DNA from: Mytilus californianus | Lineage: Eukaryota | Direction: 5' to 3' | NCBI RefSeq assembly: GCF_021869535.1 | Contig: NW_026262723.1 | Location: 1,612,001 to 1,676,000 of the forward strand | Length of the DNA stretch: 64,000 nucleotides | Shown here: piece by piece, positions 1 to 64,000 of the stretch | How the letters are laid out: each line of letters opens with the position of its first letter | Position numbering within the stretch: position 1 is the first letter of the stretch | Program-made: the position numbers and the translations under genes | Notes under the pieces: model-generated | What the model was told of the DNA's origin: nothing | The model's database searches: none | Seen by the model: the letters and a program-made list of their open reading frames with translations, nothing else

Positions 1-1910
1 TTTCGCTTTTATAAGACAAGTTATATAAGGGTCATGACTGATTTTAAATTACAACATTAGCAAATTGACATTACATTGTATTATTTTCCATCACTTCTCT
101 AAAAAATTGATGAGTCTACACTTTTTTGCACAGATAATCCCACTAAGACAATGTTCATGCACCAAACTGACTTTGTTTTACACTCAAACAAACGCTTACT
201 CAATGCAAGTCACACATATGATTTTTTTTTAAACCTCGCATTCGCCTCGGTTGACTATGGTATTTTTTTGTGTTATAACTGATCTGTCCAGACTTTGCAA
301 ATACACAATATGTACTTATCTATAACTAGATACTAATTTTCACAAAATACACAACCTTTTAGATACAAAATTAAAAACACTGTTTCAGTGCTTGAATTTT
401 GTTTTTTTCAAAGATCGAAAAATATTGAAATAGTTTGATAAACTGGTGTTTTATAGTTTAGAAAATAATTTTGTAATATACTGAAGTGAAAAAGTATAAA
501 CAATATGAAAGTTTATGGATGTGAAAAGGTCAAGGCCACCTCTTCTTTTGCTATGTCATAAATGGCAAAAAATCAGAAGGTTCCAAATCAACGCCATTTT
601 GTAATGGCAGCTTTTCATATAAGTAGTCAAATTTGTCGTTTTATCATCGTTTGTAGTATATGCTTATGATTGAACCGTTTTTGTAGCATTCCATTGACTA
701 TATATCAGAAAATTTCTCCTTTTTGTCCTTGTAGTTGAAATATTGATATTTTTAGGTCTGACCTTTGACCTCAATTTTACAAAAATGTGACCACTCTGGA
801 TTTTTACGACCAAACTTTTCTTATTGTACACGTTTTCCTCTTTCCATCGATATATGATTTAGGTGTGTGTTCTTCCGGAACATTAAAGTTTAAAAAAATG
901 AACTCTGGTTGCAGTACTAATATAGAAATGATTGTCTCTCATTAAGAAAAAGTGCCTAATTTTTTCAATATGTTAACTTTTTTGTGCATGTACATTAATG
1001 ATTATTCCAGAATACACTTAGTCATCTATCATTTTTTCTTTTTTAAAAACTTATATGAAAGCCAAACTGTCACTGCCTTATCAATTTATAATTGGGTGTT
1101 TTATTGTTTACCCTTTAATGTAAATGTGTTTGTGTAAATAGATATTGTCTATTGTACATTATCATGCACCGGTACATACAGTGCTATTTTTTTTTAAATC
1201 AAACTGACCATCTAAATAAATGTATTTGTTGTTCGTTGGTTGCAAATATTATAAGGCTGATTTAATTTGGATAATGCATAGTTTTGTTATTTGAGCCTTT
1301 ATGTGCATAAACCATGTGTATTTTCCTCCAAACTCATTTAATTTCAATAAATGTCCGGGAATTTTCATTACTTCAATGTCGGATAATCTGAAAACATATA
1401 TGACATTTTCTGGTGCGGAAGTTTATCCAATCATTGTGTATTCAAGATTAATAAAAGGGTACATGCTATCTTGATATTGTTTGCTATGGATATGACGCAA
1501 GCTCGGTTAACCGTGTCACAAGTTTCCATTTTACTATAAGTGATCGCCAAAAAATTAAAAGTATCATGTTTGTCACGATATATATAAAATTTTAGTATAA
1601 AATCATACAGAAGTTTTTTCGCCTCGCTTCGCCAGGCGCTATATATTCAATTATTGGGAATTACGCCCCCTTTCAAAAATCCTGGATCCGCCCCTGACTA
1701 TTATCACGTACACATATTCACAAATAATGTGATGTCAGACTTGATGACATGTAACTGTAAATAATATTGATCTAATTTGTAAAAGAATATACTGTTTACA
1801 AATTCAACACCTACATTTCTTGCTATTAAAATTAATTAATAGCAGAAAGTACAACATAAGTATAAAAAAATTGTATTATTTTACAGGTTAATATCATATT
1901 AACCATTTTA

Positions 1911-1974
1911 ATGGGGATTGTCGTAATGAAATGCTTTCTAGTGGTTCTTGGTATATCAAGATTAAATATACTTG
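1911..1974 (+). CDS. Gene A signal-peptide exon (MGIVVMKCFLVVLGISRLNIL+G)
   Basis: Acceptor ttacAG at 1885-1886, ATG at 1911, hydrophobic core, donor G|GTAAGT at 1975. The phase-1 end joins 30684 in frame to give ...NILEVQA-C, a plausible cleavage site. The link across the 28.7-kb intron is inferred. Confidence 0.7.
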
Positions 1975-4900
1975 GTAAGTTTGTTCTGTGACTATTGTGT
2001 ATGAATTGTTATTATTTGATAGTTCCATAGTTTATTTTAAATAAATTAAATGTCCATGAAGTGCAGACTCATTCCTGCTATATATATTTCAAATACTGAA
2101 AGTGAACAATAATCCTATCTTATGATGACAACATCATTCAACCCGAAGCGCTTTGAAAGCACCAGATTTACAAAGTTTTATCTTAAATCATAATCAGAAA
2201 CATTAGACTATATATATATTTGGCATTGAACATACAACTATGTGCTTTAAAATTGAAACGCGGTGGTTCATTAAAGATACAATGATTCCATTCCAGTGGA
2301 CGAAATTCAAAACTAAATGTCAAATAAGCAGGGCTAACATAATTTGCTGACTGACCAAACAAAACATGTATAAATATTTATTGCTTGATAACGATTATGT
2401 TAAAAGAAAATATGCATCGGAAACTAAATCTAGTAACAATTTTGAAAACTGCTGAGACACCTGTACGTTATTCTTGAAGTAGACTACACTAGTTTTAATA
2501 TTACACAAATATCTATAAATATGTTTTCGCCATAAACAACAACAGTCGAGGCAAATAGGAAATACCATAATATTATGAAATTTCATAATTTTTTGATATA
2601 TTGGATCAAAGTGGAGTTGTCTTTCTTAGACGCCTAGTGTCAAAATGGACATGGGAGATAACAACTTTTGTCTTAAACGACGTCGAAAGGAAGACAACTC
2701 ATTATTATAAAAAGTTAACATTTAAAATATAAATTTGTATAACAATTTAGGAATTTATTAAATTGTGTTCGAACTATTGGTTTTATTATACACAAGGAGT
2801 AACTCTAGATAAATCAAACTTGACTAAAGATTATTTAAAATCTGGTGTAATGCACTAGAAAGAATCATTATATTTATTACTATTTTATCAGTCTCCGACA
2901 TAGCAAATCATGCATTTGGAGGTCAATTGCGAATTTATTTACAGTTTATTTATTATGTAAACAAATTAAAGACCGTAAAATCATGCGAAATCACAGAAAA
3001 ATATTTCTAAAAAAAACACTGTAAAATATGTTTGAAAATCTAACAACGGGAGATAAACAAACAATCGAATCCCTTACAAAAACTGATAACTATGACAATA
3101 ATTATTACGTTCTGTCAATAGCCTGTGTACAAATAAGCATAGACATTTATGCGATTGATGCGGATCTGACATTACAACATTAAGAATCTACAAAGCTGAA
3201 ATGTAATTCTTTGCATCATAGCAAATTATTAATGTCCAAATGATGGACATTGGCTATCTGATAAAGAAAATAAATTCACTAAAAGCTTAAAAACAAACAG
3301 CAAAATGTCCATAATATGTTATATATACGTAGAATTCTGAGTTGAGGTGAATTAATTGTAACAAAGAATATTTATACCTTTAATCTTTTTTAATTGAACA
3401 TGCTCATGGAGATAAAACACATTTGGCAAATAACCTATTGTTATTTGGAAAGAAACTACTCAGCATAAATTGATCGATGACAATTTGTTCACCATGGTTC
3501 CAGTTGAATGTCAAACTATTTGTACATTTAAATGCGTATTATGTGCATATTTCTACGTACATTTGTCAGATATTTCTATATGAAAGAAGTGATTGTATAC
3601 AAATGCTTAAGTTAAAGCAAGATAAAACTGAAAAGTATTGATTCAAAACAGTTACATCAGTTAAAAACAGAGCATAAGTAAGGTCATAAAGTCTCCTCAC
3701 GGCAATCCCACCTCAGGATATCACGTATTGATGACTTCTGACCATGCAAAATAAATTATCTTAGTCAAAGTGATATTTCAAGCTAATTAAAATTAAAAAA
3801 AAATCAGAACAAGATCTGAGATAATCAGTACTGTTATTGTAGTGGGGTGGGTGGCTAGGGAGTCTTTTTCTGTCGATTACGAGTAGAGCATGGCATCATT
3901 TGGATCAGATACTTTGGTAACGAGTATATTAAATTAAAATGATTTTCATATTTTGATTTCATTCATTAGAATTTAAGTTAGAGAATTTAATAATTCGCAG
4001 TCATTTAAGATAAAAATAAAAAAAACACAATATTAAAAAAGTGTTCCAACAAGAAGGAAAAAAAAAAGACGAATGCGTATGAACAAGGGACCCATATCTT
4101 ATTCGTTCTTCATATGCATATTTGTGGTTCTGCAACACAATGGAGTAAACATTTGAAGGCGTTAAATACATTACTAAGTAACCTTTGCAGAAATAGTCAC
4201 ATGATAAGAATCATATTACAATTTATAATGTGAAATGTAAATAATTTGGAATACAATTTTCTTCGTTCACATCTGTGTTTGTTGGTAATCTTATCTAAGG
4301 GCACCTGCTGGGAGAGATGTACTTCCTGATAATTTAACAAAATATATAAATAACCAGTGACACAGTTCCAGGCTTACTGCTAGTGCAGTTTTATAGAATA
4401 GTATAATAATCTACATTGGAAAAGATTGATAGAAATTAGATTTGAAGGTATACATGAATTGCATAACATGACTCTTAGGGTTTTATTTGAAATGTAAATA
4501 CCGTGCATTTTTCAAAGTAATAATTTGTCCACACACAATGTTTATAAGTTTTTATACAGTTTGCAGATTCAGATTAAATAAAACAAAAAAGTATCGCCAC
4601 TAGAATAACATAAAATATTCAAATACACGTATACGGCATAGCTATAGTGAATAAATTAATAATAATAATTGATCAATGAAATCATAGAATGATTTGAAGA
4701 TAAAATATTAATTCGACTGCAGACCAACAAATCAAACAACACAATACAAAATAACGTAAAATAGAGTTTTAACACCATCCAATAAGAAGTTTCAATAGAT
4801 TTAGAAAGATTAGATAATTGCTCATCTAAATATTTCCAGCTGAAGATTAAAAACATAATATAGTTACTACTCAGTATCCCGATCTGAAGTTGAATGCAAA

Positions 4901-5456
4901 AAAAAAACCATACGTGTCAAGTAAGACGTATCAAAACACTGTTACTACATGTCTGAACTTAATCTCATTTATAATCTTATTTATTACATATGTAGTTACT
5001 AATGAATTTGTCAATGAAGGAAAACGTGTTCCTAATCATTTAACTATTTAACAAACTTTACCATCTCTCTCATGCCTATGTTCTTCTGGAATTTTTGTTA
5101 AACCTATTGACAATAAACAAACAAAGGCGCCATTTCCTTTAAACGTTTCTTAAGCTGCCTAAATTTAACTATTTTCCATCCATGTACTACATATGTGTTC
5201 ATACACTTTGACCGTATATGTATAAAACTCATACAGTCATTCATGATTTGGCTGATACAGTTTATTTTGACTGATTTCGATTTACGATATGAAAATAAGA
5301 AGATATGGTTTAAAACAGATGCCAAATGACGTAGAAGTTACAACTATAGGTTACCGTAAGGCCTTCAACAATGAGCAAAACCAATAGTGCATAGTAAGTT
5401 ACACATTGCCCCGAAACGACAAATATAAAACAGTTCAAACGAGAAAACTAACGGCC

Positions 5457-6110
5457 TTAAGTTGGGGTCACACATTCACGATTTTTACTGCCGTCCTTGA
5501 CAGAACCATTCCCGATTAAGATTTGTCAAACGTCTGATCAAGATTCTGTGAATCGGGGCTGGAAATTGAAACTTTAATTAAAATTTGTAAAAACATATAT
5601 TGAATCATAACAATCAGATATTGTTCAGAAAGCGTCCAAGTTCGGCCGTTTCCAGCCGAATTTGTCCCGATTATACGGTTTTAAATCAGTATTAATCCGA
5701 TTTGTATCTCTCACATGGTAAAGAACGATATAATATGTCCCGACAGCATCCCGATTATACCGAATGTGATCCGACAGAGTTCAGAGAGTGACCAGACAGT
5801 GAACCGACGCTGACGGAAGATATATATCCGTGGGTATTATTGCCAAATTTCGTATTAATAACGGGACTGATCCGCAACGGTTTTGGCAAAGACTGTTCGC
5901 ATTAGGCAAGATCTTATTGCAATCTGGACTCAATCGGCAAAAAACAGCAATGACACATTTCTCCAGATCATGTCCGTTCAACAGGACACCGTCCAGAAAA
6001 CACAGAACATAATAACGATTGTTACGATTTCGATCCGATACAGCAGAAACTGTCACGACATAGTTACGATTGTAATCCGGTTATAGATAATATCAGTTGA
6101 GTCTTCCTGA
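5457..6110 (+). mobile_element. Left part of a probable non-autonomous Harbinger-like DNA element
   Basis: TTA followed by agttggggtcacac terminus, GC-richer body with recurring ccgat/cgatt motifs, no coding capacity; the right TIR was not found. Confidence 0.45.
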
Positions 6111-6315
6111 ATGTTACGGAACTCACCTAACTGTCGGGTGTTTAGCTAACCTCTGCGGACCTACATATTAATTCGTGACCTTCGCATGCTATTCATGTAA
6201 TGTTTGCAATAATTCACTAATCCATCATTTCAATAAGCGGATCTGTGTTTAGTATATATAATTTAAAAGTATGTGATATGTCTTGTCTAGTCTTGTCTTG
6301 TCTTTCAGTCAATTA

Positions 6316-6630
6316 CGATTTTTAATGCCGTCCTTAACAGGACCATTCCCGATTAAAATTTGTCAAAAGTCTGATCAAAATCCTCTGAATCGTGGATGGA
6401 AATTCTAAACTTAAATTAAAATTTGTAAAAAAAAAATATATTTAAACACGACAACAATCAGATATTATTCAGGAAGCGTCGATATTCAACCGTTTCCAAG
6501 CGAATTTGTCCCGACAATCCCGTTCTAATCCGATTTTTATTATTCGCATGGTAGAAAAGGACCGAATCTGTCCCGACAGCGTCCCGATTCTACCAAATGT
6601 TATCCGACAGAGATCAGACAGAATTTCGTA
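6316..6630 (+). repeat. Diverged direct duplicate of ~5479-5785
   Basis: Colinear similarity from cgattttta(c/a)tgccgtcctt to atccgacagag in both copies. Confidence 0.85.
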
Positions 6631-6634
6631 TTAA

Positions 6635-7226
6635 GGTAGATCATAGGTATATATTTCCTGAGATAGAATTTTCTTATACTTTGCGACAATGAAGATTTAA
6701 CTATGCTTTTTTCAAAAATATAATAAAAAATATGGGTCACCGTGCTATTTTCTAAGCTACGAGTCGTTGAAAATTGCCTAAATTTGGTTAGCTTGTTCAT
6801 GAAAAAACACATTTGTGCGCATAAAAAAAAATCTATGAGATAAAATTTTTAAATAAATTGTGAGAAGATAGGTTTTATAATATGTTTTAAGAAAATAAAA
6901 AGAAAAAATGGTGTCACCGAACTTGTTTTCTTGCTACAAGTAAAAATTAAAAATTTCCCTATCAGTCCAGTATATATTTTTTACTAAAAGAGTTATCTTC
7001 CCTGAAATGGCTTATTTCAAAAAAATGATTCAAAAAACACAAAATTTGATATTTGTTTAATTTTTTTTGACTTATACAATAAATCACCAATTTTTTTTTA
7101 CGTAAATAAACAGCCTAACCAATAAATTGTAAATCTGTCTCCAAATTTGCAGATTTAGGCAAATAACTAGACCGATTTTGTACTGGGATTGTACAATCCA
7201 AGATGGCGGTATACCATGAATCTACC
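6635..7226. mobile_element. Non-autonomous TIR element with TTAA target duplication (Kolobok/piggyBac-type)
   Basis: TTAA|ggtagatcataggtata ... tataccatgaatctacc|TTAA: imperfect ~17-bp TIRs with TTAA on both sides. Confidence 0.75.
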
Positions 7227-10200
7227 TTAAGGGCATACGATACAATTACAGGGGAGGTAATGACATTGCTATCGTAAACTTTTATTTTCGCGACGTCAAA
7301 CTGTGACATATCGGGAAAAGATGCAGTTTTCTGATTTAACTTGAAAACGAGTTCATTGACCCCTCTTTTAAAAATGGCATTTGGTTTAATTACGTATGAA
7401 GATTATTTGTATCAATTTTCATAAAAAAAGTCAACAATGCAATTTTTTTTTAAATTGGATAAAAATACAGCAAAAATTTCATAAACAACTATATCTGTCA
7501 TAATTCAGCATCGGCCATAGTTCAATAGAAACCCTTCAAAACAATACACGAATAAAAATGTTTGTACAATAGATACCCTATGAAAATAGAAAGATGCGAG
7601 AAAATATATATGTGATAAAAACAATGTTGATGTGCCAATGAAATCGTTACGTTCCAATCTTCATTTATTTTTCTACTTGATGTGTACGCTACAGCAATAC
7701 TAGATTGATAGTTGGTGGTTTTACCTTCAGTGGCAAATATGCATGTACAAGATACGAAATGCTGAATATGTTGTTTTTACAAAGTAGGAGCTGATCTGTA
7801 TGAATGTTATGAATTAGAGACTGCCACTGTAGCACTAGGGTATGGATAGGGCAAAAGCACTAGGGTATGGATAGGGCAAAAACTCACCAGCATGTAAACC
7901 AACCCATCAAGGGCCCTTACTCGTGCACCATCCGATTTAACGTACACGTTCCGATCGTACGTGGCTGCGTATCTATCCATCCCACACGGTTTTAATACCA
8001 GAACGTAAGACGTCCAGAAGACTTAGTTCAGAAAATAATGTAAACAAAATCGATTGCTATTCAGGAATAATTAACATTTAATTGGAAATTTAAGACACTT
8101 TGCTGTTTCAAACACGAAGTTAATTCCGATTAATTGAAAAATAAAATGCATCTCGAAAATTTAATCAAAGAAAAAGTAATTCACGACCACTGCTAATTTG
8201 GGACAGGCATAATACGAAATATAGCATTGTTAATCATATTCGAACGCTTCATCCTCCCTCAACCAGTGACAGTCGTGTTGTTACAGTAATGTTACAGTAA
8301 TGTAATAACACAATACTCTTTTCATGTTTTTAGTTTTAAAATAAATTATATTCTATAATCTACTATACAGTATGGGTTGTCCTCAATTTTGAAGGCCGTG
8401 TTATTGACTATAATTGCATACACTCACTTCAGATGTCTCATAGGCAGTCATACCACACATCCTTATTTTTAAATAACGAATGGCCTTGTTTCAAGCTAGT
8501 CGGAGGTTTCTTGAATACATGTAATGTTTAATAAAATGAGGGTAACTAATCAAGTCACTGACATTTTCATTTCGATAACATTTTCGTTTGGTCAAAAGGC
8601 TATAAATTGCAAAATCGTCCTACTTTTTGTTCACTTACGGACAAAAAACACAGTTTTTAAGAACCTTGACAGTTATTTTGCGTCCAACTTATATCGGACA
8701 TAGATAAATTAAATTTATTAAAAGTACAAAACTTTATTTCGACGTTACAATTTGAAAATTGTGTGTATTTGTCAAGAGATGCAAAATGTCACCTTGCCTT
8801 TTTCAGATGATTTCATCTTCTGATAGTTACAGTTGTGTAGCTAGATGTCATCACAGGCAAATGTCTCTGCAATTGTTTACTTATATACCTTACTAAAATA
8901 CATACGTATATAGGTTAAAATGGTTTAAACAAGTGCTTTAGATGTCCCGTATTTCCTTTAGATTTCTTATATTCATTCAGTCAACTGGATTTTAGAAATA
9001 TTTGTGTCTATTTTTGTTTTAATTTGACGAAATATTTAGGTTGCAGGAGAAATATAATGGCCAGCTTTGCATGAATACCCCCCCCCCCCCACCCACCAAA
9101 CCTCAACCCCAAAAAAGGAACGTTTAGTTCGTTTAGTTAACAAAAGAGACACACATTTATGTTCCTTAATGTATGATTGATTGTTGGTTGCTTAACGTCC
9201 AGTGGCAAATATTGCATGCATATTTAGAACGACATAATTAGTTACATTTGTTAACAATTATATACAAATAATTATAAGGCTACAGCACCTGATGAGGATG
9301 AACGGCCTTGGTCGACAGTTTTGACCTAAATTGAGATCCGAAACACTTGAGTGGGAAAGACACTGACATATAGTCAATCAAAATATTATAGCAAAATAGA
9401 AAATTATATTTAATATCTGTGACATATAATTAAAAACTTGGCGCGCTCTATGTAAAATGTTGCTTGGATTGGTAATGGACACGTCTTTTATTATAAAAAC
9501 TAATATGAGATCAAAATCTATAAACGTGTTAAACAAAACTAAATCGATAATACTATTGATATTGTAATCAAGTGGAAATGCAAACAAATCATTGTAGTTT
9601 CTTATCTATTAACTGTATAGTTCATCTTATTTTTTTGCTCCTTTGTCATTCTTTTTTTCATTGGGTTATTGTCTTGTTAATGCATGCGCCATTGTCTTTT
9701 TATTTATAGGCTTAGTCTGTCGTTTATGACATTTTTTTTTTAAAGATTTGCTGGAAACTAATGTAAAAAAAAATTAATAAAAAAAGCATTCGTAGTACAT
9801 TTTTTAACACATGAAAAGTAAATGATCAGTCTTTCTGCCCATCCCCCACCCACCCAAAATAATATCAAATGGTCGTCCCCTCACTGTGAGTGTTCCAATT
9901 TGAAAAGTATGATTTAACAATTACAAGGAAACACAAAATTAATTTTAAAGATAATATGTGCACAGCAGCTATGATATTGTTAAATTACACGAATGAATTT
10001 GTACCAAAACATTACAAAATATCTACTTTAAATTGATTAGTAAATAAAAAAAATAAATCATTAGTTGTACTTCAAGTTGTTCTACTGAATAGATCCCGCC
10101 AGAATTTCTACATCAAGGATAGGCTTGGCATTTGATATCTTTGTGGTTAGAAAAACCCCATGCATACGTTTACAATAGGTTTGACTTGATTAATTTGATG

Positions 10201-11042
10201 TAATCAAGATAAACTGCTGACTTTGATATTCTCACACTATATGTACTTGTGTTACTTTGAAGAACAAAAAATATATGTATTTTGCAGTCGCATTTGATTT
10301 ATTAATTTTAAGAAATCACAATGAAAAATACAACGAATCCTCTGCAAAAGTGATGGATTGATTATTGATACAATAAAAAAAAAGAAATTATACAAGAAGA
10401 ATGATGCACACATATTTTGAATGATATAACACCTCCCCTTTTTTTTTCTTTCTTTCTCTCTCTCTCTTGCGCTTAAAAAGATAAATTACATTTAAAAAGT
10501 TGAGTTTATGACAGAAAACAGTTTTGAAAAGTATACTTATGTATATATATATATATAATTAACTTTAAAATAAAATGTTTGAAACTATGATCGTTTGCAA
10601 ACTGTTCATTTATTTCGTTACTTTTAAAATCACTCTAAGACATTAGCCCGGATTTACTAATATATTTCTACAATTTTATCTCAGCATGTTATCAGTAATC
10701 TGTTATAGATAAATTATGTGGTCACACTTTCTCAATGGTTCACTAATTATAACCAGATGTTGACTTAGTAATCTAAATGTTCAACTGTCTTTATCATAAA
10801 AAGTTTTGTATAAATTAATATGTCTCTGTCATTCCTACTTGATTCACTGTATTTTCAGATCTTTCTGAAAACAAATATCAAAACTTTTATAAATTTTATT
10901 TTTATCATAAGAAAAAAATATAAAATTAATAATAAAAATATGAAATTAATAATAAAAATATGAATATTTTAATTAGTTTATTACGATATTATGGACATCT
11001 TCCCCTGAATTTATATGAAAGAATTTTGTTCCTCAACTTTAG

Positions 11043-13010
11043 TTTTTTATACGACCGCAAAAAAATTTTGTGGTCGCATATTGGTATGACGTTGGCGTCG
11101 TCGTCGTCCGGCGTCGTCGTCGTCGTCCGAAGACACATTGGTTTTCGCACTCTAACTTTAGTTTAAGTGAATGGATCTCTATGAAATTTTACAATAAGGT
11201 TTAATACTACAAAAGGAAGGTTGGGATTGATTTTGGGGGTTATGGTACCAACAGTTAAGGAATTAGGGGCCAAAAAGGGGCCAAAAATAAGCATTTTTGT
11301 AACTTCCAGACATAACTTGTGTGTTAGTGTATGGATCTCTCTGACATTGTACCACAAGGTTCCATATCACAAAGGGAATGCTTGGATTGATTTTGGGGGT
11401 AATTGCCTCAAAATTTTAGGAATTAGGGGCTAAAAAAGGGGCAAAAAACAAGCATTTTTCTAGTTTCATGACAATAATGTGTGTGTAAGTCTATGGATCT
11501 TTCTGAAATTATACTACAAGGTTTCATATCACAAAGGGCAAGATGGAATTGAGTTTGGGGGTAATTGCCCAAAACGTTTAGGAATTAGGGGCCAAAAAGG
11601 GGCCAAAAATAAGCATTTTTCTAGTTTCCAGACAATAACTTGTGTTCAAGTGTATGGATTTCTCTGAAATTGTACTGCAAGGTTCCATATCAGAAAGGGA
11701 ATGTTTGGATTGATTTTGGGGGTAATTGCCTCAAAATTTTAGGAATTTGGGGCCAAAAAAGGGGCAAAAAACAAGCATTTTTCTAGTTTCATGACAATAA
11801 CTTGTGTGTAAGTCTAAGGATCTTTCTGAAATTGTACTACAAGGTTCCATATCACAAAGGAAAAGCTGGAATTGAGTTTGGGGTAATTGCCCAAAACGTT
11901 TAAGAATAAGGGGCCAAAAAGGGGCCAAAAATAAGCATTTTTCTAGTTTCCAGACAATAACTTGTGTTCAAGTGTATGGATCTCTCTGAAATTATACTGC
12001 AAGGTACCATACCACAAAGGGAAGGCTGGGATTGATTTAGGGGTAATTGCCTCAAAATTTTAGGAATAAGGGGCCAAAAAGGGGCAAAAAACAAGCATTT
12101 TTCTAGTTTCAGGACAATTACTTGTGTGTAAGTGTATGGATCTTTATGAAATTGTACTACAAGGTTCCATACTACAAAGGGAAAGCTGGGTTTGAGTTTG
12201 GGGGTAATTGTCCTAAATGTTTAGGAATATGGGGCCAAAAAGGGGCCAAAAACAAGCATTTTTCTAGTTTCCAGACAATAACTTGTGTTCAAGTGTATGG
12301 ATCTCTCTGAAATTATACTGCAAGGTACCATACCACAAAGGGAAGGCTGGGATTGATTTAGGGGTAATTGCCTCAAAATTTTAGGAATAAGGGGCCAAAA
12401 AGGGGCAAAAAACAAGCATTTTTCTAGTTTCAGGACAATAACTTGTGTGTAAGTGTATGGATCTTTATGAAATTGTACTACAAGGTTCCATACTACAAAG
12501 GGAAAGCTGGGTTTGAGTTCGGGGGTAATTGTCCTAAATGTTTAGGAATATGGGGCCAAAAAGGGGCCAAAAACAAGCATTTTTCTAGTTTCCAGACAAT
12601 AACTTGTGTTCAAGTGTATGGATCTCTATGAAATATACTGCAAGGTACCATACCACAAAGGGGAGGCTGGGATTGAGTTTGGGGGTGATGAATCATAAGG
12701 GGGTTCAAAAAATTTGGGGGGGGATTTTTTTTTCCTTTTTTTTTTCTTTAAAATTTTCCATTTTAAATTGGTTATTTCTGATTTATATATAAAAGCATAT
12801 AATAATGATATGGTTTGAATAGGTAAATTAAAATTTTTTTAAGTTCTTAGACCACATTTATTCTGTGTCAGAAACCTATGTTGTGTCAAATATTTAATCA
12901 CAATCCAAATTCAGTGCTGTATCAAGCTTGAATGTTGTGTCCATACTTGCCCCAACTTTTCAGGGTTCGACCTCTGCGGTCGTATCAAGCTGCGCCCAGC
13001 GGAGCATTTT
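11043..13010 (+). mobile_element. Helentron/HINE (DINE-1-like) non-autonomous element carrying an internal satellite array
   Basis: Left subTIR atacgaccgca (~11049-11059) and its inverse tgcggtcgtat (12975-12985), a (GTC)n tract near 11096-11125, central tandem repeats and a 3' short GC hairpin near 12990-13005; this is the layout known for bivalve HINEs. Confidence 0.75.
11170..12680 (+). repeat. Tandem array of ~9.5 x 160-161-bp units organised as a 321-bp A/B dimer
   Basis: The ggat(c/t)t(c/t)t motif recurs every ~160 bp. ORF-track peptides at 11900/12221 and 12122/12443 are near-identical at an offset of exactly 321 bp. Confidence 0.95.
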
Positions 13011-13608
13011 ATTATTCCTTGTATTTCTTAAACTAAAAAAAAACATACGATATAAAATGTATGAAATTAGTTGACGTGTAGAGAAACAATTTTTTCTTTT
13101 TTTTCTTTTTTTATCTTATGTTTTTTGTTTGTTTTTATTTTGAGGGAGGGGGTTTATGAAAGGACACCTATAGCCGTATGCCATTTATATAGATAAGATA
13201 TTATAACGTAATTACTTGAGTTAGGAAAATGAGGAAATCTCGAATAATTTCAGATGACTTAACTATCTTTTACATCCGATCATTAGTTTTTAGTCAATTT
13301 GTGTGTACCTTGGGGAAAAGGGGGGGGGGGGGGGGGGGGGGGGGGTAACGTTGCACTTTTATACTTTATTGATATTTGGTGCCGCTGGGGTTTTGTTGCT
13401 CTACCTTTTTCTTAATACTTGAGATTTTAGAAACGTAACCTTTTCCCATATTGATCAATATTGGTTGGGTTTCGTGTGTGATGCGTTGGAAAAGTGGAAT
13501 ACAAAAGTGTCAAAAGAAAGGAAATTTGTGAATAAAAAAACAGCCTTAACACCAAGAAAATTACAGGGCATTTCATATCACACTTAAGGAAACTTTACCA
13601 TATATTTC

Positions 13609-13771
13609 ATAGTTTTCCCCACCCATTCATACCTCCGAAGTGTGTATCCAACTAATTTTATTTGGGGTGGGGGTGAAAAGAATATCCTGCCGGCCTGGTA
13701 AGAACTGTAAATAAATAATCTTACACAAGGCGGGATGAGAATATTATACAAAACACAATGCAAGAAACTAT
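13609..13771 (+). mobile_element. ~165-bp MITE, copy 1
   Basis: Short TIR atagttt...aaactat; near-identical inverted copy at 22604-22770. Confidence 0.7.
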
Positions 13772-14241
13772 AGTCAACAGGACTGATATTTAAGTGCAAG
13801 CCTTCCAACATGTTTAACCCCGCAACACCTTATATGTGCCTGTCCCAAATCAGAAGCCTATAAATCGTCGAATGTCATTTTTTGCTGTTTCTAATTTGTG
13901 TTTTTCGTTTATTATTTTGCATAATTAGTTTGTTCCTGCTTTGTTCCGTCACACCACTATACCAGGTAAAGAGAGTGTTGGCGCCTTCAAACATGTTTAA
14001 CCCCGCCATATTCTTTATGTGCCTGTATTTCAGTGGTTGTTGTTGGTTCTTTTCTGTCATATTTGTTTTCCGGAAATTGTTTTGAACTTTGATGTCCCAT
14101 TGGCAATCATACTACATCTCCTTATTTTTATATAGTGTATATAAAATTGAAAATAAATTTTCGGAAAAAAATAAGCATGAGTACTGACAGATGAAAATAA
14201 ACAGTAAATCTCTCTCCCTTTTTTCATAAATTTTATATATA

Positions 14242-15952
14242 TGTAGGACTCGGAGGTGCGATGGGGACGCTGAAGTCCGATGGTCACGCTGAAGTGCGAT
14301 GGTCTCCGCCGAGTGGTCTATATAAGCCATTAATTGGAATATCCGTTTCACAGATGATAACGGATATGTTCCTAATGTCGTAACTACAATCCTGTCCCCT
14401 TTTCCCGAATTTGACCTACCGAATTAGACTTATTACCGGGTTTGTACTAACATGAGCAACACGACGGGTGCCACATGTGGAGTAGGATCTGCTTACCCTT
14501 CTGGAACACCTGCGGTCGACCCAAGTTTTTGGTGGGGTTCGTGTTGCTCAGTCTTTAGTTTTCTATGTTGTGTTTTGTGTATCATTGTTTGTCTGTTGGT
14601 CTTTTTCTTTTTTAGCCATGGCGTTGTCAGTTTATTTTCGACTCATGAGTTTTAATGTCCCTCTGGTACCTTTCGCCTCTCTTTTACAGTTCCATACTAA
14701 ATGATAGATTGTTTTCTTTAAATTTGCTGCATTATGACATTATTCTGCGTTAACAGCTTATCTTTACTTTGTTCCTCTCATCTGAGATTACTGAAAGTAA
14801 CATCAACTTTCAGCTCTCATGATTTTCACGTTAACCGTAATATCATAATACGGGGAGTACCTCTGCGGACCCATATGTAGTTGGAGAATTCCAAGCTCCA
14901 TCGTACATAAAAAAAAAAAAAACTTCTATAGATTTCGAAAAAGAATCATATTTACATTTTCCCTGTCTACTAATTATATCCCTTTTTCGGTAGTATTAAA
15001 AGAATACAAGTTGTATTCATGTTGAATATGCAAAAACATTCCATATTTTCTTCAGTTGCAGAAAAAAACACCGACGGTAATAAACTAATATAAGGCCCTT
15101 ATGTAATTGCATCTTAAACAGCTATGACAATATCAGTCATTGAAATTAACACTGGTTTTAATGGAAAATAATCTTGTATGTAGCGTCTTGAATGACTGTA
15201 TGAACGTTGGCTTATTTTTGCCAAAAGCGAACTACAACTTTACAATTATGACTGGAAATATTTATAATGGCACCCTTAACGGAGTCGGGGTGACATATTT
15301 TTATTCTACTTTTCTTTTTTCTTATTTTTCTTATTATTTTTCTTCCACTTTTTTTGTCCAGCTTATATCTCGGAATTGTATGAACCAATTGTCATGGAAC
15401 TATACCATAATGTTAACCAGCATGTGCAGATTTGCAATCGGGGTATGTCATAATCAAGATGACTGCCGTTACCATGGAAACAGCAAAAATGTCTAAACTT
15501 TCAAAATGCTCCATCTTTAATGAAACTTTACAACAATGTTATTGGCATGTGTAGATGCGCTCTTTGACTTTCGAATTTTCAAAATGGCTGCCGTTACCGT
15601 GGCAATGGGGAGAAGGGTGCCATCCGTTATTGCTCGCAATTACAAATCTAGTTATGACTGTTTTTAATTAAACAGGTTACTGTTCTCGATAATTCACTTA
15701 ATAAACATGAAACGCTGCTTCTAGCAAACAAATTTACCTTTTCGTCGACATGGGACACATTAACAATAAAGGTTGGGTAATCCATCGCACCTCAGCGTAA
15801 CCACCATCGCACTTCGGCGTAGCTATCAACAAGATAGCGTCACAATGCCACCATCGCAATCAGCGTGATCAAAAACGTACTTCAGCGTCAAACCATCGCT
15901 CTTCAGCGTGACCATCGCAGTTCGGAGTACCATCGCGGTTCAGAGTCCTACA
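14242..15952. mobile_element. TIR element with ~20-bp subterminal repeats in a TA context, with nested insertions
   Basis: (TA)n-tgtaggactc ... gagtcctaca-(TA)n. Both arms carry repeats of the cgatggtcacgctgaagtg type in opposite orientation (14257-14310 and 15780-15940). Confidence 0.7.
14330..14690 (+). mobile_element. 5'-truncated 3' end of a Penelope-like (Naiad-type) retroelement
   Basis: atatccgtttcacagatgataacggatatgttc encodes ISVSQMITDMF, matching the RT C-terminus at ~36345-36375 (VSVSKLTNDIF). Tail fragments also occur at ~18325-18385, 29326-29450, 44405-44555 (reverse), 47430-47485 and 54458-54505. Confidence 0.7.
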
Positions 15953-18900
15953 TATATATAGGGTCATTTCCGTATACCAGGAATATAATGTAAATATTAA
16001 CCTTTTCCCAAATTTCATCTGAATTCTGATGTGCACTCTTATCATGTACATGAATTATCAAAATCTTCTTCAAACAGACCTTAAACAATTTGGCAACGAA
16101 ACTAATCTTTCCTCTGAGAATCTTTCCGGGGTTTCTTTCCTTTTTGATTATTTTATTAGAGCATACGATTTCCCCGAATATTTACATATCTGAATACCGA
16201 AGTATAACATGCATAATGATAAATAAAGCAAACATGTACGTATTACATTCGGAAGCTCGTGTAACACTTGTTTCACATAGAAAAATAATTACCTTTGGAA
16301 GATCGTGTAGCTCTTGAATCAAAATAAATAGTGCATTGTTAGCTTTGTTGTCCCCTAATTTTAATGTTTATTTACTTATATGCACTTAAAATGAACAGCT
16401 TCTACAACACATTGGTCTAGTGATTAAGTTTCGGTCTGTTCCTGATAAAATTGAGAATGGAAATGGGGAATATGATAATTATCTGCATGTAAACTATTAC
16501 ATTTGTTAACAAATGTTTTTAGCCGGTTTGTCTCCGAGCCGGCGATCGTCTGAAGTATTATATAACAATAAATAGTTAGTGTATGTAATGTACTTTATAA
16601 CTTCATATAGTAATTTCTTTTGATTTGTTTATATGCCAGTATAGATTATTATCTAATTAGCGTAGCTTAATTAATTCAACCCCAAATAAAGTTCCGTAGC
16701 TGGTTCCTTACCGTCTACGTATTGTAAGCAGGCGGAAATGTTTCTGTATTCAATTTGTTTTAAATTTATGACAACTCGGCCAACGGCCAACTCGCTATAC
16801 TCAAACACTCTTACTAATTATTACAAGTTGCATCACAAACTCGCACCACTCAAACTCGGAAGAAATGTGTTTTTATTCATTAGATTGTTTTCTTCTTCTG
16901 TGCGTACATTCCTCCTTTCTCGGAGGACCCATGTCAGAGAGACAAAACTCGCACCACTCGAAAAAAAAAAAAATACAACACACTCGCATCACTGAAGACA
17001 TGTTTTAAATCATGGTCTTCTCTCAGTTATTTCCTCCGTTCTTTGAGCACCCGTATCACACAGAGCCTGAACTTGACTCGCACCTTTCGAAGATAAAAAA
17101 TACTACGAACTAACACCACTGAGAAATGTTTTAATCATCAGTGTTTTGGTTGTCGTCTTCTCTCCTGAGTTATTTCCTCCGTTCTTGGAGCACCTGTGTA
17201 GTACAGAGATAGAAGCTACTAACTGGACATTTCAATTAGTTCTCAAGACGCGGTTTTTTTCTAGTATTTAGTATAATAAAACTTTTTACCCCTTAAACGG
17301 CGTGTTCCAACGAAGTATACAGCTATTTGAGAAATATACATTGAACTTAGTACAGTGGGAACGTATTGCATAAGCAACATTTCAAACAAAATTGAATTCT
17401 ACACGAAATTATCAAATCTGCTGACATTTTCTGTTTTTATATAAAAGAGAAATGATAAAATCATATCTACGTCATTTTTTTTATTTAGTCTGTTTTATTC
17501 TATGCTTTGTCTATTTTTCCGGCTGACCGGAAGAATAGTAACTTTCTATTTTGTATAGCGGAGTTGACCGAGTTTCGGTATTACAGAGTTAATAACATGT
17601 GTTTACTCCCTTAATACAGTTTGTCTAGAGAAAATCAGGCGTTTCGGGGAACAAAAAAACTGCTATTTAAAAAGAGTATACATAAGAGTTTGGAATGGAC
17701 CCGCTGCTCTGCAATAGCCACCTACATGAGTTGTTGAAAATTGTCTATACGCTTAGAACCGTGGCAACCTTTAGTACTTAGTAAAACAGAATTAGCGATC
17801 AGTCATCGGTCAGTCATCAATCAGTCAACGTTAGGATAGTATAAGTAACATATTAGATACAATCGTTGTAGATTTGTGCTTTTTTCATATTCGGTTATAT
17901 AATTTGCCATACTATTAGAATTATGCATATAGGTTTAAACAATTGAAGATTAATACAATGTAAATTTAAAGTTGTTTTAGAACATTCAAAATGCATGCAT
18001 TTCCACGATTCACAGTTCACAGTTGGTAATTAGGCTTGGTTCTTGTAAACACTTGAAAGTTGTAAGCATCCGTTCGGATTTGAGTATATATCATTCATTT
18101 ATTGATTTATCGGTAACTGTTGTCCGGTGAACTTTTAGGATTCAACAGGTTCATGAGGTAAAATCTGTTGCTTCTGTGGTTCGTCCCCAACCAGTGAGGG
18201 GTTCGCCACCGGCCGGCCCATCTCCGATCAGTCAAAGAGTAATAACTACGATCGAGTACATGCAAGTGCATTCTGTACAAGACATCTGATTTAACTTATT
18301 CTGACTGTTTTCCTTGCTGCGCATTGTCAGTTTGTTTTCGATCTATGAGTTTGACTGTCCCTCTGGTATCTTTTGTCCATCTTTTATATATCCCGAACAA
18401 TCAACGGAAGCCCCTCAATAGAAAGGGGTTTTTTTTCGCATGAGATTATGTCGGCGTTACAGAGTAAATAACATGTGTTTATTCCATTAATACAATATTG
18501 GAGACAACAACCCGGCCACCAAGATATAGTCAATAGTGCTGAATGTAGCCTTATCCAATACAAATCTATCAATCAATCACAAAGTGGCAAACATTGATCT
18601 TTGAAGTCTTAAATCTGAAGAATTCAGGGTATGAATACAAGAAGATTTGCAAAACATGAATTATATGAAAAAAGAAGTCAATCCAACGACAAAAAGCAAA
18701 CAAAAAACCTATCAAGTATCTTTAGGAAATGGTCTTCAATAAGAGTCCTATAAAAGAATAAGGAGATATGGTATGATTGTCAATGAGACAACTATCCATC
18801 AAAGTTAAAATGAAGTGAATGTAATCTAGTCTATATCATATGTCAAGCTATATAAAATCTGGAAAAAACTATAACAAGTCATTTCCTTCGTCAAAACGAG

Positions 18901-19824
18901 GCGTTATATATATATGAAACTGTAATTGCAATTGTAGCCTACTTGCATTTCTAATTTTGATATTCATGGAAACTCTTTCAAAATTAACATAATATTAATT
19001 TTGTTTTTAATACTAGATTTATTTTCGTTACCAAATGTCGCTACTGTACTATTTGACGTTGTTTAATAATTATTACGACGAAGAAAAAAATACATCATTT
19101 TCTTCTGCAATCATTACATTGTTTTCAAGTTTCAAGTCCAACTAAAAATGAAATAATGCTTACGTGAATACATATCAAAGAGTCTGGATAGGGTTTACAG
19201 AATATCAGGGCAAACAATAGAGAATAAAGTAAAAGGCGAAAATTTTAAACAGTATAGAGGAAAATAGTTCAAAACAAAAGAGAATGCTGGTGTGGTAATG
19301 TATTCAGAATAGAGAATTTCGGCAAAGAAGTTAAAAATAGAGAAACAAGACCCAAACACCACCACCAACACACTATAAATTAGACTTATTTAGTGACTAA
19401 CGATTAAGTTTAATATGTATGTATTTCCCGTTTCCACTAGAATCATTTTTCTTTTCTTTTCTTTTCATAATCATGTTAATATTGACGATTTCTCTGTTTG
19501 TTATTCAACTTCATTTTTTTATATACTAGTATTCATTCTAGTCATGTTTCAACAAAACCTATATATCTCGTTACTGTCTGACAATATTTTTAACTCGAAC
19601 TCTACTTCGTCTTGTAACTCGATTTCTCACTCGAACTATTACTCGGACCTTTTCTCGAACTCAAAGTATAACTTAAACTTTAAACTCGAACCCAAACTCG
19701 AATACGAACTTGAACTCAACTTAAATTCGAACTGGAACTGGAACTCATTTTCCAACTCAAAGGTTGATCACACTCTGTTCAAAATTTGAAACAACAATAT
19801 AAGCATTTATCCCCGGCTTAAATT

Positions 19825-20295
19825 AAAAAGAAGATGTGGTATGATTGCCAATGAGACAACTCTCCACAAGAGACCAAATGGCACAGAAATTAACACCTAT
19901 AGGTCACCGTACGGCCTTCAACAATGAGCAAAGCCAATACCGCATAGTCAGCTATAAAAGACCCCGAAATGACAAATGTAAACCAATTCAAACGAGAAAA
20001 CTACCGGCCTAATTTATGTACAAAATATGAACGAAAAACAAATATGTAACACATCAACAAACGACAACCACTGAATTACAGGCTCCTGACTTGGGACAGG
20101 CACATACATACAGAATGTGGCGGGGTTAAACATGTTAGCGGGATCCCAACCCTCCCCCTAACCTTGGACAGTGGTGTAACAGTACAACATAAGAACGAAC
20201 TATAAAAATTCAGTTGAAAAAGGCTTAACTCATCAGAAGGATACACATAGAAATACATCTAACAAATTCAAAGAGGGGACGTGGCCGGGTACTAG
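19825..20295 (+). repeat. Near-complete copy of a very abundant dispersed repeat (aagatgtggtatgattgccaatgagacaac...)
   Basis: Partial or diverged copies at ~5320-5460, 13790-14110, 18770-18810, 23500-23680, 25135-25765, 31960-32145, 37060-37340 and 57225-57245. Recalled as a common Mytilus repeat; class not determined. Confidence 0.85.
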
Positions 20296-22603
20296 TATAT
20301 TTCTAGAATTTTTATTGGTTAACGCACGTCGTCACAAAACCCATAGCCCCGGGTTGTTCCAAACCCATATACCCGGAGGTTGCTACCTATTACACCGGGG
20401 AACTTCACGCGCGTTTTCCTTAGTTCCATGGTTGTTCCTTGTTGTCTTTGATGTTTGACTTTCACAACATTGGGCGCCAAATTTGACCCATTCCAGTTCC
20501 TCTGTCTCTGGATTAAAAACGTCTTATATTTGACCATCTGAAGGGTTGTACCAAAAGTAGTACCCTACGTTGCTTTCACGTTACACTTTGTGGTCGAATT
20601 TATCTAAAAAACGCCAGATTTGGACTAAGACCGGGGATGAATTCGTTATATATGTTCACAGGTGGTTCATACCTGTAGATATTTTAACACCCTTCTGTAC
20701 GGCTTCGCCTCAGGGTGAACTTGGATACTTCAGGGTGTTAAAATATCCATATCCACGGATATGAACGCAGCTATCTTATATTGTATCTCTTATACAACAT
20801 GTATATTGTAGATTGTATCGGTTTTTATTGTCTTTCTATGGCTGCATGTTTTGTTAATCTACTAAAATATGAATATTCATTACCCAGCTATGACGTTTCG
20901 ACCGATGTTTGCTATTGATTCTGCTAGAAATTCTGCTTCCAAGATTGACTTGGCATATGCTTTCTTTGTAGTTAGAAAGTTTTTACAAGTCACAGGTGTT
21001 TTATTACAAACTTTAATATTTCGGTTTATTTTCATTAAGAATTTACAACCGCCTTAGTTATGTGAATCGTAAAAAAGTATATAACATACACACTTATTTT
21101 GTTCATAAACAACTTGTCATGATCAAGAGACACCAACTACGTTACCTTTATTTTATTATCTCTTCTACTTCTTGAAAAATGAATGTTTAGCTGATTGATT
21201 TTCGAGAGAAAAAAATTAAATATGTGTAAAATTAACTGAATAATATGTTAAAAAAAACGTGTCTTCTAGTAATTTTGTGTTGTTTATTTAATTCGTTCGT
21301 ACTTTGGGGATTGTAAGATTTTACTAGGAATGACACTGTGTTTTTAAAGTTTTAAAGAGGATTAGGGTGGGGAGGGGGGGGGGGGGGAGCACTTACTATG
21401 TAATGAGTGTTAGGGATGAGCCGCTGGAATAGGTCACTATTTCATGCTCCATGATATATGAAAAGGGCGAGAAAATCAGATTAAATATATTAATAGGTTG
21501 CTTGATTATATCATAAGTATTTGAAACTATAATCAGTTGTCAGTATTTAATTTCGGTGCGGTAAAATCAGAGTCGTAAATGCATCAGTTATTTGTCAATC
21601 CACTAATCTCTATTTATTCCAATGTGGTATTTCCACTGATGGTAGTTATAATATAGCTAGATGCTATAAATCCGACCATTTTGACATGTGCACCTAATTA
21701 ACATTCAAAGGTTTGTATGAATGAAACATGATAACAATTATTAAAAGAAATTCCATAGTGTCAAGAGTAATGTAACTTTTTATCAGTTTTTCATTATATA
21801 ATATAAAACCCTGTGAAAGTGTAACTCTCTGGGAGTGTTACCACATTTATCTTACCAAACAAATTTTATTGTCTATTGAAATTGAAATTTCTTCAAAATG
21901 AAAGATATAAAAGGGTCAAATAGAGGAAACTGAAAAGCAAGGTGTGTACAATTGCGTTGCTTCTTTACATAAACTTGATGATGAGCGGGACCAAAAAAAA
22001 ATCTCTATACTAATGTACCAGAAGATGAAAAATATCCAAATATATCTATAGGTTTGTTTTTTTTTAATTGATATATGACAAGGTATATATTTTTGACAAA
22101 CAAAATATATGAAAAGGGTGGGGTACTTGATGTCTCAGCTGCTCACCCCTACCAAAAAAATATTGAAGTGTCCCCACCCCCCCCCCCCCCCCCACCCCCC
22201 TCCCCTCGAGGCTATCGCAGCCGTATCATATTTTTTCTAATATTTAGAATGTATTCGCATGTGGTTTATTTTACAAAAGGCAGATAAGACTGGTGGATCC
22301 AGGATCTTAGGTGAGGGGGAGGGGGGCACAAACTTAAACTTTCGCCGAGCGGAGCGATGCGAACATTTTCTTAAGTTATAATTATCGAAATGTCTTTTAT
22401 TAAGCTGAAGACAACCCATGCTTTGCAAATTTTAGGTGGGGAGATGCACGCCCGCTACGTCCCCGCATGAATCCGCTTCTGATATAATGCCATATCAATA
22501 TATAATACTAAAATCTAATTTGAGTTGGTAATGCAATTTTACAAATATCTGATCAATTAACGATTTCTGACATGTATCTTTATACATGTGAAAACTTGAT
22601 TTC

Positions 22604-22770
22604 TAGTTTTTAATACTTGCATTGTGTTTTGTATAATATTCTCATCCCGCCTTGTGTAATATTATTTATTTACAGTTCTTACCAGGCCGGCAGGATATTC
22701 TTTTCACCCCCACCCCAAATAAAATTAGTTGGATACACACTTCGGAGGTATGAATGGGTGGGGAAACTAT
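22604..22770 (-). mobile_element. ~165-bp MITE, copy 2 (inverted relative to 13609-13771)
   Basis: 22616-22770 is the reverse complement of the 13609 copy with only a few differences. Confidence 0.7.
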
Positions 22771-25700
22771 AAAAATATTAACCTTCAAAGGCGGATTATG
22801 GGAGAGGGGAGGGGCAGGGTGCCCCAGCTCATCCTTTTTAGCTACATTTATAATTATACAGACTGTTTACTGTTTTTCTGAGTTTATCTCCGAACGTCGT
22901 CTCGTCGGGGTTCCTCCCCCTTTTTACAGATCCGCATCTGACCTTGTGGTATATTGCCCCTGAACTGTGCACCCATATCATGTATTATATATATAGCATC
23001 GGAAAGAGTCTGATTCCAGCGGATCACCCCTAGCACTCAATTCATTTCACTCGTCCTTCCCCAGGGGTTACTACAAATTAAAATTTTTTAACAATTTAGG
23101 AAAGAAATCTGTTGTGTTTCACTCCTACTTTACAAACCCGAATTCTTTTATTTTAACGAATGTGTTGGTTCGTATCAGCTGTGTATTTGTTTTTTCTGAT
23201 TTCCTTTTTATTTTACTTTTCTTTCGATTTGATACATTTGTTTGCATGGCTTTTGCAAGAAATAATTTCTCTGAAACAAGTTTTTAAATAAAAATATTAG
23301 TTGGTAACAAGAACAAAAAATGGACCAATTTAAGTACACATTCTCGGATGCGCTCGACTAAAGTAACTCAGCACGACGTTTGTTTGTATTTTTTCAGGCT
23401 GTTTAAGACCTTTTGTAAACAATAAAATCTAGGACATTCGAGTTATCTATATGTTTCCAATGCTATCACTAAAATTTTCTGTCGATACCTATTTTTTTGC
23501 ATGGCACACGGTTTTTCTCTGACTTTAATGACGGCTTTTACTAAATCCATTGCATGTTGGATATGTACTGATATTATAATCTTAGGATGTTTACATGCTT
23601 TATTATAAGTTGTCATTGGCTTTCAACTAGCTGTCAGTAACTGCGAGTACTCTCAGATCTATACTTAGTGTCTTTAATTGTTAGGCAGTGGCTTTTCTTC
23701 CGGTTAGCCGGAAAATAGCAAAAATGTCTATTCTTCTGGCCATACGGATGGATAGCTTTACTCTGCTTATATGCTGTTATTCCGGCCATACTCTACTGGT
23801 TAATCCATGAAACACACCTATTCCGTCAAAATAAACTGTTTTTCAAATGAGATCAAAAGAAGCATACAAACATCTAGATATTGATATGCAGCAAATACAT
23901 TTTTGAATTAAAGTCACTATTAGTATTGGAGGAAAACAACTGTGCAAATTGTTTCCATTCTATCATTAAAGCAAATCAAAATGCAAATTAATTTACTGCA
24001 AAGTATACAGCTTATCCAGATTTGTTTTATTCTAAAAGAATTAAGGAAAGGGGGGGGGGGGGGGCAAAAACCACTCTCCTTTTTGTTGGTCTATGAGTCC
24101 GTTTCCTGCAAGGTTACGAATCAGGCCACTAACTTATGGCTTCAATGGAAATATCTGATTCCCAAAGAGGTTCCTGAATTTATCGTTTCCTTGAAGTTTG
24201 GTTCAAATCAGGTCGTGAAATGATTTTGAACGATTTTTCATTTAAAATTTCTGTGATTTTTAACACATACATGTAGAAAATAAGAGAAAATGGTAGGCAC
24301 AAGTAACCCTGTCTCAAAAGTAAGATTGTGTTTACGATAATATCTAACAGAGAAAAAAACATTCATTATTTTTAATTCAAAGAAAAACAGAATAAAAAAG
24401 GAAGAGGGGTTACACCAACCCTGTTATCCTATTCCCAGTCCAGGCATATCAGTGCATTTTCATAGATTTTTAGCCGGAACAATAGAAACTCTGTTTTTGA
24501 TATTAGAGAAAAAGGAGGGATATAAACCCTGCCTACGGTTACCTATAATTGCTTTCATCCACTTGATTTAAACTTTGATGGATAGTTGTCACATTGTCAA
24601 TCATGTTTTTGTCCATTTGGATTTTTGAGTTATTTATAATAAACATTAGTATAATGTAGACACTCATGCATGCATTAATCTCGTCATACATTTTCCGTTA
24701 TTCGGTGTCGTGTGATTACATTTTCACTGTCGTATACTTGTCTGGCACTTTTTTTGTACAAATCTTTTTAATTTTAAAACTACTGAAGAAATCATATAAA
24801 AAACATGAAACTTTAAAAATTCAATGAAATTAGATTTTGATATTTAAACATCCATTTCTATTGACAAACTCTTTCTTGAAACTTGTATTACCATATTAAT
24901 AAATATTGCGATACACCGACATTTATTATTCTTGTAACAAGGTCAGTTTGTGACAATCTAACAGAAACCATTTGAATGATAGTGCCAATAGAAATTTAGA
25001 GGTCTTTGGGTCTGGCATAGGCGTATTAAAAGACAGCTGTGTTGTTTGAATATTGGTGATTTTGTTACCGCTAAAATAAAACCAATCTAAATATAATTGT
25101 TATATAATTATGCACATTCACTGTAAATCAGCATTTCACGAATTCATGATTTTTTCTGACTGTTAATGACACCTTTACACTAAATAGATTAGATGTTGGA
25201 TGTGTACTGATTGATATTTTAGTCTTAGAAACTTGTTTTTTTATTAGTTGTTATTGGTTTTGAATAAACTGTCAGTAACTGCCAGTCCTCTCATATCTGT
25301 TCTTAGTGACTTTCTTGTTGTTGTAGGTATATATAAATATCCTGCCACGTCCGGTCTGTGTTTTGTTAAGATGTTTTTTTTTCTGTTTTGTAATGATCTA
25401 ACGATCAAAGCCCTTATCAACTAAATTTCATATCTAATGATTTAAGCCCTTTTTCGGGAACATTTATAATAGTTTGTTATTATGCTGTATTGTTTCATCA
25501 CTGTTTCAGGTTAGGAGGAAGGTTTGGCTCCAGAAAACTAGTTTAACCCCGTTTCATGCAGTATACTCAGAGCATGTATTTCAGTGGTAGTCGTTTGTAG
25601 TTGTAATAATATGTATTTTTTGGTCCTTGGTTTGTACATGAATCGGACCGTTTTCTTTCTCGTTAGAATTGTTTTACATTTGTCATCTGGGGGCCTTTTG

Positions 25701-25904
25701 TAGCTTACTAAACGGTGTGGGCTCATTATTGAAGGCCAACGGTGACGTATAGTTGTTAACTTCTTGGTCATTGGGTCTCTTGTAGGGAGTTCATAATTAC
25801 CCTAAACATTATTCTGACTATACAAGTGATTGAAATTAAACAAACGTCCAGTGGCAAATATTTGTTATCACTTATATATATATATAGTAAAATATGATAA
25901 ACCC

Positions 25905-27000
25905 CCGTCACACTAGACCAGATCGTACTTCGATCTCTGAAAAATAAATTCAAATGTCGACGGTCGTGGTAAGGTTTTCATAATCGTGATGAGCGTGGAA
26001 CAACTTTGAACATGTTCAACCCAATCGTGGTGCGGTCGTGGAGAAATCAGGTCGTTGTAAAAGCGTAGTGAGAGCGCAGTAAGGTCGTGGTAAGATCGTA
26101 CAGGTTGCTGTACCATCGTAGCAAAAGCGCGATTCTAGTCGGAGAGACTGAGCTACGATCTCACAGCGACGTTACTACGACCTTACTACGACAATCACAT
26201 TCTCCCCACGACCGAATAACGCTTCTACTACGACTTTATCACGTTTATATCACCCTGTTCAAGACCATAGTACGATTCTAGCACGCCCATGCCGTCCTCA
26301 TCACGCTCTTCTTACGACCTGACTATACGTTCATACCACGACCATTTCGAGTTCTAGTCATGCTCATTGTCATTGTCAGATAAAATATAAAAAAAGCTCT
26401 CCAGGTTTTGTTTGAAACATCAACTTCATTTGAACCATGAAAATACAAGACCATGTAAATGTAGTTATTCTTCTACAATCATTAACACAGAAACACAATC
26501 TTAACGACCTGGCCATGATATTGTTATTGAGAAAGCGAATAAGAAGAATAAAAAGAAACTTTAGACTTTTAGGCCTGTTGGGGTTGATCTTAGTTTTCCT
26601 CCGAAAGGAGGCTCCAGTGTGGTCATTATGGTCAGTTGATGAACGAGTTACGATTCGAGGATGAACCTTCCTTCTTTAATTTTCTGAGAATGCCACCAGA
26701 GATGTTCGATGCATTATATTTGAAAAAGTTAAACCAAGAATCAAGAAGACAGATACTCTATATAGAAGAGCCTTGTCGCCTGGTTTCAAATTTACCATCA
26801 CATTAAGACAATAAGCTACTGGTGAAAAGTATTCTACCTAGCAGTATGACTTAAGAGTTGCACGGAATACTGTAAGCAAATTTTTACCCGAGGTTTGCCG
26901 AGCAATAGTTGAAGAATATAAAGATGAGGTGATTTCATAACCAACTGACCCAAATGATTTGAGGGATATCGCAGACGAATTTCAAAAGAGATGGAACGTT
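25905..27000 (+). pseudogene. PIF/Harbinger transposon relic: left terminus plus disrupted N-terminal transposase
   Basis: TAA|acccccgtcacac terminus. From 26621 the sequence translates, across a frameshift and stops, as GHYGQLMNELRFEDEPSFFNFLRMPPEMFDAL/.EKVKPRIKKTDTLYRRALSPG...TLRQ*ATG...RVARNTVSKFLPEVCRAIVEEYKDEVI..P...IADEFQKRWN, a HARBI1/ALP1-like N-terminus cut off just before the first catalytic Asp. Confidence 0.9.
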
Positions 27001-29724
27001 CTGTTATTGTGTTTTGTACTATGGTAAATTTTTGTATTCTTGTCTTTCCTTTTTCATGTTTTTGCTAATGTTTTTTGTCTATATGTCTTTTTGTGTTTCT
27101 TTTTTACATATGACGTGGCTCTGTACTTATACATCCCGTCATTGTGTTATGGTCAATTTTAGTATTCTTGTCTTTCATTTTTGCTTATGTGCTTTGTCTA
27201 TATGCCTTTTTGTATTTCTTTATTATATATTGGTTTGTTTTTATAGTGATTAAGATTATTACACAATGTTGACTGCTGTTCCCCAATTTTTGACATTTTT
27301 ACCTATTGTGTCTGTTTGTTTTGTTCACACATCGTTGTCAATATAATGGAATTGTATGCGACTGCCATACAAGTGGGGGGGGGGGGGGGGGGGTTAAGCT
27401 AGCTGTAAAACAAGGTTTAACGAAGATGTTTTGAATAACTTCTTTATTTAAATGTGATGAAAGAACGATGCATCACAACGACAACTTGTTCTATAATAAA
27501 AATATCCGACAGGTACATTAATTTTGTCCTTCAAAGGTTGTATCACTTATCATGCTTATTGAACGCACACTCTTTTGTAACATTGTTGGAACACATACAG
27601 GATCAATGATGTTTCATTATGCCTGTTTGTTGGATATAAGTAATAAATGATTGATATGAATAAATCGTACAAATCAAGAAAACCTCTAGTGTTTTGATTA
27701 TTGTTAAAATCAGTTTTAAATGATTAATCATGATGATGCTTTCGTAAAAAAATAATCTTGGAGACCAGATCAGAATTAGTTTCAATTTATAACATTCATA
27801 AGGACATTAAAACTTTTTAAAAGTTTGATGCAAGTGAATAGACCGGTGTGCGTAAACACACTGTGGTTAACAATCTTAAGACTTTGTGAAAATAAGATTA
27901 TCAGTAACAATTTTAAAATAAATTTCATTAAGAGATTAACTTTTTTCTGAATACATTTTACATTATATATGAAATAATTTAATATATCGATTTTATACGG
28001 TGTTAATTTGTTTAATCGTTGCACAGTATCCCTTCTTGTCATTTGTTAAGTTAAATATTTATATTTTGTATAATGAACACTTTCATAACGATAAAAATAT
28101 TAACTAATTCCCCTTTAAATCAAGATCACAGGCATAGTGTCACATCTCTTTGTAAGAATTCAAACAACTGTGATGTTATAACTGTAGGCTGGTCGGATAA
28201 ACTTATCACTCGAAATGATATTAAACAGAAGTGTGTCTACTTAATCTGATTAGATTTTTATTTAGATAGTGTACGTTCAGAAGATAATTATTCGTTTACG
28301 AATACCCTGCATTTTGTATGTGTCTTAATTCTTAACGTTCCATTATGACCATTAATTTGACAACTGCATACTATTTAGGAAATCATTTGATCACGGATAG
28401 GGCTCAGTTTAAAAAAAAGACATAATGCTAAATCTGGAGTTTATCGATAAATCAAAGCTATATTTTAGGATTCTTCCATGTACAAGAAAAATGTCTACAA
28501 CTTTATTTGTTGATTGAAAACTGGTTTGAATCTCCTCAAAATGTGTGAATCCTAGTTTAACCAATGATTCATTTAACAAAAGGTTATGTATTACCCCAAC
28601 AAAATAGGGAAAAGGCAATGTCATTTATAATTTAACTTGAAACCATTTTTATCGTTATTTTGTTGTTATCAGAGTGTCTTATACACTCAATAAATAAAGT
28701 AAATATCTGCATATACAAAATTGATAACAAAATATACTTTTAACTGTTAAATTCATTTGTTAATTGTCGTTATTTTATTTGGAAAAATTACACCATTATC
28801 ATCAAATGTATTTATTTTTTTATCAATGTTTTATTGTTCAAAATGACAACAGTCTTAACAACTACGTTTAATTTTTAACGTCTTTAAGGCCACAACAATT
28901 TAATTTCTTGTTCTACGGATTTGTCCACTCCAGAAATTAGTGCGAGCGAGCGTTTTGAAAATTAAAAAAAAAAAAATTACAAATTTTTTAAGAGAAGCTT
29001 CAAAAGTAAAGGCGACCAATTATATATTTTTTTTTTGAAAAATAAAATCATAGGTTCATACAATATTGATCAAGATGGTATGAAATTTGATTTACAACTT
29101 GAACTTTGGCATTTCTTTAATATATCAACTGCTGATGTGTTTTTTTCTGTTCACCAACATGTAATGCCCACTTTTAATTGCATCATATTTATGGCTTCTT
29201 GTATTACTGTTACTTTCTAAGAACATCAGATATCGAACTGAATAATTCAATAATTATTTTAACTGTCTTAAATGATTTTCATTGAACTTTCATAGATGTC
29301 TTTCCTCATTCACAAGACCTGACTTATAATCAGAAACAAGGCGGGTGTCTTGCAAGAAGCAGGAGTTGTTTATCCTTCCCGAACACCTGAGTTCATCCAA
29401 GGTTTCAGGGATTTATTGTGTTCGTTAATGTGTATACTTTTTATTTTTTTGTGTTATACATGTATGTTGGTTGTGTGTTTGTTCGTCGTGACTTTGATAA
29501 GAAATATGTGTTTATGCTCGAGACAGTTTAAAGGATCGCGATTTGACGTCGATTAAAACGATCTGACAATCGCTAATAAATTTAGTAATAATTTAATTTT
29601 GGATGTAACACGTCTTCTGATTGGCTGAAAGTGTTTTGTCTATCAGCTCATAGACATAATTTTGTCATGCGACCGAGACGTTATCAACGTTTTTATCATG
29701 ATTTACTTCTTTTTATAATTAAAT

Positions 29725-29883
29725 TTTAAGAAATGACTTTAATATGTTTTCTGTCTATTCGAAATAACATAAAAAATGTGGTGCACACTTTTAAATAACA
29801 CGCTACGCGGGTTATTCAGTGTGCACCACATTTTTTATGTTATTTCGAATAGACAGAAAACATATTAAAGTCATTTCTTAAAT
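29725..29883. repeat. Near-perfect hairpin (foldback MITE) with a central GCTACGC
   Basis: tttaagaaatgact...tgtggtgcacact is mirrored by agtgtgcaccaca...agtcatttcttaaa. Confidence 0.9.
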
Positions 29884-30683
29884 GTTTACAAAAAAACAGG
29901 CGCGGGAAATACACCCAGTTACATTTCCAGATGCTGGAAGCGGGAATATTAAAAAAAAAAAAAAATTTGTTTAGACAAAAATATTATGGGGACTGGTCTG
30001 TCGAACAAGAAATTTAATTGGTGTGGCCTAACTATATGATTTAAGATGAATAAAAGTAATTAAAGTAAACAGATGTAAACAGATGTAAATCACTGCAAAG
30101 TAATAAAGACATTTTGAAAATTCACATCATCAACATAAGATAAAAATATAATTATCAAAGAGCAATAACCGCAATTTGCCCATTTAGTCGATATGGATTA
30201 CCTCCCATTGTCAAATATTCGAAATAATTCATATAGCGGGGATTCGGGAGAATTTTAGGCGTTTCGTAGAAAATCTGACAGTTGTTCCTAACGCCCTGAT
30301 ATAAACGCCACTCAGAAATAACTTTTTTCTCCGAAGAATTTCCCAAAAATAGTCAAGGGGTCCAAAAAACGAACGAAAAAATTAATTGAAAATCAAAATT
30401 TCTTCTTATATTATGGATTTCCATAATTTTATGAATTACGAAATCTCATAATATAGCAACAAAATTATTCGAATAACTAATATTATTGAATTTCATAATA
30501 ATGTGTTTAATTAGGATATTTCATAATATTATGCAATTTCCTATTTGCCTCGACTGAACAATTTAGAAGCTTTTGTACATTTGTTTTAGGATTAAGTTTT
30601 TCGCCTCTTATGCAAGAATATTAGGAAAATTGATTTGACTTTAATTTTGTATGAAGTAGTACCAATAAATTTTTTTTTTTCAG

Positions 30684-30995
30684 AAGTTCAAGCATGTGAG
30701 AATATATCTTGTTTCATGTGGAGAAAAACAGGCATACAGATATCTATGTCGTGTTATATTAAAAATGTGTATTCATCTATACTTATACTTGATCCCTATA
30801 ACACGACGCAAGCAAATTGTTCAGCATTTAACAACACATTTGTCTGTGATGCACTGCCGGAAATTGGCGCATACTTCAATTCTTTAAAAAATGAAACAGT
30901 TTTACAATGGGATATATCACATGAATTGACAACTGGCAAATGGTTGTGCATTCATGGTGTAGATATAATCGAATTGTACATAAACCCAACAAAAG
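30684..30995 (+). CDS. Gene A exon: atypical Ig-like domain D1 (6 Cys, GxWxCxHG)
   Basis: Acceptor (t)11-cAG, 312-nt open phase 1-1 exon, donor G|GTAAG. The peptide aligns with gene B exon 55118-55438. Confidence 0.9.
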
Positions 30996-31454
30996 GTAAG
31001 ATTAAGGAACATGCGGCGTTGTGTTTTGTAAATAATTGTATAATTACTCAAAAGTTTATATATAAATAATATTCGTACAGTTAAGGAAAATATTACATGT
31101 ATTTGTTCGAGCTTTTCTCCTATATCGAAGCGAGTACAAAGAAAATTTATATTTTCATACATTGAACATATATTGTTTTTACTCTGTAATTTGAAGAAAT
31201 CGAGATGACTTAAGCGCGGACCGCAATGAGGACTCCAAATTAAACTGTGAGTAACTATTCCTCGCAACAGAAGCACGATACCAGGAGACTATAAACGTAT
31301 ACTATTACGTTATTCGATTTGTGTTATCAATACAAATGTATTTGTATATTAGAAAGGTTGTTTTACGGATAACAGATTTTATTTTTTCACCTGTTAATTT
31401 TGTAAGCAGTTCACTGTAATTTAAAATAATGCAGCTTGCTTTCAGTAAGTAAAC

Positions 31455-31650
31455 AAACTCATCAGAGATACCTGAATTACAATTTTGTACGATAATCGCG
31501 CGTTTCGTCTACAAAAGACTCATTTGTGACGCTTGAATCAAAAACATTTAAAAGGCCAAATAAAGTTTGCCGCTGAAGAGCATTAAGGGCCCAAAATTCT
31601 GAGAGGTTTTGCTAAGGTAATCTATTCCTGGGGTAGACATTTCTTAGAAT
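31455..31650 (-). ncRNA. Retrozyme/PLE-associated repeat with a decayed minimal type-I hammerhead ribozyme (family 1)
   Basis: Minus strand reads gcgtca CAAATGA gtcttttgtagac GAAAC gcgc GAT: core and cleavage triplet are both mutated relative to CUGAUGA and GUC. Confidence 0.7.
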
Positions 31651-32264
31651 ATGTAAACAGGTAATTTATATTAAGTATTGTAGTAAGTGATATCAACAAG
31701 TATTAGAGTATCCAATAATCCGTCAATTGATTGGACAAACATGTATTAAATCTTAATCGGGTACTGCCGAAATTGAATTTAAGCGTGCTACTTCCAGTAT
31801 AATGTTCAAAATCTATGATTAGGTCATTCATCAAGATTTGGGCGATTTCAACATTCGTTTAAAAAAAGGGTAGAGTACAGTGACCCTGAAATGTTTTTGT
31901 TTGATTTATTGACTGTTTGGTTTTTTGCAGTGTGCTTAAAAAGTAAAAATAACAAAAATACCGACCTCTAAAGAAAATTCAAAACGGAAAGTCCCTTATC
32001 AAATGACAAAATCAAAAGCTCAAACACATCAAACGAATGGAAAACAACTGCCATATTCCTGACCTGGTACAGGCATTTCCTTATGTAGAAAATGGTGGAA
32101 TAAACCTGGATTATAGCTATCTAAACCTCTCACTTGTATGACAGTCAAATGAATATAGCCAACGTATACTTTTATTTATACTAACTGTGCCAAAACAAAA
32201 TTTGCCTTGTGTTTTTATTTTTTAGACATATTTTATTAAAAAAAGCAAAATTTTGACCTTTCAG

Positions 32265-32621
32265 GCTCACACTTATCTATCAAAATAGGCATGAAAACAG
32301 AAATACAGATAAAAAACGACACGTATTTATTTACTTTCGAATGTAGTTCTTGCCTTACACCTTACGGCAATTCTGTTGAGTTCATATTAAATAACAATAT
32401 TCTGGATGTACTTCGAGAGAACAACAGGAAATGTTATCATAAATCGGGGGAATGCAATTACAAAACTTGTGTATGCTGTAAAGATTCTAATAGATATGTT
32501 TTGAAATATGAACTGCCGACAAAGACACAGATAAGTTCGTCTGGGTGTAGGATGAGATTTAACGATGAAAACCAGCAAGGCCTCGTGGTAAAAGAAGTAC
32601 TTTTACAATTCAACGATCTTG
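32265..32621 (+). CDS. Gene A exon: Ig-like domain D2 with a C-x6-C-x4-C-x-C insertion
   Basis: Acceptor ctttcAG, 357-nt open phase 1-1 exon, donor G|GTAAGT. Homologous to gene B exon 52314-52658 (C.S, V.F..NN, Cys cluster, LKY, C.M.F). Confidence 0.92.
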
Positions 32622-32687
32622 GTAAGTAATTTTTCACGTTAAATGTTTCTGTAAAAAGAACTTTTCGTAAGACAACATTAACTATCT

Positions 32688-32690
<3 letters not shown>

Positions 32691-32734
<44 letters not shown>
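32691..32734 (+). repeat. (CT)22 microsatellite
   Basis: Read directly from the sequence. Confidence 0.95.
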
Positions 32735-32738
<4 letters not shown>

Positions 32739-32938
32739 ATCTATCCACCTATCTTTCTATCTTTCTTAATTTTAATATAGCAACATTATGATTTTTCAAC
32801 ACTTTCTATTCATAAATATAATTGTTGTTATTTGAATTAATTGATTTTGTTAAATATGATCTGTTCGTCTTTTATGTTCATTGGCGTTTACTCGACATTT
32901 TATATTCGTTTACATGCATTACGTAATATTTTAATTAG

Positions 32939-33085
32939 AAAGACACAATTTATCGCTGTTAATCTCCCGTGGAAATGGAACTTACATAGGATTTAAAGAG
33001 TCAGAGATCATATCAACAATAAAAAAATCAACAAAAGAGACAACAGAAAAAATTGAAACTGCACCACCAAACAAGAGTTTTTCAA
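32939..33085 (+). CDS. Gene A exon: Ser/Thr/Glu/Lys-rich stalk (ERHNLSLL...KESEIISTIKKSTKETTEKIETAPPNKSFS)
   Basis: Acceptor ttttaattAG, open phase 1-1 frame, donor A|GTAAGT. An alternative in-frame acceptor exists at 32989/32990. Confidence 0.8.
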
Positions 33086-33629
33086 GTAAGTAATTATTTA
33101 GTTCAAATTTCTATACACATACGTTGAATCTAGAACTCTAAATGTAAGATAAGTATTGGGAATTATTTCAACAGTTAAGTTAGAAATACGATTTACCAGT
33201 CAGTTATGTTTAAAACTTCATGAACGTTTGCAAAAACCAATTATCGAAAAACCTAAACGGCATAATTATTTTGGCGTCCAGTTTATACCTATAATACCTA
33301 AAGAAGGAATTGGACGATTTTTCAGGAAAAGACGTTTGTCCATCTGAACAAAATATAGTTAAAATTGTACAGGTTATAACTGCATTTTTCAGTTTCTGCT
33401 AGCAGGCTTAAAATTTCTTTGCGTTTATTATCGAATGCATTTCGTATGCAAAATTCTCCCAACAGTAGAAAAATTATGAAATTATATATATTTCTTGGCG
33501 AAGACTTATCTAATTGCGTATACCATTCCAGTAAATAAGTAAGTTCTTATTACTATACCTATTGGTTTCAGCAATAACTTGCAATGAATCTGATTACAAG
33601 AAATAAATAATACTGGTATCTATGATGAA

Positions 33630-33707
33630 TGAACTCATCATAGATACCAGAATTAAACTTTTGTACTCCAGACGCGCGTTTCGTCTACAAAAGACCCACC
33701 AGTGACG
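33630..33707 (-). ncRNA. Family-1 minimal hammerhead repeat copy with core mutated to CUGGUGG
   Basis: Minus strand reads cgtca CTGGTGG gtcttttgtagac GAAAC gcgc GTC tgga. Confidence 0.7.
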
Positions 33708-34388
33708 AGTTTATTGATATATTTGAATTCTACCATCCAAATACACAGTCATGTGACTTAGCAGAAGCTTTGTCGTTGCAACAAAAATATCGTTCTCTTC
33801 ATAATTCGTTTTGCTGAGTTTGGTCGGTTCAGATTAATTGGTATCAATATACTTAATGGTTCTGGCAGGGTGGTCGCTTAAAATATGTCATCACATGTAG
33901 ATAGTGTAATATTATAAAATATGTGAACGACATTGAGGAGCTCGTTCATGCTTAATTTTGAAAACAAGTTACATTCTCATTCTGGTTTTGCAGGATCATA
34001 AATGAAAACAATGATGTGTTAAAGACGAAAGGGTAGTTTGCATATAACATAATAAACAAATATTATCCTAATACCCACGGAAATGTATACACCAAAAGAA
34101 TAATCAACCATTTTGACTTCATCGATAAAGAAATGTTTTTGCTTGTTTGTTAGATGACATTTGAAACAGTCCATTAGCATTATTCGATTCATTGACATTT
34201 GACCTTTATTACAAATATCTGGTATATCGCTGTGTATATCCATTTACATACTATAAACTCTAAACTGACAGATTACGCAAGCATTAATTGTAGTATATCT
34301 TAATACATCCACACCAACTTCTGTGTGCAGGATGTATTGTCCTATAGTGTCATTCATACGGTTTAATTTGCATTTTGAAATATTGTAG

Positions 34389-34457
34389 ATTTGTATTTTG
34401 ATTTTGAAAGATCACACATTAGTCCGAAAGGCCATAAGGAATTAAGCTATACTCATG
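34389..34457 (+). CDS. Gene A candidate second stalk exon (NLYFDFERSHISPKGHKELSYTH)
   Basis: Acceptor tattgtAG, 69-nt open phase 1-1 frame, strong donor G|GTAAGT. Confidence 0.55.
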
Positions 34458-35109
34458 GTAAGTGATGGATCATTAGGATTAAGTCTACTGCAAATCACCA
34501 ATAATTTAAATAAAATACGAGAAAGTTCAGATACAAAATATACTGCTTACACATAATGGTCACATAATGTATATCAACGACAGAACATTACAAATAGAAG
34601 TAACATTCACATATGATTTTAATCCCTTTCTATTCGATTTAAGGACATAGATGGTACAAAGAGTTTGAAATCATCACCAATCAATCTAAGTTATTTAATT
34701 TGATTGAATTGCAAACGTATATGGTCATCAAGGTGGATGCGAGAATTAATTTTATAAATTTTACTGTGAATTAAGCTCTGACAAACTAAACAATGCCTAT
34801 AATTGCATAAATGAATTATTTCAATATCATGACCAGTTACATAATTTTTCAAACCACAATATTTTAACAAAAAACAACTAAAACAAACAAACAAGCTTTT
34901 TAGCTTAACATACGGCAATGATTTTTGTTTATTGTCGAAGACGTACGACGATCTATAATTACTTTTATACACATCCTTTGGTCTCTGTTCGACATGTTCG
35001 TGTATCGGAAATCATACCACATCTTTCAATTTTATATCAACAGAAATTTCGAACATTTACAAAGGAATATTTTAACAATTTTATGTGCTGTATAATAACA
35101 CGTATTTTA

Positions 35110-35388
35110 AAGTTCGTTAATTTCGCATTCAGGTATATTCAATTTGATGATATCCTTTCGCTCAATGACAACTTTCAGAGAGTGCTGTATTCTCATGTTT
35201 CGAATATCATATGTCATGATGAACCTACCTTACAAATACCACTGACAATAGAAAGACTGATTCATATTTGTATCTTTTTACTGAAACAAAAAAGTCTTTT
35301 TCGTTCGATAGATGATCAACATGACAGTTTCTTCATTGTTTAATTTCCTGTTATCAGTAATGAAATACCCTCAGTGCCATTGTATGGC
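35110..35388 (+). pseudogene. Older, heavily decayed Penelope-like RT fragment
   Basis: Reads across frameshifts as NFAFRYI(QF)DDILSLND, LTNTTDNRKTDSYLYLF and DQHDSFFIV*FPVISNEIPSVPLYG, paralleling FRYIDDVLSLNN...DTTD...SYLDL...DKRDDFNFPIVNFP...NIP..PAYG. Confidence 0.7.
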
Positions 35389-36400
35389 CTTCAAAAATAT
35401 TGTGATGAAGTATATTCAACCAGTGGTGTCAATCAAATGTGGATTGTCAAAAATTCTAAAGATCTACTGCTAAATCTTAGATCACAATCTCTGTAATTTT
35501 TCATCAACATTAAGACCTTGATTTTTCTACGCTTTACACTACTATTCCCCATGCTCAATTGAAAGATCGACTTCACCATCTCATTCAACAGAGTTTTTTC
35601 TGTAAAAATGGGAATCGTAGATATAAATTTCTTGTTTTGGGTTATACTAATTCTTATTTTGTGAAGAACCACACTGATTCTATCAGAAAATACACTGAAG
35701 ATGATATTATCAAAATGCTGGACTTTTTAATCGACAATATATTTGTTGAGTTTGGAGGATTGATATTTCAACAGACAGTCGGTAATCCAATGGGTATTAA
35801 TTGTGCACCCCTTCTGGCCGATTTGTTTTGTACTCGTGTGAAGCAGAATTCATTCCGAACCTTCTAAAAGACAAAAAGAAAAAGCACCTTGCGAAATTCT
35901 TTAACTTTACTTTCAGATATATTGATGGTGTCCAAACTGAATAACCCATTTTTCAGTCAGTACTTGCATCTCATATATCCCAGTTAACTCGAAATTGAGG
36001 ATACTACCGACACTAGAAGGACTGCTCCACACCTTGCTCTTTTCCTCAATATTGACACAGATGGACGACTTCACACTAAAATCTATGACAAACGGGATGA
36101 TTTCAACTTCCCAATTATCAATTTCCAATTTCTCAGCAGTAACATACCCTCTGCTACGTCGTTTGGTGTTTACATATCTCAATTGATACGTTATGCTCGT
36201 GCATGTTCACACTATACGGATTTCATATACAGGAGTGTGCTCCTTACGCAGGAACTGCTCCAACAGAGTTATGAGGAGGAAAGATTAAAAATGACACTCC
36301 GTAAATTTTATGGACACCATCACGAATTGTTTGATCTATAAGATGTGTCTGTGTCTAAACTAACTAACGACATTTTCACAATTAATGTTAGATTGTGGTT
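35386..36400 (+). pseudogene. 5'-truncated Penelope-like (Naiad/Chlamys-type) reverse transcriptase relic
   Basis: Contains GLQKYC...SGVNQMWIVKNSKDLL, IKTLDFSTLYTTIPH, FQQTVGNPMGINCAPLLADLF, FRYIDG (catalytic YIDD changed to YIDG at 35918-35929), IYDKRDDFNFPIINF, GVYISQLIRYARACS and KFYGHH, with several stops and frameshifts. Confidence 0.92.
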
Positions 36401-37600
36401 TACCATCTACGCCATCTGTCTGCTAAGTACCGAACGTGACCTATTCCCGAATATGACTGTTTTGCCGAGTGTGAATTCGCATTGCTATACGACGTGTCTC
36501 GGTATTTATACATCCAACATTCATGTATTTAGTTATGATGTTTCTTTTGTAATAACGGTTCGATATTGTGTTATGTCTTATCGTTTGTGGTTTGATTCAT
36601 TCTGTATTTTCGGTACATTTCACATATGTCTTATTTTTCAGTATAGTCGAGTTAATTTCCATTTTCCATGGATAAAGTATTGTGTTAGTTCGAATAATTA
36701 TGACGTCGTCACAGCATTAATTTAAAATAGTCTTTCAAGACCGTCATAATCATGATAATTATTTGGACTAGTATTGTGAAAATATTTGTGAATTTTTGGA
36801 TCTCGTTCCATATAATTGTATGAATGTCAAGATTATATATACGTCACAAAAATACGTCACTTGTTGTGGCGTTGATCCATTCATGTGACGTGCAGTTTGT
36901 GGTGTCCTGTGCTGTCGTTAATGGGAGATGTCCGTTGTTTTTCTGCGGTTTACATGTTGTAATGTACTATTATATTATTTATTTATGCATTTCTCTGTGC
37001 TGAGTGTTCTTGTGTTTGTTTGTATTGTATTCCTGTCACGTAGTGTTGTCATTTTAGCGATATGTTTTAACATTCTCATATAAGCGGGAGGTTTGGCTAG
37101 CCAGAAAAACAGGTTCAACCCACCATTTTTTCTTAAAATGTCCTGTACCAAATCAGGAATATGGCAGTTGTTTCTATGTATGTTGGCGTTTGTTTTTGTT
37201 GCAGTTCAGTGTTTCTGTTGTTCCGTTGCTTTTCTCTGATAGTTGATGTGCTTCCCTCGGTTTTAGTTTGTAACCCGGATTTGTTTTCTCTTAATCGATT
37301 TATGACTTTTAAACAGCGGTATACTACTGTTGCCTTTATTTACCTATCTCAATTTATACATTATATGAACATCATTAGCAGGAATGGACTTATAACGCAA
37401 ATCATGCTCCAAATGTTATTAATAAGGACGAGTGAAAGCGATATTATAAATATTTTACTATTACCATCATGAACTGATTTTCATATAATATAGTCTCATG
37501 AATAAACATTTCACACAGTTTAATATAATTTTTCAAAGTAATAATGCTAAAGTATTTCTTCTCCTGCAATATTTATTCATTTTTTTTTCTTTTTCTTTAG

Positions 37601-37686
37601 ATTTTAGAGATATATTTACCAGACTAGCAGTTGGGTTTGCAATTGTAATATTCATCGTGGCATTGGCATGTTGTTGTGTAACATAG
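37601..37686 (+). CDS. Gene A exon: hydrophobic TM/GPI-signal-like segment FRDIFTRLAVGFAIVIFIVALACCCVT* ending at TAG
   Basis: Long polypyrimidine acceptor, phase-1 entry, ~20 hydrophobic residues, CCC, and TAG at 37684-37686. The joined CDS is a multiple of 3 (966 nt, or 1035 nt with the 34389 exon). Confidence 0.88.
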
Positions 37687-37966
37687 GAATGCAAGTACGG
37701 TATATTATATTTTAAAACTGCCACATCGTTGTATAGCTTTGCCTGGTGAATTTTAATGATTTCGACATCTTGTAAATTTGCTTTAATTGTGAATAAAAAC
37801 TTACAAGGAGCTCATAATTTCCTAACAACATAATTGACGGCAATTTTGTTAGTGTAACGAATATAGTAAATGATATTTATACGCCTTTTGTTCTAATAAT
37901 TAGGTAGACTCTTCTAATAGGGCTTGGCCAGTACGTCATCTCAGAACTATTTTTTTCATATTTCAG

Positions 37967-37980
37967 GTATCGAACTAAAA
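37967..37980 (+). pseudogene. Candidate vestigial 14-nt cytoplasmic micro-exon of gene A (GIELK), downstream of the stop
   Basis: Strong acceptor ttttttcatatttcAG and donor GTATGT; phase 1 to 0, as in gene B micro-exon GLDISVDD. Confidence 0.45.
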
Positions 37981-40697
37981 GTATGTCAGTTGTATTTATC
38001 AATACTTCTTTAATAGAATCAGAACTGCTTTTGATAGAGTAAATTTTAAATACAAAGGGAAATTTGAAAATCATATACCCAATGAAACAGACAACGACAT
38101 GGTAAAATATAAAAACAACGAAAGGGTAAAACGTGTTATCAAAAAGTAGAAAAATATCTTAAGAATGTTAGCCGAATACTTCTAAAACAATCATTTAAGG
38201 AAGGATCATTGATAGTATTAGTGTAATATTTCAATCAAACCTTTAGCTTTTCTCATCTTTGATGGTCAGGCAGAAACACTTATCAGTCCGATATAAAGGT
38301 GTTCCACAACTTAATTTGGAAAGACCTTATTTTTTCTTTAAATTTCCTTAATTTGCATATATCTTAAAGATTGTTACAGATAGAATTGATCTGAAATGGC
38401 AACGTGCACAGGAACAGATGACATAATTAATTATTTGTTATCAACCCTAATAAAAATTGTTTTCCTTGATATATTATACACAATTTTGAATAGTTATATT
38501 TCGAGAACAGGATGTAGTAAAGACATCGGACCTTAGACACAAAACTTTCCGACCATCTGCTCAAAAGTCATGACTAGATAATTCTTTAAAGTATAGTTTT
38601 TTGTGTATATCTTTGAAACGGTAACCGATATCAACCTACCATAAACTGCAAAAATTATCAGTATTTTAAGATCTTTAATTTGTGGTCAATGTCAAGGGCA
38701 TGAGAAAATTTCACCTTGAATTGCAAAGGGTACTATAACCTTGACCTTGTAACTTTTTAAAAGGTCAAGTGGTCCTAAGTTGAATGGTGGTAGTCCCATG
38801 TCTCTACGACTCCAGATCTCAAGTTCGGTTTTGCATCATATATTAAAGTATTCATTCATTGTGCCCTAAATGAGCTACGGAATTGCCCAAAGTGTTGTGA
38901 CACTGTTGTATTTCACATGCAGATCAGTTTACACTTTGCAGATTATTGATAACTGTAATCGTTTGAGAGGTATTGCAGTTTGACGGGTGGGGGGATATGT
39001 TTAACATGGCTATATGTTTTACTAAATACCATAAACATTTGACGAAAAACAAAGAAAAATAAGCAGTTTGAAATTTTCATGTTATACATTGACTTTGTAG
39101 TAACATTAACGATACCAATTATTCTGCACGTGATGTGCATTTCGACAATAAATTTCTCTGCAATGATGCTTGAGGCCAAAATATTTGAAATTCCAAAGCT
39201 TATTAAAAAGATGAATAGCTATAAACTAAAAAGGCCAAAAAGTATGACCAAAGCCGGGCAAGGAATCAGAGCTTTGTTTCGACAAATTCAGTAAGTTTCA
39301 TAAGTTCTATTTATAAAATTGATATTGCATCATTTTTTAGACTTTGCCAAATGGGGTCATGTGACATATCAATTGATTATTAAATGAGCTCTCTTCAAAA
39401 ATGAAAATTTTAATCCCCTTTATCATCCTAAAGAGAAGGGTGAGGTCATTAAGTGTACAAAATAAATCTTACTAAATGGTGGTGTTGTCGCATATCAAGT
39501 CTACATTACAAATATCATACTTCAAATCTCGACAATTTAAGTGGATAGGGTCATTAAGTGCGAAAATTGAAAAGTTTAAAAGGTATGCTTCCCGCATATC
39601 AAGTGAAAGGTCGTTAAGAGTACATTACAAATATCAGACTTTGAAGGGAAAAACCTTTCAAGTGTTTCACAATCAATTGAGATACTTGTTATATGATGAG
39701 TTTTCTCTCTTGTCATTCATCAACTTAGCGAGTGCACAAGTGTATTAGGACCTGACGCATCATGTGCGTTCTTCCCGGTTTCTGACGGGCTTCGTGTTTC
39801 TAAATCGTTGCTCTTGAGTATTAATTTGCAGAGTAACATTGTCGTTTTTGGAGGATGGTGGTAGCTTTGTCATGTTTTATTTTTTTTATTTCTTGTTGGT
39901 GTCTTTTCTCCTCTTTTCTAAGTAATTTCAAAATACTTCTTGAACAATCTTTTATTTTCTATTAATGAATACACTTATGTGGTATGAACCAAGTTGCAAT
40001 GCTTGCTTGAATATCAAAAGCCTCTACTTTGAATTGTTCATATGTTAATATTAAGTATATTGCTCAATACGTTCTTGCCTGGATTGCACTAGATGTTGAT
40101 TTAGCTCTCTGCTTTGCTAAACCAAATCATTTGAAGTTTTTTATCGACTTATCTGTATGAGGAATTTTGGAGTAAGAATATAACCTGGTCGACTTGGAGT
40201 GACAATAAGTTGTCCAGTAGAGTTAAATAAATTTAGCTATTAACTATTTGTCAGCTCGTTCGTTTAAGCTAAGGCTTAGCATTTAATTTCAGTTTATCTA
40301 TGGTTTTGCTGCTCAGATACTAATACATTCGTGCCTTGGTACAGTGTTTAGCGTACATAATGAGAATTGAGGTATCGGTATTGTATTGTTATATAACATC
40401 ATGGAATATCCATTTATAGTAACGGCATACTTTAATTGAAAAAAAAAAAAACGTTTATGAACTTGAAATAAGTTGATTGATAAACATATATATCTTTACG
40501 TATTTATTTTAAATCAACAATTTGTTAGTATTATTATTACTTGCAGATTTCTAAATGCAAAAATAAAAATGTGACAATGTAAAATCTTGGAATAAAAAAA
40601 ACAATACATACCTGAAATCAAATTTAATAATAAAAATGTCATTTGTATGCATATTGCATTTCTTTAATTCAACATAAAGTTTTATTTATTTTTGTAG

Positions 40698-40778
40698 GAG
40701 AACATCGAATATTATAGTAAATCTAAAAGACATCGAGATGAATCTCAAGGAAGATACTGAGAAACTAAACAATCTCAG
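40698..40778 (+). pseudogene. Candidate vestigial cytoplasmic exon of gene A
   Basis: Acceptor tttttgtAG and donor AG|GTAAAC. Phase 0 gives ENIEYYSKSKRHRDESQGRY*; phase 2 is fully open (RTSNIIVNLKDIEMNLKEDTEKLNNLR). Confidence 0.45.
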
Positions 40779-42665
40779 GTAAACTCAATGTGAAAGGCAA
40801 AAACACAGACGGAAAAGCTACGTCCTTTGAAAATGGAGGGGATTCAATGAAAGCGCGTGTAGAAAACCAAATAGGCGAATATCACTTAGGAAGATAGTTT
40901 TCTCTACCAAACAATAGTGTAAACCAAATAATATTCGCCAGCAATTTATTTCCATAACGCGAACATAAATCATAAACAAATGTTTCAAACGTGCATAAAG
41001 GTTTAAAATCGCGAAATTTATTGGACCAATAGTTGGCGGGAAAGGGATAAACTTTAAAAAGGTATGTATCTTTCTGTCAATAAACGCAAAGGCCTTCAGT
41101 TGATTAACAATGAATACACACAAAAAAAGAACATTACGTCGGACCATGATACTTAGAATTTTGGAAATAACCTGTAGAGAAAAAAATGCCACAACAGTTT
41201 TCAAAAGATACAAGCATTAATTAAATGGATTCCGGGTAAAAGGAGAACAACTGTTTAAAATGAATATTCATCAACTGCAGTTACATTTTTCTCAATAAGA
41301 TTGGTATGCATTATGCATGTCCTTTGCAATCTGTTCATTTATCTGTTTTCTTAATTTATTCATATAGATTTTTAATATATTAAGTAATGAAACTAATACT
41401 ACCGAAATTGATACTAAACCATGGCAAGCATAACATGAGTCCATTGATCACATGTGGGACATTATCGTGCAAAAAATTAATCAGTGAGAACCCAGATGTA
41501 CAACACTTGCTGAACCGATAAATGGCTTGATTCAGGAATGGCAGATGTTCCAACAATTTTAACTCTGACGTCTTGCTATGGGAATGAGAAGACGTTTAAA
41601 TAATTTGCACCGAAAATGATGATGGTATATCCCAAAAGGCTTTAGGTATTTTAAACGACATTACATATGGGAATATTTAGCTTAAGGAACAAAGCCGTGT
41701 TGCTAATGCATTTAAAAATATGAAAATGAAATGCACATTGATACTTTTCATTGGTATTTTATTGCCGTTTTTTCTACTGTAATAAAAATAGTCATATAGT
41801 TTACCCAACATATGGTTCAGTCTTGTTCCTTGGTATTAATACCAATTGTGATCTAGGTTTTCACTAAATATCAATAGATTTATAAGTTTATGATTTGGAT
41901 TGATCCATGTTGTTTAATACTAACGTTTCTTATTCTAAAATGAAGCTTTGCTGAAAACCCAGGTGGTTATTAACTTTTTTCAGAGTGTTAAAATATAATG
42001 CGATTTTGTAACTTTTAGTTTTTGTTGTTGTTGTACTTGGTTATACTGCCTTTTTATTCATATTCATAATGTAAATGTACACCATTTTTATACATTTTAA
42101 CATCAAATGAAATATTTTTATTTAAACGATTTACACAATGTTGCTCTTGTACATCGTTACATCTAAGCTCATAAAAACAAACATATCGTACCAATTTTGT
42201 AACTAACAAGCTGAAACCTCAAAATGTTTGAATTCGAATGAAACATATAAACCATGCACATATATATGTTATATATGTAATGATAATTTTGCTGCACCTA
42301 CACATACGTTATTTTTCCCAGTAAACTTTACCTTTAAAAACTTACAAAAATGCATTTCGAAGGTGTTAGATTTCTTGCATGAACCTTATAAGAAGGAATA
42401 CAAGTTGAATGACAGAAATGTATTTAGTAGTGTGTAGATTTCTTCCATTAAAATAAACGTAGGATTATGAGTTGCATTCCTAATAGCTACAAGAGTATGA
42501 CAGTCTTAAAAACAGACCAAGGCTTGGGGTAGCAAAATAATTAATGTTCTTATCTACTTCATATATAAAAAATGAAGAGCAACTCAAATAGTGTTTACTG
42601 CTCGTAGCAATTTGAAAATGTTAGGTAATCAAATGTTTGATAGTACGAAATAATGAAAATGACAT

Positions 42666-42707
42666 GCATCCGAAGCGCTTTTCTGGATTTTCTTTCATCG
42701 GGAACGC
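42666..42707 (-). ncRNA. Degenerate minimal type-I hammerhead ribozyme, family 2
   Basis: Minus strand reads gcgttc CCGATGA aagaaaatcca GAAA a gcgc t TC ggatgc: stem I pairs, palindromic aagcgctt stem III, UUC triplet; U4-to-C change and weakened stem II. Confidence 0.55.
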
Positions 42708-43033
42708 TCAAACCCAAATATTTGAAAGTCAAGAATGTATAAGAACCAAAACAGTTGAAGAGCTATATGACCAAAAAGGACCTAAACAGGTTTTTTGTAT
42801 TTTCAATAAATATGAGGTCTCCCAAAAAAATTATCAAAATTCAATACCATTTTTTTGTGGCAACTACATGCTTCAAAATTATTTATGTCAAAATAATCCT
42901 AAAAAATGGATAAAGGAATGCCAATTTAAAAAGGAACATTAATTGAACAGAAACAGAATAAAGGAGACAAACAATCAGCAGAGATTATCAAGTTCTCAAA
43001 TCGATATCATTTTCTTAAGTGACGACTAATTTT

Positions 43034-43039
43034 TTTATT
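43034..43039 (-). terminator. Candidate polyadenylation signal of gene B
   Basis: AATAAA on the minus strand ~49 nt after the TAA at 43088; AT-rich context makes a chance match possible. Confidence 0.4.
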
Positions 43040-43087
43040 CCTTTTCACCGAAATTGGTATATTGCAGGAAAAGTAAAAATGATAAAA

Positions 43088-43268
43088 TTATTCTAATTCA
43101 AGATAATGATCAACATCTTCTGAGTACTCTTCTATTTCATCCTCCTTAACACTTGTCTCGGTTCTGCTTGAAACTTCTGGTTCTAAGTAATATTCCTCAA
43201 TTTCTTCGTAGGTAGAAGTCTCGTTGTAAATATTTACATTGTTGATCTGTCCAGGTGCAGCAAGATAT
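43088..43268 (-). CDS. Gene B terminal exon: acidic, Tyr-rich cytoplasmic tail with an ITIM-consensus motif
   Basis: Acceptor catcacAG, phase-2 entry, YLAAPGQINNVNIYNETSTYEEIEEYYLEPEVSSRTETSVKEDEIEEYSEDVDHYLELE*: 7 Tyr and 18 Asp/Glu in 59 aa. Confidence 0.88.
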
Positions 43269-43547
43269 CTGTGATGTATGATTTTATTAGTTTAATACGT
43301 GTTATATTGGAATTACTAACCGTAAAATTTAACAGTTTTACAGATAATATGTTTTTAGAAAAAAATCTATTTGTATTATGTTGACACCGGCAACATATTT
43401 GCATTATATGGGCATGATGGTTATTAGAATTTGTCTGATATTTTTAATTATGCTATGTGAAAGCGTTTCAGATGACGTTTGTAAGTAACATATTTTGTAA
43501 AAAAAAAGTATTCTATTCAGAAATAAACAGAAATAAACACAAAATAC

Positions 43548-43575
43548 TTTCTTCGTCCGTTGTTATTAGTTGTTT
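43548..43575 (-). CDS. Gene B candidate 28-nt cytoplasmic micro-exon (xTTNNNGRRK)
   Basis: AG/GT bounded, phase 1 to 2; it can bridge the TM exon to the terminal exon in frame. Confidence 0.45.
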
Positions 43576-44238
43576 CTAATATTTCATTAATGAATATGAA
43601 AATTGAAACTACAAAAATGTATTCATACATGTTCTTTTCTGTAAGGATAATACACAAAATGCTAAGTCTTGAACTTGTTGCAGGTGTTAAAACATTCAAT
43701 ATAGTACAATTCGATCAATTATGAACTGAAATTAAAGTGTCTATTTCCTGAATTCAAAGTTTTCAAATTCATTCCTATCTGAAGGACCAGTCCTCAAATC
43801 TTCTCTTAAACGTACACCACACCTATTGCAATTACAACATTTATACTTTATGCTGGATAAACGTTGACGTCTTCATTTTCAACCTTCTCACTACATCTGG
43901 TAATATTTACCGTTCACGAATAATCATAATGACCATATGTTATATTTGATGTCTTGAATAACGACAATATCACTCTTCTACAAAAATTTTCACTCAAAGA
44001 GTTGATATACTGATAAGCTAAAAATATAAGTTTGAACCTGGACTGTTACTGTTACTGCATTGTGTCCAAGCTTATTTAACATAATGAACAGAATGCAAAA
44101 AGAGAGCACACCGATACGTTTTCCTAATAGGTAATGTATTTGAGGTAGTTAATATAAATCTTTAAACTTAGCAGATCAATCAACAATTATTCGTCATCAA
44201 TCTTCTTTCTTCTAAATAAGGAAAGAAAGCTGTCTTAC

Positions 44239-44261
44239 ATCATCGACAGATATATCTAATC
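44239..44261 (-). CDS. Gene B candidate 23-nt cytoplasmic micro-exon (GLDISVDD)
   Basis: Acceptor gtgtttgcAG, donor GTAAGA, phase 1 to 0. Confidence 0.55.
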
Positions 44262-46196
44262 CTGCAAACACATTCCATTTCAGTAGTGTTTTGTTTGTAA
44301 ATGACATTACATTAGGTGTCCTTACAAAAATCGTTGAAATGCTTAATTAACATATTGCACTTTTTCCAAATCTACTAATATCCAGTCCATCACAAATCAG
44401 TCGATTAAAAAACTGACAACGCCATGGCAAAACACAAACGAAGCACAACTGGAAGACAGTGTACAAAACTTAACATAGAAAACTTAAGACTGAGCAACAC
44501 GAACCCGACAAAAAAACCTGCGACGATCTCAGATGCTCCGGAAGGGTAAGTAAATTCTGCTCCACATTATATTATGGATCGAATGCGGTATACACCATTC
44601 ATTTATGTCGTGTACACAATCTGACTGAAATGCATTGCTATAGGACAAGAGTTTAGTTACATGTCATAAAAAGATTGAATTCGGGTGTATCTGATGAAGG
44701 TAAACTTAATTCGATTTTGGCGCGAATTTTAGTTTGGCATACTTTTGTTATCCCAAGACAGCATGTAAATATTGCTTATTTGTCATTAAGAAGGAAGGGT
44801 CAGAAGATTCCTGCTCCACAAGTGAAACCTGGAGTATATTTCTCAATACGATATTTCTGTGCTTGTTCTCCACTTCATGAATCATTCCTCGTAGATTGTT
44901 GCTGGGGAAAACTACGTAAAACAGAGGTAAAGTCATATTCGATGGTTTTATTCAATATTTTCACAATAACAATAAACAATACAACCGCATCGTTTTCCTT
45001 TGTTCGTTATGGAATTTTTAAAATGACAGCAGAAATTCTTCTAAAAAATATTTAAAATTACCATTTAAACAAAGTGTTTCCGATGTAATTAACATCCTAG
45101 TTACAAAAGGTTAACATGAGTTTAAAGATATAATGACCAGTACAAATGACTCTTCCTTAACCCTGCCACCGAAGAGATAAACGTTGAAACAAAACCAAAA
45201 TTATAAGTAACAATAATTGGTACAGATAGCCTTGAACATGTGTTTACTAGCTCTACATGTGGTGGGTTTAACAATTGCAATTACATGTGCACAATCCGGG
45301 ATGAAGGTCGGGAAATTTGGACTGCCACTATCAAATGAGGGTGTTTTGGACATGGACAGATATTTTACATTGCAGCAGGTAGACAACGGACCCTCAAAGC
45401 GTTGTAAGAGTTCTTAACCTACAGAGAGCATGGCACTCTCTCTACAAGAGGCATCGCATTTAACGTTCGATTCTGCAGACGTCGCTGCATACGTATACAT
45501 CCCGCAGAGTCACACGGATGTCCCACTTTGGCATGGGTTTTACTGCCGTTTGTAAAAAGGTCAAAAGTGACATCTTTTTTTATTCCGCAGTCACTATTGA
45601 AGGTATTTTCTTAATCATTTCTTAATTATACAACGGGGAATTTTTTTAAATACAATGTATATCAAAAATAATGCCAGTACCAAAGCACCGACTATTGAAC
45701 TGACGTCTGTGATGATACCATCAGACTAACAGTTTACCAGCAGTTGAATCAACACACAGTTCATCAACTAACAGAATGTTCACTTAGTATTTGTCTGCAA
45801 TGTTTGTTTGCAAAAAAAACAAACATGCACACGGTCAAAGAAATACAATAACGGTGTGTCGACTATCCATATCAACCTTAAAAATAACTCATTATCTTAT
45901 CTGACACAAAGATAATCTTTCAAATTACTCACATTGCTCTTGAGGCAGCAAGTAGTCTCTGTGTATCTATAAGAATGATGAGTATCATTATTGGTGATGA
46001 CGTTTTAAACAAACAACAAATTTGAAGATTTCTTTTTATTTTTATTTTGCATAAACATATTTTCTGAGTTCTGTGATTCTGAATAATCTATATTTAAAAT
46101 GTTGACATTCACTGTGATCATAACAGTCTTAGATGTATGTTTTATTCCGCGAGAAATATTTCTATTAATATATAATTGTGGTCTCATTTTGGATTA

Positions 46197-46620
46197 ATTG
46201 ATTGTTGGTTGCTAAACGTCCAGTGGCAACTATTTCATACATGTTCTGGACGAGAACAAATTAATCATAAATACAATAGGTAGGTCCGGAAATAAAATCC
46301 GTCCGTGACAAAGGTTGGGGAAATTTTTACTGCCACTGGAAAATGAGGGTATAGTTGATAAAGACAGAAATTTTGTCTTGCAATAGGCCACCTACGAACT
46401 TCTCAAAGAGTTGTTGCAAGGGTTCTTAACCTGTAAAAAGCGTGGCTCTCTCCTTACACAAGGTATCGGATTCAATGTCCCCATTCTGACCAGAAGTGGC
46501 TGCGGACTTGTACATCCCACGCAGCCAACAGACACCCAACTTCGGAAGGTGTTTTATCATCGACCGGAAGAAGACCAAAGTGACCATATTTCAATTCCCC
46601 AGGCCAGTCACTATTGAAGG
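46197..46620. mobile_element. Dispersed SINE-like repeat (ttgattgttggttgc...aacgtccagtggcaa family)
   Basis: Diverged copies at ~7705-8030 and 45290-45602 and end fragments at ~9172-9225, 25843 and 57435-57480. The (TTGA/TTGG)n end resembles a SINE tail on the opposite strand; classification is inference. Confidence 0.6.
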
Positions 46621-46903
46621 TCTCATTTTGGAAGAAAGGTATAAGAAAGATGGCCTTATTCAATTAGAAAATACAATTCTAAATTTTGATTTTGTATACT
46701 TCAGTTTTATGAATTTAACAAAGCCATAACACACTTAATCAATTGCAGTATACATCACTGACAAAATCATTGCAAACGAAAGAATACTGCAATCTTGTAT
46801 GATTCCAAGATGAAAGTATTCCCTTTTGAATAGATAAATCTTGATGTTTTTGGCCTCTATATTGGTTTGATAGGTTTAAGCTTTTACTTGTTATTAAACA
46901 TAC

Positions 46904-47011
46904 CTCGTCTTTGCCGGCAAATTAAGGCAATTGATAAAATAACTGAGACAACAAACAGCAAAGTTGCAAGTAATATCCAGCTTAACAGTCTAATGTTAAA
47001 AACATTAGAAC
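46904..47011 (-). CDS. Gene B transmembrane exon (GSNVFNIRLLSWILLATLLFVVSVILSIALICRQRR)
   Basis: Acceptor ttttttccAG, phase 1-1, 23-aa hydrophobic run followed by a RQRR stop-transfer, donor G|GTATGT. Confidence 0.92.
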
Positions 47012-48346
47012 CTGGAAAAAATGAATATCATGATCATTTTTTTTTAAAAGTTAATAAAAAGTTATATGTGTTTCTTTTAAACTAACTTAAATAAATACAA
47101 TGTATCGATATTTTTATGTTTGGTATCAAATTACCAGGAGGAAATTAACCTGCAACTTAATGAAATATATCTTTAGAGTGTATGAGAATGTAACTCGACT
47201 GCTACCAGTTTTACACATTCATACCATAACTGATGATCTTTTCATGACTATAGATTACAAGAAATAAGTACAGTTTAAGTAAAAATCTACCTTTTTAATT
47301 TTTTTGATTTTGTTGTGTAATTTTGAAAGGCGTTAAAAGATAAATTTAATAGAATGTTCAATTTGTCGTCGCCGAAATTCCGTTATCTTTTCCTCATCAA
47401 ATGCGACCACCAAAGAAATTTTACTTGCAATTAGTAACACGGCTGGTGCCACTAGTGAAGCACAAACTTCTTACCCTTACTTGAAGTACTCTATTTATAT
47501 TAAATAGTTTCGTGTTCTTATTGCTTTTGTAGTCAGTGTTATATTTGGTGCCTTTTTAATTTCATTACGTATATTCACTAAGAGACTTTCCGTTATTGTG
47601 TGTAGCCTTGATATGACTAATCAATGTTTTTTCTATGAGTAACATGGCTTATTTAAAGTTTCTCTTTTTGTCCATGGTGTTGATTGTTTTATTCGACAAG
47701 TTTTTTGGGATGCCTTATGGTATTTTCTGTCTTTTTGCTTTACCATTTAATAATTTAAAACACAGAAAAGACAACATTTGTGTAAGCTGCATATATGTAT
47801 TATTGGAGATTATTTGGAATAAGTACTATAGCAGGTCAGATTTTCCCCAATATTTCATACAGAATCATTGAATGTAGTAATACAGAGACTAGTTTTGGAA
47901 CTTTTTGAACTCATTTCTATACATGCTTACTCTGGGAATATTACACACTAGTACATAAAATACTACAAATACAAAAACTATCGTTTTATATTTTGTGTCA
48001 ACTTGGTGCCTTTTATGTTGTCTCATTGTACATGTATGAGTTTTCTTCTTGAATGAAGTCAGTATAAGTGCCTATAGCTATTTATAACTTTTTTTGGACT
48101 TTGGTGGGTAGTTGTCTTTTTGTAAACCATTTTCTATAATGTATATCTCGTAACTATGCATAAAATAAATACTGCTTAATGTGTTTATGATACTTCATAC
48201 TTTGAATCCAGGCAATATACGACAATTTAAGGAAAACAATTTATTTGAATGTATTTCTTCGCAAGTAGATATGTATGTTCGTTACAAGGAATGTGGTGTC
48301 TTATTTGTGACAGAGTGTTAATTTTTTAGAGAAAGTAAAGTAATAC

Positions 48347-48667
48347 CATTGTCATGATTGTTGAATTCAAATTCTATTTTCGTCGTTCCGTAATCATTAT
48401 CAAGCAAAATATAGCACTTAAATATGCCGTAGTCTTTGTTGATCACAGTGAGATTTGCGATGTACCCGTTGTGGGTTAAAATTTTCCCAAACATTCTTAT
48501 CACTAAAATATCCGTCGACATATTTTGGAAAAATCGTGTTGAGTTTGGAAGCAGCATATTTTTATAAAACCACTTCGGGTTGTACGGATTTTGCATTGAT
48601 AGAAACTTGGCAGATAATGTGATAGTTGTGCCCATTGTAATAATTTTGTCAATTACCACTGGTGGAC
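48347..48667 (-). CDS. Gene B exon: membrane-proximal Ig domain D5 (W and DYGxxxC present, B-strand Cys absent)
   Basis: Acceptor tttttcatctAG, 321-nt phase 1-1 exon, donor G|GTATTA. Confidence 0.9.
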
Positions 48668-49505
48668 CTAGATGAAAAACAAAATGATAAAACTTCCATT
48701 TCATTAAATACTTTTGATTTTATATATTTAATTACCAGAAACAAAATTATATACGCTGATTCGTTCACGCAAATTTAACGCGTTGTGGGTAAACTTGATC
48801 CATGCATCATTGGACTGATGAGATCATTGTTTCCACTTCACATTTTGAAAGCTTCTGTCTATATTCGTATGTTCATTTTTCAACACTATGTTCAGATTTA
48901 ATATATTGAATTTTTCATTATCCCATTTATCTAAGCTGCGATGCGAATAATATATCAATTAAGATATTCAGCTCTTTTTTAACGTACTGATACGGATTTT
49001 CTTTTCTGAACAAACGCAATTAAAACGGCAAGATGTTTTTAAATGTAAACATGCAGCAAAAAAAAATGTTATGAATTGCAAGAAAACGCCAAGATAAACA
49101 TAAAGAACATATTAATAAAAGAACCACTAAATTTAAATTGTCAAAGTACATTTTAAAGCTTACAAATCGTTTTGTTGTTGTTGTTATTGTTGTTGACAAC
49201 ACTGGCGCATTACTACATCAAGAAGTGCATGCAAATAGAATTATTGAATTTTTATATATTGAGTTAAATTAACATTCGGAGTTTTGTCCCAACAGCCATT
49301 TAACTAATTGATGCGAAAACGAATTGTTGAAAATGCTAACTCATTATCAAATGTACATAAAGATTATCAATTGTTGTACCTTAAATAGTGAGTTGAATCA
49401 TCATTCAGAGCTTTTGTACTTCAAGCCATGTTACAAAGTATTAAGAAGATTAATTGATGATTTCTTAACGTAGTTAATAATAAGACAAATAGATAAAATT
49501 ACTAC

Positions 49506-49796
49506 CTGTAACAATTACACTGGTAGTCTTATTTTGACGGAATATTTTTTGAGGATCTTGGTTCCATGCTACACATATGTATTCACCATTGTCCTCATAA
49601 TTACAAGAATCGATTGACAAAAATGAAACATTTCCTGTAATATTTCCTGCCACAGATCTTATATATGTACCATGAAATCTGTGCTCCCATGGAGAAAATC
49701 CAAATTCTGACATTTCGCCACTGACTTCGCATGATATAATGACTGAATCAGTGTTGTTGCAGATCACCTTATCATTCATATTAAGAATGGGAGCTC
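49506..49796 (-). CDS. Gene B exon: canonical I/C2-type Ig domain D4
   Basis: VIISCEV...PWEH...LSIDSCNYEDNGEYICVA carries the C-W-DxGxYxC signature; acceptor attccAG, donor G|GTAGT, phase 1-1. Confidence 0.95.
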
Positions 49797-51658
49797 CTGG
49801 AATTTGATTTACAATGATATCAAGCTATAAGTATAATAAACACACAAATTCAATAATCTTTATAAGTAGTTATCCATTTTTAAGTGAAAGATAAGATCTC
49901 ATATATTTCGTAGAATTTGCATAGAAAGTCAGTTTGACCTATTGTAGCAGTTTGTACATGCCGTAATCTCGTATGGTTATTATCAACTGTCCACTGCTTT
50001 CAATATTGTTTCCACAAATATTATTTCAATGCAATCGAAACTAGACAAGACTCCTTTGGGTGGGGGAGTTCAATGTGAACCAATTGTTTTATTTTCCATT
50101 GTTGTCTGTTTTTTGCATGGACATTTGAATCAATTTTTTGTTTGTTTTGTTGTTGCATCTTTCTCGACTTGTTTATTTATATTCATTGACTTGTTTATTT
50201 ATATTCATTGACTTGTTTATTTATATTTATGTTAAATTTGTTGATTTTTCTTACAACGCATTCGCATCAATTAATGTCTACTCTTTCCTATATATCGTTA
50301 AGTTTCGAGGTTAAAGGATTGTGGGTAATTTCACAGCTGTACACCAACATGAAAATGACGTGGTATCATCAGCTCGATATCAACTTACATTTAATCAATC
50401 ATCGATCGATAAGAACACTGTTACCCAATAATATTGTACACTTTTGAAAAAAAAAGCATCTAGAATACAGTAGACTCTAGGACGGCAAATATCCGTGTGC
50501 ATTGAAACATTGTCATTAATAGATTTATCATTATATTATTTTAACATTGATTAATACCATACATAAAACCTATGTACAAATTTCCTTAAATGCAAATAAC
50601 AAAACAATGATATATGGATTACAAAACAAATACAATCAAATGTTGATAATGCTATGATTTAAGTTTTCTCTTTGTCAGCGTGTAATATCTCAGTACGTAT
50701 ATAGTGACTAATCCTCTGTCCTATTGTATTGAATTTACATTTCTAGCATGTTTATATTCTCATTAAGACACTTATGCCAACTTTTCATGAAGCAAGTGCG
50801 TGAGATTTGGCTAAAATTGTAAAGATCAAAGAGAAAAAACAATAGATCAAAGGAAAATGCTGCCAAATGAGCATGAAAATTTAGCGTGAATGCGTGAGAC
50901 TTGGCAGCCCTGTAATAAGAGGAGTTCATTAACTGGGATTTTTTTTTTTGCTTCTAAACGACTAAAATTAACGTCTCAGTTTTTATGGTCACCATCACTA
51001 ACAGAATGGTCTGTGTCTCAAATCACGAAGTCCTATTTCTTAAAACACCAACATAGTCGTCTGATCAGCAATTTTAACGATGGCGGATGAATATCATTCC
51101 CTACAGTTTCTTTTGTTGGTGTATCCCACGTGGTGTATTTAAGGTCATGTTTGGGTTTTCAACATCATTAAACAATTTTTGTACATCATTTCTCATATGA
51201 AGTACAGACAAGTGACAAAACTGAATAAGGTCACATAAGAAAACAATACAGGTAATCTCGTATCTATAGATTATCATATAAATGAGGGTCGTAATGGGGT
51301 ACATTGTACCTTCATGACGAATAACGGTAAAAATCTTGCCAGATGCCGTTAACGGTAATTTTTGGTGCATTACGATAAAATGTACACTTTCTTTAAGACG
51401 ATAAAAAAAAATGACTGCTTTTGCCGAATCACGTTAAATTTTTTCCAAAAATAACGGTAACGGAGAATTATTTGAGACCTCTGACGAATCACGATAAGGA
51501 TATTTGGACAAATCACGATAACATTTTAACCAATTTGACGCTAACGGTAGCCGAAAATGATCGTTTGACGCCTGACGGTAAAGGGCATTCCATAAATAAC
51601 ATATATGCATATATAAATAAAAAAAAAAAAGATGTGGTGTTGTCAACTGTATACTTAC

Positions 51659-51931
51659 TTATTACATGTAATTTGATTGACAATGACCTTGTAATAACGC
51701 CTGACGCTTTACATGAACACGTTGTTCCATTGTCGAATGACGTCACCATTTTGGAAACTTTAGCGACGTATGTATTATGTTCACGCTTATTTGTTTGAAC
51801 AACTGTTTCAAGGCATTGCATGTAAATTTGGAGTAGGTAATCCCTGGAAATTGTTTTGCACATAATTTCAACAACACTGCCAGCAGATAATGGAAATTCT
51901 TTATCAAATGAAATGAAAGGACCATTTATAT
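51659..51931 (-). CDS. Gene B exon: C2-like Ig domain D3
   Basis: INGPFISFDKEFPLSAGSVVEIMCKT...FDNGTTCSCKA...IKLHVI; acceptor ttcttcttgcAG, donor A|GTAAGT, phase 1-1. Confidence 0.9.
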
Positions 51932-52313
51932 CTGCAAGAAGAATTTAAACAAAATGGAGAAATTATTTTTGACAAATAATTATACAAATATGATATAAAA
52001 AGCATTTTAAGTCTCATTTGTTTCCAGGGTATTTGTGTTGTTGCCTGAGAAACTCAAATCATGAGCAACAGTAGTCTCGGGGAAAGAACACTCTAAAAAA
52101 TGTTTAAATGGTTTTGTCAAAAATTAACACCCCCACTGTAAACGAAAATAGATTTTTAGTATATTTTGGTTTCTTTTTACAGAATTTGAAACCTCATTGA
52201 AGCCGTTGATCACTGCGTCAGGTTCACATTTTGTTATTACACATATAAAGTCTTGCATTTTTTTGTGATACATACAAAAGAGTGATGATAATGAACTTTA
52301 TTTTTATACGCAC

Positions 52314-52658
52314 TAACTACTGATACGAAAAGACAATCAGATAATGAGCCAAACATCTTGAAATCCATAGAACATCTAAATGCTAAGTCCCCGCTATCTA
52401 ATTCGGCAAAATACTTCAACGTGAAACTTCTACCTTCCGCAAAACACTGGCACATATCACTTTGACAAACTGATGCCTCCAAGCTTGAGAAACAACCGCT
52501 TGCATTTGTACTTATTTTTGTATAAAACTGATTGTTAACATGAAAATAAACCGCTGAAACTGTCGATGCTGTATTTGAGGTACACAACAGTGATATCTGT
52601 TGTTGCCTTTGGACATATTTTGGTCGACTTAACGTTATTTTCGGGGATACTTCATAAC
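52314..52658 (-). CDS. Gene B exon: Ig-like domain D2 with a C-x8-C-x4-C-x-C insertion
   Basis: Acceptor tttttttcAG, open frame, donor A|GTGCGT (phase 1); homologous to 32265-32621. Confidence 0.9.
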
Positions 52659-55117
52659 CTGAAAAAAAGTAAGGCCTCGTTAGTTTAATATGTACAACAC
52701 GAAAGAGACACATTTGCAAATGATAATGACTTTTTGATATTTTAAATACTGCCTGACGAATGGAAATGTATCAACGATATCTACTGGTCAAGTACTTTAA
52801 GTAATTTATAGTTTTTCTCAAATTAATTTTAACAGGAAATGCTTTTGGAAATGTTACTTTAAGATCAAAAGGTTTACCAAAGTTAGGTCTAGCTAGAACC
52901 ATAGACTCGGACTTTAATTTCTTTTTTAAACAGCGAATTTCGGGTAACTAATGTGCTGATTCTTGCTTGAAATTTTATAGGTACGAGGACCATTGAGTTA
53001 CCGTCACTTATGAAGCAAGTTCTTAAATGTTAGATATATCCTTTTAGTTTGAAAATTATTGTCATATTTTGCTATTTTGAGGCAAAAAGAGGAGGAGGTT
53101 TGTCAAAGGAACGAACACTATCGTCATTCCGTCCATAAACTCCGAATCTCGTTGACTTTCGCACAATATGAACTGATCTTGAAACTATGTGACCTGAAAT
53201 CAACAAGTAAGACTGCATTAAAAAGGATTATAGAAATTGATTAAAAAATTTATAAACCTATTTTATTCTTTTTTAAGGGAAATCTTTTGTCCAAAAAGAA
53301 CTTTGTGATGACGTCATGTCCCCACACGCGTATCTTCCAACGACGTAGAAAAAAAACCAAAAAAATCAGGCTTTCGATGTCGTGTTTGTATCAAACAAAA
53401 CCAAGTTTTTAGAACAAAAACAAAAGTTTTTGTATGAAGATACTAGCAGTATGCTGTATAAACGCAACGCGTCCGTTATTGCATAAAATGCACGATGGCG
53501 ATAACTGGTAACTGACGGTAACTGGTCCTCGAACGGTATATCGTTTCAACGTTTTATATTATAGGCTCTCAAACTGTTTGGTCAAGAGTGCATTTGATGA
53601 ATCTTACTCTAGATACATATTTTGTTCACGAAATTCTTATCTTAGCTTTTCAACTATAATTAGGACACACCGCGTCCCATTCGTAGATTCAACCATGCAT
53701 ATGCATTTTTTGTTAATCTCGTCTGATTTCCGAATTGAAAACCTCTGGCTCAGAAATCTTGCATGCTACACAACGAGGCCACTCAAAAATTTTAAACTGG
53801 TTTATCAAAAAAAATTATGATTTATAACCTACAATATACTTTATAACTTGAAATTTTCCATAAATTTACTGTCGTGTATTATCTATGTCCCGTACTATAG
53901 TCTTACTAAAAATTCTTATATTTTCTGTATTTGCCCAGTATTTGTTATATATTTGTCAAATTTACCCAAGTCTCTATGTCTGACAGTTTAGTAGAATTCT
54001 TTGATTGCGCTACGCATTGTATACATAAAACGTAATTGTGATCCTAATTGAATTTTATACCGTTCGGCCTCTTTCACTTTTCTCCGTTTTTATAACTATA
54101 CAATTATGTTATAAGGAACTGGAAAAATACTAAATACGTCACAACATCTAGAATATCAACGTGGATGAAAACATATTTTCAATATCCGCAAAACGATATC
54201 CATCTTCTTAATGAAACAGTTTTCTCAGAATTGTGTAAGAGGAGGCTATGCCAAAATTGACAAACCTGTTCCAGCTTATTTAAAAAAATTCTGTTCGGTA
54301 ACAACTTAACGGGAGAGTTTCTTCGTTTTTCTTTTTCTTTGTCATTACTTAAAAAACTCAATGCTTCTGATATCTTGTAACTTGAATAAGTTTACCAATT
54401 TAACACTGTTGTAAGATTTTTGAGTATTAATTTCATCTTACTCCGGTAAGTGGGAAGGTGATCTATGAGTTTGACTGTCCCTCTGGTATCTTTCGTCCCT
54501 CTTTTTTGAACAATCACAAACATATCTAACCTCGCCACATGCTCGATGTGACTGTCCAAAGTCAGGGAATTGTAAGTCAGTGGTAAGTAACATTAGTCAA
54601 AATTGTTTTTCGTTTAATGTTTCGTCATAAATCAGAATTGACTTGCACTAGAATTGATTTAACTGTCTAAAATAAACTTTAAGATCAAATAAGTGCAATG
54701 TTAGAATTTTATATCGAAATATCATCACAAGGTTTTTTTTGCAATTTTTAAAATATACACATTTGAAATATGATGAACATAAATGATAAACAAAAAACAC
54801 ACAGCCACCTCCACCCCCCTCCACACACACACAAACAAAAACAACTTACAGCGCACAAGTGTCGTCTACAAGGTTGTTTATGGGGACTATATAACAGTTG
54901 CTCTATGAATATCGTATTGAGTGAAAATTGCACATGATTGTTATTTATAACGGTAATGAGTGAAAATTGTGTATCTTGAAAAATATATTCAGTCTAAGGC
55001 TGCGTGCCGTCAGCCAAAATATAACCTCATTGTCGGATTTGAACAATTGGGATACAAATTTACTTAAAACGCTCTTCACGTTGTATGCCATACATACATA
55101 TTTTGGTGCAGCTATAC

Positions 55118-55438
55118 CTAATTCCTTTGACACTTTAACCTCGACACTGACGTCATCGAATCCATGAACACACCTCCATAAACCATTTAATGGATGATCA
55201 TTGTGAGGTCTTTTAACGACATATGCTGTTTCACCAGATGACAAGTCTTGTGTTATGTTGTTCGTATTTGAAAAACACATTGAATTTGGGTATGGCAGCA
55301 AGCAGTGCGCTATTTCATCACCGGACGGATTATATATTGTGACGCTAGATACTATTTTATCTGCTTTGCACGCTATTCTAAGCTGATCACTGTTTACACT
55401 CCAGCTGATGCATATACTTCCGTAGATGTCGATAATAT
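55118..55438 (-). CDS. Gene B exon: atypical Ig-like domain D1 (GxWxCxHG)
   Basis: Acceptor ttttaaaacAG, 321-nt phase 1-1 exon, donor G|GTATAG; homologous to 30684-30995. Confidence 0.92.
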
Positions 55439-56984
55439 CTGTTTTAAAAAAAAATCAAATAAGTCTAAAACAAACCTGGAACAAATTCTAGAAATGTACG
55501 ATAAAAGCTATACATACATCATTGGTTCAATACACTATTTAAGTAGCAGTCTGGCTAAGAATCATGCAAAATGATGAAATAGTGATTTACGGTATGTCGC
55601 AGAAATTTACAATACTTTTTGTGAAGTTTGTACTGAATTTTAAATATAAGACCATAAAACACAGTATTTTTCTTGGTCCTACATATTAAATGTTTGGAAA
55701 TGTGAACTTTCCCCACTTATTCTAGTATAAAAATTTTCTTCTATTTTCTTCAAAGACCGGATGTTTTAAGGAAAATGGTTAAATCCAAAATAAGGAAAAT
55801 AATTTTCTTTAAAACATATGAAACCTTGTACTGTATTTGAGTAAATTTGTTTTTATTTTGGAGTAAACATGATATAAGAAAGATAACTCTCTCTAATATA
55901 ACAACAGTTGCCATGTTACTGAAAAAACATTCAAAGACATTATCTTAATGGAATTTAAACATTGCCATTTTATTTCTTTGTATGAAAATACAGAGTGGTT
56001 CATATTCAATATTAAGGAATAAATAGCATAAAGACTTTGATTCTCTTCATTCACCGGCCCCTGAACTGCAATGTTTACATTTTGAATTACTCACTTCGGT
56101 TTGAAAAGATTTTTACGTCTGTTTGTATTTCATTCGATCTTGTACAGATTTATGTCGTTTTTACCGTAACGGGCGTTCATACCTTTGAGGAGATACTGTG
56201 GATGACGGGGGATATTTTTGAATGTATTTAGACAAAGGCAAGTCCTTTCACATCTGTTCCAGTGAGATGTTGATCTGTCTCCGTTGTACTAGTAGTTTTC
56301 AATTTATCAGAATTTTATAAACGATATCCCCAACCAGTAAGACAAGATGACTGCAGCACATACATTGTAAATCATTTAAGAAAACCGAATTGAAAATATT
56401 TGAAGTACAATCAAGACAAAGGGAAGTTTCAAAATGAGCAAGCATGACATAGCTTGTGAAGAGCGTTTTTTTTTTTATGTCGTCGTCAGACCATGTGTGG
56501 TTTTCACTACCAACCTTTCTTTTGGCTGTTTGCCCTTTTCACTCTTGGAAAGGATTTCAAATAGGGAAAACAGTGTAATCATCCTCTACGCAATATAAAA
56601 AAGAGAGCCATAAGATGAGAAACCAGTCAGCAAAGCAGGAAGATCCTATGGACCATGGAGTAATGGTAAGCGGTGGTAATACTTAATTTATTGTAAATTC
56701 ATTATTCTTCCTGTGAAGACGATTTATATTGATGTATTCAAATGATATAAACACCCATCAGGGATCCAGTGTTATAATGATTAGGGAATTTACGATAGAA
56801 AAGATCCATAAAAAGATGGCAAATTTAAAAATTTGATCTGTTTACAAAGACAGAAAATCAAAATTCGCCTTGGGTTCTATCCGCATTTTTGAAATTATAC
56901 ACTTGCTGTAAAAGTTAGAGCTTTATTGCATTTACCTTGTCCATCTGTTTGTTTGTCTGTCTATCTGTTAGTCTTTCTTTAATG

Positions 56985-57112
56985 CTCTTTCGTACTTTAT
57001 TTGGCCTTTTTAAATTTTTCTGATTCACTGATGAGTCTTTTGTAAACGAAAGGCGCGTCTGACGTTCAAAATTTATTTTAATCCTGGTATCTATGATGAG
57101 TTTTTTTCTGAC
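56985..57112 (+). ncRNA. Family-1 minimal hammerhead repeat with an intact CUGAUGA core
   Basis: tca CTGATGA gtcttttgtaaac GAAA g gcgc GTC tgacgt (core at 57028-57034); stem II has a mismatch and the stem III C-G pair is lost. Confidence 0.75.
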
Positions 57113-59235
57113 CATTCGTCTAACAAATATTTCCGTCAGACTTTTCTCAGGTGCCACGTAACAGAATTTTATATTTAATCAGCAGCTTTAGATTGATGAG
57201 TTGTAACATGTGATATAAATATACGAAGATGTGGTATGATTGCCAAACACGCGTCATTTATAGTAGAAGCAAATACTAGTACTTGTTGGCTAGGAATCAG
57301 AATAATGCATGAGTCTAGGTACTTTTCTTCCTATGGAGTCTTTACCTTGTGAGCTTGTATTTTAAAAATATAGAAATATGTTTACGTTTCGTTCTTGTAC
57401 AAATATCATTCATATCTTAATAACAAAAATCGTCCTAAACATGTATGAAATATTTGCCACTGGACATTTTGCTAAGAACAACAACTATAAACATTTAATT
57501 ATCCTGAATACATTTTTTTGTATTGTTAGCTTCGCTCCACTGGCCGGTATATATTCCGTTTTCTGTAATTCCGCACATTCAGAAAATCCTGGATCCGCCC
57601 ATGATTTCTGACTTGGTACAGGCATTACTCAAAGAATATGATGGGTTATACCTGGTTATATAGCTCGATAAACTTCCCACTTGTATGACAATTGTTTATC
57701 ATTCCATTTTAAATTGACAAAAAGGGTGCTTTCTGACACGTCCGCGTACTGATGAATAAAAGTTATATCCGAGAACACCCCTCGAAGCAATCGTTTCTTA
57801 CGTGGTAAACACATGCTCGTTTTTCGAATCATCTGTTAAGAAATATACTCTGTTGAATAGATTAGCCACATTAAGTATATTTCTACTTTGTTATGTGTCT
57901 TCATAAATCTCAAGATTGATTTTTTTTTAAAGAAGCTGATCAAAAACCAGTTTCTGATTTGGAACAGGATCATATTAACCTTAAAAAGTTCATTTTCACT
58001 AAAAGTATCTATCCCTTTGCTTCAAAATTAAAAAGACTATCTTTTAAAATTATATAAAAACATTATACACATTAAACAAGTACTTAAAAGTGAATAAGGT
58101 TGTGTACAGCAAGCTTAACTATATGATTATTTAGAAAAGACTGTATAACTATTGTAAAATCATTCAGACATGGTCTACATTCTCTACTTTTTTGTGAAAA
58201 AAGTTTTCCTTACTCTTAAACGTCACGGTCGCGAATATTGTATTTTTAAACTGTCTATTGTGTAACTTGGATTGATTTCACCAATGAAATTTGCACTCGA
58301 ATGTAGTATGCTCTCGAAATATCATTTATTGGGTATAATAGACCATTTTGAACAAATGAATGGGAGCCGGAAGTTTTTAAATGAAGATCGTCAATGTTTC
58401 GGTACAGGCTTCAACAATTGTCAAAATTTTTAAACTTATACCGTAAATCAGCTGTAGGTGTAATACCACCAAATCATAGCACGTCACATCCGGTTTCATA
58501 CAAAAAAGGGTCGGAAAAAAAATTCCATTGGATGTGACAGTTATAGGAAATGAACCCTGCATTTCATTGCAAAAACAAATTTCTGAGTCACAAACATATA
58601 TCTTGGGTGTTTCAAAGCACCATTCTTATATTTTTGCTGTTCCTATAAAGTATTTTTGAAACTTCAGGTGACATGGTTACTAAAGCTTGTTAACAGGAAA
58701 AAAGGGATGAAAATTTGATTGGTTTACTTCCAGTGATGGTTATTATCTTATATGCAATGAAATGTTATGTGAAATATTCCCTGTAGTACTCGACAGGATA
58801 AAACTTTACTCATGCCAAGTATTTCTTCAATTGAAACAATTTGAAAGACGAATTCTGCACAATATTTTTGAAAAATGTCAATTTAACAAAGACTAATAGG
58901 GGGAAATCACTGGTGGTATTACTCCTGGATAAACACATGGTAAAATAAGTGTGACAAATTGGGAACAAAAATTAAGCATTTCAAATGTCTTCTTTAAATG
59001 TCCAAATCTGATTTCGGTTTAATCGCTTCTGACCAGTTTGATCAATTATGATAAACCTAACGTTGATTAAATTAGATTCGTGTAGTTTTCCACCGTATCC
59101 ATTCGGAACTTTACACTCATCATTTCCATTTGAATCACTATAGCACCTGATCGTTTTGAATGCAGTTAGAATATAGTATAACACAGAATACGTTATAAGT
59201 ACAATAGGCAAAACCAAAAAATTGAACAGTACAAG

Positions 59236-60572
59236 CAGTGGCGTAGCTTGGCTATTTTTAAGTGTACGCCCGAACCTTGGCGAGGGGCGTGGGTGCCACC
59301 AGCAGGTTTAGGTCAGAGGACTTCCTGGTAAGAGGTTCGTTGAGGGAGAAGCACCAGGAAGCTCACTCGTTATTGAGAAAGAAATATTATTTTAAATAAA
59401 TTTGTCATAAAAAACTCATCAATAGTAACATACTTTAGAGTCTAATTTGTTAATTTATCAGTTATTGTGTTCATTTGGAATCTAATGGTCATAGATTTCA
59501 GAGAAAAATGTCCAAACCAGTCACTTTATAATATGTTTAAAGGGAGATGTGGGATTAAACACAAGCAATCGACAAAAATCCCAAAAAGCAAAGAGTTTCC
59601 ATTTCAATGTTGTCATATATTAATTATTTTAACTTCATCTTATTTTCTCCCATTTTTATGCACAAATTTTGTTTATGGACACAGGAACTGATTAATGTTT
59701 ATAGATGTTCAGGTGTAACATAAAAATGTGTAAGGCATGTGTCTCGCCTGGGATTGCTGCTGTCAGTGTAAAAGCGGAATTTAAGAAAAATACAAACTTT
59801 TTATGAAATTGAACAATTAGCTGATATCCAAGTGTCATAACAATCTATGAAGGTATAATGTTTAACATGTCACAAAAATTTAATCCAGTCTGTTAATTGC
59901 AAAAAAAATAAATATAAAATAAGTCCGTCTGTCAGTTAAATACAGAAAAATGAAGAAAAAAATGTACTTTCAAATTTTGCTTCAGACATTATCTCTTAAT
60001 CATAAAAAAGCTTCTGCCAAATTGTCATAAAATTCGATGAAGGTTTGACAAAGTAATTGATGTTTAACAAACTTTAACCTAAGACTATCTTACTGTATCT
60101 ACTTATTAACTGCAAAAAAAAGTCCTTTTATCAGTCAAATACGGAAAAAATATATTTTTATTATGCTCTGGATACTATCTTTTGGTCATTAGAAAGCTTC
60201 TGTCCAAATTTCATTACATTCCATGAAGGTTTGACAAAGTTATTAAATGCTTGAACAAACTTTAACCATGCACAGACCAAACCTAAGTGTTGACGACACC
60301 GACGGAATCTAAGATCGGTATGTGTCGCTTTTGCGACATAAAGGTCACAGGCTCGATATTCACACTTTGACAGAAAATGAACAAATGTATAAATAATATG
60401 ATACCATTTGATTATAAGTTTATTTCGTCACTTCTTTCTTCAATTACAAGTCATAGAGGAAAGAATTAAAAGGCTTTTAACCAGATCTTTTATTTTATTT
60501 AGATTAAATATTTTTTCTCTAAAATTTATGTGTACGCCCGGGCGTTTTGACGTAAACGTAGCTACTCGCCTG
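59236..60572. mobile_element. hAT-like MITE (CAGTGGCGTAGCT-type ends) with a nested HINE-like insert
   Basis: Left end cagtggcgtagct, degenerate right end agctactcgcctg, shared gtgtacgcccg near both ends, acaag flanking both sides. Confidence 0.45.
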
Positions 60573-60991
60573 ACAAGTTAATATGAAGCTGCTCAATGCT
60601 CCAACAATAGCTATTATCTTACCTTCTATACATTTCTAGGAATATGATTGGTTAAAAGCGTCCGCGTGGAGACCGTGTATATTCCATATTAGGTTAGTAG
60701 GGAGGCGGGGCTTATTTCATACACGGTTAGTAGTGGTGTTACGTCCCTTTATAAAAACAAAACGGTACTGAGAAAAAATCTTAAAGGTTTCAACAGACGA
60801 CGAAATTGATGATGAAGATTGAAATAAATTCATAAAACACATTTAAACCTAAAAAAATTGTTATTGTTGGCATCTGTTTTTGTGGGATCAATGGAAGTAG
60901 TTTCTTAATGCTAACGGTATTGAAGACTTGATCATTTTGATAGGTCACTAGTCTAAATTTCACACGCTAAGATAGTCGGTAAGATAAATTC

Positions 60992-61131
60992 GTTACATAG
61001 TGTGCTAGTGACGTAATACGGTATATATGGGGTCAGTAAATTCCATATGGGGATTCGAGCTTCGCTCTCACCCCATATGGAATTTACTGACCCCATATAT
61101 ACCGTATTAGGTCACTAGCAGACTATGTAAC
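60992..61131. repeat. 140-bp hairpin MITE with GCTTCGC in the loop
   Basis: ~61-bp arms (gttacatagt...catatgggg / ccccatatg...actatgtaac) with few mismatches and an 18-nt loop. Confidence 0.92.
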
Positions 61132-61184
61132 TAATAATATTTGTACAGTCCCAAACGACTATTGTAGCTCAATATTAAACTTAC

Positions 61185-61224
61185 ATTTAAGCAGAAAATA
61201 CGTATATATTAGATAACCATCCAT
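61185..61224 (-). CDS. Gene B signal-peptide exon (MDGYLIYTYFLLK+T)
   Basis: Acceptor AG at 61233-61232, caaaATGG start context, donor T|GTAAGT. The phase-1 join to D1 gives MDGYLIYTYFLLKYIIDIYG-SIC. Confidence 0.75.
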
Positions 61225-62212
61225 TTTGTTCCTGTTTTTTATAGAATGTCAAAATTGTCTACAATGCCTTCTTTACTTCCTCATCTTCTGTGAACTATTA
61301 GATAGCAATTAAAATTTGATTATTTTATATATATTGATATCCGGTTGACAAAAATATATGCAAAGGAAATAGGAAATATATAATTGGTAATTAGTATTAT
61401 GTAATATTAAAAAACATCTGCATTATATATAGATAGTGTGAGATATTTATAATTATCATAAACAATAATAGTTCCGCTTTTAAGGCCAAATTGATTTTAA
61501 AGTCACTTTTGGAGTTAATGTAAAGATTTCTGTGCATAGCTTGTGAACTGCTGTCTTTCGTTTCCTCATTTTGTTTATGAAAGAATCTTCTATAGTATAG
61601 GTATTAAGTAATTTGTGGTGACAAGATCCCCGACATAATGATTTACCATTGACATAGATAACGTTCATTGAAATCTACCTCACTACAGGCACGGGCATTC
61701 GAACGCGTTAGAATAAATCAATACCGTAAAATGTGGCCATTTACTTTACTGGTAGAGTGTGTTCGGTCTGTGCTTTCGCTCCCGGTCTTTGGCCAACATA
61801 CTGACAATCCTAAGAACCCACATTAAACAACAAAGAAACTAAATAAAGTCACACATTCCAACCTCTGAGATTAAAAACAAAATACACCTACTGGTTCCCA
61901 CTGACTATGTTAAACTTGAACATGGACCTTGTAATTCCATGCACCAGGGACCAAAGTCAGCCCAGTAAACAAAAAACATCGCATTAAATAATGTCTGAAA
62001 CTCGTCATTTAGAAGATTTGGCCTTGTTGTCATAAAAAAATCGAGCACGATTTTCGTACTCAGACTCAGAAATCAACCAATCAAAATCCTGGATTTGGTG
62101 TTTCGAGCACAAATTTTGTACTCCAAGTACTGAGTAAAGTTTCACGTCCGAGAGCCCTGATTAGTTAAAGACCTTAAAAAACAAGCGATAACACACAATT
62201 TAATTCTAGACG

Positions 62213-62354
62213 ATCTAATTAAAATTCGTTCTCCGCACTTGCTCCTCATTTTTGTTCGGTTGCTTATATGTCGCGTGTGGGAGCTCCCACCCGCGACATA
62301 TAAACAACCGAACGAAAATGAGGAGCAAGTGCGGAGAACGAATTTTAAGTAGAT
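62213..62354. repeat. ~140-bp near-perfect palindrome with no loop (centre gggagctccc)
   Basis: aaaattcgttctccgcacttgctcctcatt... is mirrored by ...aatgaggagcaagtgcggagaacgaatttt. Confidence 0.92.
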
Positions 62355-62656
62355 TGAATTCCAGAGTAAGACTCGAATAATTCCGAAGATTGACGACCGT
62401 TACGCTAAAATATCCCTCTCGGATTAACCATTCTCTATAATATCGCTATCAAAATGTACCACATGATATCTTTATTAACCCGATATTCATAGAATAACTA
62501 GCTAGTGTACAATTTCCTCTATATTTTGGTAATAAAACGTAAGCTATGAACTTATAAATGTTTGAGTCTAAAACCGAAACATAAATAAATTGAAAAAATA
62601 TAAATATTTAAGTCAAACATTAAAAACGAATAAATTGAAATTAAAGTACAACTTAC

Positions 62657-62760
62657 CAGTACGAAATATGTCTTCAATCTAAAGAAACATTGTCCAAACA
62701 AAGTTTAATTATCAGGACTGGACATCCAGTCTAGCACGAGAAAAAACAATAGCGGGAAAT
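62657..62760 (-). other. Candidate non-coding first exon of gene B (5' boundary unknown)
   Basis: Strong donor CTG|GTAAGT at 62656; the signal exon has an acceptor, so an upstream exon is required. Confidence 0.4.
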
Positions 62761-63785
62761 TACTGTAATAACGGAACTAGTGAATACTATTGATACGGGT
62801 ACTTCGTATGTACACGTATATATACAGATCACGGGATATTGATATTTAGCGGGAATATTTTCCCTTGTTGGTCACTTCTAGCCAAGTATCAGACTGGACA
62901 ACAGTAAAATAAAGTTCGTTTTCAATTGTATTGTTATTCTAATTTGTATTTAGTAGGAATTAGATATTTTACTAAAGAGTAACTTAAGTTATTACTTATT
63001 ACACATAGATAGTATATTTACTTTATATACAGTCCAAGTATAACTCTCGAGACGGTCTTCCGAGCATTTGGGTTTGGACACACATTTTTAAAAACAGTCA
63101 ATTAATTATTGTTGCAGTGTTAGCTCTAATTAATATAATTGTTCCTTTTTTACTATTTCAGTAACAGCTTTTGATTGAACTCTGATTTATCGGAAATGAG
63201 ACAGAAATGGACAAAAAAGAAGTCGTGTAATAAGGACACATTGCATTTTCCTACTGTGTTGCTCTATCTTGAGTAGTATAGTGTTTTAATAGCTGGTGAC
63301 GTCTTTCCGCTTTTGTTTTTTTGTTGTCATTACTTGTCTGTCCTTCTTCGACATAAATTCGGTGGATCGAGATATCTTCTTACTTTTTCATTTACTTTGA
63401 AATTCTTTACACGATGTTAAAACAGATTTTTAGATTTGGGAAATAGGCATACACATATTGCCTCGAAAATTGTCAATTATGTAGGTTAAAGATGTCTACA
63501 ATTACCTCAAAATTCCTCAAAATATGTGTGGAGAATCTGTGTGTTTCAGAGGCAGGTAATAAAACAGAGCTTTTCTAATATGCTTCTGTTATTTCAAAGA
63601 TGTTATTTATCGTCATGTCTAAAAATTAATCTATTGCCCATCTTGACCACAATCCATTTCAGAGCTGGAAGATTAATTCTATTATCCATGTTACATGTAG
63701 CTATACGGACATTTTTCGATTTTATCTGCAAAACCTTGCAAAGTATTGCCTTAGTTTGTCGTTTATTATTAAATTTTGCCTTAAT

Positions 63786-63789
<4 letters not shown>

Positions 63790-63837
<48 letters not shown>

Positions 63838-63915
63838 CAGAGATACCAGGCGTACGTATAAATTACGTCAGATTCGTGTTTTGGTTAGATAAGACCCATC
63901 AGTAGCGCTCAGATG
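63790..63915 (-). repeat. A44 tract abutting a decayed family-1 hammerhead repeat copy
   Basis: Poly-A at 63790-63833 followed by tcatcagagataccagg...aagacccatcagtagcgc (minus-strand core CTGATGG). Confidence 0.65.
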
Positions 63916-64000
63916 AGAAAATCAATAACAACGTTTAAAAGCAATTAAATCTATAAAGACGCTTAGATGAAAATCTACACGACACTTGTTAATGTTGAAA

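What the first reader, a model, noticed from the sequence alone, without database searches (positions are those of the whole stretch)
1911..61224. Tail-to-tail pair of divergent IgSF paralogs resembling a signalling-plus-decoy paired-receptor system in a probable mussel
Seen: two multi-exon genes on opposite strands share two homologous N-terminal domains (D1, D2) but only scattered identities (about 20 over ~90 D1 residues by eye). Gene B adds three Ig domains, a TM and a Tyr-rich ITIM-type tail. Gene A has a mucin-like stalk and ends right after its hydrophobic segment. Established: vertebrate paired receptor families (KIR, LILR, SIRP, CEACAM, CD300) and Hydractinia Alr loci cluster paralogs with similar ectodomains and contrasting tails. 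Inference: this is a bivalve self/non-self or immune paired-receptor locus.
Basis: partly seen in the sequence, partly recalled or inferred. Interest (0 to 1): 0.88.

Follow-up and report, generated by a model that had tools for sequence, protein, structure and literature searches.

The report
Two divergent mussel Ig-receptor genes
Two neighbouring mussel genes that face each other belong to a large, undescribed mussel-only family of cell-surface proteins whose outer domains are antibody-like folds that sequence searches miss. They are distant cousins within that family, not a matched signalling-and-decoy receptor pair.

Summary
Two convergent multi-exon genes (A on +, B on -) each begin with two homologous domains, D1 and D2. 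These are about 20% identical (BLASTP E 1e-7 and 9e-4). Family profiles built without the window hit only these four exons (E 1e-28 to 5e-16). Pfam and PDB sequence searches miss both domains, but both fold as V-set Ig domains (pLDDT 87-90; nanobody, CD28, TIGIT and nectin matches). D1 defines a family seen only in Mytilus and unnamed runs: 156 clusters, mostly signal peptide + D1 + three TM helices. Gene B (D1, D2, three Ig-like domains, TM, acidic seven-tyrosine tail) matches Mytilus proteins with the same conserved tail motifs. Gene A's D2-to-stalk-to-next-exon splicing appears in one RNA run, in a variant about 4% divergent with a 14-residue deletion. Its TM exon ending in TAG is prediction only. 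The paired-receptor reading fails its key test. A-D1 and B-D1 lie on opposite sides of the deepest well-supported split (SH-aLRT 96) in the D1 tree, and each has closer kin in Mytilus. Only one tail tyrosine fits the ITIM consensus, and the conserved feature is YEEI. An immune or self/non-self role is untested. No RNA evidence was obtained for gene B.

The parts
1911..1974 (+). Gene A exon 1: ATG plus a 21-residue hydrophobic signal peptide, phase-1 donor gtaagt
   Evidence: It is the only Met-initiated hydrophobic exon with a phase-1 consensus donor in the 30 kb upstream of A-D1. Prediction only, with no RNA support.
30684..30995 (+). Gene A D1: cryptic V-set-like Ig domain exon (312 nt, phase 1-1)
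   Evidence: Splice sites were identified. BLASTP against B-D1 gives E 1e-7. The window-free family HMM gives E 4.6e-17. It falls in the A-type clade of the D1 tree. The 274 nt of the X4 contig upstream of D2 are presumably this exon.
32265..32621 (+). Gene A D2: second cryptic V-like Ig domain with a Cys-rich loop (phase 1-1)
   Evidence: The X4 contig begins to match at 32264/5, at the predicted acceptor (the junction to D1 lies outside the stretch that was laid). It splices out at 32620/1 to 32989/90 with GT..AG ends. The window-free HMM gives E 4.6e-16. An ortholog in L001 shows dN/dS 0.40.
32431..32472 (+). 42-nt in-frame segment of A-D2 (14 residues with 3 Cys of the Cys-rich loop) that is absent from the transcribed variant in run X4
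   Evidence: The joint skips 42 nt with AT..GT ends, so it is not an intron. Translation was checked. P0035 has an 8-residue gap in the same loop, and this is the low-pLDDT part of the D2 model.
32990..33085 (+). Gene A stalk exon (32 codons, 32% Ser/Thr, Lys/Glu-rich), phase 1-1
   Evidence: Both junctions appear in X4 contigs (32620>32989 and 33085>34389/92). The sequence was read. dN/dS is about 1.0 against L001.
34389..34457 (+). Gene A small extracellular exon (23 codons), phase 1-1
   Evidence: An X4 contig joins 33085 to about 34389; the tool placed the joint at 34392 with three unmatched letters, so the acceptor at 34389 is my reading. The donor gtaagt at 34458 is predicted. The frame is open.
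37601..37686 (+). Gene A predicted last coding exon: Arg-flanked hydrophobic segment, then C-C-C-V-T and TAG. AATAAA lies about 107 nt downstream.
   Evidence: The acceptor follows an 18/18 pyrimidine tract, and this is the best phase-1 TM candidate between 34.4 and 43 kb. All four runs showed zero depth. No homologous ORF was found.
61185..61224 (-). Gene B putative exon 1 (ATG, 13 codons, phase-1 donor gtaagt)
   Evidence: The sequence was read. The peptide is only weakly hydrophobic and was not picked up by my stricter scan. Prediction only.
55118..55438 (-). Gene B D1: cryptic V-set Ig domain exon (321 nt, phase 1-1)
   Evidence: Splice sites were identified. The window-free HMM gives E 1e-28. 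The AlphaFold2 model has pLDDT 89.7. Foldseek matches nanobody and VH domains at TMq 0.55-0.67, and CD28, VH and CD4 D1.
52314..52658 (-). Gene B D2: cryptic V-like Ig domain with a Cys-rich loop (345 nt, phase 1-1)
   Evidence: The donor was placed by comparison with orthologous ORFs P0165-P0167. The model has pLDDT 86.9. Foldseek matches TIGIT IgV, nectin-2 D1 and VH at TMq 0.5-0.7. dN/dS is 0.23 against L002.
51659..51931 (-). Gene B D3: C2-set-like Ig domain exon (phase 1-1)
   Evidence: tblastn with P0035, P0108, P0126 and P0021 hits it. The family pattern C...W...D-N-G-x-x-C-x-C is present. Language-model neighbours are 9/10 Ig C2-set. Pfam gives only a marginal hit in a relative. dN/dS is 0.52. 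The fold was not modelled.
49506..49796 (-). Gene B D4: canonical Ig (I-set/Ig_3) domain exon (phase 1-1)
   Evidence: Pfam Ig_3 gives E 1.2e-5 and I-set E 3.4e-4, both below the gathering score. The equivalent domain of P0108 passes the I-set and ig gathering scores. tblastn E-values reach 2e-20.
48347..48667 (-). Gene B D5: I-set-like domain exon (phase 1-1)
   Evidence: tblastn with P0108 and P0126 hits it. The donor was read. Language-model neighbours are 10/10 Ig. There is no Pfam hit. The fold was not modelled.
46904..47011 (-). Gene B transmembrane exon (hydrophobic core followed by R-Q-R-R), phase 1-1
   Evidence: It is the strongest TM segment on the minus strand between D5 and the tail (KD 3.03). 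It has a ccag acceptor and a gtatgt donor. Prediction only.
43548..43638 (-). Candidate gene B linker exon (phase 1 to 2) ending G-R-R-K before the tail
   Evidence: It is needed to reconcile the phase-1 TM donor with the phase-2 tail acceptor. It is one of three candidates, and its end resembles the relatives' junction before Y-x-A-A-P. Weak inference.
43088..43268 (-). Gene B cytoplasmic tail exon: acidic, seven Tyr, with motifs Y-L-A-A-P, N-I-Y-N-E-T, S-T-Y-E-E-I and H-Y-L-E-L-E followed by the stop
   Evidence: The sequence was read. The motifs align with the tails of P0108, P0035, P0077, P0021 and P0126. tblastn with P0021 and P0035 hits it.

Best explanation
The window holds two convergently transcribed members of an undescribed family of cell-surface proteins, seen so far only in mytilid mussels. 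The family is defined by an N-terminal V-set Ig domain (D1: C..W..C..C..C..G-x-W-x-C-x-H-G) that sequence searches do not recognise. A minority of members carry a second V-like domain (D2) with a Cys-rich, indel-prone loop.

The domains are phase 1-1 exon modules combined with different back ends:
- Most members are signal peptide + D1 + three TM helices.
- Some are D1(+D2) + Ig domains + TM + a tyrosine-motif tail.
- At least one M. edulis gene joins D1-D2-TM to a cytoplasmic DZIP3-like HEPN region.

Gene B is of the second type, with five Ig-like domains. Inferred mechanism: the membrane-distal V-like domains bind a ligand, and clustering leads to phosphorylation of the conserved tail tyrosines (YEEI and the C-terminal H-Y-L-E-L). 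These then dock SH2 proteins. The sign of the signal is unresolved.

Gene A is a short member of the other deep branch of the family. It has D1-D2, a short Ser/Thr-rich stalk, and probably a C-terminal hydrophobic segment with no cytoplasmic signalling tail. That segment could be a palmitoylated TM anchor or a GPI-attachment signal. Gene A could therefore act only through partners or as a ligand.

The two genes lie side by side because the family is clustered in the genome. They are not a matched activating/inhibitory or decoy pair.

Shown here: the homology, the folds of D1 and D2, the family architectures, purifying selection, and gene A's internal splicing. Inferred: the signalling mechanism, gene A's C-terminus, and the gene B transcript.
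For: - Pairwise and profile homology of D1 and D2.
- D1 profile search: 156 clusters at E<=1e-3. All named hits with a whole-domain D1 match are Mytilus galloprovincialis, edulis, coruscus or trossulus.
- Architectures: most proteins of 225 residues or more are D1 plus 2-4 hydrophobic segments, typically three after the signal peptide. The D2 and Ig-tail types are minorities.
- P0156 has HEPN_DZIP3 at its gathering score.
- Confident V-set-like models for D1 and D2, with no Pfam or PDB sequence match.
- Gene B exons are collinear with P0035 and P0108, and the tail motifs are conserved in five relatives.
- An SH-aLRT 96 branch separates the A-type and B-type D1 clades. D2 shows the same subtypes.
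- Orthologous pieces of both genes occur in a related genome: 80% and 85.5% nucleotide identity including introns, all Cys kept, dN/dS 0.23-0.52 in the domains.
- Spliced RNA contigs join A-D2, the stalk exon and the next exon.
- The family clusters on M. edulis chromosome OY782962.1, including a head-to-head D1 neighbour.
Against: - No read evidence was obtained for any gene B junction or for gene A's first and last exons.
- Run X3 (6% of it read) showed zero depth on gene A.
- D3 and D5 are called Ig-like only from sequence patterns and language-model neighbours.
- Gene B's TM-to-tail link needs an extra exon that is only guessed.
- The transcript seen in X4 differs by about 4% and a 42-nt deletion, so it may come from a paralog elsewhere rather than from this locus.
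- Nothing tested here bears on ligand, cell type or signalling.
- Restriction to mytilids reflects which hits carry names. Many hits are unnamed Logan contigs.
Confidence: 0.7

Rival explanations
1. A and B form a functional paired-receptor system: B signals through an ITIM-type tail, and A is a tail-less decoy or partner that sees the same ligand.
For: - The two genes are adjacent and convergent, with the same D1-D2 head.
- B has one ITIM-consensus tyrosine, S-T-Y-E-E-I.
- A's predicted end has no cytoplasmic tail, and an Arg sits at the outer edge of the hydrophobic segment.
Against: - The ectodomains are only 19-22% identical and fall in the two deepest clades of the family. Paired receptors have highly related ectodomains (PMC2211832, PMC2194075).
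- The ITIM -2 residue is not conserved in relatives; YEEI is.
- A's last exon has no RNA support.
- The convergent neighbour of the B-type gene P0108/P0171 in M. edulis is an unrelated mucin-like TM protein, not an A-type gene.
Confidence: 0.07
2. The locus is part of a polymorphic self/non-self (allorecognition-type) system, comparable to Hydractinia Alr or Botryllus fuhc receptors. The V-like D1 and D2 domains would carry allelic specificity.
For: - The family consists of cryptic V-set domains with tyrosine-motif tails in a clustered family, as in Alr (PMC9546547).
- The transcribed A variant from another individual differs by about 4%. Five of the 6 listed changes are non-synonymous, and 14 residues of the Cys-rich loop are deleted.
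- The stalk exon has dN/dS of about 1.
Against: - The domain-wide dN/dS of 0.23-0.52 indicates purifying selection.
- Only one variant was seen, and it may be a paralog.
- No population data were examined.
- Mussels are solitary and no allorecognition phenotype is tied to this family. No paper in the searched library links them.
Confidence: 0.1
3. Both genes are cell-adhesion or endocytic molecules rather than immune receptors. The Ig ectodomains would mediate cell-cell or matrix contact, and gene B's Y-x-x-hydrophobic motifs would serve as AP-2 sorting signals rather than SH2 docking sites.
For: - D2 resembles the V domains of the nectin/PVR/TIGIT adhesion group.
- D3 neighbours include CD80-like C2-set, Kirrel, fasciclin-3 and NCAM clusters.
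- YEEI and YLEL also fit the Y-x-x-hydrophobic sorting consensus (established knowledge; sequence).
Against: - The family is lineage-restricted, large and fast-evolving. That is atypical for core adhesion molecules.
- Several acidic tyrosine motifs are conserved, including an optimal Src-SH2 site.
- No expression data were obtained.
Confidence: 0.2
4. Gene A is a decaying or truncated copy. The TAG in the TM exon would have cut off a former cytoplasmic part such as the one in M. edulis P0091/P0156, and the gene is no longer functional.
For:
- The A-type relative P0156 carries a long HEPN-containing cytoplasmic region.
- Run X3 showed zero depth on gene A.
Against: - A-D2 keeps all its cysteines and has dN/dS 0.40 against a related genome.
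- Spliced transcripts exist.
- No HEPN or NHL exons lie downstream.
- The putative donor is weak (CAA|GTACGG).
- An AATAAA follows at a suitable distance.
- P0094, an A-type M. edulis protein, also lacks a cytoplasmic part.
Confidence: 0.1

Closest known systems
Uncharacterised Mytilus proteins of the same family: VDI35981.1 (P0035), CAG2213292.1 (P0108), CAC5382471.1 (P0077), XP_071182111.1 (P0091) and XP_071122939.1 (P0094)
   Same: - They share D1 at the N-terminus.
- P0035 and P0077 share B-type D2. P0091 and P0094 share A-type D2.
- P0108, P0126 and P0021 share D3-D5.
- The tail motifs Y-x-A-A-P, N-[VI]-Y, YEEI and a C-terminal H-Y-x-E-x are the same.
   Different: - Identity is only 25-40% per domain, and none has exactly gene B's five-domain order.
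- P0091 and P0156 add a cytoplasmic HEPN_DZIP3 region that gene A lacks.
- All are annotated only as 'uncharacterized' or 'Ig-like domain-containing'.
Vertebrate paired immune receptors (KIR, LILR, SIRP, PILR, MAIR/CD300)
   Same: They are linked IgSF genes. One partner has tyrosine motifs in its tail and the other has a short or absent tail.
   Different: - Paired receptors have highly related ectodomains (PMC2211832, PMC2194075). Here identity is 19-22% and the split is ancient.
- No charged residue lies within the core of A's hydrophobic segment.
- No adaptor is known.
Hydractinia Alr family (PMC9546547)
   Same: It is a clustered, lineage-specific family. [quoted passage not shown] Some members have ITAM/ITIM-like tails.
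   Different: - No sequence relationship was found.
- The domain order and cysteine patterns differ.
- Alr polymorphism and its allorecognition role are demonstrated experimentally. Nothing of the kind is known here.
TIGIT / nectin / PVR-type and CD28-type IgV domains
   Same: These are the best non-antibody structural matches: D2 to TIGIT IgV and nectin-2 D1, and D1 to CD28. TIGIT also combines an IgV domain with tyrosine-motif signalling.
   Different: - TM-scores are only 0.5-0.7 with 12-19% identity.
- There is no profile-level sequence match to any PDB chain.
- D1 and D2 carry extra cysteines, and D2 has a Cys-rich loop.
CEACAM family (ITIM-bearing TM members beside GPI-anchored members)
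   Same: If gene A's C-terminal hydrophobic segment is a GPI signal, the locus would combine a GPI-linked and a tyrosine-tail Ig protein, as CEACAM clusters do.
   Different: CEACAM members share closely similar N domains, and A and B do not. GPI anchoring of A is untested.

Membership tests
Immunoglobulin superfamily | Ig beta-sandwich fold of the extracellular domains | tested here: met
   For B-D1 and B-D2, the AlphaFold2 models have pLDDT 89.7 and 86.9. The top Foldseek hits are V-set domains at probability 1.00 and TMq 0.5-0.7. A-D1 and A-D2 are covered by homology. D3 and D5 were not modelled; they have only language-model leads.
Immunoglobulin superfamily | Match to curated Ig sequence profiles (Pfam ig, I-set, V-set, Ig_3) | tested here: inconclusive
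   D4 matches Ig_3 at E 1.2e-5, below the gathering score. D1, D2, D3 and D5 have no hit. The D4-equivalent of P0108 passes the I-set and ig cut-offs.
Mytilid D1-domain family (unnamed; defined here) | Significant match to the D1 profile, with conserved C9, W12, C23, C45, C54 and G-x-W-x-C-x-H-G, placed directly after the signal peptide | tested here: met
   The window-free HMM gives 1e-28 for B and 4.6e-17 for A. The conserved columns are listed. D1 is N-terminal in nearly all hits.
Paired activating/inhibitory (or decoy) receptors | Closely linked paralogous genes | tested here: met
   The two genes are convergent, with stop codons 5.4 kb apart (37686 and 43088).
Paired activating/inhibitory (or decoy) receptors | Highly related ectodomains (definition in PMC2211832 and PMC2194075) | tested here: not met
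   Identity is 19-21% in D1 and 17-22% in D2. A and B lie in different deep clades, SH-aLRT 96.
Paired activating/inhibitory (or decoy) receptors | Inhibitory partner with a conserved cytoplasmic ITIM, [S/I/V/L]-x-Y-x-x-[I/V/L] | tested here: inconclusive
   One of seven Tyr fits (S-T-Y-E-E-I). In relatives the -2 residue is S, P or H, while Y-E-E-I is kept. The other tyrosines do not fit.
Paired activating/inhibitory (or decoy) receptors | Partner with a short tail and a charged TM residue that couples to an ITAM adaptor, or a proven decoy | tested here: inconclusive
   The predicted A C-terminus has no tail. Its only charge is an Arg at the outer boundary of the hydrophobic segment. The exon has no RNA support, and no adaptor was looked for.
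Paired activating/inhibitory (or decoy) receptors | Shared ligand with opposing outputs | not testable with these tools
   This needs binding and signalling assays.
ITAM-bearing receptors | Two Y-x-x-[L/I] motifs spaced 6-12 residues apart | tested here: not met
   YEEI and YLEL are more than 30 residues apart.
Allorecognition loci (Alr, fuhc type) | Extreme allelic polymorphism with diversifying selection in the distal domains | tested here: inconclusive
   One variant transcript is about 4% divergent, mostly non-synonymous, with a loop deletion. Between-species dN/dS is 0.23-0.52. No population sample was examined.

The most novel reading that the evidence does not exclude
The D1/D2 genes are the first sighted members of a mussel-specific, clustered and polymorphic system of cryptic V-set receptors. 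A variable V-like head, with an indel-prone Cys-rich loop, would be plugged onto alternative back ends: a three-TM module, tyrosine-motif tails, or a cytoplasmic HEPN module. In that reading the family acts in non-self or altered-self recognition, which is relevant to transmissible neoplasia in mussels. The A/B locus would be one polymorphic node of the system.
Probability: 0.12. Interest if true: 0.75.

Novelty: new variant of a known kind. Interest (0 to 1): 0.4.

Why it matters
The window gives a worked example of Ig V-set domains that Pfam and PDB sequence profiles cannot see but structure prediction can. The Hydractinia Alr family is a comparable case.

These domains define a sizeable mussel family of at least 156 clusters at 50% identity. 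All named members with a full D1 are annotated only as uncharacterised or Ig-like domain-containing proteins. No paper in the searched library was found to describe the family.

The family's exon-module design pairs one N-terminal V-like domain with three-TM, tyrosine-tail or HEPN-containing back ends. It is a concrete target for work on bivalve immune and recognition receptors.

For the claim as made, the result is sobering. Adjacency plus contrasting tails does not make a paired receptor, and ectodomain relatedness has to be tested first.

Tried and rejected
- Extra D1/D2 or Ig exons in the window: none by tblastn or family HMMs.
- HEPN/NHL exons downstream of gene A, as in P0091: none.
- Pfam on ten other long ORFs: nothing. 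A degraded reverse-transcriptase fragment at 35.5-36.3 kb was seen.
- Rfam: no match.
- Sequence-profile searches of D1 and D2 against PDB chains: only chance-level hits, to dynein light chain and uricase.
- hhalign of D3 against D4, D5 against D4, and D1 against D2: only edge artefacts, so nothing can be said about kinship between domains.
- Search for the window's own full-length gene B protein, using a mixed alignment of window exons and Mytilus relatives: only Mytilus proteins and fragments were found.
- Search for relatives of the gene A TM-exon ORF, to see whether the TAG is conserved: none.
- Exact look-up of P0091 failed. The longest isoform, P0156, worked.
- Conservation of the A-B adjacency: the convergent neighbour of the M. 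edulis B-type gene is a mucin-like TM protein with a similar tyrosine tail, not an A-type gene. The P0035 contig ends at the gene.
- Gene B junctions therefore remain untested.
- Literature searches for this family in Mytilus found nothing specific.

Full report
**Window and gene models**

The window is AT-rich (29-37% G+C) and has no N runs.

Stop-to-stop ORFs and splice-site inspection show a plus-strand gene A:
- D1 at 30684-30995
- D2 at 32265-32621
- stalk exon at 32990-33085
- a small exon at 34389-34457
- a hydrophobic last exon at 37601-37686

They also show a minus-strand gene B:
- D1 at 55438-55118
- D2 at 52658-52314
- D3 at 51931-51659
- D4 at 49796-49506
- D5 at 48667-48347
- TM exon at 47011-46904
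- tail exon at 43268-43088

These models rest. All domain exons are phase 1-1.

One is a good signal-peptide exon for A at 1911-1974, the only candidate in 30 kb. The other is a weaker 13-codon first exon for B at 61224-61185. The two stop codons lie 5.4 kb apart, so the genes are tail-to-tail.

**Is the D1/D2 resemblance real?**

Yes.
- BLASTP gives E 1e-7 (21% identity) for D1 and E 9e-4 (22%) for D2.
- The alignments share a cysteine/tryptophan scaffold.
- A D1 profile searched against 1.84 billion representative proteins found 156 clusters at E<=1e-3.
- Every named hit with a whole-domain D1 match is from Mytilus galloprovincialis, M. edulis, M. coruscus or M. trossulus. These are annotated only as uncharacterised or 'Ig-like domain-containing'. 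One named Dreissena protein (P0098) matched only part of the profile in six stretches, which I take to be spurious.
- HMMs built solely from those relatives hit exactly the two D1 and two D2 exons among 1,145 six-frame ORFs of the window, at E 1e-28 to 5e-16, and nothing else.

**What are D1 and D2?**

Pfam finds nothing in either domain. Profiles of D1 and D2 find no solved structure by sequence.

AlphaFold2 with the family alignments gives confident all-beta models. B-D1 has pLDDT 89.7 and B-D2 has pLDDT 86.9.

Foldseek matches both to V-set Ig domains:
- D1 matches nanobodies and VH domains, CD28 and CD4 D1.
- D2 matches TIGIT IgV, nectin-2 D1 and VH domains.
- TM-scores are 0.5-0.7 at probability 1.00.

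They are therefore cryptic V-set-like Ig domains. This parallels the Hydractinia Alr family (PMC9546547).

For the other gene B domains:
- D4 is a recognisable Ig domain (Ig_3 E 1.2e-5). Its counterpart in P0108 passes the Pfam I-set cut-off.
- D3 and D5 have Ig-type sequence patterns and Ig-only language-model neighbours.

**The family**

Among hits of 225 residues or more, the commonest build is signal peptide + D1 + three hydrophobic helices, about 280 residues long. Minorities carry other architectures:
- D2 is present in P0035, P0077, P0091/P0156 and P0094.
- D3-D5-type Ig domains with a TM and a tyrosine tail occur in P0108, P0126 and P0021.
- M. edulis XP_071182111 and its isoforms join D1-D2-TM to a cytoplasmic region with a DZIP3-like HEPN domain at its gathering score. 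An independent annotation has the same fusion.

D2 falls into an A-type (gene A, P0168, P0091, P0094) and a B-type (gene B, P0165-7, P0077, P0035).

In a D1 tree, gene A groups with P0049, P0094, P0118, P0057 and P0091. An SH-aLRT 96 branch separates this clade from the other 74 sequences, which include gene B. The tree is short (107 columns) and has long branches, so only this deep split is used.

B-D1 is 30-37% identical to most of the family but only 19% identical to A-D1.

On M. edulis chromosome OY782962.1, family genes lie at 2.31, 11.88 and 12.24 Mb. The last has a head-to-head D1 neighbour. The family is thus clustered locally, and that is enough to explain the adjacency of A and B.

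**Constraint**

Logan contigs of an unnamed related genome (SRR29152239) carry orthologous pieces of both genes. They show 80% and 85.5% nucleotide identity, including introns.

| Region | dN/dS (Nei-Gojobori) |
|---|---|
| A-D2 | 0.40 |
| A stalk exon | about 1.0 |
| B-D2 | 0.23 |
| B-D3 | 0.52 |

All cysteines are retained. Both genes are under purifying selection but evolve fast. More distant copies exist in sister runs at 74-77% identity, and these align over the exon only.

**RNA evidence**

In run X4 (Logan contigs of a run guessed to be RNA, same species label, a different sample and study from the assembly's) a 619-nt contig has four parts:
- 274 nt of upstream sequence, presumably D1;
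- D2 from its predicted acceptor;
- a splice from 32620/1 to 32989/90 with GT..AG ends;
- the stalk exon.

A second contig joins 33085 to about 34389. I place the acceptor there, treating the three unmatched letters as a one-base variant.

These contigs confirm three of gene A's junctions and show that it is transcribed. The contig is about 4% divergent. Five of the six listed changes are non-synonymous. It lacks 42 nt (14 residues, three Cys) of the Cys-rich D2 loop. This is the same loop that is gapped in P0035 and poorly modelled. It may be another allele or a paralog.

The raw RNA-seq run X3 (6% read) showed no reads on gene A. The 37601 exon had zero depth in all four runs. No reads were laid on gene B, so its model rests on collinearity with Mytilus proteins.

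**The tails**

Gene B's last exon encodes an acidic 59-residue end with seven tyrosines. Aligned with five relatives, the conserved elements are Y-x-A-A-P, N-[VI]-Y, Y-E-E-I and a C-terminal H-Y-[ILM]-E-[LVM].
- Only S-T-Y-E-E-I fits the ITIM consensus, and its -2 residue varies among relatives. The conserved feature is YEEI, the preferred Src-family SH2 site (established knowledge).
- The spacing of YEEI and YLEL excludes a canonical ITAM.
- The same motifs also fit Y-x-x-hydrophobic sorting signals.
- The TM exon ends in phase 1 and the tail exon starts in phase 2, so a linker exon is needed. The candidate at 43638-43548 is plausible but unproven.

Gene A's predicted end is an Arg-flanked hydrophobic stretch followed by C-C-C-V-T and TAG, with AATAAA about 107 nt downstream. 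It is the best phase-compatible TM candidate. Its layout (a short polar spacer, then a terminal hydrophobic run) would also suit a GPI-attachment signal. That is inference and was not tested.

Several observations argue against it:
- the downstream GT is a weak donor;
- no further coding exons were found;
- another A-type protein, P0094, also lacks a cytoplasmic part.

**Verdict on the interpretation**

'Divergent IgSF paralogs, tail-to-tail, in a mussel' is right.

'Signalling-plus-decoy paired receptors' is not supported. The defining feature of highly related ectodomains (PMC2211832, PMC2194075) was tested and not met, and the A/B split predates the divergence from Mytilus. The ITIM assignment and gene A's tail-less state are inconclusive.

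A self/non-self role remains a speculation, with one weak hint from the diverged, loop-deleted transcript.

No paper in the searched library describes this family. I therefore rate it a new variant of a known kind (IgSF surface receptors), of moderate interest.

Noticed in passing
L006 10001-27160 (M. edulis OY782962.1, 12.24 Mb; protein P0156/P0091): An A-type D1-D2-TM protein continues into a roughly 700-residue cytoplasmic part with a DZIP3-like HEPN domain (27.8 bits; gathering score 27). By eye it also has NHL-like repeats. A surface Ig receptor wired directly to a HEPN module is unusual. Two independent annotations agree on the fusion.
   Followed up: partly
L005 19465-23746 and L007 31851-38337 (M. 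edulis): The gene convergent to the B-type gene P0108/P0171 encodes a mucin-like repeat ectodomain, a TM segment and a tyrosine tail ending H-H-Y-V-D-I-I-A. This suggests that the tyrosine-tail module is shared by exon shuffling with proteins that are not Ig.
   Followed up: partly
window 11153-12686: A tandem array with a 160/321-bp unit, 4.8-9.6 copies, 84-92% matches. ORFs are open on both strands. It lies inside gene A's putative 28.7-kb first intron.
   Followed up: no
window 35514-36338 (+): A degraded reverse-transcriptase fragment (RVT_1, E 0.05) lies inside the gene A intron between 34457 and 37601. It is covered by low-level RNA contigs.
   Followed up: no
window 32000-32199 and 37000-37399: These are very abundant repeat-derived sequences in all RNA runs, with word depth up to about 23,700 in X4. 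Many reads run on into unlike sequence. They are probably a highly expressed or high-copy interspersed repeat flanking gene A exons.
   Followed up: no
window 32691-32734 and 63790-63833: A (CT)22 microsatellite lies just downstream of the A-D2 donor. An A44 run lies near the window end.
   Followed up: no
window 45618-45725 (-): A second TM-like open segment, followed by K-K, lies between gene B's TM and tail exons. No convincing splice sites were found. It could be an alternative exon or part of a repeat.
   Followed up: no

What the first reader, a model, noticed from the sequence alone, without database searches (positions are those of the whole stretch)
37601..37701. A single TAG in gene A's TM exon may turn a signalling receptor into a tailless or GPI-anchored form
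Seen: ...ALACCCVT-TAG-ECKY-G|GTATAT; the frame stays open past the stop up to a phase-1 donor (as in gene B's TM exon), and a phase-2 donor option exists at 37695. Established: primate GPI-anchored CEACAMs arose through stop mutations in a TM exon, and a C-terminal hydrophobic stretch with no tail is the GPI-signal pattern. Inference: a recently created decoy, a segregating null allele, or a readthrough-regulated switch. The end CCVT also fits a CaaX pattern.
Basis: partly seen in the sequence, partly recalled or inferred. Interest (0 to 1): 0.8.

Follow-up and report, generated by a model that had tools for sequence, protein, structure and literature searches.

The report
Natural stop of tailless mussel receptor
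The TAG is real, but it is the annotated stop codon of a living Mytilus californianus gene for a two-Ig-domain membrane protein whose cytoplasmic tail is tiny and unconserved in relatives, so no signalling tail has been lost.

Summary
TAG sits at 37684-37686, directly after a 20-residue hydrophobic span, in an exon that starts at 37601. The frame stays open to GT donors at 37695 and 37700.

The interpretation mostly fails. Six window exons reproduce NCBI protein LOC127709409 of Mytilus californianus exactly (344 aa), and that protein ends ...CCCVT. So the TAG is the annotated stop.

The gene is alive. It encodes a signal peptide, two Ig-like domains (D1 dN/dS 0.11 against M. trossulus), a disordered stalk and a membrane helix.

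RNA contigs bound this exon and begin again at 40698, the last exon. Reading through the TAG would add only 10 or 30 residues, with no tyrosine motif.

The syntenic M. trossulus gene has two extra bases here. It reads the same letters TAGGAAT out of frame and stops after an 8-residue tail. A coded sister species reads AAG (Lys) in DNA and RNA.

The TAG-bearing words occur in runs from at least 7 samples of 3 studies, and once in a sister-species sample. The tail is short and labile, and the stop is probably old.

GPI anchoring is untested and weakly supported. The CaaX match is incidental.

The parts
1911..1974 (+). Gene A exon 1, coding part. It holds the start codon and the signal peptide (MGIVVMKCFLVVLGISRLNIL) and ends at a phase-1 donor G|GTAAGT.
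   Evidence: It aligns to the annotated first coding exon of the M. trossulus orthologue. It is needed to reproduce P0105 exactly.
30684..30995 (+). Gene A exon for Ig-like domain D1 (312 nt, phase 1-1).
   Evidence: It is 90% identical in nucleotides to M. trossulus, with dN/dS 0.11. The AlphaFold model shows a beta sandwich at residues 31-121.
32265..32621 (+). Gene A exon for Ig-like, cysteine-rich domain D2 (357 nt, phase 1-1).
   Evidence: pLDDT exceeds 90 for residues 133-240. dN/dS is 0.39-0.49 against three relatives. The genome holds at least 64 D2-like exons.
32939..33085 (+). Gene A stalk exon 1 (147 nt).
   Evidence: tblastn with P0003 and exact reconstruction of P0105. The model is disordered here.
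34389..34457 (+). Gene A stalk exon 2 (69 nt). It ends CAT G|GTAAGT.
37601..37699 (+). Gene A transmembrane exon, the penultimate exon. Its 3' end is at 37694 (donor GTACGG, equivalent to the annotated M. trossulus donor) or at 37699 (donor GTATAT). This is not resolved.
   Evidence: In one search the RNA contig depth is confined to about 86-88 nt of the 37600-37799 bin, and organism A RNA (X9) has zero depth at 37800-38399. The arithmetic on from_end values favours a piece end near 37695.
37684..37686 (+). TAG, the annotated stop codon of LOC127709409. The protein ends ...ALACCCVT.
   Evidence: It is transcribed in organism A. Organism B reads AAG in DNA and RNA. The TAG-bearing words occur in 7 samples of 3 studies.
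40698..41544 (+). Gene A last exon, which is 3' UTR in this species. The acceptor is tttttgtag|GAGAAC. The would-be second stops lie at 40715-40717 (frame of donor 37699) and 40780-40782 (frame of donor 37694). The 3' end of the exon is not determined.
   Evidence: In one search, X9 record 16 joins at 40698 (its letters 250-562) and X16 record 12 starts at 40698. The exon is homologous to the annotated M. trossulus last exon. Frames are given.
40902..41303 (+). A 402-bp stretch inside the last exon that is present here and absent from organism B. It is probably an insertion in this lineage.
   Evidence: table 5. The skip 40901->41304 is seen in organism B's DNA contig (X10) as well as its RNA contig (X16). 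Organism A RNA contigs run through it (records 16, 17).

Best explanation
The TAG at 37684-37686 is the genuine, annotated and transcribed stop codon of a functional gene, Mytilus californianus LOC127709409. The gene encodes a type I membrane protein: a signal peptide, two Ig-like domains, a disordered stalk of about 75 residues, and a strongly hydrophobic C-terminal helix with at most one or two residues (VT) beyond it.

The stop lies in the penultimate exon, 8 or 13 nt before the last exon junction. The last exon is therefore 3' UTR, and the message is predicted not to be an NMD target under the mammalian 50-55-nt rule (inference).

This gene lineage never shows a conserved cytoplasmic tail. 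M. trossulus reads an 8-residue tail in a frame shifted by a 2-nt indel. A close sister species reads RK... and runs on for 11 or 31 codons. This species stops at once.

The most likely history is as follows (inference). A 2-nt indel in the membrane exon brought the pre-existing letters TAG into frame before this species and its sister split. The sister later lost the stop (T>A) and gained a basic stop-transfer pair.

The protein most likely works as a membrane-anchored ectodomain, with the conserved juxtamembrane cysteines as likely palmitoylation sites (inference). It would have to signal, if at all, through a partner.
For: - Six window exons translate exactly to P0105, 'uncharacterized protein LOC127709409 [Mytilus californianus]', 344 aa, ending CCCVT.
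- The gene is alive. D1 has dN/dS 0.11 and D2 0.39 against M. trossulus, and the pooled value is 0.37. D2 gives 0.41 and 0.49 against two further relatives.
- The AlphaFold model has two confident beta sandwiches and a helix at 318-342. Foldseek matches two-domain Ig chains with probability 1.0.
- In one search, RNA contigs of organism A read T at 37684, with coverage bounded to the exon. Pieces resume exactly at 40698, behind a pyrimidine tract and an AG.
- Organism B reads A at 37684, G at 37682, T at 37673 and A at 37691, in both DNA and RNA contigs.
- The M. trossulus locus is syntenic. Its membrane exon has 2 extra nt and reads CCA TAT AGG AAT CCA G|gt. Its last exon reads AA GAC ATA TAA, giving the tail PYRNPEDI.
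- The last exons align only with indels that are not multiples of three.
- There is no tyrosine motif in either downstream frame.
- The TAG-bearing words are held by 8 runs of 7 samples and 3 studies. One of the two words is also held by a run labelled organism B.
- Family tails range from 0 to several hundred residues.
Against: - The splice 37694/37699 -> 40698 is inferred from piece ends and depths. It was not among the listed joints (73 joints not shown).
- The raw RNA run X21 gave no coverage of the exon.
- Which donor is used is unresolved.
- The polarity of T against A, and of the 2-nt indel, rests on one outgroup. A parallel change cannot be excluded.
- Organism B's letters in the first codons of the last exon were not shown, so its exact tail is inferred from this genome's letters.
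- Logan contigs show that an allele is present, not that another is absent. A non-TAG allele in this species is therefore not excluded.
- Membrane anchoring, palmitoylation and NMD escape are inferences. The NMD rule comes from mammals.
Confidence: 0.8

Rival explanations
1. A recent point mutation (AAG>TAG) in M. californianus cut the tail off a receptor that had one, creating a decoy or a loss-of-function allele.
For: The sister species reads AAG in both DNA and RNA. There the codon is preceded by AGA (Arg), giving a classic basic stop-transfer pair. The four A/B differences in the exon all lie in its last 27 nt and all change the protein.
Against: - M. trossulus shares T at the aligned position and the whole heptamer TAGGAAT, so one change in organism B is more parsimonious.
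- What would be lost is 11 or 31 residues without any known motif, and it is not conserved in M. trossulus.
- TAG-type words occur in every listed sample of the species and in one organism-B-labelled sample.
- RefSeq annotates the TAG as the stop.
Confidence: 0.12
2. The tail-less C-terminus acts as a GPI-attachment signal. The hydrophobic span is cleaved off and the ectodomain is lipid-anchored, as in primate CEACAM5-8.
For: - The protein has a signal peptide, a disordered polar stalk, and 20 hydrophobic residues that run to the C-terminus.
- Ser313, with Thr315 at omega+2 and a 9-residue spacer, loosely fits the pattern described in PMC10491789.
- The CEACAM precedent of a small deletion followed by a stop in a membrane exon is documented (PMC2832619).
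Against: - The only candidate omega site has Tyr at +1 and Thr at +2. The other small residues fail at +2.
- The span is as hydrophobic as the family's true membrane anchors (mean Kyte-Doolittle 3.04 against 2.2-3.6). Efficient GPI signals are reported to need marginal hydrophobicity. That is known here only from the title of Galian et al. 2012, as cited in PMC10491789; the paper itself could not be read.
- The same span anchors tailed orthologues.
- The conserved C-x-C cysteines suit a retained helix.
- No GPI predictor was available here.
Confidence: 0.1
3. The TAG is leaky. Programmed readthrough switches between a tail-less and a tailed form.
For: The frame is open after the TAG to a donor and on into the last exon.
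Against: - The extension is 10 or 30 residues with no motif, and it is not conserved.
- The base after the stop is G, and I know of no readthrough context that matches (own knowledge).
- No ribosome or peptide data were available.
Confidence: 0.03
4. Gene A is a decaying pseudogene, and the TAG is one of its lesions.
For: Intron 1 has swollen to 28.7 kb with repeats. A reverse-transcriptase-like fragment lies in the intron before the membrane exon. RNA depth in the one RNA-like run of this species is low (3.2).
Against: All coding exons are open, with canonical phase-1 splice sites. D1 has dN/dS 0.11. The gene is transcribed and spliced and annotated as coding.
Confidence: 0.03

Closest known systems
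M. trossulus LOC134726768 (P0003), the syntenic orthologue
   Same: It has the same exon order (signal peptide, D1, D2, two stalk exons, membrane exon, short last exon) and the same convergent neighbour gene. Identity is 74-79% in D2. The membrane helix matches closely (LAVGFAIVIF...), with the juxtamembrane C-x-C retained.
   Different: Its membrane exon is 96 nt, two bases longer up to the equivalent donor. The letters TAG are therefore out of frame, and the protein continues for 8 residues (PYRNPEDI) and stops in the last exon.
GPI-anchored CEACAMs of primates and pig, made from a CEACAM1-like transmembrane exon
   Same: [quoted passage not shown] Here a 2-nt indel puts TAG in frame, and the neighbouring gene B carries a tyrosine-rich tail.
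   Different: In the CEACAMs an ITIM-bearing tail was cut off and the hydrophobic span was remodelled into a working GPI signal. Here there is no conserved tail, the full-length and very hydrophobic helix is kept, and the omega site is poor. GPI anchoring was not shown.
Short-tailed members of paired immune receptor families (KIR-S, LILRA, CD300 and the like; from own knowledge)
   Same: An IgSF ectodomain with a minimal cytoplasmic tail, lying beside a long-tailed, tyrosine-motif relative.
   Different: Those receptors carry a charged residue in the middle of the helix to bind ITAM adaptors. Here the only basic residue (Arg324; Lys in M. trossulus, Arg in P0005) sits at the outer edge of the helix. 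D1 of genes A and B share only 21% identity, so they are not a matched pair.

Membership tests
Ig-superfamily type I membrane protein | N-terminal signal peptide | tested here: met
   Exon 1 encodes MGIVVMKCFLVVLGISRLNIL, which is conserved in M. trossulus. The model shows a helix at residues 2-12. No SignalP run was possible.
Ig-superfamily type I membrane protein | Ig-like beta-sandwich ectodomain(s) | tested here: met
   The AlphaFold model has two beta sandwiches, with D2 at pLDDT above 90. Foldseek best hits are two-domain Ig chains (Fab chains, NTB-A) at E about 1e-5 and probability 1.0. Whole-model TM-scores are low (0.2-0.3). Pfam finds nothing.
Ig-superfamily type I membrane protein | Single hydrophobic membrane span after the ectodomain | tested here: met
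   Residues 325-344 have a mean Kyte-Doolittle score of 3.04 over 19 residues. The model predicts a helix at 318-342.
ITIM/ITAM-type signalling receptor | Cytoplasmic tail with a tyrosine motif ([SIVL]xYxx[ILV] or YxxL/I pairs) | tested here: not met
   The annotated protein has no tail. Neither read-through frame contains such a motif. The M. trossulus tail PYRNPEDI has none either.
GPI-anchored protein (C-terminal attachment signal, pattern as in PMC10491789) | 15-20 hydrophobic residues at the very C-terminus, behind an N-terminal signal peptide | tested here: met
   The 20 residues LAVGFAIVIFIVALACCCVT end the protein.
GPI-anchored protein (C-terminal attachment signal, pattern as in PMC10491789) | Small omega residue, small omega+2, and a hydrophilic spacer of about 8-12 residues | tested here: inconclusive
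   The rule was applied by hand to ...KELSYTHDFRDIFTR. Only Ser313 (with Tyr at +1 and Thr at +2, and a 9-residue spacer containing I and F) fits loosely. Asp317 fails at +2 (Arg). No predictor was available.
GPI-anchored protein (C-terminal attachment signal, pattern as in PMC10491789) | Hydrophobic span of only marginal hydrophobicity (Galian et al. 2012, known from its title as cited in PMC10491789) | tested here: not met
   The mean Kyte-Doolittle score of 3.04 equals or exceeds most true membrane anchors of the family. This is a crude scale, not the delta-G predictor.
GPI-anchored protein (C-terminal attachment signal, pattern as in PMC10491789) | Release by PI-PLC or chemical detection of the anchor | not testable with these tools
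   This needs a bench experiment.
CaaX prenylation substrate | C-terminal Cys-aliphatic-aliphatic-X, with X from the farnesyl or geranylgeranyl sets, on a cytosol-accessible end | tested here: not met
   The last four residues are C-C-V-T. The a1 position is Cys, and X is Thr, which is not a canonical determinant (own knowledge). Cys341 lies inside the predicted helix 318-342. The same cysteines are followed by tails in M. trossulus and organism B.
NMD-sensitive premature stop (50-55-nt rule, mammals) | Stop more than 50-55 nt upstream of the last exon-exon junction | tested here: not met
   The TAG ends 8 or 13 nt before the junction, depending on the donor. The junction itself is inferred.

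The most novel reading that the evidence does not exclude
The tail-less (TAG) and tailed (AAG, RK...) forms may be an old polymorphism shared across the two sister mussel species. One TAG-type word occurs in an organism-B-labelled sample. Such a polymorphism could be kept by selection because the tail-less form, whether palmitoylated or GPI-anchored, behaves as a decoy or raft-resident variant of a fast-evolving immune-type IgSF receptor that lies next to a tyrosine-tailed neighbour.
Probability: 0.07. Interest if true: 0.5.

Novelty: new member of a known kind. Interest (0 to 1): 0.17.

Why it matters
The result matters mainly as a correction. What looked like a disabling nonsense mutation is the normal end of an annotated, selectively maintained gene.

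Three smaller points remain:
- It shows how freely the C-terminus of a lineage-specific mussel IgSF family turns over. Three Mytilus species give three different endings, produced by a 2-nt indel and a stop/sense change.
- It illustrates that a stop in a penultimate exon with an open frame behind it need not be premature.
- It gives a first description of a large, Pfam-less family (at least 64 D2-like exons in this genome) of two-Ig-domain membrane proteins in mussels.

Tried and rejected
- blastn of the gene A region against the gene B region found no DNA similarity. At protein level only D1 matched, at 21% identity. Gene B cannot guide gene A's tail.
- A blind scan for phase-1 tail exons between 37700 and 43000 gave nothing convincing, and it missed the real acceptor at 40698 because the open frame there is too short.
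- Pfam found nothing for D1, D2, P0105 or most relatives.
- A word search with the membrane-exon open frame (65 aa) found nothing.
- A word search with D2 gave only two genomic fragments, L026 and L027, which lack the membrane exon.
- The raw RNA run X21 (6% of it read) had no reads on the exon. Its only coverage was on repeats. It therefore gave no strand, no start or end, and no listed joint for gene A.
- Galian et al. 2012 could not be read.
- An early working idea was that gene A had only D1, D2 and a membrane exon. It was dropped when P0003 and P0105 revealed two stalk exons and a far-upstream first exon.
- Another idea was that the membrane exon is a terminal exon using the AATAAA at 37793. 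It was dropped because organism A RNA depth is zero from 37800 to 38399.

Full report
**The observation.** The window is AT-rich animal DNA with no N. At 37601 an exon starts behind ...ttttctttag. In phase 1 it reads D-FRDIFTR-LAVGFAIVIFIVALACCCVT. TAG follows at 37684-37686, then GAA TGC AAG TAC G, with GT at 37700 and another GT at 37695. Gene B's membrane exon on the minus strand (47012-46904) ends ...LICRQRR-G|gt in phase 1. The stretch is single-copy in the 1.65 Gb genome.

**What the gene is.** A profile-free search of all proteins with the D2 exon found P0003, whose annotated gene lies in assembly GCA_036588685.2. A word search with P0003 then found P0105, named by NCBI 'uncharacterized protein LOC127709409 [Mytilus californianus]', and identified P0003 as 'LOC134726768 isoform X2 [Mytilus trossulus]'.

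- Six window exons translate exactly to the 344 residues of P0105, which ends ...ALACCCVT. They are 1911-1974, 30684-30995, 32265-32621, 32939-33085, 34389-34457 and 37601 onward. The TAG is therefore the annotated stop of a RefSeq gene.
- All internal exons are phase 1-1.
- An AlphaFold model built on 99 family sequences gives a signal helix, two beta sandwiches (residues 31-121 and 133-240, the second above pLDDT 90), a disordered stalk (246-315) and a helix at 318-342.
- Foldseek places the ectodomain among two-domain Ig chains. Pfam sees nothing.
- The family is large and divergent. At least 64 D2-like exons occur in this genome, the closest at 42% identity.
- Cytoplasmic tails in the family range from 0 to several hundred residues.

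**The gene is alive.** Against the syntenic M. trossulus locus (L028, colinear and including the neighbouring gene B), D1 has dN/dS 0.11, D2 0.39, and the pooled value is 0.37. Two further relatives give 0.41 and 0.49 for D2.

**Reads.**
- In organism A an RNA-like contig set (X9) reads the reference letters over 37673-37691. It covers only about 88 nt of the 37600-37799 bin and has zero depth at 37800-38399.
- A 562-nt contig of the same depth (3.2) aligns its letters 250-562 to 40698-41010.
- In organism B (a coded congener, about 5% divergent in the flanking introns) a high-depth contig covers the exon. Another begins exactly at 40698.
- Position 40698 follows tttttgtag and is homologous to the annotated last-exon acceptor of M. 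trossulus.
- I infer an intron from 37695 or 37700 to 40697. The joint itself was not among the rows shown. Depth and from_end arithmetic favour the donor at 37694|37695, which is also the position equivalent to the M. trossulus donor. This remains unresolved.
- The raw RNA run X21 did not cover the gene.

**What lies beyond the TAG.** With donor 37699 the frame gives ECKYG-EHRIL and stops at 40715-40717. With donor 37694 it gives ECK-RTSNIIVNLKDIEMNLKEDTEKLNNLR and stops at 40780-40782. That is 10 or 30 residues, with no ITIM-like or YxxPhi motif. The TAG ends 13 or 8 nt before the last junction. Under the 50-55-nt rule (mammalian, established knowledge) the message would not be an NMD target.

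**Comparison across species.**
- Organism B reads T at 37673, G at 37682, A at 37684 and A at 37691, in both DNA (X10) and RNA (X16) contigs. Its exon therefore ends ...CFCV-RKEYK..., with Lys in place of the stop and a basic pair behind the helix.
- M. trossulus reads ...TGT TTT TGT GTA CCA TAT AGG AAT CCA G|gt and then AA GAC ATA TAA, giving the tail PYRNPEDI.
- M. trossulus has two more bases than A. Its membrane exon is 96 nt and symmetric (my count from the sequence). The heptamer TAGGAAT is shared by A and M. trossulus.
- No 2-nt insertion was listed for organism B, although such a row would have had top support. I infer that B shares A's length.
- Parsimony thus makes T at 37684 ancestral to A and B, with the in-frame TAG created by the indel and organism B's A derived. 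By a rough neutral argument this is about ten times likelier than a parallel change. It still rests on a single outgroup.
- The last exons of A and M. trossulus align only with indels that are not multiples of three. Nothing downstream evolves like coding sequence.

**Frequency.** Every 31-letter word of 37654-37714 contains the T. The two sampled words are held by 8 runs of organism A, from 7 samples and 3 studies. One of the two is held by a run labelled organism B. In the first search three more samples held all 33 words of 37451-37850. Contigs cannot show that another allele is absent.

- GPI anchoring. The C-terminus has the gross pattern described in PMC10491789. However, the only loosely fitting omega site is Ser313 (Tyr at +1, Thr at +2). 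The span is as hydrophobic as the family's true anchors. It anchors tailed orthologues. The conserved C-x-C suits a retained, possibly palmitoylated helix (inference).
- CaaX. C-C-V-T fails at a1 and X, and it lies in the predicted helix.
- Readthrough. It would add only a short, unconserved peptide.
- The CEACAM precedent is correctly recalled (PMC2832619) and is mechanistically similar, being a small deletion followed by a stop. There, however, a real ITIM tail was lost and a working GPI signal evolved.

**Verdict.** This is an ordinary, annotated stop of a tail-less IgSF membrane protein with a labile C-terminus, and its interest is low.

The repeats and the reverse-transcriptase-like fragment in the introns were only observed.

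Noticed in passing
window 2519-30557: Intron 1 of gene A is 28.7 kb here but only about 0.4 kb in M. trossulus. L028 3100-3260 matches window 2373-2519, and L028 3262 onward matches window 30557 onward. About 28 kb of repeat-rich DNA has therefore been inserted, including tandem units of about 320 bp near 11.4-12.6 kb.
   Followed up: partly
window 40902-41303: A 402-bp stretch in gene A's last exon (3' UTR) is missing from the sister species in both DNA and RNA contigs. It carries an AATAAA at 41079.
   Followed up: partly
window 40698-43399: In the sister species' RNA-like run, contigs at depth about 300-580 run unbroken from 40698 past 43399. They cross gene B's last coding exon (43091-43291, minus strand). 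Either gene A has a 3' UTR of more than 2 kb that overlaps gene B antisense, or this is gene B's own 3' UTR. Contigs give no strand.
   Followed up: no
window 43091-55454, minus strand: Gene B is a convergent neighbour. It has five large domain exons (55454-54948, 52770-52240, 51944-51516, 49824-49477, which hits Pfam Ig_3 below the cutoff, and 48719-48321), a membrane exon at 47012-46904, and an acidic tyrosine-rich last exon at 43291-43091. Its tail exon is conserved in synteny in M. trossulus (L028 11779-12092, 76%).
   Followed up: partly
window 45609-45727, minus strand: Behind an AG there is an open frame reading ...SDGIITDVSSIVGALVLALFLIYIVFKKIPRCIIKK, followed by a stop. It is a second hydrophobic span with a short basic tail, lying inside gene B's intron. 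It could be an alternative short-tailed terminal exon, or chance.
   Followed up: no
window 38400-39700 and 42660-42790: These are very high-copy repeats. Summed contig depth reaches 1e5-7e5 in the sister species' DNA run, with many loose ends and internal joints in all four runs.
   Followed up: no
window 35514-36338, plus strand: A reverse-transcriptase-like open frame fragment (...FVEFGGLIFQQTVGNPMGINCAPLLADLF...) lies in the intron between stalk exon 2 and the membrane exon. It was only observed.
   Followed up: no
L028 3389-3698 (M. trossulus): The D1 exon is intact and strongly conserved (dN/dS 0.11). Yet the two annotated M. trossulus products at this locus (218 and 232 aa) are too short to contain it. 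The annotation there probably misses a D1-containing isoform.
   Followed up: partly
window 37673-37691: All four differences between this species and its sister inside the membrane exon lie in its last 27 nt, and all change the protein (C/F, T/R, stop/K, C/Y). No differences were listed in the first 72 nt. The flanking introns differ at about 5%.
   Followed up: partly

What the first reader, a model, noticed from the sequence alone, without database searches (positions are those of the whole stretch)
43088..43268. Acidic seven-tyrosine tail with overlapping ITIM and Src-SH2 motifs
Seen: S-T-Y-E-E-I (43199-43216), EIEEY twice, YLEP and a terminal YLELE; no ITAM spacing. Established: (S/I/V/L)xYxx(I/V/L) recruits SHP/SHIP phosphatases, pYEEI is the optimal Src-family SH2 ligand, and acidic residues before Tyr favour Src/Syk phosphorylation. 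Inference: an inhibitory or dual-mode immunoreceptor tail. This exon is below the ORF-track length threshold.
Basis: partly seen in the sequence, partly recalled or inferred. Interest (0 to 1): 0.75.

Follow-up and report, generated by a model that had tools for sequence, protein, structure and literature searches.

The report
Tyrosine-rich tail of mussel Ig receptor
This stretch is the last coding piece of an intact mussel surface-receptor gene; its acidic tail carries tyrosine docking motifs conserved across Mytilus mussels, so it is a real but uncharacterised member of a receptor type already known in bivalves.

Summary
On the minus strand, 43268-43091 (stop 43090-43088) encodes 59 acidic residues with seven tyrosines, including S-T-Y-E-E-I, EIEEY twice, YLEP and a terminal YLELE.

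It is a real exon. It is 79-83% identical to copies on other mussel contigs, against 58-67% in the gap-ridden flanks. The acceptor AG and the stop position are kept, and dN/dS is 0.36-0.77.

It is the last of nine GT-AG exons of an intact 637-aa type I Ig-superfamily receptor (61224 to 43088, minus strand). It joins the transmembrane exon through a conserved 34-nt microexon (45966-45933), not directly. Annotated homologues from five Mytilus species show the same chain.

Across three tail types of the family (at least two of them paralogues in one species), five tyrosines are invariant: YxAA, NIY, T-S-x-Y-E-E-I, Y-x-E and the C-terminal YLELE. The sixth and seventh are not.

The likeliest role is a phosphotyrosine/SH2 docking tail. 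Whether it inhibits or activates cannot be read from sequence. No RNA evidence was obtained in this species.

No relative of the tail was found outside Mytilus-type sequences. ITIM- and ITAM-bearing Ig receptors are already characterised in oysters, and this scan has noted other ITIM-type Ig receptor tails elsewhere in this genome. It is a new member of a known kind, of moderate interest.

The parts
43091..43268 (-). Terminal coding exon: 178 nt, phase-2 acceptor. It supplies the third base of the split Ile codon plus 59 codons, YLAAPGQ...HYLELE. This is the finding itself.
   Evidence: Translation. Conservation against L001-L004. tblastn of P0005 residues 306-364 maps here at 71% identity.
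43088..43090 (-). Stop codon TAA, at the same position in all homologues.
43269..43270 (-). Acceptor AG of the last intron, invariant in all five aligned loci.
43199..43216 (-). S-T-Y-E-E-I, tail residues 18-23 (Tyr598 of the model). It matches the ITIM consensus and the Src-type SH2 motif YEEI. T-S-x-Y-E-E-I is invariant in the family.
43091..43105 (-). C-terminal Y-L-E-L-E (Tyr633), a YxxL motif preceded by an acidic stretch. It is invariant except in one oddly annotated model, P0012.
45933..45966 (-). 34-nt microexon (tcttatag|ATACAC...GCAAT|gtgagt). It is phase 1 in and phase 2 out, and encodes (D)TQRLLAASRA(I), linking the TM exon to the tail exon.
   Evidence: Found by similarity to NSQVLTASRAI of P0005. 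A 103-nt match at 76% identity to the M. trossulus locus, E 9e-16. Splice sites are conserved.
46904..47011 (-). Transmembrane exon: 108 nt, phase 1-1. It encodes GSNVFNIRLLSWILLATLLFVVSVILSIALICRQRR. There is no charged residue in the membrane span, and CRQRR serves as stop-transfer.
   Evidence: P0005 residues 259-294, 64% identity.
48347..48667 (-). Ectodomain exon D5. Ig-like by size and by the D-x-G-x-F-x-C motif. No Pfam hit.
49506..49796 (-). Ectodomain exon D4, a bona fide Ig domain (Ig_3 / I-set).
   Evidence: Pfam Ig_3 at 1.2e-5 here. Above the gathering score in homologues P0006 and P0009. Titin, VEGFR2 and JAM hits with the family profile.
51659..51931 (-). Ectodomain exon D3 (Ig-like, inferred).
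52314..52658 (-). Ectodomain exon D2 (Ig-like, inferred; Cys-rich).
   Evidence: 84% identity to M. trossulus.
55118..55438 (-). Ectodomain exon D1 (Ig-like, inferred).
61185..61224 (-). Exon 1: ATG plus most of the signal peptide (MDGYLIYTYFLLK), with donor T|gtaagt.
   Evidence: Homology to exon 1 of the M. trossulus model, 82% nt identity. The full model is checked.

Best explanation
The stretch is the last coding exon of an intact nine-exon gene on the minus strand (61224 to 43088, 637 aa). The gene encodes a type I membrane receptor with these parts:
- a signal peptide;
- five roughly 100-residue ectodomain modules, of which one is a certified Ig domain and the others are Ig-like by inference;
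- an uncharged transmembrane helix;
- a 76-residue, very acidic (net -16 over the last 59 aa) and probably disordered cytoplasmic tail.

The tail is assembled from three exons: the end of the TM exon (CRQRR), a 34-nt microexon (DTQRLLAASRAI) and this exon.

Shown here: the exon is under purifying selection, the gene is intact, and the tail is attached to Ig-TM receptors in five annotated Mytilus species. Five tyrosine-centred short motifs are invariant while the residues between them drift: Y-x-A-A, N-x-N-I-Y, T-S-x-Y-E-E-I, Y-x-E and Y-L-E-L-E-COOH.

Inferred mechanism: when the receptor is engaged or clustered, acid-preferring tyrosine kinases of the Src or Syk type phosphorylate these tyrosines. 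pY-E-E-I and the C-terminal pY-L-E-L lie 33-42 residues apart. That spacing would suit a tandem-SH2 effector such as the SHP-2/Corkscrew phosphatase, whose known sites include pY-L-D-L types. pYEEI alone is also an ideal ligand for the SH2 domain of a Src-family kinase.

The tail therefore most likely works as a phosphotyrosine docking platform. The sign of the output, inhibitory or activating, is not determined by the sequence.

My confidences: about 0.9 that it is a real cytoplasmic tail exon of this receptor, about 0.55 that it is a phosphotyrosine/SH2 docking tail, and about 0.25 that it is specifically inhibitory.
For: - Translation and motifs.
- Only 4 proteins in 1.84 billion representatives match the tail. 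Three are mussel genomic ORFs with the same frame and stop; the fourth is a spurious repeat-protein hit.
- Exon identity is 79-83% against 58-67% in the flanks. Indels are in frame only. dN/dS is 0.36-0.77.
- P0005 (XP_063447253.1, M. trossulus) contains D3-D4-D5-TM-NSQVLTASRAI-tail and maps colinearly on the window.
- The microexon has canonical sites and matching phases, and is conserved in M. trossulus.
- Homologues annotated in M. californianus, M. edulis, M. galloprovincialis and M. coruscus all carry TM-microexon-tail.
- Five of 7 Tyr are invariant, against 15 of 52 other residues (one-sided Fisher p = 0.04). The invariant residues cluster around the tyrosines.
- The full model has one stop and all GT-AG introns.
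- Over the whole gene against M. trossulus, dS is 0.36, ectodomain dN/dS is 0.31 and tail dN/dS is 0.57.
- Bivalve precedent: oyster CgNCAM1 uses cytoplasmic ITIMs and interacts with CgSHIP2 (PMC11841013). Oyster CgIgIT2 has five Ig domains, a TM and an ITAM (PMC11999971).
Against: - There is no transcript evidence in this species. An RNA-seq run from the same study, with about 6% of its reads sampled, put no read on any exon of the gene. The splice chain therefore rests on homologous gene models and conserved splice sites.
- The comparison with the closest copy (L001, 95.5% nt identity) shows 6 nonsynonymous and 1 synonymous change, so there is no constraint signal at that short distance.
- Motif matches are short and degenerate. 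Y-E-E-I and Y-L-E-L also fit the YxxPhi sorting signal, and the Ser/Thr residues next to acidic residues fit casein-kinase-2 sites.
- No SH2 binding, phosphorylation or tissue data exist for this family.
- The AlphaFold model of a homologue was too poor to add anything (mean pLDDT 39.6).
Confidence: 0.55

Rival explanations
1. The receptor is purely inhibitory: phosphorylated S-T-Y-E-E-I acts as an ITIM, recruits a SHP-type or SHIP-type phosphatase and damps haemocyte activation.
For: - S-x-Y-x-x-I fits the ITIM consensus, and Ser at -2 and Ile at +3 are invariant.
- The TM helix is uncharged.
- Oyster CgNCAM1 shows that ITIM-SHIP signalling exists in bivalves.
- Other ITIM-type Ig receptor tails were noted elsewhere in this genome (AI notes, unverified).
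Against: - Glu-Glu at +1/+2 is not typical of SHP-1/2 sites. From established SH2 specificity work, it is the optimum for Src-family SH2 domains and good for Syk.
- There is only one consensus ITIM. The second YxxL has Asp, Gly, Arg or Ser at -2.
- The consensus is loose enough to occur by chance in a tail with seven Tyr.
Confidence: 0.22
2. The receptor is activating. pYEEI recruits and opens a Src-family kinase. The C-terminal acidic-cluster-plus-YLEL acts like a hemITAM and recruits Syk when the receptor dimerises.
For: - YEEI is the textbook optimal Src SH2 ligand.
- E-D-V-D-H-Y-L-E-L resembles the hemITAM pattern of an acidic triad followed by YxxL, and is conserved as [DE][DE]..V..YLEL.
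- Oyster CgIgIT2 is a five-Ig receptor that signals positively through tyrosine motifs.
Against: - There is no canonical ITAM, since the spacing is 35 residues.
- The acidic cluster sits one or two residues further from the Tyr than in known hemITAMs.
- Nothing has been tested.
Confidence: 0.18
3. The tail is a trafficking signal and not a signalling one. The YxxPhi motifs (YEEI, YLEL) bind clathrin adaptors. The acidic clusters with Ser/Thr are casein-kinase-2 / PACS-type sorting signals for endocytosis or recycling of an adhesion or scavenger receptor.
For: - There are two YxxPhi motifs and four S/T-x-x-D/E sites in a 31% acidic tail.
- The tail has a conserved extreme C-terminal position.
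Against: - Five separate tyrosines are invariant, three of them not in YxxPhi context.
- The Ser/Thr positions other than T-S before Tyr598 are not conserved.
Confidence: 0.12
4. The open frame is a chance ORF or a dead exon of a gene that is no longer used.
For: - No RNA reads in the sampled run.
- Neutral-looking divergence against the closest copy.
- The polypyrimidine tract at the acceptor is weak.
Against: - Frame, acceptor and stop are conserved at dS of about 0.36, and the flanks are much more diverged.
- All nine exons are open, with canonical splice sites.
- The same tail is in annotated proteins of five species.
Confidence: 0.03

Closest known systems
Oyster CgNCAM1 (Crassostrea gigas; PMC11841013)
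   Same: A bivalve type I Ig-superfamily receptor with a TM segment and a cytoplasmic tail carrying ITIM-type tyrosine motifs. It is reported to interact with the SH2-containing phosphatase CgSHIP2 in haemocytes.
   Different: Its ectodomain is different (three Ig domains plus one FN3, NCAM-like) and it has two ITIMs. No sequence similarity to this tail was detected, since no oyster protein appeared in the tail searches. The function of the Mytilus family is untested.
Oyster CgIgIT2 (reviewed in PMC11999971)
   Same: Five extracellular Ig domains, a TM segment and a tyrosine-motif tail in a bivalve haemolymph receptor.
   Different: It is described as carrying a classic ITAM. The tail here has no ITAM spacing. 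Homology was not tested directly, and CgIgIT2 did not appear among the hits.
Vertebrate ITIM receptors (PECAM-1, SIRP-alpha, LILRB, KIR) and SHP-2 docking proteins (Gab1, IRS-1)
   Same: An Ig ectodomain, an uncharged TM segment, and two YxxL/I/V motifs 20-40 residues apart that together bind tandem SH2 domains. C-terminal YLEL resembles the YLDL/YIDL SHP-2 sites. These comparisons are from my own knowledge.
   Different: There is no detectable homology. The +1/+2 residues here are Glu-Glu. The second motif lacks the hydrophobic -2 residue. The tail is far more acidic.
pYEEI ligands of Src-family SH2 domains (for example hamster polyomavirus middle T; peptide-library optimum)
   Same: An exact Y-E-E-I core, conserved in nearly all family members.
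   Different: Those ligands are defined biochemically. Here there is only sequence, and the context (Ser at -2) also fits an ITIM.
Hydractinia Alr family (PMC9546547)
   Same: A lineage-restricted invertebrate cluster of divergent Ig-like receptors, most of whose domains escape sequence profiles, with ITIM- or ITAM-like tails.
   Different: It is a cnidarian family and is unrelated in sequence. It has an allorecognition role, for which there is no evidence here.

Membership tests
Ig-superfamily type I receptor | At least one recognisable Ig domain in the ectodomain. | tested here: met
   D4 exon: Pfam Ig_3 at 1.2e-5 and I-set at 3e-4. Homologues P0006 and P0009 score above the gathering score. 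The family profile hits titin, VEGFR2 and JAM Ig domains. D1, D2, D3 and D5 are Ig-like only by size and Cys/DxGxYxC pattern. The AF2 model was too poor to confirm this.
Ig-superfamily type I receptor | A signal peptide, a single TM helix and a cytoplasmic tail in one reading frame. | tested here: met
   Nine-exon model, 637 aa, one stop. The TM exon is described. Exon 1 was placed by homology. The splice chain is supported by homologous annotated models, not by RNA from this species.
ITIM-bearing inhibitory receptor | Cytoplasmic (S/I/V/L)-x-Y-x-x-(I/V/L). | tested here: met
   S-T-Y-E-E-I at 43216-43199. S-x-Y-E-[ED]-I is present in all 13 aligned tails.
ITIM-bearing inhibitory receptor | No charged residue in the TM helix, so no pairing with an ITAM adaptor. 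| tested here: met
   LLSWILLATLLFVVSVILSIALIC.
ITIM-bearing inhibitory receptor | A second ITIM or ITSM about 20-30 residues away, typical of high-affinity SHP-1/2 recruitment. | tested here: not met
   The only other YxxL/I is D-H-Y-L-E-L, with Asp, Gly, Arg or Ser at -2. There is no TxYxx(V/I).
ITIM-bearing inhibitory receptor | Phosphorylation-dependent binding of a SHP-1/2 or SHIP SH2 domain, with an inhibitory output. | not testable with these tools
   This needs phosphopeptide binding and cell assays.
Src-family SH2 ligand (pYEEI class) | pTyr followed by two acidic or hydrophilic residues and Ile at +3. | tested here: met
   Y-E-E-I. It is invariant apart from Y-E-D-I in P0002. Binding is not testable here.
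ITAM | YxxL/I, then 6-12 residues, then YxxL/I. | tested here: not met
   YEEI and YLEL are 35 residues apart in the window and 33-42 in the family.
hemITAM | A single YxxL immediately preceded by a tri-acidic stretch (DEDG-YxxL type). | tested here: inconclusive
   E-D-V-D-H-Y-L-E-L here, and [DE][DE]..V.[HQ]YLEL in the family. The acidic residues are present but offset.
Tyrosine-based sorting signal with acidic cluster | YxxPhi plus a CK2-type S/T-x-x-D/E acidic cluster. | tested here: met
   Sequence pattern only: two YxxPhi motifs and four S/T-x-x-D/E sites. The Ser/Thr sites are mostly not conserved. Function is not testable here.

The most novel reading that the evidence does not exclude
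This Mytilus-restricted family could be a self-contained, dual-mode signalling receptor. The invariant pYEEI would capture a Src-family kinase through its SH2 domain. That kinase would then phosphorylate the other four invariant tyrosines in turn, and pYEEI together with the C-terminal pYLEL would clamp the tandem SH2 domains of SHP-2 or Syk. The subfamily in which the YLxP tyrosine is replaced by Asp would be a constitutively 'charged' variant. Because the genes sit in a fast-evolving convergent or tandem cluster, the family could serve self/non-self or pathogen discrimination in mussels, which are hosts of transmissible cancers.
Probability: 0.1. Interest if true: 0.6.

Novelty: new member of a known kind. 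Interest (0 to 1): 0.35.

Why it matters
Mussels rely on innate immunity and carry many lineage-specific Ig-type receptors whose signalling is almost unknown. This work turns an isolated short ORF into a complete, testable gene model. The model covers nine exons, including a 34-nt microexon that gene finders miss easily.

It also identifies a small Mytilus-restricted receptor family and pinpoints five invariant tyrosines. Two of these, Tyr598 in TS-x-YEEI and Tyr633 in YLELE-COOH, are the obvious targets for Tyr-to-Phe mutagenesis and SH2 pull-downs.

It does not open a new kind of biology. Tyrosine-motif Ig receptors are already characterised in oysters and have been noted repeatedly in this genome.

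Tried and rejected
1. Direct TM-to-tail splice. An alternative donor at 46888 (CAA|gtaaaa) would join the TM exon to the tail in frame, giving ...GMFNNK-YLAAP. I rejected it because every homologous gene model uses the GAG|gtatgt donor at 46904 and the microexon.

2. A second TM-like ORF at 45706-45615, with a phase-1 acceptor and an in-frame stop, as an alternative short-tail exon. It is not conserved in the M. trossulus locus, so I treat it as chance or lineage-specific.

3. RNA evidence. Raw RNA reads of a run from the same study, plus three contig sets, covered only intronic repeats and no exon. A second run search with the exon and its downstream sequence found four RNA-seq runs holding 20% of the sampled words. 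The result is inconclusive.

4. Selection test on the closest copy, L001. Exon divergence is 3.9% against 4.5% in the flanks, with 6 nonsynonymous and 1 synonymous change. This is uninformative at that distance.

5. Pfam on the tail, the TM exon and four of the five ectodomain exons gave nothing meaningful. The SCIMP, TNFR16_TM and ComGE hits are sub-threshold TM noise.

6. The AlphaFold2 model of homologue P0011, built on a 21-row alignment, had a mean pLDDT of 39.6. Only part of D1 and the TM helix were confident, so no fold search was run.

7. A tail copy in the neighbouring paralogue (gene A, plus strand) was not found in the window or in M. trossulus.

8. ITAM and ITSM patterns are absent.

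9. Species identity. No annotated Mytilus protein is more than 79% identical to any exon-level match, so I could not name the species. Earlier scan notes call this genome California mussel.

Full report
**1. What is in the sequence**

The feature lies on the minus strand. Reading window:43088-43270:- gives RYLAAPGQINNVNIYNETSTYEEIEEYYLEPEVSSRTETSVKEDEIEEYSEDVDHYLELE followed by TAA. The other two minus-strand frames and the one plus-strand frame I translated are full of stops.

An AG lies at 43270-43269, so the exon starts at 43268 with the third base of a split codon, which makes this a phase-2 acceptor.

- S-T-Y-E-E-I at 43216-43199;
- EIEEY twice;
- YLEP;
- a terminal YLELE;
- seven tyrosines;
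- no ITAM spacing.

The 59 residues contain 15 Glu and 3 Asp, for a net charge of -16.

**2. Is it more than chance?**

Length alone says nothing. This window is about 32% G+C and has 202 stop-free stretches of at least 59 codons. However, this is the only one that reaches 18 acidic residues in a 59-residue window, and it also has at least seven Tyr.

The decisive evidence is comparative.
- A word search found one homologue, P0001.
- An exhaustive phmmer search of 1.84 billion representatives found only four proteins. Three are ORF-level gene calls on mussel genomic contigs. The fourth is a spurious repeat-protein hit.
- In a DNA alignment of the window with those contigs (L001-L004), the exon is 79-83% identical to the two distant copies. 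The flanking intron and the downstream sequence are 58-67% identical and riddled with gaps.
- The exon has no gap, or one whole-codon gap.
- The acceptor AG and the stop codon are in the same place in all copies.
- dN/dS is 0.36-0.77.

The closest copy, L001, is 93.5% identical counting gaps, or 95.5% over aligned bases. It is too similar to be informative: exon divergence is 3.9% against 4.5% in the flanks, with six nonsynonymous changes and one synonymous.

**3. What gene it belongs to**

The 90%-identity cluster of P0002 also holds a full-length annotated protein, P0005. This is XP_063447253.1, 'uncharacterized protein LOC134726769' of Mytilus trossulus, 364 aa. Its sequence runs Ig-like domain, Ig domain, Ig-like domain, transmembrane segment, 'NSQVLTASRAI', then the tail.

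tblastn places these parts colinearly on the minus strand of the window at 51821-51663, 49794-49504, 48668-48348, 47012-46905 and 43267-43091.

The 11 residues between the TM segment and the tail come from a microexon. In the window I found it at 45966-45933, as tcttatag|ATACAC...GCAAT|gtgagt. It is 34 nt long and encodes (D)TQRLLAASRA(I). It accepts the phase-1 donor of the TM exon (GAG|gtatgt at 46904) and hands phase 2 to the tail exon. The microexon and its splice sites are conserved in the M. trossulus locus: 103 nt at 76% identity, E 9e-16.

Exon 1, with the ATG and signal peptide, was placed at 61224-61185 by homology to the M. trossulus model.

The complete model has nine coding exons, all with GT-AG introns, and all ectodomain introns are in phase 1. 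It encodes 637 codons with a single terminal stop.

The M. trossulus locus (L005) is colinear. It even has the same convergent paralogue downstream, so it is probably the orthologous locus. Against it, dS is about 0.36, dN/dS is 0.31 for the ectodomain and dN/dS is 0.57 for the tail. The gene is therefore intact and constrained.

The genome is a mussel's. All homologues are from Mytilus, and earlier scan notes call it California mussel. No annotated protein is more than 79% identical to any exon-level match, so I cannot name the species or find this gene annotated anywhere.

**4. The family and the conservation of the motifs**

Searching with P0005 and with the tail of P0007 recovered annotated proteins from five species:
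- M. trossulus: P0005;
- M. californianus: P0006 and P0013;
- M. edulis: P0007, P0010, P0011, P0012 and P0014;
- M. galloprovincialis: P0008;
- M. coruscus: P0009.

No hit came from any other genus. The word search misses distant relatives and the representative library missed known members, so absence elsewhere is not proven.

All models that reach the C-terminus join TM, microexon (...SRAI) and tail.

The tails fall into three types, beginning YLAAP/YFAAP, YFAAAGQ and YFAAPCETG. P0011 and P0012 are both M. edulis proteins on a contig of the same stated length, so at least those two types are paralogues within one species.

Among seven non-redundant tails that are 44-89% identical, the invariant residues are Y-x-A-A, N..I-Y, T-S-x-Y-E-E-I, P, Y, and V..Y-L-E-L-E. 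Five of the window's seven tyrosines are invariant, against 15 of 52 other residues. The one-sided Fisher p is 0.04, and the sequences are not independent.

Two tyrosines are not conserved. The first Y of 'YY' is unique to this window. The second, in YLEP, is Asp in the YFAAAGQ subfamily.

This pattern of short invariant islands around tyrosines in an otherwise drifting, acidic, low-complexity tail is what short linear docking motifs look like.

**5. How it most likely works**

Shown here: a real tail exon on an Ig-TM receptor, an uncharged TM helix, and invariant tyrosine motifs.

Inferred from established SH2 and kinase specificity:
- Acid-flanked tyrosines are good substrates of Src-type and Syk-type kinases.
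- pY-E-E-I is the optimal Src-family SH2 ligand and also a good Syk SH2 ligand.
- With Ser at -2 and Ile at +3, the same site fits the broad ITIM consensus.
- The C-terminal pY-L-E-L resembles the pY-L-D-L and pY-I-D-L sites that SHP-2 uses on Gab1 and IRS-1.
- Its distance of 33-42 residues from YEEI suits tandem SH2 binding.

I therefore read the tail as a phosphotyrosine docking platform (about 0.55). The sign of the signal stays open: inhibitory about 0.22, activating about 0.18.

A sorting-signal reading (YxxPhi plus acidic clusters) remains possible, at about 0.12. A dead or chance exon is very unlikely, at about 0.03.

Bivalves do use such modules. Oyster CgNCAM1 has two ITIMs and interacts with CgSHIP2 (PMC11841013). 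Oyster CgIgIT2 has five Ig domains, a TM segment and an ITAM (PMC11999971).

**6. Weak points**

- There is no transcript evidence in this species. The RNA run from the same study, with about 6% of reads sampled, covered only intronic repeats at 44472-44567 and 46193-46430.
- Four RNA-seq runs labelled 'mollusc metagenome' hold a fifth of the sampled words of 42850-43268.
- The splice chain rests on gene models annotated by others, and I could not check their RNA support.
- Only D4 is a certified Ig domain.
- The structure model was too poor to classify the other four modules or to say anything about the tail.

**7. Comparison, novelty and score**

The receptor works like the ITIM- and ITAM-type Ig receptors of vertebrates and oysters, but it shows no sequence homology to them.

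As a motif class, it meets the ITIM pattern and the uncharged-TM criterion. It fails the 'second ITIM/ITSM' criterion, and the biochemical criteria cannot be tested here.

This scan has already noted other ITIM-type Ig receptor tails in this genome. Those are AI notes that I did not verify, and they concern other DNA.

I class the finding as a new member of a known kind. It is a small, Mytilus-restricted and so far uncharacterised family. It now has a complete gene model and clear candidate residues for experiments. Interest is 0.35.

Noticed in passing
window 30596-37701 (+ strand): A convergent paralogue ('gene A'). It has a D1-like exon at 30671-30994 (tblastn E 5e-5 against D1 of this gene), a D2-like exon at 32240-32626 and a TM-like exon ending ...ACCCVT then TAG at about 37683. 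The M. trossulus counterpart reads on past that point (CFCVPYRNPG...). No copy of the Tyr-rich tail was found downstream, either here or in M. trossulus.
   Followed up: partly
window 35514-36338 (+ strand): Reverse-transcriptase-like open frames (…YTTIPHAQLKDRL…NPMGINCAPLLADLF…) sit inside gene A's intron. This is probably a retroelement insertion.
   Followed up: no
window 45615-45706 (- strand): A second TM-like ORF (VSSIVGALVLALFLIYIVFKKIPRCIIKK*) lies in the intron between the microexon and the tail exon. It has a phase-1 acceptor and would give a tyrosine-free short tail if it were used. It is not conserved in the M. trossulus locus.
   Followed up: partly
window 44472-44567 and 46193-46430: High-copy repeats in the introns. 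They are the only parts of 42900-48800 with RNA reads or deep contig coverage. Those reads are 95-99% identical and run on into unrelated sequence, so they come from other copies.
   Followed up: no
P0014 (M. edulis), P0012 (M. edulis), P0011 (M. edulis): There are oddities in the annotation of family members. P0014 fuses a DZIP3-like HEPN domain to a partial D5, a degenerate TM segment and the tail. P0012 leaves the tail frame after ...EGQY and runs on for more than 100 residues. P0011 skips the D4 Ig exon. These are probably model errors or isoforms.
   Followed up: no
tail residue 27 (window 43187-43189) across the family: The YLxP tyrosine alternates with Asp between subfamilies (DYLVP / GYIVP against GDLVP). 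This swaps a phosphorylatable residue for a permanently acidic one.
   Followed up: partly
L001 vs window 43091-43268: Against the closest copy (about 95.5% nt identity), the tail has six amino-acid changes and one silent change. One of the changes is the loss or gain of a tyrosine (Y26/D). The numbers are too small to call positive selection.
   Followed up: partly
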